A stretch of DNA of 41,435 nucleotides from Scenedesmus sp. PABB004 (Eukaryota), in NCBI GenBank assembly GCA_014905635.1, contig CM026548.1, positions 1,550,001 to 1,591,435 of the forward strand, in the 5' to 3' direction. Within the stretch, counting starts at the first letter, position 1. Every line of letters starts with the position of its first letter. The position numbers were made by a program, and so were the translations under genes. The notes beneath the pieces were generated by a model that saw only the letters and a list, made by a program, of their open reading frames with translations, had not been told where the DNA came from and ran no database searches. Below, piece after piece: positions 1-41,435 of the stretch.

Positions 1-1470
1 AGAGCAAGCATCGTGCTGCGCGGCGGCAAAGGGGTGGGTTGTGAGGGGGCGGCCGCGCGGGCAGGCGACGGCGCTGGCGAGGAAGGCGGCGCAGCGCAGC
101 GGCTGCCGCCGGCACGGCGCTGCCGTCGGCGCCGCGCGCGTCGCACGGCAGCCCTCCTCACCTGCCGCCGCTGCCGCCCGTCACGCGGAGCTGGCAGCGG
201 CTGCCGGCCGCGCCCGCCGCGTAGTCGTAGGTCGCCCACTGGCAGGCGTCCCCCGGGTAGCTCCGGCACGCGTCAGCGCACGCCTCCAGGCTGGCGGCCG
301 ACGCGAGCACCAGCCCGGTGCCCGCGTCGAGCCGCCAGTTGCCCTCGCCCGCGGGCGCAAACTCGGCGACGCACGCGGCGGCGCTGGCCGACCCCGGCGC
401 CGACGTGGCGCGCGGCGTGAAGGGGTTGGTGGTGCCGTTTGCCGAAAAGGTGAACACCTGGCCCCTGCTGGAGCAGGGGCTGCAGGCGAGGTCGCCCGGG
501 GCGCGGTCGTCCCCGCCAAACGTCCCGCTGGCGCAGGGCGCGCAGGGGCCGCCGGCCGCCGCCGCGCCCGTGCCGGCGGGGCACGCTGCACGCGGGCCGG
601 CGAGGCGCGGGGCGGGGCGCGTGAGGCGGAGTGCTGCGAGACGCGCACGAGGCGCAGCCAGCTCCCCGGCGGCGGTGCAGGAGCAAAGCAGCCGCGCCGC
701 GCATACCCACCGCTGCAGTCGGCGGCGCTCGTGGAGCCCTCGTCGGCCGTCGTGCGGCCGTTGGGGCAGGTCGTGCACGCGCCGTCGCTCGCGTTGGCCC
801 GGATGGTCCGCTCCGCGTCCGCGTAGCGGCCCAAGGGGCAGGGCGCCACGCCCGCGAGCGGGCTGGCGGCGTTGGGGTATGCGAAGCCGGGCAGCACCAG
901 GGAGCAGGCCGCGACCGACGCCGACTCGCGGCCGGGCGTGGTCGTGCCCGCCGGGCAGGCGACGCAGCGCGCCGGCTGCTGCCCGTCCGCGCCGAGCCAG
1001 CTGTACGTGCCGCGGTCGCACGGCGCCGCCGTGGTGCCGCTGTAGCCCCAGCCGGGGCGCGGGCGGCACGCCTCGGGCGACCAGAAGCCGCCGGTGCCGG
1101 GCTCAAAAAAGTACGCCGCCGGGTCGGCCGCCGCGACGGCCAGGTCGGGCGTGAGGGTGCCGGCGGGGCTGCGGCGCGGCGCACGCGCGCAGAGGCGGGA
1201 AGGGGGGGGGGAGGGCTGAGCGACGGGGGAGCGCGGCGCGGCAGGGGGCGCGGCGCTGCGCGCCGGTGCTGCGGGCGCGCGCGCGCGAGAGGCGCACCAG
1301 GGCAGGCAGGGCTCGACGTCCAGGTCGTAGCTGACGCTGTCGTTTGCGCCAAACTGGCTGAACGTGTTGTTGTTGCACGTGACGGCCCACCAGATGTCGG
1401 GGGTGGTCCCGTTGGGCGACCGCGACACGAGCATGCCCTGCCCGCGCCGGATGTCTGGCGCGCGACGCGG

Positions 1471-1504
<34 letters not shown>

Positions 1505-4114
1505 CGGGGTGAAGCGTGAGACCGCAGCGCAGCACGCCGCCAGTCGGTGCAGCGAAGCGCGCACCGCCCCCGCCGGCGGCACCCGGCCGCCCCGGCGCGG
1601 CCGCGCCCGACTCACAGCACGACGCGGCCGAGCGCGTTGCCAGCAGCGCGGGCGGCTTGCCCGAGCCGTCGTCGGCGAGGGCGAAGCGGTCGAGCGGCTG
1701 GTTGCGCGCCGACAGCACGCCGTCGCCGCAGGGCAGGCATGAGAATGCGCGCGGGTCGTCGGGCGCCAGCCAGAGGGGCTGGTACTCGCCGGAGGTGTTG
1801 GTGGCGGGGTCGCCGTTGGCGCAGGGCACCACGCTGGGCTCGTCGTACTCGTCCAGCTGCAGGCGGTGCCCCGGCGGCACGACTGCGCGCGGCGTCGGAC
1901 GGGGAGCAGGGCGATGGTGGGTGTGGGTGTGGGTGGGTGGGTGTGGGGGTGGGTGGGTGGGTGGGGGGGGGGGGGGGGGGGGAGCGGGAGGCAGCGCCCC
2001 GCCCGCGCGGCGGCGACCGCGGGGGCAGTCAGTGCGGCGACCGCGGGGGCAGTCAGTGCGGCGCCCGGCGGCGCCCACCGCAGTCGAGCGTCGAGTTGCC
2101 GCCCGGCCAGCGCGTCCAGAGGCCGCGCACGATGTCGCCGCACGGCAGCGTGCCGCTGCCGTTGACGCGGCCGCCGGGGCAGTAGTAGTCTTGCGGGCAC
2201 AGCTGCGCGGGCGAGGGCGCCTCGCCGTCCTGGGCGACGAGCGAGCCGTCGATCTGGCGCGACGGGTCGATCCAGGCAAAGCCAGGGTTCAGCGCTGCGC
2301 GCGGCGGCGCGGCGGCGGCGGCGGAGCAGGTGAGGCCCTGCGCGCAGCCCTCAGTCAGCCCTCGCGTTCACCCCGCCCCGGCCAGGCGCGCGTCGCTGCC
2401 AGTGCTGCTGCCAGTGCATGCGCGGCGCGCACCGAAGCACTCCTGGAACTCCTTGGCAGCCCTGCCGGCGGTGGTCGTGCCGCGGGGACAGTCCTCGCAG
2501 CGCCGCGCGTCGCGCGAGTCGGGCGGCACAAAGCCGGAGCGGTACTGGCCGCGCAGGCAGCGGGCGGGGCCCGCTGTGCCGTTGACGAACCAGCCCGGAC
2601 CAACCACTGGAGGGGGGAGGGGAGGAGGCAGCAGAGCGGGCGCGGCTCAGCCTCAGCGCGCCTGCGCCGAGGCGCGGCCGCCGCGCCGCGGCGAGCCACT
2701 CACTGCAGTCGTCCACCGACGAGGGCTGGCGCGCTGCGCGCGCGTCGGTTCGCAGGTCGGTGGGGCAGGGGGTGCAGTCGACCTGCTTCTCCAGGCCCGG
2801 GTTGTAGGAGTTTTTGGGGCACAGGCCGGCGCCGGGGCGCGACGAGTTGACCGCGACGACGTACCTGTAGCCCGGGCTGTTCACTGCGGCGCGACGGCGG
2901 CCAGGCCGCTGACGTTGATATTTGCGGCGGCGCGGCGCGGCGGCGGCAGCGCGCCCGGCCAGCGCCGGCGCTGGGGGGGGGGTAGGGGCGGGGCGCGGCG
3001 AGCCCGCCCTCACCGCAGTCGTCCCAGGACGCGCCGCCCGTGGTCAGGGTGGTGAGCCCCGTGGTGTCCGCCCTGTTGCAGGTCGCTGGCGGGATGAGCA
3101 GCCCCCTGCAGATGCTGCCGACCGGGCAGTCCTCACACTGCGCCGTATCGTTGCTGCGGTAGGTCCCGGGGAGGCAGCCGCACTGGGCTGGCCGCACCGC
3201 CCCCGGCGCGAGCGTGGTGAGGCCGTCGGGGCAGGGCGTGGCGACCGACTGCGCCGCCGGGCCGCCGCGGCAGAAGGAGCCCGTGGGGCAGACGTCGCAC
3301 GGCGGGTCGTCCTCCTGGTCAGTGCCGTTCCCCCCAGGGCTGGTGGCATTGGCCAGGTAGCTCCCCGGCAGGCACCCGCACTGGCTCAGCCGCCGCGCGC
3401 CCGGCAGGACCGTGGTGAGGCCGTCGGGGCAGAGCGTGGTGACCGACTTGGCGGCCGGCCCGCCGCGGCAGAAGAAGCCGAGGGGGCAGAGCTGGCAGGG
3501 CAGGCCGTCTGCGGGGGCGTCGCCGGTTCCATTGTACAGGTAGAACCCGGGCAGGCAGCCGCACTGCGCCGCGCGTGTCGCGCCGAGGACGAGCGTGGTG
3601 AGGCCGTCGGGGCAGGGAACCGCCTCTGCCGCCGCGCCGCCGGGGCAGTAGGAGCCCTTGGAGCAGGCCTGACACTCCCCGCTCTCCCCAAGAAACTGCC
3701 CGGCGTCGCAGACTGCGGGGCGGGCGCGCGCGCACGCCAGGCGCGTGAGGGGCGGCAGGCCCTGCGCGTGCTGCGGTGCGCAACCCTGGCCCCCAGCGCC
3801 AGCCGTGCGCACCGTTCTGCAGGAGGTGGCGGCCCAACGGCCGGACCGTGATGCCAGAGAGACGCCCTGCGCGGCAGCGGCGCGAGCTCAGCGTGCGCGC
3901 CACGCTGGTCGCACCGCTGCTTGCGGCGCAGGCGGCGCGGGTGCGCGAGAGCCTCTAGCTTCTTACTTAGTGCTGAAAAGCCGTGCGGCCATGCTTCGGC
4001 ACCGCCGGCGAGGCCGAGCGCGAGCAGGGCGAGCAGCGCTGCCGTCGCCGTGCGGGCGCCGCCGCGCCCGCCGCGCGACGGCGCCGGCCCGCCGGCAGCT
4101 CGGCGCGCGCTCAT
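1..4114 (-). CDS. Secreted Cys-rich repeat protein, paralog 1 (multi-exon; 3' end runs off the window)
   Basis: ATG at 4114 gives MSARRAAGG...ALLALLALGLAGGAEA (signal peptide), then GRHLLQ. GT-AG exons encode CxxCxxGxY/CPxGxTT repeats (e.g. VCDAGQFL...CSKGSYCPGG, VNSPGYRY...CPKNSYNPG, VVPPGHRL..., CPAGTG...CASGTFG) and a PAN/apple-like motif SLEACADACRSYPGDACQWATYDY...RCQL. The last exon appears to start at position 15. Confidence 0.85.
3100..3712 (-). repeat. Three tandem ~60-aa coding repeats in one exon of paralog 1
   Basis: CPDGLTTLxxGAxRxxQCGCLPGxY occurs three times; aggccgtcggggcag recurs at about 3220, 3418 and 3601. Confidence 0.85.
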
Positions 4115-4936
4115 TTCAGGGGCGCCGGGGTCTTGGCTGGTGCATGGCACCGCCTCCAGCTCGCGGGAGGCCCAGGCCGGGCGCGCAGCGGCCTGGACGC
4201 GGGCGGATGGCCAGGCGCGCGCGCTGCAGCTGCGACGGTGCTTCGGGCGTGCCAGCGAGTGCTTCGTGTCCTGCGGGATGCGTCCTACACTGGGAGCGGG
4301 CCGCGGCGGTCTGCAGCTGGCGCAGGACAACGTTGCGCTTGCCGCCTGCTTTGCCCCCGCAGGACACCCCTGCTCCCGCCGCGTGCGGCGCGCCCTGGCC
4401 CCACGGCTGCGGCTCACGCAGCTCCCAGAGCTGGATCACGATCTTTGGCGGCCGGCGTGGGCCCTGCCCGCGCTCCGGCGACCGACTGGCCCAGAGCAGC
4501 TGACCTTCACGACGAACCGGCCCTGGCTGGCCGCCGATCGCTCTCTCGCTGGCCCGCACCCCTCCGACAGCGCAGGTGGACCGCACACAGCTGGTGGCGG
4601 CGAGCGTCCCGCCAGGTGGCCGCCGCCGGGCGCGCGCGGGCGGGCGGGCGGGCGAGGTCGCGGGCAGCGGGCGCGGGTGCCGCCGCTGGCCGGTGGCGGC
4701 TGGCCGGTGGGGCCCTGTGCGGCAACGGGGTGTGTGCAAGCCAAGGTCCGTGGCTGGCTGCTTGCTGGAGCGCCTCCGCCGCGCGGGTGGCGCGTCCGCC
4801 GCTGGTGCGGGATGCAGTGGCGTCCACTACAAACCGAGCCCTGCGCGCACACGGCGGGCTGTGGGTTGTGCTGCTTGTGGCGGACGCGCCGGCTGCGTCT
4901 GCAAGACTCGCCGGCTGGCACTCTAGGCCCGCAAGC
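3993..4936. repeat. ~944-bp direct repeat, copy A (signal-peptide coding plus upstream region of paralog 1)
   Basis: Matches 9426-10369 at constant offset 5433; the ORF-track translations in both copies are identical. Confidence 0.95.
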
Positions 4937-5066
4937 CCACCGCGCCCGCTACCAGCAGCGCGCAGCGCCCGGCACGCCCGCGCGCGCCGACAGCACCCGC
5001 GCCCGTTGCACGGTGACTTGCCGCTCTGCTGCGACGCGGGCCCGCCTGTGTGCACTGCACTGTTTG

Positions 5067-5071
5067 TTACA
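5067..5071 (-). terminator. Putative TGTAA polyadenylation signal of paralog 2
   Basis: TTACA on the plus strand about 250 nt downstream of the stop at 5322, in a locally AT-richer patch. TGTAA is the known chlorophyte signal. Confidence 0.55.
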
Positions 5072-5321
5072 AACGTCAAGGATTAAACGAAGACCCGATC
5101 ACAGCATGCGGATGGCGCCGGTGGTGCGTGCACACCAGCGCGCACGCGGCGCCCGGTCGCCAGCATCCCAAGTGGGACGCCGCTGCCGCGACGCTCAGGA
5201 CCAGCAGCAGGTGCTGGCGTGCGCCACACAATTGCATTTCGCGTCTCTGTGTGAGGGAACTTCAGGGGACCGAGACAGAGACAGGGAGAGAGAAATAAGC
5301 AGTGCTAGTGAGCGATGCAGG

Positions 5322-8300
5322 TCACGGCAGCGGGCTGTCGACGCGCGACGCGCGTGTGCGCAGCAGGGTGCGCTGCGTGTTGTCGGGCGCGTAGGGCTGA
5401 CCCTTGGCCAGCGTGCACGAGGCCACGCTGCCGCCAGCGACGCCAAACCGCACCGCCGCGCAGTTCGAGGACACCGTGCACGCGTCCAGGCAGGCGGCGA
5501 TGCTGGTAAAGGCGCCCGGCGCGCCCTCGGCCGCGGTCATGGCCACCCCGACCTGCCCCGGCGCGTCGTCGCGCCACCAGCTGAAGACGCCGGTGCCGTA
5601 GTCGCGCGGCGCCGCGGACGCGCGCGTGGCGTAGGGGGAGACGACCTTGTAGGCGAGCAGGGCCCTGCAGAGGGGAGGGAGGGGGGGGTGAGCGGGGGGG
5701 GGGGGGATGAGCGCGGGCTCGCCCCGCGCCAGCCCAGCCCGGCCGGCCGGTTGGCTGGCAGCGCCGCTGCCGGGGGCGCACAGCGCTGGCGGCGCGCCGC
5801 ACCCCGAGGTGCCGGGCGGCGGGGCGCGGAGGAAGCAGCGGCGCGTGGCGTAGTCGTAGGTGAGATACTGGCAGGCCGCCGCCGCCCCGCACGCGGCCAC
5901 GCACGCCTCCAGGCTGGCCAGCGGGCTGCCGGGCGCCTCCGACATGCCCGGGTCGCCGCCGGCGCTGAGCCGCCAGTTGCCGTCAATCACCTGCAGCGGC
6001 CGCAGCGGGCGCGGGCAGGCGGGGAGGGCGGACGGGGGTGGGGCGGTCAGAGGTGGCCGGACCGCTGCCGGCCGCGGCGCCGCCGCCAGGCCGAGGCCTG
6101 CCCCGAGGTGGGCGCACCGGCGCAAACGCGACCAGGCACTGCCCCTGCCGTGATGCGCCGACCTCTGACACGGCGGTTGAGGCGAAGAAGTTAAAGCTGG
6201 CGTTGAAGGGAAAGGAGTAGACGGCGCTCACGGGGCACGCCCTGCAGCCCAGCACCTCCACGTCCACGCCGCCCGCCCCCAGGGCAGGGCGGTCGTCGGA
6301 CCCGAAGCTGCCCGCGGGGCAGGGCAGGCACGCAGCGCCCCGTGCCTGCACGCCCGTGCCAGCGGGGCACTCTGCGAGGGCGCAAGGGTGGGACGAGGGC
6401 GGAGGGCGGGAGGGGGTGAGCACCTGCGCGCCGGCCCGCCCCAACAGCCACCACTGTCTGCGAGCCCACTCTGCATGCCCCCACCCCCGCACCGTCGCAC
6501 TCGGTTGCATTCCTGGCGCCCTGCTCGCCGGTGGTGCGGCCGCCGGGACAGGGGCTGCAGGGCTGGCTTGTTGACTCTGTGATCTGGCGCAGAGCGTCAG
6601 CATAGGTGCCTGGCGGAGGGCGGTGGGCACGGTGAGCACAGCGAGCAGCCGCCGGCAGCAGCGATCACGCAGCGACGCCCGGGAGCGGGCGCACACACGT
6701 GCTCCTCACCAATGGCGCAGGGCTCGATGAGGCTGCCACGGATGGTGGCCACGCTGGCGCCGCCGGGCGGCAGCGTGTAGCTGTAGCCCGGCGCCACCCA
6801 GCGGCAGGCGTCCACCGAGGCCGCGCCGCCCGCGTCAGTCGGCGCGTCGGTGGTGGTGCCGTCTGGGCAGGCAGTGCACTGGTTTTGCTCGTCGCCCCTG
6901 GCGTCATTGTACGAGCCCTGGGGGCAGGGCGACGCCTCGCCACCGTAGAAGCCCCAGCCGGCCGGCGTGGTGCAGGCCAGGGGCGAGGTGAAGCCGCGCG
7001 TGGTGGTGTTGAAAAAGGTGCGCTCGGGGTCGCCGGCAGCCACGGCGGGCGCCGCGGTGGCGGTGCCGGTCGGGCAGGGAGTGCAGGGCAGCGCCGACAG
7101 GCCGAACGTGTCGCCGGGCGGGCCGTAGCTGCCCGCGCCGCACGTGACCGCCCGCAGCACAGGCTGGCCGCCATCGCCGGTGCCGTCCTGCCGCAGGCCC
7201 TGCCCGGCGCGAATGTCTGGCGGCGGGGCCGAGGCGGGCGGGGGCGGAGGCTGGTGAGCGGGCCGCGCGCGCGGCGGTCTGGGCAGCAGCGCGCCGCGTC
7301 ACTCACAGCAGGAGGCGGAGGTGCGCGCCACGAGCTTCACGCCGCTCGGCTCCCGGACGATGAGGGTGGGCGTGTCGGCGAATAAGGCCAGCGGCTCGTT
7401 TTTGGCCGACATCACGCCCACCCCGCAGAGCCTGCAGGACGCCGCCAGCGGGTCGCCGGGCGGTAGCCAGGTCGGCTGGTACGTGCCCCAGCTGGCCGGG
7501 CTGCTCGCGTCGCCCGCGCCCTCGCGGTTGACGCACTCCGCCACCTCGCCGTTGGCGCCGGCCAGCGAGTGACCCGGCGGCACCACTGCGGCGGCGGCGT
7601 GGCGGCGGCGGCAGGTCTGCGCCAGCCCGCGCGCCGGCAGCGCGCTGGGCGAGCAGCGCGCTGGGTGGCGCTCGCGGCCCTCGCTCGCGGCCCAGCGCGG
7701 CAGCCGCGGCAGCAGTGGCGCGGCCGCCACTCACGGCAGTCGGCCTCGCTCGTCGCGCCGCGCGTGCGCGTCCACAGCCCGCGCGGGCACCTCACGCGCC
7801 CCACGCCGTCGGCTGGGGCCAACTGCTTGCTGAGGCCCAGCGTGCCTGGGCAATAAAAGTTCTGGCTGCACAGCCACGGCTGAAGCCCCGCCTGCGCCAG
7901 GCGCCGCCCCGTGAGCGAGGCAGGCATGACGCCCCAGAAGAAGCCAGGCAGCAGCACTGGTACACGCACGCGCGGGCGGCGGGGCCGCGGGGCGGCAGGG
8001 GTGAGGCCTCCGACCGTGCGTGGCTCAGCGCCGCGCTGCGGGGGCGGCGCGCCCCGCCGCCGCGCACCTGAGCAGTCGCTCTGCTGCTTGCTGCCGGCGG
8101 CGAGGGTGCTCGAGCCGGCCCGGCAGCGCGTGCAGCGCACAGGGCCGGCGCCGGTGACGGCCCAGCCCTCTCGGTACTCGGCTCGGGGGCACCGAATCGC
8201 GCCGCGGGCCCAGTAGCGCCCCGGCTCGACCTCTGCGGGGCGCGCGCGGGGTGGTGGGCAGAGCCCGCCTGCCTGCCTGCCTGCGGTCGGCAGGCGCGTG

Positions 8301-9547
8301 CTGCCAGGGCGTGTCGTCGCCGCCCGCCGCGGGGCCCGCCGCCGCGGCGCTCACTGCACACGGCTGATGTCGTGCGGTTGGTTGGGGGGTCGGCGGGGTC
8401 GGTCTTGAGCGCGCCAGGGCAGGGCTGGCAGGCAGCCTGGCGCCGCAGCCCAGGCGAGTAGGTGTTGTCGGGGCACAGCCCCGCGCGGTGGTTGCTGCCC
8501 GTGAGGTTGCCCAGCCCCACGCCAGTGGCGTCCGCCACAAAAAAGTAGCCCGGCCGGTTCACTGCGCGCCGGGCATGGGCGGGGGCGCGGCCGCGCGGCG
8601 TGAGGGACGGCAGCGCCCGCCCCTCCCCGTCCAGAGGCGGAGCCGGCGGCGGCAGCTGCGCGCGGCAGCGCCGCGCGTGTCGCGTCGAAGCGCACCGCAT
8701 TGCGAGCGCGTGGCTGCCCGAGGCTGCAGCGTCGTGAGGCCAAACGTCGATGCCTGGCCGGGCGCGGGGGGGCCTGCCTCGCCGTCGTAGTTGCATGAGA
8801 ACTGCACGGACGCGGCCGCGGTGCCGCCAGGGCTGCGCGCGAATGGGCGGCGGTGAGCGCGGCGGTGAGGGCGGCTGCGGCAGCCTGCCGGAGCGGCGTG
8901 TGCCTGTCAACGGCCAGCGCGCATGCGCTGCTCACCAGTAGCTGCCGACCGGGCAGTCGTCACACACCCTCGAGTCGTTCAGGAACCGGCCTGCCCTGCA
9001 GCCTGTGCGGCGGGTCAGGGGCGGGAGGGGTGAGCGCTGGCAGTGCCGGCGGCGCGCACGTGGCGGCACGCACGTGCGTCGCGGCTGCCACTGCGCCGCT
9101 CTGGCAGCTGCTTGGTTCAGCTGAGCGGCCGCCCACGGCGTCGCAGCTCACCGCAGCTCCCGTCAACGGCAGGCACGCGGTTGGCCGAGCAGTCGAGGCA
9201 GATGATCAAGCCGCTGAGGATGTCCTGCACGCACCCGCCCGGCTCGCAGCCTTCGGGGCAGGTGAGCGCCGCCTGCCGCAGCCGTCGCCCAACACCTGGC
9301 GGCCGCACGGAAGGGGTGGCGGCGTCGCTCCGGGACGGCGCGCAGCAGCGGCTGCCGAGGGCCTGCGACGGCATCAGCTAATCTGGGTGGTATGCTCACC
9401 AGACGCTGCTTCGTCTTGACGCCGCGCTTCGGCACCGCCGGCGAGGCCGAGCGCGAGCAGGGCGAGCAGCGCTGCCGTCGCCGTGCGGGCGCCGCCGCGC
9501 CCGCCGCGCGACGGCGCCGGCCCGCCGGCAGCTCGGCGCGCGCTCAT
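5322..9547 (-). CDS. Secreted Cys-rich repeat protein with two C-terminal PAN/apple-like domains, paralog 2 (multi-exon)
   Basis: ATG at 9547 with the same signal peptide as paralog 1. Then GRRLRQ-CPEGCEPGGC..., VNRPGYFF...CPDNTYSPG, CSQNFYCPG, VVPPGH..., CPQGSYND, SLEACVAACGAAAACQYLTYDY, SIAACLDACTVSSNCAAVRF. Stop at 5322. The exons I checked splice in frame. Confidence 0.88.
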
Positions 9548-10369
9548 TTCAGGGGCGCCGGGGTCTTGGCTGGTGCATGGCACCGCCTCCAGCTCGCGGG
9601 AGGCCCAGGCCGGGCGCGCAGCGGCCTGGACGCGGGCGGATGGCCAGGCGCGCGCGCTGCAGCTGCGACGGTGCTTCGGGCGTGCCAGCGAGTGCTTCGT
9701 GTCCTGCGGGATGCGTCCTACACTGGGAGCGGGCCGCGGCGGTCTGCAGCTGGCGCAGGACAACGTTGCGCTTGCCGCCTGCTTTGCCCCCGCAGGACAC
9801 CCCTGCTCCCGCCGCGTGCGGCGCGCCCTGGCCCCACGGCTGCGGCTCACGCAGCTCCCAGAGCTGGATCACGATCTTTGGCGGCCGGCGTGGGCCCTGC
9901 CCGCGCTCCGGCGACCGACTGGCCCAGAGCAGCTGACCTTCACGACGAACCGGCCCTGGCTGGCCGCCGATCGCTCTCTCGCTGGCCCGCACCCCTCCGA
10001 CAGCGCAGGTGGACCGCACACAGCTGGTGGCGGCGAGCGTCCCGCCAGGTGGCCGCCGCCGGGCGCGCGCGGGCGGGCGGGCGGGCGAGGTCGCGGGCAG
10101 CGGGCGCGGGTGCCGCCGCTGGCCGGTGGCGGCTGGCCGGTGGGGCCCTGTGCGGCAACGGGGTGTGTGCAAGCCAAGGTCCGTGGCTGGCTGCTTGCTG
10201 GAGCGCCTCCGCCGCGCGGGTGGCGCGTCCGCCGCTGGTGCGGGATGCAGTGGCGTCCACTACAAACCGAGCCCTGCGCGCACACGGCGGGCTGTGGGTT
10301 GTGCTGCTTGTGGCGGACGCGCCGGCTGCGTCTGCAAGACTCGCCGGCTGGCACTCTAGGCCCGCAAGC
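9426..10369. repeat. ~944-bp direct repeat, copy B (signal-peptide coding plus upstream region of paralog 2)
   Basis: Identical by eye to 3993-4936; degraded similarity continues to about 10520 versus about 5040. Confidence 0.95.
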
Positions 10370-11176
10370 TCACCGCGCCCGCGGGGCGGCGGCGCGCAGC
10401 GCCCGCGGGGCGGCGCCCGGCACGCCCGCGCGCTGACAGCACCCCGCGTCGCCCTGGTCGCCAGCTTCCTCGGCACCCGCGCGTTGCCGCCGCACGGTGA
10501 CTTGTTGCTGCAACGCGGACTCTGAGCCTGCCGGCTGCCAATCCTAGTCGCGTTTGGGCAAGCGGGGGGGGGGCGTTGCTGACCACTGGCCCTGCGAGGC
10601 CGCCTAGCTCCTGCTGGCGTACCACGAGCGGCTGCATCGGAGGGGGACGTTCGTTCGTTAACGTTGACCTGGCGTCAAAGCACCTGGCGTCGAAACACAT
10701 TCATCATAGGAAGACATGCCCGAAAAGCGGTGTGGGTGCAACCGTTGGCAACTCATGAGCCGGCCACAAGCCCCTTCTGCCATGAAAAAGCCTGCGGCCC
10801 GCGTACACCTCGCTGGCTGGCTGCGCACCACGGAGTTCTTTCAAACAAACACCAGCTCGGCCTCCCTCCCCCCTCAAGACCAAGTTCCCCAGAGACTCGA
10901 CGCATTATTCGTCCGTGTTGGGCCAGCATTAAACCTGTTGGACCGCCAGAAGCTCGGCCCGATCCAGGTTGGGCCCGCGGCAGCGGTGCGGCGCACGCGC
11001 CGCCGCACGCGCCGCAGACAGCCGCGCCCAGGTCTTGGCATCCGGCAAGCGCGATTCCTGCGGGCTGCCGCCACGCGTTTTCACAGCAAACGGTGGTGCT
11101 TGCGGTGCTTGCGCCGTTGCAAGCCGCGCGCGCGCCACGACAAGTGAGTTGGTCAACCAGTCTTGGACGCCGCGCC

Positions 11177-12098
11177 TCACACGCTCGCCGGCCGCTCGCC
11201 GTCGAGGCGCGTGCGCACGAGCGAGCGCCAGGGGCTGGCCATGTCGTTGACGGTGCCCTGCAGCAGGGTGCAGGCCTGGGCCGCCCAGGTCGCGTCGGAG
11301 CCGGTCACCGTGCCAAAGTGGACCGCCGCGCAGTCGGTCGAGTCCGTGCAGCGGTTGAGGCAGTCGCTCACGCTGACAAAGGCCGGGGTGGAAACGCTGG
11401 TGAAGGAGGCCATGGCCGTGCCGGCGGTCGCGCCCGCGCTGTCCTTGTACCAGCTGAACTGGCCGCTGCCCTGGTCCGACGGCGCGGCGCCGGCGCGGCG
11501 CGCGAGGCCGGAGCCGGGCATTACCTTGAAGGCGACGCGCTGCTCGCTGCGCGGGGCGCGCATGGGGGGGGGGGGGGGAGAGGGGGGGTCAGCAGATGTG
11601 CAGGCGCGGCGCGACGCGCCGGCGCGGCCCAGCGCGCTGGCGCGGCGCAGCGGCGCGTGCTGCTCACGTGGCGTTGGCGGCGGTGCGCAGGTAGCACTTG
11701 GTGGTGGCGGTGCCGGCGTAGTTGTAGGACACATACTCGCAGTTGTCGGTGCACGCGGCCACGCACGCCTCCAGCGACGCGTGGGTGTTGGGGCTGCTGG
11801 TGGGCCCGGAGACGAGGTTGGCGTCGGGGGTGCTGTTGAGGTACCACTTGCCGTCCAGGACCTGGGCAAAGCCCGTCACGCACGCGCTCGGCAGCGCCGC
11901 GCCGGCGGGCGTGACGGCGGTGCTGTTGAAGACGTTGAGGCTGCCGCCGTAGGAGAAGCTGTACACGTTGGCGGGGCCGTTGCAGCTCACGCACGCGAGC
12001 TCGGCGGCCACGCGCCAGTCGGGGCCGTACGTGCCGCTGGCGCACGGGGCGCAAGCGGCGCCGCTGTTGGCGGCGCCCTGGCCGGCGGGGCACACTGC

Positions 12099-12149
<51 letters not shown>

Positions 12150-15100
12150 GGTCAGGGCCGGCCGTCAAGGGCAGCACGCGACGGGGCAAAGGCAAAGGCC
12201 GCGCGGCGCGCGCGCGCACGCACGGCTGCACTGGGCGGAGCTGGTGGCGCCAACGTCCTCGGTGGTCCGGCCCAGGCTGCAGGCCGTGCAAGGGTTTGCG
12301 GTGCCGGCAGCGTACGCTGCCGTCGCATTGCGGAAGGTCCCTGCGCGCGTGCATGCACGGCGGCGGCCGGGCGTCGGAGCGCAGCCGGTGCGCAGCAGGG
12401 GGTGCCCGCGCGCCGCTGCAGCCCTTCACTCAGCCCTGCGCAGCCGGGCGGCGCTCGCGCACCCGCGGGGCAGGGCAGGACCTCGTAGGCGGTGCCGGCG
12501 CCGCCGGCGGGGTCGTAGTAGCCGTAGCCCAGCTCGAGCTGGCTGCAGTCGGCCACGCTGTCGCGGTTGGTGTTGTTCACACCCGCCGCGGCAAGCGTCG
12601 TGGTGCCGACGGGGCAGGCCTTGCACCTGGGGGGAGGGGGAAAGGGGGAGCGGAGCGGTGAGGGGCGCGGCCGGCGCGAGCGCGCGGGGACGTGCGCCGC
12701 CGGCGGGCGTGGCGTGCGCCTGCACGCGCGGCGCACCTCTCGGTCGGCTCGATGGTGCCGTCGTTGTAGGTGCCCTGCGGGCAGACGAGCGCCACTCCGC
12801 CGCTCACGCCAGTGCCAGGGGTGGCGTAGCAGGCGTCGAGCGAGGTGAAGCCGCCGTTGGCCTGGGCCGAGGCAGGGCTGTTGGCGCCCGAGGTGGTGCC
12901 GCCCGGGCAGGAGCTGGCAGCGGCGAGGCAAGGGGGGAGGGGAGCGGGTTGGTGAGTTAACGCAGCGAGTGAGGCAAGCGAGGCCGTGGCGGGCGCGGGC
13001 GCCTGCCGGGGGGCCGCCCACGCGCGCGAGTCGCGGCAGCCCTGCGGGCGCCCGCACACCTGCAGGGGATGGCGCTGAGGCCGTAGGTCGTCGCGTTGAC
13101 GCCGTACGTGCCGGCGCCGCACAGCACGGCCCTGAACACGGGCGCGGCGTTGCTGGAGGACGCGGTCTGGACAACGCCGTAGCCCGGCAGGATGTCTGCG
13201 TCGACGCGGGGCGTGGCGGCGGCGGGTGAGGCGCGTGCGCTGGCTCGTGCAAGCATGCGCGGCGCCCGCCCCCCCCCCCCTTCCCCCCCTGGCTCCGCAC
13301 AGCTCGGTCGCGCCAGCACTCACAACAGGATGAGGCCGTGCGCGCGACGAGCTCCACCGTCTCGGTGAGCGCGCCGTTGGCGTCGGCCGTGACCACCGCC
13401 AGGGGCTCCAGCTTGTCGGAGGTGATGCCGTCGCCGCAGAGCTGGCAGGCGATGTCGGTGGCGTCGCTGGCGGGGCGCACCCAGTCAGGCCGGAAGGAGC
13501 CGGCAGCGCAGGGAGTGCTCGTGCTGCCGGACACAGAGTAGCCAGGCGGCACCACTGCGGCGGCGGCGGCGGTGAGTGAATGCTTGACAGGGCCGTGCGC
13601 GGCGGCAGGTCACCGCGGCAGGGCAGCGCAGCAGCGCGCGACACGCACTGCAGTCGGAGAGGCTCTTCGCGCCGACGGAGCGCGTCCACATGCCGCGAGG
13701 GCACGCGGTCTTGCCCGCGTTGGCGGCAGGGGTCTGGGCGCCGCCCGGGCAGTACGACTTCTGGGGGCACAGCGATGTCGAGTTGTTAGACATGAAGTAG
13801 TAGGTCGGCAGCAGCACTGGGGGGGGGGGGGGGGGGGTGAGACGGAGAGCGGGCGAGGGCGCGCAGCGCGGTCAGATCTGGGCCGCGCCGGCGTCGGCAC
13901 GCCAGCCGGCATGCGCTTTGCTGCCATGGAGAGCGCCCAGCCCGCACCGTTGCAGTCGGTGGCAGCGGTGCTGCCGGCTGCCGCGGTCGTGACGCCGCGG
14001 GGGCACTTGGTGCACAGCACAGCGCCAGCGTTGGGGTCGACAAAGTTGGACTGCCACTCGCCCTTGGGGCAGCGCGCGGCGCCAGTGGAGGGCGACCAGA
14101 AACGGCCGGGGGCGACCTCTGCGAGGGACGAGGAGCGGGACGAGGAGCGGGGCATCAGAGGGCAAGCGGGGCAGGGGGGGGGGGCAAACCGCGCAGCATC
14201 GAGCGCGCCGCCGGGCCGCAGAGCGCGTCAGCCACTCACTGCACACGGCCGACGAGGTGCGGTCCTTGGGCAGTGTGGTCCCATCGGTCTTCAGGCCCTT
14301 GGGGCAGGGCGTGCAGGCGGCCTGGCGGCGGTAGCCGACAGAGAAGGTGTTGGCGGGGCACGGCTGCGCGGTCGGGTCGTTGGCAGTCGTGCCCTTGATG
14401 TAGGAAAAGCCAGGCTTGTTCACTGGGGGAGATGCGAGCCGCGGGCAGGGTGAGGTGCTGCTCAGGCACTGCCAAAGGCACCGCCCCGCTGGCTGCGCAG
14501 CCGGGCACGCTGTGCAGCGCCGCACTCACCGCAGCTGGTGCGCGAAGCGGAGCGATCGCCGCGCGTGGTCAGGCCAAAGGTTGAGGCGGTCTCCGCGGAG
14601 CCCGGGTCGGCAGCGGCGTTGTAGTTGCACGAGATGCGGCCCACCGCAGCAGCCGACTCCGTGGCCGTGCCGCCAGGGCTGCGGCAGCGGCGCGCAGCAC
14701 AACACGGTCAGCGCTGGGTGCGCGCGCGCGCGCAGCGTGAGGTCAGGTGGCGTGAGCTGCGCCGCGCGCTGCTCACCAGTAGAAGCCAATACCGCACTCA
14801 GTGCAGGACGAGCCGCTGAGGTAGAAGCCCGGCCGGCAGCCGCAGCTGCCATCCCTCGCGGGGACGCGGTTGTTGTCGCACTTGAGGCAGCGGAAGCCTC
14901 CCTGCGTCGCGGCCGGCACGCACGACCCCGCGTCCGTCGAGCAGCCGTCCGGGCAGCTGTCCTGGTCGCCCTGCAGCAGGCGCCTGCCCGAGGCTGCGGT
15001 GGCAGGAGGGTGGAGGGGCGGGTTGCGTCAAGGCGGCCTCCGCGGTCAAGCCGCCCGCGAGGCTGCTGCAGCGCGCTGCGCGGCGTACGCGCGGCGCCAT

Positions 15101-15204
15101 CGGTGTGTGCGGCACCCCAGACACGCACCGCTGGCCGCGGCGGGGGCCGCGAGCGCGAGCAGCGCCAGCAGGAGCAGCCCGGCGAGGCGCGTGGAGGGCG
15201 GCAT
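11177..15204 (-). CDS. Secreted Cys-rich repeat protein with two PAN/apple-like domains, paralog 3 (multi-exon)
   Basis: MPPSTRLAGLLLLALLALAAPAAASG signal peptide; GRRLLQ-CPDGC; VNKPGFSY...CPANTFS; CPQKSYCPGG; CPQGTYND; SLEACVAACTDNCEYVSYNY; SVSDCLNRCTDSTDCAAVHF; stop at 11177. Confidence 0.88.
12100..12147. repeat. (CGG)16 microsatellite in an intron of paralog 3
   Basis: Direct reading; lies just before a splice acceptor on the minus strand. Confidence 0.9.
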
Positions 15205-15225
15205 GGCTGCGCTCGCTGCGCGCGT
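14234..15225. repeat. ~1-kb near-identical direct repeat, copy A (exons 1-4 and introns of paralog 3)
   Basis: Matches 19025-20024 (offset 4791-4799, one 8-bp intronic indel). A further 76-bp identical upstream block is at 15294-15369 versus 20095-20170. Confidence 0.95.
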
Positions 15226-16077
15226 GGGGGAGGGTGTGCGCAGAATTGTGGAGACCTGAATGTGCCGCGGGACTATAAGGGGGCTTGTAGCGCCCTTCCG
15301 AGCCTGGTGCAGTGAACGCCGGGGCAGCTGCCATCGCAGGCCAGCCCTGCCCGGCCGGGCGTGCGGCAGCCCCGGGCGCCAGTTCGGCCATAACTGGTTC
15401 TTGAAGACATCATATTGTAGCGTGTACAGGCGCACGCGAGGCCGCAGGTGCAGCGCGCGCGGCGGGGGAGGGCCCCGAAGTCGCGCGTGGGCAGGAGTCG
15501 CCATTCTCGGCGTGTGAGACCCCTCGGCGCGCCGTACCGCACGGAGTAGAGCCACACCTCGCCACGAGAGTGCTGCGCGGGCAGCTTTTGTGGCTGGCTG
15601 GCCCCAGCAGCAGTTCAGCCGCCGCGGCCGACGTTGCGCCGGCGTGCGATCGCAGAGGCGCCACTGGGCGCGCCTAGTCCGCTGGGAGTGTTGTATCGGA
15701 GCTGATGCCACAGGCGTGCGCTGCTCAGCGGTCCACTGGCGTGTGCTGCTGAGCAATCCGCTGGCTGGCGCGGGGGCGGCGGTCGCTGTCGCACGGATCT
15801 GTGCTCGGCGGCGGTCCACCTTTACCGCGCAACAACAGCAGTAGCACAGTCTAGCTCCAGCCACCGGACACGCCAGGTGTCAGCGGCGGTTTGATTGTTT
15901 AAGGAAATGGTTCAAGGGCGGAGCGCCGAGCACAGCGGCCGCCTATACCAACCAGGGGGGCCAACAGCTTGGCCGCCAACAGCTTAAGCATGCGCCCCCA
16001 AACCCCCCAAGCGCACAAGCTTTCTTGCCCCCAGCCACAACGCGCGCGCGGTCGGCCACCGTCGGAGCAGCAGCTCC

Positions 16078-19000
16078 TCACGCCACGGCGGTGGGGATGA
16101 TCAGGCTCGCGAGCGTGTCGGCCCGCGTGCGCACCAGCGACCGCCACGTGGTGGCCACGTCAAACGTGCCGCGGCGCAGCGAGCAGGAGTTGACCCGCTC
16201 TGCCCAGGTCGTGGCGGTCCCGCTGACGTCGCCAAACCAGACCGCCGCGCAGTCGGAGCTGTCGGTGCAGGTGTCGAGGCAGCTCGCGACAAACGTCGCG
16301 CCCGCCTGGCCGTTGGGCCGCGTGATGTTCTGCTGCTGCACACCAACCGTGGCGCCGTTGGCGGCCTGCCACCAGGAGAAGAGCCCGGAGCCCTGGTCCA
16401 TGGGCGACGCGGCGCGCAGGCGCCGCCGGCCCGAGGCGTCGCTGGTGGGCATGATCTTGTAGGCCACGCGCGTCAGCGCCCTGCACGCACGGGCGGGCAG
16501 GGGGGTCGGACGGGAGCGCGCGGTGCGCGGCGGCGGCGGCGGCGGCGGCCGCCGCCGCGGGCAGCGCGTCAAGGCAGGGCGCGGCAGCACCCTGCGCGCA
16601 GCGCGCGGGCCACGCACGCCGTCGTCGGGTGGGCATACAGGTAGCAGCGCGCCGCGCCGGCGCCGGCATAGTTGTAGCTGATGAAGGCGCAGGTGCCGGT
16701 GCACGACGCGACGCAGCCGGTCAGGGTCGCGTGGCAGGCGTCGGTGGCGTTTGAGCTGCAGGCCGCGAGCTCGTTGGCCGCCACGTTGGTGGCCAGGTTC
16801 CAGTTGCCGTCAACGACCTGCGCAAACGCGACCAGGCACTGGCTGATGTCGCTCGCGCCGCCCGGCGCGACCGTGGCGGGGGTGAAGGCGTTGTTGGTGC
16901 CGCCGCTGAAAAAGGTGAAGACGTTGCTCGCGCTCGGGCAGGCCGCGCACGCGTAGTCGCCCGCGGAGCGCCACACCGAGCCAAATGTCGCGCTCGCGCC
17001 GGAGCCGCCGCCGCACGCGGCGCACACGCTCGGGGCGGTGCCGGTGGGCCGGGTGCCGGCAGGGATGGTGGTGCCGATGACGCCAGTGCCGGCAGGGCAC
17101 ACTGCGGGCGCGGCCACGGGCGTGGCGCGCGCAGCACTCAGCGAGCGGTCTGCGCCGCATGGGGCCTGCCAGGCCCTGCCAGCCGCGCCACTGGCAGCAG
17201 TGGCAGCATGGGCGCTGCACGGCCCCGCTCACCCGTGCACTCGGCGTCGCTTGTGGCGCCCGTGGACCCGCCCAGCGTCGTGCTGCCGCCGGGGCAGGCG
17301 GTGCAGGTCTGGTTGCCGGTGCTCCAGGTCCGGACGCCGCCCGCGACGGTGAACAGGGGCGTCGCGCCGTCGGTGCTCCTGAAGGTGCCGGCGGGGCAGG
17401 CAATGACGTTGCCCGCGGTCGTGTACGCGTAGCCCAGGTCCAGGTAGGCGCAGTCGTCGGCGCTGTCGCGGTTGACGTTGCCGGTGCCCGCCGCGGCGAG
17501 CGTCGTGGTGCCGACGGGGCAGGCCTTGCACCTATGGGGGGGGGGGCGAGCGCGGAGCAGGAAAGGAGCTGGTGAGCGGCGCGCGCGGCCCATTGTATGG
17601 GCGTGGCATGGGCCTGCACGCGGGCGCACTTGTCGGTGGGATCGGTGGTGCCGTCATTCCAGGTGCCCTTGCCGCAGGGCAGCGCGATGCCGCCACTCAT
17701 GCCGGTGCCGGCGGGCACGACGCACGCCTCGGGCGAGGTGTAGCCGGCGGGCGCGATGGTGCTGGCGGGGCTGATGCCTGCGCCCGTGCTCGTGCCGGTT
17801 GGGCAGCTGGTGCAGGGCTTGGAGTCGAGGCCGTAGGCGGTATTGGGCACGCCAAAGCTGTTGCTGTTGCAGTTGACCGCGCGGTACGAAGGGCTGCCGC
17901 CGGCCGCAGAGTTGGCGGTCTGCACGATCCCCTGGCCAGCCTCAATGTCTGCGCGCGCAGGCGGGCGCCGACGTCGCGCGGCGTGAGCGCGGGGAGCGGC
18001 CGAGCCGGCCGCGGCGGCGAGGCACGCTGCGGCCGCGCGCGCGCAGCGAAACTCACAGCACGCGGCGGTCGACCTGGCCACAAGCTTGACCGTCGGCACG
18101 CCGTTGCCGCTGTCGGCGAGTGCAAACTCGTTGAGGGGCTCTGTGGCCGCTGAGCTGATGCCCGAGCCGCAGGGAGTGCAGGCGAGCGCGGTGGGGTCCG
18201 CCCGGTCGAGCCACTCGGACTGGTACGTGCCCGCGCCCGTGGTGCTGGGGCAGACCGTGACGGTGCCGCCCACGCTGGGCAGGTAGTGGCCGGGCGGCAC
18301 CTCTGCAGCGTGCATCGACGGCCGTGGCGGCGGGCGGCGGTCAGGGCTGCGCGCTGGGGCCGAGGGCGGTGCTCGGGCACGGCGGCTAGCCGTGGCGCGC
18401 CACTCACGGCACTCTGAGTCCGCCGAGGCGCCCAGGCCGCGCGTCCACATGCCGTTGGGGCACGCGGTGCGGCCGTTGTTGTCGGCCCTGGCGGGCAGGC
18501 TGCCCTCGGCTGTTGCCAGGCCGCCCGGGCAGTAAAACTTCTGTGCACACTGCGTGGGAACGATGTTGCCGCCCACATTCGTCCACTGGTAGCCCGGCAG
18601 CAGCACTGTGAGCAGGCAAGGGGTGCGCGGGGCACACACGCCGTGAGAGTCCGCGCAACGAGAGCAGGGCAACGATCGCGCGCCACGCCAGCCGCCAAGG
18701 CGGAGGCGCGCGAGCCGGCTTCCAACTGCAGTGCCGCCGCCGCCGCCGTTGGGACCAACCTTTGCAGTCGACGTCACTTGTCTTGCCGGGGCTGACGGTG
18801 GTGCTGCCGCGGACGCACTTTGAGCACTGGTCGGAGCTGCTGCCAGGGACGTCCCAGTTGGCACGGAACTCACCCTTGGGGCAGCGCGTGGCGCCCGTCG
18901 ACAGCGACCAGTAGCGACCGGGCTCGACCACTGCGAGGAGGCAAGGGAGGTAAGAGGGGGGAATGAAATGTGCGGGCGCGCAGCGCGGGCAGCGCAGCGA

Positions 19001-20003
19001 GGGCAGCGCACGGGTGGCGGCGCAACTCACTGCACACGGCCGACGAGGTGCGGTCCTTGGGCAGTGTGGTCCCATCGGTCTTCAGGCCCTTGGGGCAGGG
19101 CGCGCAGGCGGCCTGGCGGCGGAAGCCAATAGAGAAGGTGTTGGCGGGGCACGGCTGCGCGGTCGGGTCGTTGGCAGTCGTGCCCTTGATGTAGGAAAAG
19201 CCAGGCTTGTTCACTGGGGGAGATGCGAGCCGCGGGCAGGGTGAGGTGCTGCCCAGGCACTGCCAAAGGCACCGCCCCGCTGGCTGCGCAGCCGGGCACG
19301 CTGTGCAGCGCCGCACTCACCGCAGCCGGTGCGGAATGGGGAGCGAGTGCCGCGCGTGGTCAGGCCAAAGGTTGAGGCGGTCTCCGCGGAGCCCGGGTCG
19401 GCAGCGGCGTTGTAGTTGCACGAGATGCGGCCCACCGCAGCAGCCGACTCCGTGGCCGTGCCGCCAGGGCTGCGGCAGCGGTGCAGCGGCGCGCAGCGCA
19501 ACGCGCTCAGCGCTGGGCGCGCGCGCGCGCGCAGCGTGAGGTCAGGTGGCGTGAGCTGCGCCGCGCGCTGCTCACCAGTAGAAGCCAATACCGCACTCAG
19601 TGCAGGACGAGCCGCTGAGGTAGAAGCCCGGCCGGCAGCCGCAGCTGCCATCCCTCGCGGGGACGCGGTTGTTGTCGCACTTGAGGCAGCGGAAGCCTCC
19701 CTGCGTCGCGGCCGGCACGCACGACCCCGCGTCCGTCGAGCAGCCTTCCGGGCAGCTGTCCTGGTCGCCCTGCAGCAGGCGCCTGCCCGAGGCTGCGGTG
19801 GCAGGAGGGTGGAGGGGCGGGTTGCGTCAAGGCGGCCTCCGCGGTCAAGCCGCCCGCGAGGCTGCTGCAGCGCGCTGCGCGGCGTACGCGCGGCGCCATC
19901 GGTGTGTGCGGCACCCCAGGCACGCACCGCTGGCCGCGGCGGGGGCCGCGAGCGCGAGCAGCGCCAGCAGGAGCAGCCCGGCGAGGGGCGTGGGGGGCGG
20001 CAT
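16078..20003 (-). CDS. Secreted Cys-rich repeat protein with two PAN/apple-like domains, paralog 4 (multi-exon)
   Basis: MPPPTPLAGLLLLALLALAAPAAASG; same module order as paralog 3; CAQKFYCPGG, CGKGTWND, TLTGCVASCTGTCAFISYNY, FVASCLDTCTDSSDCAAVWF; stop at 16078. Confidence 0.88.
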
Positions 20004-20024
20004 GGCTGCGCTCGCTGCACGCGC
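19025..20024. repeat. ~1-kb near-identical direct repeat, copy B (exons 1-4 of paralog 4)
   Basis: See 14234-15225. Confidence 0.95.
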
Positions 20025-20506
20025 GGTAAGGCTGATTGCGCGTGCGCATGTGCACTCAAACGAGCTAGGCTGGAGATTCGGAGCGAGTCGCCGACCTTCC
20101 GAGCCTGGTGCAGTGAACGCCGGGGCAGCTGCCATCGCAGGCCAGCCCTGCCCGGCCGGGCGTGCGGCAGGCCCAGGCGCCCGTTCGTGTGGCTCTCTGG
20201 CTGTAGCACGCCCTGCACTACCGTGTTCACGCGCTCGCGAGGCGACCGGTGCACCGTGCGCGGCCCCGAGCGCGGCTGCTTTTTTGGGACAGCCCGCAGG
20301 TCACCGGCGCTGCGCCGCTGCCCCTGCTGCGTGGCCCGACAGCCCGAAGGCTAGCCCTAGGCATCGGGGCGCACGCTGCAGCTCACCCGCTGGCCTCAGA
20401 CGGCAGCGCACGCTGCCGAGTCCCATCGCTGTCCATCGCTCCCCTCCGTGCCGCGCCATGCGCGCATCGCGGGAGCTCTGAGCAGAGTACGCCGCACGCT
20501 TGCGTC
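20004..20506. promoter_or_regulatory. Probable bidirectional promoter between paralogs 4 and 5
   Basis: Head-to-head ATGs at 20003 (-) and 20507 (+), about 500 bp apart; positional inference only. Confidence 0.5.
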
Positions 20507-23500
20507 ATGGGCTACCGAACGGCGCCGCGCCTGCTGCTGGCGCTGGCCTTGATGGCCGCCGCGGCGCGCCCAGACGTGCTCGCCGCCGCGCCGCGCCGTG
20601 CGGAGCGCGGTGGCGGCAGCGACCTGCCGGGTGCGGGTGACGGCGGATTCAGTCGATGGGTGGGGCTACCGCTGCAGGCGCGAGAGCTGAGCGCCCCCGC
20701 CGCGCCGCTCGCAGGCCGCGCGCTGCTTCAGCAGACGAGCTGCCCAGACGGCTGCGACACCGGCGCTGCTGGCGCCTGCGTCATCGACAGCACGGCCGGC
20801 GACTTTCGCTGCACGCAGTGCGCGAACAACCGCACGCCCGCCACCGACGGCAGCTGCGGTGGGTGCCGCTGCAGCCGCCGCGCCGCACGTGCCGCCGCGC
20901 CCTGCCGCCGCTGGCGGCGTGATGCGCTGGCGAGCGTCGAGCGCGCCGCCGCCACTGCTGCTGTCGCCGCCGCTGCTGCTGCGAGCAGGCTGCAAGCCAG
21001 GCAGGTTCCTGGCCGCCGGACCGCCGCGGCGCTGCGAGCTGTGCCCCGCGGGCAGCTGGTGCCCAGGCGGAAGCGAGACACAGTCGGTGGCAACGGCGTG
21101 CAGCACCGTGGCCGCCGGCCTCACCACGCGGGGCCCGGGGGGCTCCTCGCAATCCGAATGCGGTGAGGCCCAGCGGGGACGCGCCTGCCCATCCTCTGCG
21201 CGCGCGCGCAGGCTGCCGTCCCGACGACCAGGCCGCCGCGCACCGCGCGCTCACCGCGCGCGCGCGCCGCTTTCCCTGCAGTGAATGCGCCGGGCTACAG
21301 CTACAGCGTCGGCGTCAGCGGCGTGCTGAGCGTGCAGCCCTGCCCAGCCGACACCTACTCGACTGGCTTCCGGCGCCAGCCACGCTGCACGCCCTGCTCG
21401 CGGGGCCTGAAGACTGAAACCACCGGCGTCGACACCAACCGGACGTCGGCTGACGTGTGCCGTGAGTGCAGCTGCTTTGGCCCAGGCCGCTCGGATGCAG
21501 GCTGCAGGCGGATGCGCCAGCGCAACGCGTGGCCGGCGCTTACCATGCAACTGCGCTGGCCGTGCCGCAGGGGTCCCACCGGGCTGGCGCTGGGGCGTCA
21601 ACTCGGCCGTCCGGTGCCCACGCGGGACGTTCCGCGCGGGCTGGGCGGCGCGTGGAGAGGCGGCGGCAAGCTGCGCGGCGTGCAGCACCGGCACCACGAG
21701 CCCTGGCGTCGGCGGCACCAGCTGCTCAGGTGCGAGCGCGGGGCGCCAGGGCGGGCTGCGGGGCCAGGCAGCCTGCCGCGTTGCTGTGCGCGCTGTCGCG
21801 CCTGGGCAGCACTGACGCTGGCTGGGCTGTGCCAACAAGCCGCGCTGCCATGCGCAGCCGTGGAGCCGGGCTTTTACTGGCTGGACAGCTCCACCGTGGC
21901 GGCGTGCCCGCTGCGCAGCTACTGCCCCGGCTCGTCCGCCACGCCAGCGCCAGGCGTGGGCCGCTTTGCCTGCGACACTGTGCGCCTGGGCCTGTGGACC
22001 AAGGGCACGGGCACCAACTCGTCAGCTGGCTGCCGTGAGTGGCGCCTGCCGCGCGTGGCGGGGCTGCTGCCAGGCGCAGGTCGCGCGCGCACCGCCGCAC
22101 GTGCACCCACGGCGCGGCGGTGCCCGTCTGGCCAAGCCCTGCAGCCCACCCTGCCGCCGCCCGGCCGTACTCGCGCAGTGATTCCACCGGGCTACGGCGT
22201 GGACGGCGGGGCGGTGGTGAAGTGCAGCAACAACGTGGGCGGGCAGGGCTTCTACCAGCCCGACTGGCTGCCCGCGCTCTCGACCGCGCCCTGCAAGCCG
22301 TGCGGGCCCGGCATCCTCTCGGAAGACAGGGAGCTCACGGGCGCGGCCGGCGAGCCCGGGCTGGTCCCTCGCACCGCCAACGTGTCCTGCTGTGAGTGCG
22401 CCGCGCCCAACCCTGCGCCAGCGAGCGCCGCTGGGGCCGAGCGCTGCGCGCGCCTTGGTGGCGCCACAAAGGCGCGCTCAGCCGCAGCGCCCACGCCGCG
22501 GCGCGCATGCGGCCTGCCCAGCTCGTTGCGCCGCCTGCCGCCGACCGCCGCAGACATCACGGTCGGTCAGAGCATGGTGAGCTCGCCCGCGCAGGACGTG
22601 ACAGCGCTGAGCCCCGTCCCACCCTTCCGCGGCGCGAGGTGCAGCGGCAGCAGCCAGTTCAGCCTGGTCGCCGCGGGCGTGCGGCGCTACGGGCTGTCGC
22701 CCCTGCGCTGCGGGGAGTGCACGCGCGGCACGTTTGTGGGCAGCCCCTCCGCCAGCGGCAACATCGGCCTCGCCTCCTGCAGCACCCTGGTTGCTGGGTA
22801 CGGGTACGACCCCGCCGCCGGCACGCTGGATGCGGCGGTCAGCAGCACCAAGCTCTGCCCAGGTGCGCGCGGGGAGCGGGCCAACAAGGGGCGCGGCGGG
22901 GCCTGGCCGAGCCGCAGCCGGGGCGCGCATGCCCCCCCCCTCGCCCCGCGTGCTCATGCTGGCCACATGGCCGCACGCGCCGCCCCGCAGCGAGCAGCAC
23001 CAACGCGGTCGCCAACGCCACGATCAACGTCGGTGGCACCAGCTGCGTGTGCGTGGCGGGCACCGGCGCCTACACCTTTGCCTCCGGCTGCAGCGCGTGC
23101 AGCAGCGGGACCTACAGTGCGGGCGGCACCACTGCGGCCTGTACGGCGTGCGGGCTCAACGCCGGCACCAGCGCGCTGCCGCGCACCTCGCCCAGTGACT
23201 GCTCGTGCAACGTGGGCTACGTGGGCTATGCGGCCGGCAGCGGCTGCACCACGTGCGCGACAGGCTACTACAGCTCCAGCAGTAGCCCCTTCACCTGCGC
23301 CGCGTGCAGCGCCGACAGGACCACCACCGGCCCGGGCACAGGCGGCATCGCGTCGTGCGGTGAGCGGCGCCGCTGCCACCCCCGCTGCGCGCGCGGGTGG
23401 CGACGCCGGACCACTGCTTTTGTGTGCGGCCAGCATGAGCGGTCGCTCATGCTCGTCGCGCCGCTGCGCGCGCGCCCGCAGTGTGCCCCGCCGGCACGGG

Positions 23501-26500
23501 CTCGCCGACCGCCGGCGGCACCTGCAGCAGCTGCGCCTTCGGCAGCTGGGGCGCACTCGATGCCACGGAGAGCTGCACGCAGTGCGCTGTGCCTAACGTG
23601 ACGGGCGTCACGTTTGGGACGGTCGGCGCCGTCGCGCTCATCACCACCACGACCACCAGCTCAACGAGCACCGCCGACTGCACGCGCGGCGTGCTGGTGG
23701 GCGGCACGGGGCTGACCGTGCAGACCAACGCGGCAGCCACCGTGCAGGCGTGCGCGACTGCGTGCAACGCTCTCAACGCTGCCAACGGCACCTGCGCCTT
23801 CATCACGTACACGCTGTCGACTGCGGTCGACCCCGAGGCCGGTACGACCGGCATTGTCGCGTCAAGCTGCAAGCTGCACCTCGTCAGCAGCACCACCACC
23901 ATCACTACGAGTCCAACGTGCGTGGTGTGCTGTGTGCGCACGTGGACTGCCACACACGGCAGCGCTGTGCAGCCCCAGCCGCACCGGGGCCCTGCGCAAC
24001 TCGCTGCCCGCTGCCGCAGGTTCCGCGTCGCTTACAAGCTATCCGGCGGCAGCACCTACTCGTGGTGGCGCCACACTGCCATCGACGTGGCCAGCATCGG
24101 CGGCCGCGCGCTGTCCAACAGCACCAACACCGTGTCGGCGTGCCTGGCCGACTGCAGCGCCCGGACGGCATGCGCGGCGGTGCTTTTTGACCTTGGCGCA
24201 AGCTGGGCGGCGGCCTCAATCGTCACCTGCACTACCGTGACGGGGCAGTCTGCCACGGCCATCTCGCCGCTGCTGCAGCGCACGCTGGTTGCAGACCTGG
24301 CCGCGACCGCCAGCAACGTGACCAGCCCGCTGCCCGCGGCACCAGGTGCGTGCAGGCACCTACCTGCGCGCGTCTCAGATGGTCGGCCCAGGGCAGCTCC
24401 GTGTACACACACCGCTGGGAGCTCACGCCAACCCCGCCCCACCCTCGCGTGCTCGCAGCGGCCACCTGCCCTGTGGGGTCCTACGGCACCACCAGCTGCA
24501 CCAATTGCACAGCTCCCAGGACCACGCTCACCAACGGCACGACCACCGTCGACGGATGCGGTGAGACGCGCGTGCTGCGTGTGTTTATGCGGCGCCGCGC
24601 GGGCGCAGCCCTTGTGCTCTGCGTGACGACGAAGCCGCCCACCTGCCAGGCCTGACCGCGCCATCCTGCGCCGGCACGCCCCCGCAGTGTGCCCCGCAGG
24701 CACGGGCTCGCCGACCGTCGGCGGCACCTGCAGCAGCTGCGCCATCGGCAGCTGGGGCGCGCTCGACACCACGGAGAGCTGCACACAGTGCTCTGTGTCT
24801 AACGTGACGGGCGTCACGTTTGGGACGGTCGGCGCCGTCGCGCTCATCACCACCACGACCACCAGCTCAACGAGCACCGCCGACTGCACGCGCGGCGTGC
24901 TGGTGGGCGGCACAGGGCTGACCGTGCAGACGAATGCGGCCTCCACCGTGCAGGCGTGCGCGACTGCGTGCGACGCGCTCAACACTTCCAACGGCACCTG
25001 CGCCTTCATCACGTACACGCTGTCGACTGCGGTCGACCCCGAGGCCGGCACGACCGGCATTGTCGGATCAAGCTGCAAGCTGCACGTCGTCAGTGGCAGC
25101 ACCACCGCCCTATCCACGTGCGTTGGCGTGCTGTGTGCGCACGCGGGACTGCCACACACGGCAGCGCTGTGCAGCCCCATACCGGGGCCCTGCTCAATTC
25201 GCTGCCCGTTGCTGCAGGTTCCGCGTCGCTTACAAGCTATCCGGCGGCAGCACCTACTCGTGGTGGCGCCACACTGCCATCGACGTGGCCAGCATCGGCG
25301 GCCGCGCGCTGTCCACCAGCACCAACACCGTGTCGGCGTGTCTGGCCGACTGCAGCACCCAGACAGCATGCTCGGCAGTGCTGTTTGACCTTGGCGCAAA
25401 CTGGACGGCGGCCTCAATCGTCACCTGCACTACCGTGACGGGGCAGTCTGCCACGACCATCTTGCCGCTGCTGCAGCGCACGCTGGTCGAGAACGTGGCG
25501 GCGACGTCGACCGCGGACAACCCCATCCCAGGTGCGCTGCGCGGGGCTTCCCGCGTGGGGCTGCCGCTTGGGCTGTCGCTGTGGGGCGCGGTCGCCACCG
25601 CATGTTTGCTGACCCGCCTGCTTGCACGCGCGCAGCGCCGATCTGTCCCATCGGCTACTACGGCACCACCAACTGCACTGCCTGCCCGAGCGGCAAGACG
25701 ACAGTCAGCACCGGGTCGACAACCGTCGCGAGCTGCGGTGCGCGTGCCTCGAGCGCGCGCGTGCTGGCGGCTGCGCGCGATGCTGCTGCCACAGGGCTGC
25801 CCGCGGCCACCCGCCCCAACCCTGCCCCTCGCCGCTGCGCCTTGCAGTTTGCAACATCGGCTCGTATGGCACCGCCGGTGCCACCGGCACGTGCACTGCC
25901 TGCCCTGCGGCCACCACCATAACTACGACGACCTACTCGGCAGCGTCGCTGGTCGTCACGCCGGTGGGCGCCACCCTCAGCACCGACTGCAGCCGCGGCC
26001 AGCTGAACACTCCGCCGAGCCTGTATGTGATCACCGACAGGAAGACAAACGTCATCAATAAGGTCGGAGAGTGCATCGACGCCTGCGGCGCGACTCCCAA
26101 CTGCCACTTTGTGACATACACCACGAATACAGCCAACGGGCAGGCCATTGAGGTTCCCGGCTCTACCAGCGTGACCACCTGCCTTGTCACAACCCTGAAC
26201 AGCACTCTAGCGGCCAGCGGGTGATCTGCGCGGGAGCGCGTGCCTGCACGCCCTGCTCCCTGCACGCACTGGGCGCGCGCGCAGAGGGCGCCGCAGCTGC
26301 CCGCGCTGCGATGTGCTGCACGACAAGCACCGCTGCCCCCCCCCCCAACCAACCACCCACATGCGCAGGTACCGCGTGGCGTACAAGCGCGTCACGCCCG
26401 TAGGCGGCTACTCATGGTGGAAGCACATTGCCAGCACCGCCGCGGCCAGCATCGGCGGTGTGCAGCTGGCCTGGCCGGGCGGCATCCCCGCGACGCGGAC

Positions 26501-26696
26501 TGTGAGCAGCTGCCTGACCACCTGTGACTCGGTCTTTGGGTGCGCCGCTGTGCTCTTCAACCTGGGAACGGAGGCTGGCCTGTCGACCAGTACGGCTGTG
26601 GTCGATTGCACGCTGGTGGCTGGCGTGGTCGGCACGACCACCCGCACGGCGACGCTGTATCGCGACGCCCAGGCCAGCATCACCTCAGCGCTGTGA
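20507..26696 (+). CDS. Secreted Cys-rich repeat protein, paralog 5, with a triplicated C-terminal PAN-pair module (multi-exon)
   Basis: MGYRTAPRLLLALALMAAAA signal peptide; GRALLQ-CPDGC; VNAPGYSY...CPADTYSTG; CPLRSYCPG; VIPPGY...; three copies of the [CxxC exon + CxxACx6-8C..ITY + RVAYK...YSWW...CLxxC...CxAVLF] module; TGA ends at 26696. Confidence 0.85.
23481..25490 (+). repeat. Internal tandem duplication in paralog 5 (about 23481-24290 versus about 24687-25490)
   Basis: Near-identical DNA including the intron, offset about 1200. A third, diverged module lies at about 25847-26696. Confidence 0.92.
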
Positions 26697-26824
26697 GGGT
26701 GCGCGCCGCGGCACTGGTCTGCGCAGTCTCCAGATCGGTCGGCAGCACCAACATCGCGTGGGTTCTGTGCACATGCGCATGTGGAACTCAACCCTTGTCC
26801 AGGCCCCGCCCCTTGTGCGGGCCG

Positions 26825-26829
26825 TGTAA
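26825..26829 (+). terminator. Putative TGTAA polyadenylation signal of paralog 5
   Basis: TGTAA 129 nt after the stop codon. Confidence 0.6.
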
Positions 26830-26945
26830 CCTGCAACTGGCCCTGCCCCCCCCCCCCCGCCGCCGCGCCGCCCTGTTCCGTGTGCCTGCGCGATCACCGC
26901 AGATGCATCGCCAGCACCGATGCCCCGCTTGCCCGCTGCCGCAGC

Positions 26946-27520
26946 TCATGCGTTGCCTGCGCCGCGCGGCTCACGCGTCGCCCACGCCGCGCGCAGCAGC
27001 GCAGCCGCTGCCGCGCCGGCGAGTGCCTTGTGCGCCGCGGACGGGTCCTGGGCGCTCACCTGCGCCGGGCAGGCGTCCAGGGCCGGCACCAGGGCGCTGC
27101 CGGCGGCGCCGCTCGCGCCGGGCGCTGCGGTCGCAGCGAGCACCGCCGTTGCCGCCGCGTCGTCGGCCGCCGCCTCCAGCAGCGCGAGCAGCGCCTCCAA
27201 GCACTTGACACGCAGCTGCGTGGCGGGCAGCGGCGGCGCCCGCAGGGTGGGTGCTGCCCAGCTGCCGTGCCGCAGGCCAGGGCTGGGTGCACCAAGTGCA
27301 GCCGCAACAGCCGCCGGGTGGCCGGAGACCGCGAGAGCTCGCGCGCGCGGGCGCGCGCTGCCGCCCCGCCCACGCCCACACCTGCGACACGGTGCTGTGC
27401 TGCAGCACGTGGGCGAGGCTGTGCTGCACGGTGCTGTGCTGCACGGTGCTGTGCTGCACGGTGCAGCGCAGCACGTGGGCGAGGCCCGCCCGCCAGCGGC
27501 ACGCGCGCGCTCGGCGCGCC
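26946..27520 (-). pseudogene. Duplicated 3' fragment of ECM29 (last exon, last intron, end of penultimate exon)
   Basis: 27001-~27520 matches 31407-~31865 (LEALLALLEAAADDAAATA...HKALAGAAAAAL). It has an altered C-terminus, an internal insertion, and no upstream exons. Confidence 0.85.
27391..27485. repeat. 15-bp tandem expansion (GTGCTGTGCTGCACG) within the ECM29 fragment
   Basis: About three copies plus a duplicated gcagcacgtgggcgaggc; present only once at about 31800-31830. Confidence 0.85.
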
Positions 27521-27604
27521 ACCCGCCGCGCCTCTTCCCATGCCGCCATGCGCTGCTGCGCCTGCGCCGCGGCAGAGCGAGCGAGTGTCGCCGGCATAGA
27601 TATC

Positions 27605-27609
27605 TTACA
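27605..27609 (-). terminator. Possible TGTAA poly(A) signal of the AP2-domain gene
   Basis: TTACA in an AT-rich patch about 1.07 kb downstream of the stop at 28682. Confidence 0.35.
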
Positions 27610-28681
27610 CATATGGTCGCTGTACGCCACGTTTTTCATTGTCAAGTGCCACACTGCTCTGATCAAGGGACGCGAGGTCAAGGGTCAGGATCAAATGTTC
27701 TCAACATTGACCAATAAGCGCAGCACCAGTGCGCAAGAGTCGCGGAGAGCAATCAGTGAGCCTGCTGGCCAGGCGGCGGCCCCTCCTACCAGGCAGCGTG
27801 CCAGAACAGGTGGCCAGCACAGGTACGCGGCTGCACCGCAGCCGCGTACCTGGTGCTGGTGCTGTGGGCGGCACCAGGCCACCAGCCGCGCCAGTGCACA
27901 ACAACAACACCACCCACCGCGCAATGCTCGCTGCTCAGTCGGCGTCAAGTGAGATCATCAGGGCCGCAGGCCTTTGAACGGGGTCGCTGATCAGCGATGC
28001 AGCCTGCCATTGGGTGCAGGCTGGCTGGGACTGCGCGCCCACGTGCTGCGCTGGCGCGGTCCGCGCACAGTCCTCATTGCAGCAATGCTTGGGCAGCAGC
28101 CAGATCACGCTGCGGCATCAAAATCAAGATCAAACGCACCAGAGAAAGTCTGGCAGACGCAGCACCAGCACGCTCGTGACGGAGAGCGTCAGTGGCAAGG
28201 GCTCACCCTCCAGACAGCCGCCGCCAGCGCTGCCAGGCGGCCCAGGCGCAGCCGCGCGCCTTCACAACCCGGCACCGCAGCGCGCCTGGCTGCGGTGCAG
28301 GGCGGCGGCTTGCCGTACGGCACTCAACCAGCGAAAAAGTGTGTGCGCGACGGGATCTTCGGGGCAGTGCGCCTTCACCGAGCCTCGAGTGAAGTGCCCT
28401 CACGCACAGGCCTGCGCGACAGCGAGCCATGCATGTCGGCGGCCGCGCGCGCGCCGTGTTCATTGACGGCGCGTGCGCTGTGTTCATTGATGTGCGCCGA
28501 GTCCAGACTGCAGACACCGACCCCTTTCCGCCAGCCGTCAGCAAGTGCGCGACGAGACCAGCTCACACAACCACACAACCACACCAGTGTTCGACACGAC
28601 CAGCGCTCACCACGAGGCAGCAAAGGTGAACAGTGCAGCAGAAGACAGAGGCGTTGCGCCAAGGCCCAGGGGCGCGCACAT

Positions 28682-30761
28682 TTATGCCCAGCCGATGAGC
28701 TGCGTCGCGAGATGCAGGACCATGTCGTCCGCGGGGCTGGCGCTGCTCTTGCCCAGCAGCCCCACCAGCCAGGGGCGCACGTGGGTGACATACGCCAGCG
28801 CCGGGCCGGCCCCCTGCGGCGCCGCGGCGCCCGGCTGCGCGCCGAGGATGTCGGCCAGGTCCTTGAGCGCGCACAGCAGCCGCTCCAGCACCGCCAGCAC
28901 CTCGCCGCGCTCCGCCAGCACGCCGCCGCCGTCGGCCTGGTCGCTGAGCAGCACCAGCAGGCGGCTCATCATGTGCAGCACGCCCTGGCCCGCGGCGGTG
29001 CGGCCCGCGGCGGTGTGCCTGAAGCGGCCCTGCCACGCGACCAGCTCCACAAGCGCGCAGGGCGCGTCGAGGCAGGCGGTGAGCATGACGTTGAGGCGCA
29101 GCAGGCAGTACATGCCCAGCCGCGCAAAGCGCAGCGCGTCGCCGCACGTCGCTAGGCCCGCCAGCGTCGCCGCTGCGCCGGCGCTGTCGGCGCTGGCGGG
29201 CGCGCTCATCGCCGCCGTGGCCGCCGCCGCGCCGTCAACGCTGCAGCTGGCGGGGTGCTGGCCCGTCAGGTCGCTGCTGCTCTGGCGCTCCAGCAGCGGC
29301 TGCGCGCCCGCCTGCGCGCCCGCCGGCGCGCCCGCCGGCGTGCCCGCCTGCGCGCCCGCCGCCTGCACCGCCTGCTGCCACGGCTCGGGCTCGCCGAGCA
29401 GGAGAGCCAGCAGCTCAGCGTCCGACGCGCCGGCCAGGCCTGCGTCGGGGGCCGGCTGGGGCGGCGGCGGCACACGCCAGCCCGCACCCAGCTGCGCGTT
29501 TGCTGTGCCGGTGCTGAGGTCGCTGCTCAGACGGCTCGCGAGCCCGAGCTCGGCGCCGTCGCAGGGAATGGGCGTGCCCAGCAGGCCGTGGCTGACGCCG
29601 GCCAGGCCGGCCGTGCTGAGCTGCTGCTGGTGCTGCTGCTGGCGGTGCTGCTGCTGCTGCAGCTGCAGCTGCGCAGCCGCTGGCAGCGCCAGCCCCGCGC
29701 TCGCCGCCTGCGGCAGCCAGGGGTTGGCCGCCATGCGGTCCACAAGGCCCTGAAACGTCACCGCGGCGCCTCGGCTGTAAACGTCGCCCAGCGCCGCGTC
29801 GCTGCCGCCGCCGTCCAGGCCCGTGAGCAGCGACGCCTCCGGCGCCGCAAGCGAGCCGCACGCGTGGCCGCTCGCGAGCGGCGGCAGCTGGCCGGGCTGC
29901 GGCCGCGCGGCCTGGGCTGCAAAGCCGGCGCTCTGCGCTGCCGCGTGCCGGGGCCCGGCCCCGTGCTGCGCCCTGGCGCCCCTGTCGCCGCCGCCGCCGG
30001 CGCTGGCGTTGGTGCTGCCGCTGTGTGCGCCCGCCTCCTCGTCCGCCGCCGTCGGCCAGGCGATGGACGTCATGCCCGCCAGCCCCGCACCGCTGCCGCC
30101 GGCCGCCGGGCCGCCGTCGCCGAGGCGCTTGGAGGCCTTGAGCGCGGCGGCCGCCGCCGCGCCAGCCTGCTGCTGGCGCTGGCCGCCGACCCCGCCCTGC
30201 TGGCGCAGCAGCTGCTGCATCTTGTGCAGAAACTTGTGCACCAGCAGCAGCGCGCCGGGGTCGGTCAGCATGAACTGGCCTGCGCCGCGGCGGGCGGGGA
30301 CCGCGGTGTGGCGTCAGCGCGGCGGCGGCCTGCGCCCGCTGACGCCTGCGCGCGCGCGCGGGCCCCCGCCGTCTACGCGCCCGCCCGCCGCGCGCCTGGC
30401 GGGTAGTTGGTTCGCGCGCTGGGCTTGATGCGCGTTGCCGCCACGTCGTAGGTCAGGCGCGCCAGGAACAGGTCGTCCAGCCTGCAGGCGGCGGGAGCGG
30501 CGGTGAGTGGCGGCAAGCCCTTGCCGCCGCGGCTGCGCGGCTGCGCGGCTGCGCCGGCCCGCACCTGCCGACGTAGCGCTCCTTGCCCAAGACGCACACG
30601 CGCACTTTGTACACGCGCTTGTTGAGCTTGGAGTTGAACTCGGCGGTGATGCCGATGCCCGGGCTGCTCCCGCCGCAGCTGGGCGCCATCGCCGCGTCGC
30701 TGCCCTCGCCCTCCGAGCCGCCCCCATCCCGCAGCGCATCCTCAGCCGCCCCGTACTCCAT
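28682..30761 (-). CDS. Divergent AP2/ERF-domain protein, putative transcription factor (3 exons: 30761-30565, 30481-30396, 30280-28682)
   Basis: Spliced translation GITAEFNSKLNKRVYKVRVCVLGKERYVGRLDDLFLARLTYDVAATRIKPSARTNYP resembles the AP2 pattern (Y/W)LGxFxxxxxAAxAYDxAA...TNFP. It is followed by Gln/Ala-rich low complexity and a Leu-rich helical C-terminus. Confidence 0.65.
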
Positions 30762-31003
30762 GAACGGGGTCCGGCGCGATGCCGCACGGCCAGTGCAAGT
30801 ACGCGCCGCGCGCGCGGGGGCCGGGCGCGCGCCGAGGCCGCAGGGTCAACCGGCGTGCCGCTAGGGATCGGCGGTGTGGCGGCGGGGGCGGCGGAGCGAC
30901 GCGTGGACGTGGTGGGAGCATGAACCCGCGAGTGACTCCGGTGAACACGAACCCGGTCGGCGGTGGCCGGGCGCGCGGGCTGCACGCGCCCACCTGAAGC
31001 GTC
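30604..31003. repeat. 400-bp inverted repeat, internal arm
   Basis: Reverse complement of 40821-41220, ungapped (paired coordinates sum to 71824). Confidence 0.95.
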
Positions 31004-31369
31004 TCAGAGGCCAAATCAGGCCAGTTCGCGCGGCTCAGCTGCCGCCGATGGGCATCGCGCAGCAATGTCACTAGCTTTGTCCTCGGTGACGAAGGCTTGC
31101 CCCCGCGCCCTGCAGCGCCGCGCGCGCTCGTCTGACGAGCCACGCCGCATCCAAGCGCGGCGTTGCGTCCGACGCGCCCAGCGGCGCGGCTTGAGAGAGG
31201 GCAGCGAGAGAGGGCGGCCCATGGGGGCAGTCGGCGGCGGCCGGCGATGACGGCGCTCGAAAGCCAACTGTTCACGCGCCCCCTGCTCGACCCGATGCCC
31301 CACGCACCAGCGCCCCTGCTCGCTGCTGGCCCGCCGCGCCGCGCCACGCCGCGCCACGCCGCGCCGCGC

Positions 31370-34300
31370 TCACGCGCCGGCCGCGCCGCGCGCTGCGCGC
31401 CTGAGAGCAGCCGCTGCCGCGCCGGCGAGTGCCTTGTGCGCCGCCGACGGGTCCTGGGCGCTCACCTGCGCCAGGCAGGCGTCCAGGGCCGGCACCAGGG
31501 CGCTGCCGGCGGCGCCGCTCGCGCCGGGCGCTGCGGCCGCAGCGAGCGCCGCCGTTGCCGCCGCGTCGTCGGCCGCCGCCTCCAGCAGCGCGAGCAGCGC
31601 CTCCAAGCACTTGACACGCAGCTGCGTGGCGGGCAGCGGCGGCGCCCGCAGGGTGGGTGCGGCCCAGCTGCCGTGCCGCCGGCCAGGGCCGGGTGCACCA
31701 AGCGCAGCCGCAACAACAGCCGCCGGGTGGCCGGAGACCGCGAGAGCGCGCGCGCGCGGGCGCGCGCCGCCGCCCCGCCCACGCCCACACCTGCGACACG
31801 GTGCTGTGCTGCAGCACGTGGGCGAGGCCGCCCGCCAGCGGCACGCACGCGCTCGGGGCCACGCCGCCGCCCGCGGCGCTCGTGCGGATGAGCGCCGCGG
31901 CGAGGCCCACGCCCGCGAGCCAAGAGGCCCACGGCAGCCCGGGCGCAGCCAGCAGGCCAGACAGCGGCTCGACGACGAGCGGGGCAGCGCCCCCGCGCTG
32001 GGCTGGTGGCAGCAGCCCCCATGCTGACGTCAAGGCGCTGCGCGTTGGCGGTGCAGCGAGCGAGGGTGGTGAGCGGTCCGTTTGCTCACAGCGCACCCGA
32101 AAGCAGCCAGCACGTGCGCGTGATTGCCTGCGGCGCACCTGCAGCTCTCCGCCAGCGGCAGGGGCTTGGGCAGGTCATCCGGCGCCGCCTCGGTGCTGCT
32201 GCCGGTTGCGCTGGTCGCCGCGTCAGGGGGCTTGGAAGCCGCTGCCAGCTGCTGCTGCAGGGCCTCCAGCAGCGGGGGCGCGACCACGCCCCAAACCGCA
32301 CCCCCGTCGATGGCCTGCTGGGCCGGCGCCCCAGCCGGCGCCGGCCTGCAGAGCGGCGCGAGCGCGTCCAGAACCGTCTGCAACCCCACCAGCGCAGCTG
32401 CACGGAAGGCAGTCTTCTTCTTAGCAGCACACGCCAGCAGCCCGCCCAGCAGCTCACGCATGCCCGTGTCCGCGGCCAGGCTGGCACTGCAGCTGCTGCC
32501 CAGCGCCGCCAGCGCGGCCAGCAGCGACTCCTTGCCCTCCCACAGCCGGCCGCCGCTGACCTCCGACAGCAGCAGCCCCGCGAGAGCAGGGGCATACGGC
32601 GACAGCTGCGGGCCGGCCACGCCTGCGAGCTCCACCAGCGCCTGCGCGTGCCGGTGCGCAGCCAATTGAGCTGACCACACGCAAACGCAGCCCCGGGGCG
32701 CACGCTGAACCTCAACCACTGCAGCTCCTGCGGCGCGGCGCCCACCTGCGCGGCGGCCTTCTTGGCGCCCCATGAGCTGCTGCTGACTCCCCCAGCGATC
32801 AGGGCCGCCACCTCGCCAGCGTGCAGCCGCAGCGCCGCCGGCTCGCTGGGGCAGCCCTGGGAAGGGGCAAGTGTGAGGGCCAACACTCGCAGCCGTGGCG
32901 CTCGCGTCGGCGGCTGCAGCTCCGCCCACGGCCCAGCGTCGCACCTGGGTCCATACTGCCGCCCAGGCCGACGCCACGGCGGGCGCCTCGTCGTGCGACG
33001 CCAAGAACGCGACCGGCAGCACCTGAGCGCACAAGGGCACGCGGGTGAGGCCGCGCGCTGCTCGCAGCGGTGCGCCGACATGCGCCGACGCGCCGCGCGG
33101 CGCAGACCTGCGGCGCGTAGGACGCAAAGCCGTCGCTGCTCTCCCGCAGCAGCTCCCGCAGCAGCAGCCCGCCCGCCTGGCGCTCCCGCTCGTCGCGCGA
33201 GCCCAGCTCCTCCGCGGGCGGGCCTCGCGCCTCGACCACGGCCGTGCCGGGCGGCCCCGGGTGCGGCGGCATGGCCAGCGCCGCAGCGCCGTAGCTGGCC
33301 AGCGCCCCGGCGACAAACGCGTCGCGCCGCTTGTCGCTGCTGCACCGCACCGCCAGCGCAGCGGCAGCCGCCGCGTAGCTGCGCTTGACCGCCGCGCTCG
33401 ACTCGCCTGCCACGCCCGCCACCAGGGGCTTGAGCAGCTGCGGGGCTGAAGGGCGGGCGGGCCAAGGGAGCGGGCGGCGGTTGGGCGGCGCAGTGCGCTG
33501 CGCTGCGCTGCGAGTGCTTGGCAGGACTGCGCCTGACCGTCTGCTGCGCACGCGCGCGCCCCACCCGCCGGGCGCAGCTCTTGGCCCAGGCGTGACGCCA
33601 TGTTGCGGATGAAGGCGGCGGTGCCGACCTTGGTGGACAGGCCCACGCCTGCGGCGGCAGCCGGGTGGCAGCCGGGGGCGCGTGACCGCCGTGTGCCTTG
33701 CGCCTGTTGGACCACCCCCCTGCCCTCGAGGCCTCACCGCGCCGCACCAACCCCGCCAGCCCTGGCGCCAGCTCGACGCCTGCAGGGCCGTTGAGCGCAC
33801 GCCCAGCGGCGTCCAGCGCCTGCGGCAGTATTGGCAGCGCTGAGTGAGGGGGGCTGACGAGGCGCGCTGCAGCAGCGGTGCTGGTGCGTCGGCATGCCGC
33901 CGCAGCGCAGAGTGCACGAGCCAGCGTTCACTCAGCGCGCACCTCCGTGAGGCTGCTCGCGCGAGCCGCTGCCAGGCGCGCCGCGGCCAGCTCATCTGCG
34001 TCCAGCCCAATGGCACCGGCGTGCTGAGGGCGCACGCGGCGGCAGCAGGCAGGCGGCGGCGGCACTGCTGAGTGGGCGCGGCGGCGGCCAGCGTGGCGGC
34101 CTGCTGCTTGCTGGGCCCTCGGGGCCAGCACGCAGCACACGCCCACCTGCTCCACGTAGTTGAGCCGCGCGTCCTCCAGCCCGCTGAGCGATTCCAGCAG
34201 CACAGGCACTACCACGGGCAGCACCGGCAGGATCTGGGCTGCGCCGGCGCTCTTCAGCGCGCCGACGACCACGTCCGCGGCGACGCCGCGCACCTCTGCC

Positions 34301-37300
34301 ACGCTGCTCCCCAGGCCTTGCGTGCCGGCCAGCAGCGGGACGACTACGCCCACGCAGCCAGCCACATCTGCGGAGCGACGGCAGGAGCCGAAATGCTGGA
34401 CGCGCGCCCGCGGCCCGCCACCGCTGCCGCCGCGTGCGCACAGCGCGCCTGCAGCCCCCCTGCCCCCCCCCCCAAAAAAAACCTGCGGCGGGGCTCTGCG
34501 CCACGTCCATGATGCGCAGGCAGGTGCCCCGCAGCGTGGCCAGCAGGCTGGCGGCGCTGGCGCGCACGCTGTCCTTGACGTCGTCGGCAGCGCGCAGCGC
34601 CATCACCCACAGCTGAAGCGAGGCAGGGGCGGCACGTCAGCGGGGGCGTGCCCTCCCGGGCTGCCGCAGCGCCCCTGCCCCGGCCGGCCGTGGCTGCTGC
34701 CGGGCCGTGCTGAGCCCCTCGCACGCCCCACCTGCTCCATGTGGGGGGCCAGCTGGGGCCAGCGCCGCCCGCTCAGCAGGTCGGTAAGGCCCGCGCAGGC
34801 GGCCTGGCGCGCGCGCCACATGCGCCCGCCGGCGTCAGCGAGCAGGGACCTGCGGCGCGCGGCGGCAGCCCCCGCGTTGGCAGGGGCGCGCTGCTGGGCG
34901 GCTGGCCACGGCGCGCCGCCCCGGGCGCAGGCGTCACGTCGTGAGGGCGTCGTAGTGCGCGTCCAGCGCGGCGCGCGGGTCGTCGACCAGGCTCGCCCAG
35001 ATGGCCGTCATGGCGTCCGCCACGCGCGGGCTGGGGTCGTGCGTGAGCCGGAACAGCTTGGGCAGCAGCGCCGCCATGCGCTCCGGCCCAAGCAGCGCCG
35101 CGAGGTTGCCGTGCTGCCCGCCGCCCGCCGTGGCGGCGAGGCGCGCAATGCGCGCGACGCCCACCGCGGCGCCGCGCTTGGCGCTGAGCGCTGACGACGC
35201 ACGCGCGAGGTCCATGAACCTGCGGGGCGCACCCGGCGGCGGGCGCAGCGGCAGCGGCAGGCGTTGTCGACCCCAAGCCCTCAGCCCCGCACGCGCCGCC
35301 GGGGCGCGGGCGCCGACCTGTAGATGAGGTCTGGCTGCCCCAGCTCGTTGGCGAGGCCGCAGAGCTCCCGGTACGTGGTCAGGCTGCCGCCGCCGGGCAC
35401 GCTGCCGAGCTGGCCCTCCTGGAAGATCTGGCTGTCCCCGACGACCTTCACGCCCGCGCTGCCGCCCGGCCCCGGTGCCGCGCTGCCCTGCAGCAGGCCC
35501 AGCAGCTGGCCCAGGAGCTGGCCCTGCAGCGCTGCTCCCCCGAGGCTGTAAACCAGCGACACGCCCCGCGCCGCCAGCTCCTGCGTGAGGTCGTTGGAGT
35601 CGCCGAGCAGGCCAGTGAAGGTGGCCTGCAGCCGTGGCAGCTGCGCCGCGAGCACCGCGCTGTGGCGGCACAGCCCGAGCAGCGTCACCAGCAGCACCGC
35701 AGCCGCGCAGCGCGCCTCCTCGCGCGGCGAGGTGGCGAGGCTGGTGAGCTCGCGCAGCAGCAGCTCCTGCGCTGCGCCGCGCGAGCTGCGCGCGTCGGCG
35801 TCGGCGGGGCCGCCCCCCGCGGCCGCGTCCAGGCCAGGCAGGGGCCCTGCCACCGCGTCAACAGCGTCGCCGAGGCTTTCGGTGCTGCTCCACAGCAGCA
35901 CCTGACTGGTGCCGGGGGGCATGTCGCCTGCCGTCGCCGCTGCCGCCTCGCCCAGGGCCAGTAGCACCTCCTCGCCGAGGCCCTTGGCACTGCACAGCTC
36001 CAGCACCCCTGCGGCAGCGTGGCGGCGCGCACCACGGCGTGGTCAAGTCGGCTGCCAGCGCTGCAGCGCACACACCTGCGCACACAGCCGCGCGCGGCAC
36101 CGCACACCGTGTGCCGCAGCCGTGTGGACGGCGCCATCGCTGCTACCTGCCGCAACGTTGCCCAGGGCAGCGACAGCCCGAAGAGCTGTGCGGCTGTCTT
36201 TGGTGCGGGCCAGGCCCAGCAGCTGCCCCAGCAGGCCACCCGGCGAGGCGACGCCGCCGCTGGCGCTGCCGGTGCTCGCGCTCGGTGCAGCCGCTCCGCC
36301 GGCGCTGTCACCGAGGAGGCCGGGGAGCTCGCCGCCGCTCAGGCTGACAAAGCCCAGCGCGGCCGCAGCACCACTCGCGAGCATGAGCACGGAGCCGCTG
36401 CTGCTGCCGCTGCCCCCTGCCGCGCTGTGGTGCGCGAGCTGCTGCTGAAGCGCCGCCACGGCTGCCTGCTGCAGCTCAGGCGCCAGAACTGGCGCGCTGC
36501 AGCTGACTGCGCGGGCGACCAGCAGGCCTGCGCGCGCGGCGTGAGCAGAGTGTGCCGCTGGTGGGGCGGCAAGGGGAGGGGGGTGCACGGGGAGGAGGAG
36601 ATGCGTGCTGCGCCCCGCAGCGCGCGCAGCGCACCAGCCGCCAGCAGGGCGCCCTCCTGCTCTTCAAGCTTGGAGCTGCTGCCGCCCTCGCCCTTGCCCG
36701 ATGCCGCGGTGGGCGGGAACGCCGCAAGCAGGCGCTCCAGCAGCGCCGCCGCCGCCGCCGGGTCCGCGGCGCTCGCGCTGATGGCCGCGAGGCGCGCCGC
36801 CGCGAGGCGCACCGGGCCGTGGGCGTGGCTCAGCCACGAGAGCACCCAGCCCTGGCGCGCCCACAGCCTGTGCAGCGACGCCCCGTGCGCAGGCGCGTCA
36901 GGGCCCACCCGCCACCGCCCCTGGCGCGCTGGGCCGCCGCCCGGCGTGCGCCGCACCTCTGCTGCAGCGCGGCCACCTCCTGCTGCCAGGCGCCCGCCGC
37001 GGCGCCAGTCAGCCAGGGCGCGGTGCCGCCGGCCAGCTCCACCAGGCCCTCCAGCGCCGCTGCCGCAGTGGCCCGCTCCGCGGCGCGGCAGGCGAGGCCC
37101 TCCAGGAGCAGCGCGTGGCCCTGCACCGAGTAGGGCGCTGCGCTGCCCTCGCCACTGTGGGCGCCACCGCCCGCCGCCGTCGCCGACGCGCGCAGGAAGG
37201 CGATGAGCTCGCGGCAGCCCGCGTCGGGCAGCGGCAGCGGCCTGCGGCGCGGTGCAGGGGCAAGGGCGTGGAGCGGCGCGGACAGGGGCTGCACGCGCGG

Positions 37301-39280
37301 CGGCTCGGCGGCGCGGCGCCGCCGCCGCACCTGCTCAGCTCGCCCGGTTGTGCGAGCGCGGGGTGCGCAGCCGCGACAAAGGCCAGCACCTCGCCGGGGG
37401 GCGGCAGGCCCAGCGCCGCCACGGCGTCGCGGTAGGCGCTGGGGCTGGGCGGCAGGTGCGGCGCGGCGCCGAGGCCGCCACGCCCCACCTCGGCGATCTC
37501 CGGCTTGGCGTCGCCCGCGGCGAGCAGGCAGACGTACCTGGAGCGAGGCGCGACCGGCGCAGGGACGGGGGGGGGGGGGGGCAGGGGGAGGTGAGCGCAG
37601 CCGCGCACACGGGCAGGGCCACGCGCGTGCGTGCGCCAGCGCCGCCCGCGCGCACAGCAGCAGCAGCCACGCGCCTGCTGGGCATGTGGCTGCGCGGAAA
37701 GAGGCGCACCGCCCACTGCGCGGCGGCCTGACGCACCGAGGACTGCGCGTCGGCGAGGCGGGGCGTCGGCCGCGCCGGCGGCGGGCTGCAGGGCGGGCGC
37801 AGCGCCACACGCGCCTGCGGCGCGGCGCACCTGGTCGCTGGTGATGTTGGCGGCGAGCAGCCGCTCCACCTCCGCCACCTGGGCCGGGTCCGACCCCCTG
37901 CCAGCAATGCCGCCAGCCACGGCGCCCGCCAGGCCGCCCAGCGCCTCCTGCAGCGCCGCCCTGCTGCCGGGCGGCTCGCGGCCGAGCGCGGCAAACAGGC
38001 GCCCGGCCAGGCGCGTGTCCGACTGCCCGGGTCGGGGGGCGGGGGGGGGGGGGGGGGAGTGAGCAGCCTGGCTGGAGCTGCACCCAAAGCGTCAGCACAC
38101 GCCCGCGCGGCGGACCCACACCTGGAACAAGTCGGGCAGGCGCTGCGTAAGCTGCGCCAGCGCTGAAAAGACGTGGCCCCGAGCGTCCAGGCCGACGCCG
38201 CCGGGCGGGCCGCCGCCGCCTGCGGCGTCAACCTGGCGGACGACAGCACGGCGTTGGGTGCTGCTGGCCAGGCCCCGATCGCCTGGCAGCCGCCTCAACC
38301 CGCGCCCGCTCCTGCAGCCGCACCTGCATGGGCTCAGCCCCGTCCTCGTCGTCCAGACCCAGCACGTGAAGCAGGCGGCCCGACAGCGGCCCCGCCATGG
38401 CGCGCAGCTGGTGCGGGTGGGCGTGCTTGAAGCACCACGACGCCCACTCGGCGCCTGCGCGCACCAGGCGCGGCGAGGGCGACGCGCCCGAAAAGCAGCT
38501 GGACAGCACGATGGCGGCCGCGGGGAAGCTGCGCGCGGCGGTCACAGACCTGCGCGCACGCGGCGGCGCAGGTGGGCGCCGCTGGCGCCGCTGGCGCCGC
38601 TGTGCCCGCTGCCGCCGCCGCTGGCGCCGCTGTGCCCGCTGCCGCCGCCGCTGGCGCCGCTGTGCCTGCTGCGCCGCGCCCACCTGACCAGCAGCCCGAT
38701 GATGCGCAGCGCCAAGGCGGGCCCAGCGGGGCTCGGAGCGGGCGCCGGCGCAGAAGGGTCCTGCGCATGGCGGCAGCAGCAGCAGCGGCGTGGGCCCCCA
38801 CCGCTGGCCCAAAGCCCCCCCCCAGCCTCTCGCCGCCCTGCCGACCTGGTCTCCCAGCAGCAGCGCCATGAGGCCCGCCACCACGGACGCGTCCTCCAGG
38901 TCCACGCTCGGCCGCGCGGCGTCGGGGTTCACCAACTGCGTAGCGCGGGGTTCAAGCGTGTGGCACGGGCCTGCGCACCCCACCGGGACGCTGCTGCTGC
39001 ATCCGCGCGCCGCCCACCTTGATCAGCAGGTCAGTGCCGCGCCTGCAAGGAACCGTGCGCGGACGGCGGATCAGCGACGGCGGCGCCGCGGCCGCGGCTG
39101 CTGCTCCGCCCTGCCGCGCCGCGCGCGCGCACGCCAGCTGCCGAGCCTCACCGTGCCACGGGCTCGTACGGGTCGCACGACGCCGCCAGCAGCACCAGCA
39201 GCAGCTCCTCGCTGCTCAGGTAACTGCTGTGCTGCGCCGCGCCGTCCACCTCCATGGCGTCGCCGCCGGCCGTGGCAGCA

Positions 39281-39312
<32 letters not shown>

Positions 39313-40581
39313 GTTGCCAGGCATGCCTACCGCTGCGCCGCCCAGCAGCGCCAGCATGCCCAGCTTCTGCGCAGTGAGCGTGGCCTGGGGCGGCACGCCC
39401 TTCTCCTCAAACGCCGCCACGTCCGCAGCCGACAGCCCCGCGGGCGGCGGCGCCGGTGCGTCCGGGGCCGCCGCCGCGCCGGCCGCGCCGCTGGGCGCAG
39501 CAGCGGCGCGCGCGGGCGCGGGGCGGTACAGCATGAGCCGCAGCGCGTGGCCCAGCAGCGCCACCCGGTCGGCGGCCGCGGGGGGCAGCAGCATTAGCGC
39601 CTCGACGCTGCCCCCGCCGCCGCTGGCCGCAGGGGCGGCGGCGGGGTCGGCAGGCACCGCCAGCGCGCTGTATGTGCCGCCGGGCGCCTGCCCCAGGTTG
39701 GCCAGCGCCGCGGTGGCCGCGCGCAGCAGCAGTGCGCGCTGCTGCGGCGCCTGCCGCGACACGCCCCTCAGCAGCACAGGCACCTGCGGCCGTGCGCGGG
39801 CGCGCAGCGCGGAGGGTCGGGCCGCCCGGCGCCGCTGCCGCGCGCCTGGCATGCGCGCGCACGCACGCGCGTCCACCCCCAGCGCGCCGCTGCTCACCGC
39901 CTCAACCTGCTCACGCGGCGCCGCGCGGGGCAGGCCCAGCTCAACGTACACCAGCCCGCACGACCGCACCAGCGGCGCCGCCGCGGGGTCCACCGCGAGC
40001 GCCGCCAGCGCCGGCAGCGGCAGGCGGCAGGCCGGCAGCGCCTTGACGCGCTTGTTGATGTGGCTCAGCAGCTCCAGCACCTGCCAGGCGGCCAGCGGTC
40101 GGGCGGGCGTCGGGCGGCGGCGGCGCGCGGCGGCCCGCGCGCTGCCTGCGCCGTGCGCCGCGCAGGCGGCGCGCCTTGGCGCGCGTCTTCGGCTGCTGCG
40201 TGTCCAGCTTCTGCAACAGCGCGGGCAGCAGCTTGGCAAGCAGCTGCGGGCAGGCGGCGGCGGCGGGTGTCGTGGGCGCAGCGCAGCGCGAGCAGCGGTT
40301 GGCCGCCAACCGCTGCTGCTGCGCTGCTGCCGCTGCTGCGGGCGCCCGGGCCCTCCTGATAGAGCCCCCGGGTCGGTATCTGAGAGCTACGAGCGGCCGC
40401 GCCTTCCATGCGCGCTGGCCGCGGCGCAGAAGGAGGCCATCAGTCGGCATGCAGCAGCCGCTGCGCGCGGCCACGCAGCCATCGCTGCCGCCCGCACCTG
40501 CTCGAGCGCGTCGTCGAGCGTCATCACCGTGCGCGTGAGGATCCGGTCAAGCGCCGCCAGCTCCTCCGCCTCCGTCGCCAT
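31370..40581 (-). CDS. ECM29: Proteasome adapter and scaffold protein ECM29 (HEAT/ARM repeat, many exons)
   Basis: Motifs recognised from plant ECM29: [68 protein letters not shown]...KRGAA, WRARQAACAGLTDLL, DDVKDSVR, LLESLSGLE...LNYVEQH, VGLSTKVGTAAFI, RLWEGKESLL. ATG at 40581; inferred stop at 31370. Confidence 0.93.
38587..38672. repeat. 30-bp minisatellite (about 3 copies) in an ECM29 intron
   Basis: gccgctggcgccgctgtgcccgctgccgcc repeated. Confidence 0.85.
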
Positions 40582-40820
40582 CGTGTGCCGCGTGCTGCGG
40601 TGCGTGCGCAGCTGCGGCGCTCCTTTGCCCTGCCCCGGCCTGGTGCCGCCACGCTGTGGCGGGCGCGCACCAGGGGAGAGAGGGGCAAAGGCTCAGTGCG
40701 CCTGGGTTATGCCGCCGACGTGACGGCCGCGGACGCGCGCGCGCGCGCGCGCAACCGGGACGGCGCGGGCGCGCCTCGCCGGCCTGCGCGCGCCGGGTGC
40801 AGCGGGAGTGGCCGCGCCGG

Positions 40821-41220
40821 GACGCTTCAGGCGGGCGCGTGCAGCCCGCGCGCCCGGCCACCGCCGACCGGGTTCGTGTTCACCGGAGTCACTCGCGGGT
40901 TCATGCTCCCACCACGTCCACGCGTCGCTCCGCCGCCCCCGCCGCCACACCGCCGATCCCTAGCGGCACGCCGGTTGACCCTGCGGCCTCGGCGCGCGCC
41001 CGGCCCCCGCGCGCGCGGCGCGTACTTGCACTGGCCGTGCGGCATCGCGCCGGACCCCGTTCATGGAGTACTGGGCGGCTTAGGATGCGCTGCGGGATGG
41101 GGGCGGCTCGGAGGGCGAGGGCAGCGACGCGGCGATGGCGCCCAGCTGCGGCGGGAGCAGCCCGGGCATCGGCATCACCGCCGAGTTCAACTCCAAGCTC
41201 AACAAGCGCGTGTACAAAGT
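40821..41220 (+). pseudogene. Inverted, truncated copy of the upstream region and most of exon 1 of the AP2-domain gene
   Basis: Matches 31003-30604. ATG at 41063; codon 7 GAG is changed to TAG at 41081-41083 (MEYWAA*). Homology ends at ...KRVYKV, 4 nt before the telomeric repeats. Confidence 0.92.
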
Positions 41221-41224
41221 CGGC

Positions 41225-41435
41225 TTAGGTTTTAGGGTTTAGGTATTAGGTATTAGGTTTTAGGGTTTAGGGTTTAAGGGTTTAGGTTTAGGGTTTAGGG
41301 TTTAGGGTTTAGGGTTTAGGGTTTAGGGTTTAGGGTTTAGGTTTTAGGGTTTAGGTTTTAGGGTTTAGGGTTTAGGGTTTAGGGTTTAGGGTTTAGGGTT
41401 TAGGGTTTAGGGTTTAGGGTTTAGGGTTTAGGGTT
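41225..41435 (+). repeat. Telomere, (TTTAGGG)n with degenerate proximal units
   Basis: Tandem TTTAGGG with the G-rich strand running to the window end; proximal variants include TTAGG, TATTAGG, TTTTAGGG and TTTAAGGG. Confidence 0.98.

Follow-up and report, generated by a model that had tools for sequence, protein, structure and literature searches.

A tandem array of predicted secreted, cysteine-rich PAN/apple proteins near a telomere of Scenedesmus sp. PABB004

The solved structure that best matches the proteins described here is the apple domain of Toxoplasma MIC4 (4a5v; E-value: 3.7e-5 for a family profile built from 15 full-length homologs). MIC4, one of the apicomplexan PAN/apple adhesins and wall proteins, is likewise a secreted, cysteine-rich protein with tandem PAN/apple domains, and these domains bind carbohydrate. 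The Scenedesmus proteins differ in that a long TNFR-like chain precedes their C-terminal PAN pairs and in having no microneme or host-invasion context, and the similarity is restricted to the domain. The same profile has a weak match to the Chlamydomonas mastigoneme protein Mst1 (MST1; 8tx1; E-value: 6.4e-4), a green-algal extracellular glycoprotein, as the present proteins are predicted to be, which its depositors named 'ephrin type A/B receptor-like domain-containing protein'. MST1 forms an extracellular polymer (PMC10602792, PMC11015965). It differs from the Scenedesmus proteins in its size (approximately 2000 aa) and its hydroxyproline-rich helices, no PAN domains are reported for it in the accessible parts of these papers, and the similarity is marginal and confined to the cysteine modules.

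Two other groups of proteins invite comparison. Giardia VSPs and ciliate CxxC surface proteins are cysteine-rich with CxxC motifs, of which each of the five Scenedesmus proteins has 11-17. Unlike Giardia VSPs, however, the algal proteins lack a C-terminal transmembrane tail, and no VSP-family Pfam match was found at an E-value of 0.01 or below among the 345 stop-to-stop ORFs scanned. In an atlas look-up, ciliate clusters appear among the Ephrin_rec_like neighbors, a lead only. Plasmodium var, Trypanosoma VSG, yeast FLO and Candida EPA are subtelomeric contingency families. Like these, the algal genes are paralogs that lie close to a chromosome end and encode predicted extracellular proteins, with recombinational mosaics and variable repeat number. 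In contrast to them, the algal family is small, unanchored and not terminal, its recombination is seen within the array only and nothing points to silencing or switching.

Gene models and domain architecture

The window (the whole 41,435-nucleotide stretch of DNA that was analyzed) contains five intact tandem paralogs, G1-G5, at a distance of 14.5-41 kb from the TTTAGGG telomere that closes the window:

1-4114, minus strand: G1, gene model of 10 exons, partial in the window with its 3' end beyond the left edge; Pfam PF07699 (49.4 bits) and a PAN_1 match
G1 exons: 3967-4114, 3014-3712, 2704-2883, 2433-2606, 2079-2294, 1616-1882, 1298-1454, 711-1168, 162-585, 1-15
5322-9547, minus strand: G2, gene model of 13 exons, 900 aa; PAN_1 (32.7 bits) and several PF07699 matches
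11177-15204, minus strand: G3, gene model of 13 exons, 861 aa; Pfam matches
16078-20003, minus strand: G4, gene model of 11 exons, 914 aa; Pfam matches
20507-26696, plus strand: G5, gene model of 17 exons, 1370 aa, three PAN-pair units; Pfam matches

The models were made with our own splice-aware gene finder, and the first exons of G1 and G2 were set by hand. The first-round model was kept, with an intron limit of 400-450 bp; self-training was unstable and merged genes. The boundaries and the expression of G1-G5 are model-based. The part of G1 in the window encodes a signal peptide, four N-terminal Ephrin_rec_like units, a central cysteine-rich region and the first PAN domain. The signal-peptide exon of G2 is the same as that of G1, being identical over the initial 122 nt of coding sequence. 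G4 and G5 are transcribed divergently from a 503-bp spacer (20004-20506), and the G5 stop codon ends at 26696. None of the 45 plus-strand ORFs in 1-20500 (under and between G1-G4) has a Pfam match, and tRNA and Rfam scans of the window gave no matches.

The models agree with the GenBank protein models of Scenedesmus sp. PABB004 at 87-99%. In the public annotation, G1-G4 are fused into one 3620-aa "hypothetical protein" (P0019). G4 corresponds to P0019 residues 1-908 (98.9% identity), G3 to 923-1743 (95%), G2 to 1770-2594 (87%) and G1 to 2576-3457 (98.3%), with the second PAN domain of G1 continuing in P0019. Residues 563-1370 of G5 correspond to a second model, P0020 (99.3% identity). The entries KAF8066436.1 and KAF8066437.1 (87-99% identical) are the window's own genes. 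A first-pass annotation of the same DNA had proposed a green-algal source and, within about 41 kb of a telomere, at least five paralogs with a common module order. The spliced models that it called for bear this out: their products match the Scenedesmus sp. PABB004 models at 87-99% and, when aligned, share one module order, and the TTTAGGG array lies at the window end.

Each of the five proteins begins with a signal peptide, continues as a chain of Ephrin_rec_like (TNFR-like) cysteine modules and finishes with a C-terminal PAN/apple pair, or with three such pairs in G5. Matches to PF07699 and PF00024 extend from position 1 to about 20000 on the minus strand; on the plus strand they extend from 21400 to 26200. 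PF07699 exceeds its gathering score on single ORFs in all five genes (up to 49.4 bits), and P0019 scores 189 bits over six stretches. PAN_1 (PF00024; gathering score 21.4) exceeds its cut-off on ORFs of G2 (32.7 bits), G3 (23.9 bits) and G5 (23.0 bits), and scores 63.4 and 57.9 bits on P0019 and P0020, respectively. Cysteine columns are conserved in the family alignment (A1). Each protein has an even number of cysteines (54-94) and 3-17 N-x-S/T sequons. A hydrophobicity scan of G1-G5 found no transmembrane segment and no GPI-like or hydrophobic C-terminal tail. The hydrophobic windows of G1-G4 are N-terminal only, and the sole G5 window above the 1.6 cut-off (residue 758; 1.68) is internal and borderline, and is not read as a membrane segment. 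These results uphold the first-pass description of the products as secreted, cysteine-rich proteins with PAN domains.

The metazoan proteins SCUBE and SVEP1, which supply the automatic names of distant paralogs, were rejected as counterparts because EGF, CUB and sushi domains are absent: the window ORFs, P0019, P0020, P0045, P0093 and P0193 have only the PF07699 and PAN families. An atlas look-up of the central region gave scores of 0.89 or below and Ephrin_rec_like clusters only, again no more than a lead.

Predicted role in the cell wall

The best explanation of the locus, to which a rough probability of 0.6 can be given, is that G1-G5 belong to a lineage-specific Scenedesmaceae family of secreted modular glycoproteins of the wall or matrix, a family that evolves through the tandem duplication of genes, the duplication of modules and local conversion. 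Judging from their sequences, the products are most likely heavily disulfide-bonded and destined for the cell wall or extracellular matrix. The link to the wall comes from a homolog of 30% identity in another species. KAF6251784.1 (P0193) is similar to G3 residues 38-855 (30% identity, E-value: 3e-71) and figures in a published proteome of the S. obliquus 633 maternal cell wall with one unique peptide, GSSDSCYIQR (2 PSMs; PMC11839794). This peptide falls in the conserved SCYI motif that is a hallmark of the family. An uncharacterized family combining Ephrin_rec_like modules with PAN/apple pairs is thereby tied to the cell wall through a published peptide. Scenedesmus walls matter for harvesting, cell disruption and colony formation, and few of their proteins are known.

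A possible arrangement within the wall is the following. The cysteine modules would act as a rigid stalk, while the PAN/apple pairs, by analogy with other PAN/apple proteins, may bind wall carbohydrate or protein. With such a stalk and such binding, the proteins could therefore serve as cross-linkers or decoration of the wall, for instance of the maternal or the daughter wall when autospores form. The wall-proteome paper, citing Tordai et al. 1999, also states that PAN/apple domains bind carbohydrate (PMC11839794).

The signal peptide and the lack of an anchor would also suit soluble recognition or defense lectins, secreted into the medium or periplasmic space, that bind foreign glycans (of parasites such as chytrids or aphelids, of bacteria or of grazer cues). 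Such a role would also fit the carbohydrate-binding PAN/apple domains of MIC4, the best solved-structure match, as well as the fast evolution and lineage-specific expansions of the family. Nevertheless, the one piece of localization evidence is the detection of a homolog in isolated wall material (PMC11839794), and the lectin role is considered possible but rather unlikely.

Duplication, gene conversion and the chromosome end

As judged by sequence comparison, the family has grown by tandem gene duplication and by module duplication, both inside exons and as exon blocks, and conversion tracts of approximately 1 kb have passed between neighboring paralogs. The locus is thus a clean green-algal example of phase-1-exon module shuffling and of kilobase-scale conversion between tandem paralogs. 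Because 43 of 59 introns are in phase 1 and located at module borders, the exon arrangement aids module duplication. Two features illustrate changes in module number:

3158-3674, minus strand: Ephrin_rec_like tandem repeats in G1 exon 2, about 198 bp (66 aa) each, 72-78% identity by self-blastn, seen also in the translation
23468-25505, plus strand: tandem 1206-bp duplication in G5, units 23468-24307 and 24674-25505, 92% identity

The first comprises about 3.5 tandem 66-aa units, which are extra N-terminal repeats. The second adds one PAN-pair unit to G5 (dN 0.11 and dS 0.20 between its two units), and a metagenome contig of a related population joins 23474 to 24680, so that one PAN-pair unit is absent from it. 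The G1 repeats and the three PAN pairs of G5 agree with the first-pass observation that repeat number differs among the paralogs.

Pairwise protein identity among G1-G5 is 35-61%. The old paralogs have a dN of about 0.5 and a dN/dS of about 0.8, with synonymous sites that are saturated and GC3-constrained. This dN/dS is high for structural proteins and was counted against the best explanation. Two tracts stand out from this divergence:

3993-4936: conversion tract A, copy 1, covering DNA upstream of G1 and the initial 122 nt of its coding sequence
9426-10369: conversion tract A, copy 2, covering DNA upstream of G2 and the initial 122 nt of its coding sequence
14234-15224: conversion tract B, G3 copy, beginning 21 bp before the ATG and running through exon 4, introns 1-3 included
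19025-20023 (about): conversion tract B, G4 copy, from alignment with the G3 copy

The copies of tract A have no mismatches in 944 bp (100% identity), with flanks of about 45%; those of tract B differ by 20 substitutions and one 8-bp indel over about 990 bp (about 98% identity), with flanks of 44-60%. Outside the tracts, the genes are approximately 45-65% identical and the introns cannot be aligned. Since both tracts are sharply bounded, they are read as products of recent gene conversion; the near-identical patches in otherwise diverged paralogs had already been noticed in the first pass. A gene or transposon inside the 944-bp identical upstream tract was considered and rejected: coding potential is lacking in its upstream part, where the best segment scores 10 or below, compared to 89.5 for a control exon, and the tract has no Pfam match.

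Between the array and the telomere, which is listed with them, lie two further genes:

28682-30761, minus strand: gene X, unrelated to the array, 543-aa ORF, GC3 0.94
31370-40581, minus strand: ECM29 (proteasome adaptor, conserved housekeeping gene), from gene model, Pfam and homology
41225-41435, plus strand: telomere array, about 30 copies of TTTAGGG, G-rich strand 5' to 3' toward the window end

Gene X, which sits between the G1-G5 array and ECM29, matched no Pfam family. The Pfam matches of ECM29 are colinear but sub-threshold, and an exon query has an E-value of 4e-66 against Tetradesmus obliquus ECM29 (52-63% identity). The start of ECM29 is about 640 bp from the telomere array. Further recent duplications are present in the terminal 15 kb. 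Recombination may be more frequent so near a chromosome end, but the array is not the terminal element.

The first-pass annotation had likened the array to variable surface systems of the var, VSG and FLO type. On that reading, G1-G5 would be a contingency-type surface or adhesin locus whose subtelomeric position drives diversification, perhaps with variegated or exclusive expression; conversion, including promoter and signal-peptide swaps, and module gain or loss would yield strain-specific wall or adhesin variants. The pressure might come from parasites, viruses or grazers, or from self-recognition in colony formation, and change would be faster because of the nearby chromosome end. The distance of 14.5-41 kb from the telomere, the recent conversion tracts and module-number changes, the fast protein divergence, the span of tract A over promoter and signal peptide, the metagenome contig with one PAN-pair unit fewer and the duplications in the terminal 15 kb are all consistent with this. 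However, a membrane or GPI anchor is absent, and the family is small (five genes here, about nine units in a second cluster of the same genome and a few distant members). When the five window proteins were compared at the protein level with the two models of that second cluster, the one other cluster covered, a single 40-aa window of all those scanned reached 80% identity, at exactly 0.80, and the recombination seen is therefore local to the array. ECM29 and gene X separate the array from the telomere. Comparison with a related population gives 16 synonymous, 17 non-synonymous and 7 intronic differences (40 shown of 533, a small non-random sample) and a pN/pS of roughly 0.35, with no sign of positive selection. 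Because the family is small and unanchored, with no between-cluster exchange seen and two genes distal to it, the analogy to antigenic variation is unsupported, and a contingency locus appears improbable. If it were one, fungal FLO/EPA-type adhesin variation would have a counterpart in a free-living, photosynthetic organism. Should the family turn out to differ between strains and to be linked to chromosome ends, it would raise the question of whether free-living algae vary their surfaces; the present evidence does not show this.

Public annotation, assembly and family range

Taken literally, the GenBank model P0019, which joins G1-G4, would make these one giant gene for a 3620-aa polyprotein. 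Every unit, however, begins with a separate ATG and signal peptide and terminates at a stop codon whose position is homologous in all of them. The merged model runs on through signal peptides in its interior, the spacers (0.9-1.6 kb) have no coding potential, and each of the homologs in Tetradesmus consists of one unit (884-912 aa). A single gene is thus very unlikely, and the present models correct a mis-annotated family in which four genes had been fused into one. Least probable of all is an assembly or polishing artifact: exact identity over 944 bp with a twin 5.4 kb away is a pattern that mis-polishing can exaggerate, but the two independent tracts have unlike identities (100% and about 98%) and unlike positions relative to the genes, the second cluster behaves likewise (many of its internal 40-aa windows are at least 90% identical) and a metagenome contig of a related population (covering 19590-20643) is continuous across the upstream border of the G4 tract.

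Small shares of the window sequence are matched in two freshwater-metagenome contig sets, parts without such cover being uninformative. A pattern search for related loci in metagenome contigs, based on alignment A2, gave 225 matches, none of which was confirmed. The G1-G5 sequences are not new, being already in GenBank as hypothetical proteins. In the literature searched, which did not extend to subscription journals, no published description of the family was found, nor any account of subtelomeric gene families from green algae, Scenedesmaceae included.

A profile of an Ephrin-like plus PAN exon matched 155 of 1.84 billion representatives at an E-value of 1e-3 or below, and all 11 species-named matches are Scenedesmaceae. 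Members outside the window are on contigs of 448, 741 and 189 kb. Full-length homologs with the same module order (30-36% identity) are T. obliquus WIA44263.1 and WIA43795.1 and Scenedesmus sp. NREL 46B-D3 KAF6251784.1. In the databases, these proteins and the two entries for the window's own genes are all named 'hypothetical', 'Apple domain-containing' or 'ephrin receptor-like'.

Gene models and protein architecture

Because the G+C content of the window is high (75%), long open reading frames are present in all six frames. Genes were therefore located using third-position G+C periodicity, Pfam searches of stop-to-stop open reading frames and a splice-aware dynamic-programming gene finder. 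Matches to PF07699 (Ephrin_rec_like) and PF00024 (PAN_1) occur at 1 to approximately 20000 (minus strand) and at approximately 21400 to 26200 (plus strand). Five paralogous genes (G1 to G5) were modelled, and the genes between G5 and the telomere are listed with them:

1-4114, minus strand: G1 gene model, truncated by the left edge of the window
5322-9547, minus strand: G2 gene model, 900 aa
11177-15204, minus strand: G3 gene model, 861 aa
16078-20003, minus strand: G4 gene model, 914 aa
20507-26696, plus strand: G5 gene model, 1370 aa
28682-30761, minus strand: unrelated gene with no assigned Pfam family, on the telomere side of G5
approximately 31370-40581, minus strand: the conserved housekeeping gene ECM29, also on the telomere side of G5

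G4 and G5 are arranged head-to-head with a spacing of 503 bp. The models of G1-G5 use the splice consensus GT(G)(A/C)G...CAG, have introns of 85-254 bp and show 87-99% agreement with public protein models. A run of 38 G lies within a G1 intron (1472-1509); G runs also terminate metagenome contigs at 11553.

All five proteins have an N-terminal signal peptide. A hydropathy scan found no further hydrophobic segments in G1-G4 and a single borderline internal window in G5 (1.68, cut-off 1.6), which is not read as a membrane span. Each protein has an even number of cysteines (54-94, or 6-7% of residues) and 3-17 N-glycosylation sequons. Alignment gives a common module order: a signal peptide, a small N-terminal Cys knot, Ephrin_rec_like units, a conserved central Cys-rich part bearing the hallmark SCYI motif, more Ephrin_rec_like units and a C-terminal PAN/apple pair. 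G1 is missing the small Cys knot and has approximately 3.5 additional tandem 66-aa units in one exon (3158-3674). G5 has three PAN-pair units, two of which stem from a 1206-bp tandem duplication (92% identity, introns included). Most introns are positioned directly after the last Cys of a module, and 43 of the 59 are in phase 1 (14 in phase 2 and two in phase 0). Phase-1 introns at module borders make it possible for modules to be duplicated with the reading frame intact. This class 1-1 exon pattern is a feature of animal extracellular proteins, and here it is found in a green alga.

Gene conversion and family range

The first-pass annotation described the paralogs as mosaics with sharply bounded near-identical patches, and the alignments bear this out. 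Protein identity among the paralogs is 35-46%, with the exception of G3 and G4 (61%). G1 and G2 share a 944-bp tract with no mismatches (3993-4936 and 9426-10369); it takes in the signal-peptide sequence, 122 nt from the ATG onward, together with approximately 820 bp of upstream DNA. On both sides of this tract identity is approximately 45%, the background for this composition, and its upstream part has neither coding potential nor a Pfam match. The G3/G4 tract is approximately 990 bp long (14234-15224 and ~19025-20023), begins 21 bp ahead of the ATG, ends 6 bp beyond exon 4 and contains 20 substitutions and one 8-bp indel. Introns within it are 99-100% identical, whereas those outside are unalignable. 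As introns, upstream DNA and exons are equally identical and each tract has two borders, the pattern indicates recent gene conversion rather than selection or a single unequal crossover. Upstream of G3 and G4, where the two genes have otherwise diverged, a separate stretch of 76 bp (15294-15369 and ~20093-20168) is identical; it may represent a promoter element common to both or another small conversion tract.

Beyond the tracts, dN is ~0.47-0.66 and dS ~0.58-0.74; synonymous sites are saturated and constrained, so that the dN/dS of ~0.8 gives no more than a rough indication of rapid protein change.

A second cluster of the family, elsewhere in this genome (448-kb contig), consists of two adjacent models, one of 5039 aa with approximately six G1-G4-like units and one of 3305 aa with three G5-like units (50-57% identity to the window genes). 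Many internal 40-aa windows in this cluster are at least 90% identical, so local homogenisation is at work in it as well. Between the two clusters only one of all the 40-aa protein windows scanned reached 80% identity, and exchange between the loci is therefore not seen. Distant members (~30% identity), automatically named Scube1 or SVEP1, are encoded on two more contigs.

A profile built from an alignment of the exon encoding Ephrin-like and PAN modules had matches (E<=1e-3) in only 155 representatives out of 1.84 billion. All 11 species-named matches are from Scenedesmaceae and the remainder are metagenome proteins. Full-length homologs with the same module order (30-36% identity) are present in Tetradesmus obliquus and Scenedesmus sp. 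NREL 46B-D3.

Probable function and the chromosome end

The reading with the best support is that the genes form a lineage-specific family encoding modular, disulfide-rich glycoproteins that are secreted to the wall or matrix. The NREL 46B-D3 homolog KAF6251784.1 is listed in the maternal cell-wall proteome of S. obliquus 633 (PMC11839794), where it is entered with an apple domain, a secretory TargetP prediction and no transmembrane helix. According to the supplement of that paper, it was identified by the single peptide GSSDSCYIQR (2 PSMs), common to three database proteins. This peptide maps exactly to the conserved SCYI motif; coming from another species, it is thin evidence that bears directly on the family. 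The closest solved structures by profile are the apple domain of Toxoplasma MIC4 and the Chlamydomonas mastigoneme protein Mst1, both extracellular; these matches are weak. By analogy with these domains elsewhere, the PAN pairs may serve in binding and the Cys modules as a stalk. The genes lie in tandem arrays and change by gene duplication, module duplication and kilobase-scale conversion among neighbours. Systems of this kind, in which tandem families of secreted Cys-rich proteins evolve fast and undergo gene conversion, are well known.

The first-pass annotation had also proposed a subtelomeric analogue of the variable surface-protein families of parasites and yeast. The window ends at a true chromosome end, the terminus of a 1.59-Mb contig, as approximately 30 copies of TTTAGGG occupy its terminus (41225-41435) with the G-rich strand pointing toward the end. 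The G1-G5 array is not the terminal element of the chromosome. ECM29 (exon E-value against T. obliquus ECM29: 4e-66) starts approximately 640 bp from the telomere repeats, and no subtelomeric repeat zone is present at this chromosome end. The analogy is possible but has little support: the proteins are without an anchor, the family has few members, recombination is seen only locally and the genes distal to the array include a housekeeping gene. A literature search, with subscription journals and bioRxiv supplements outside its scope, found no published description of the family, nor any paper on protein families near the telomeres of Scenedesmaceae or of other green algae.

Recent rearrangement is visible in the terminal 15 kb. 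The 400 bp adjoining the telomere repeats (40821-41220) are an inverted copy, 99.25% identical, of 30604-31003, which holds the promoter and first ~30 codons of the 28682-30761 gene. These inverted repeats bracket ECM29, and their identity ends where the TTTAGGG array starts, as though telomere addition had taken place on a duplicated gene start that was truncated. A direct repeat of 460 bp (94% identity) links 26960-27419 and 31357-31828; the former, which lies just beyond the 3' end of G5, appears to be a duplicated piece of the ECM29 3' end (last exon).

Related populations and public annotation

Two freshwater-metagenome contig sets (X1 and X2) contain relatives, with most aligned pieces 85-99% alike. 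Among the 231 pieces from X1, 15 are at least 99% identical, 47 are 95-99%, 87 are 90-95% and 82 are below 90%. One X2 contig (1124 letters) links 23474 to 24680 with exactly one 1206-bp G5 PAN-pair unit absent; the unit may vary in copy number, or the assembler may have jumped between the 92%-identical repeats. Forty of the 533 differences from the related population (16 synonymous, 17 non-synonymous and seven intronic) gave no sign of positive selection in what is a small, non-random sample.

The exon profile matched best to GenBank entries of Scenedesmus sp. PABB004 itself. The G1-G5 sequences are already public, yet unstudied and mis-modelled. KAF8066436.1 (3620 aa) joins G4, G3, G2 and G1 as a single protein (98.9, 95.3, 87.3 and 98.3% identity to our models, respectively), reading through internal signal peptides, and KAF8066437.1 (811 aa) corresponds to the C-terminal part of G5 (99.3% identity). 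Each of the units G1-G4 begins with its own start codon and signal peptide and ends at a homologous stop, and coding-potential scoring predicts non-coding spacers; they are therefore treated as four separate genes. The 5039- and 3305-aa models of the second cluster appear to be fused likewise, and the annotated gene count of this genome is therefore probably too low. A table in PMC12571836 gives the assembly of this species as 39.8 Mb in 77 contigs, with 78.5% G+C and 1.3% repeats.
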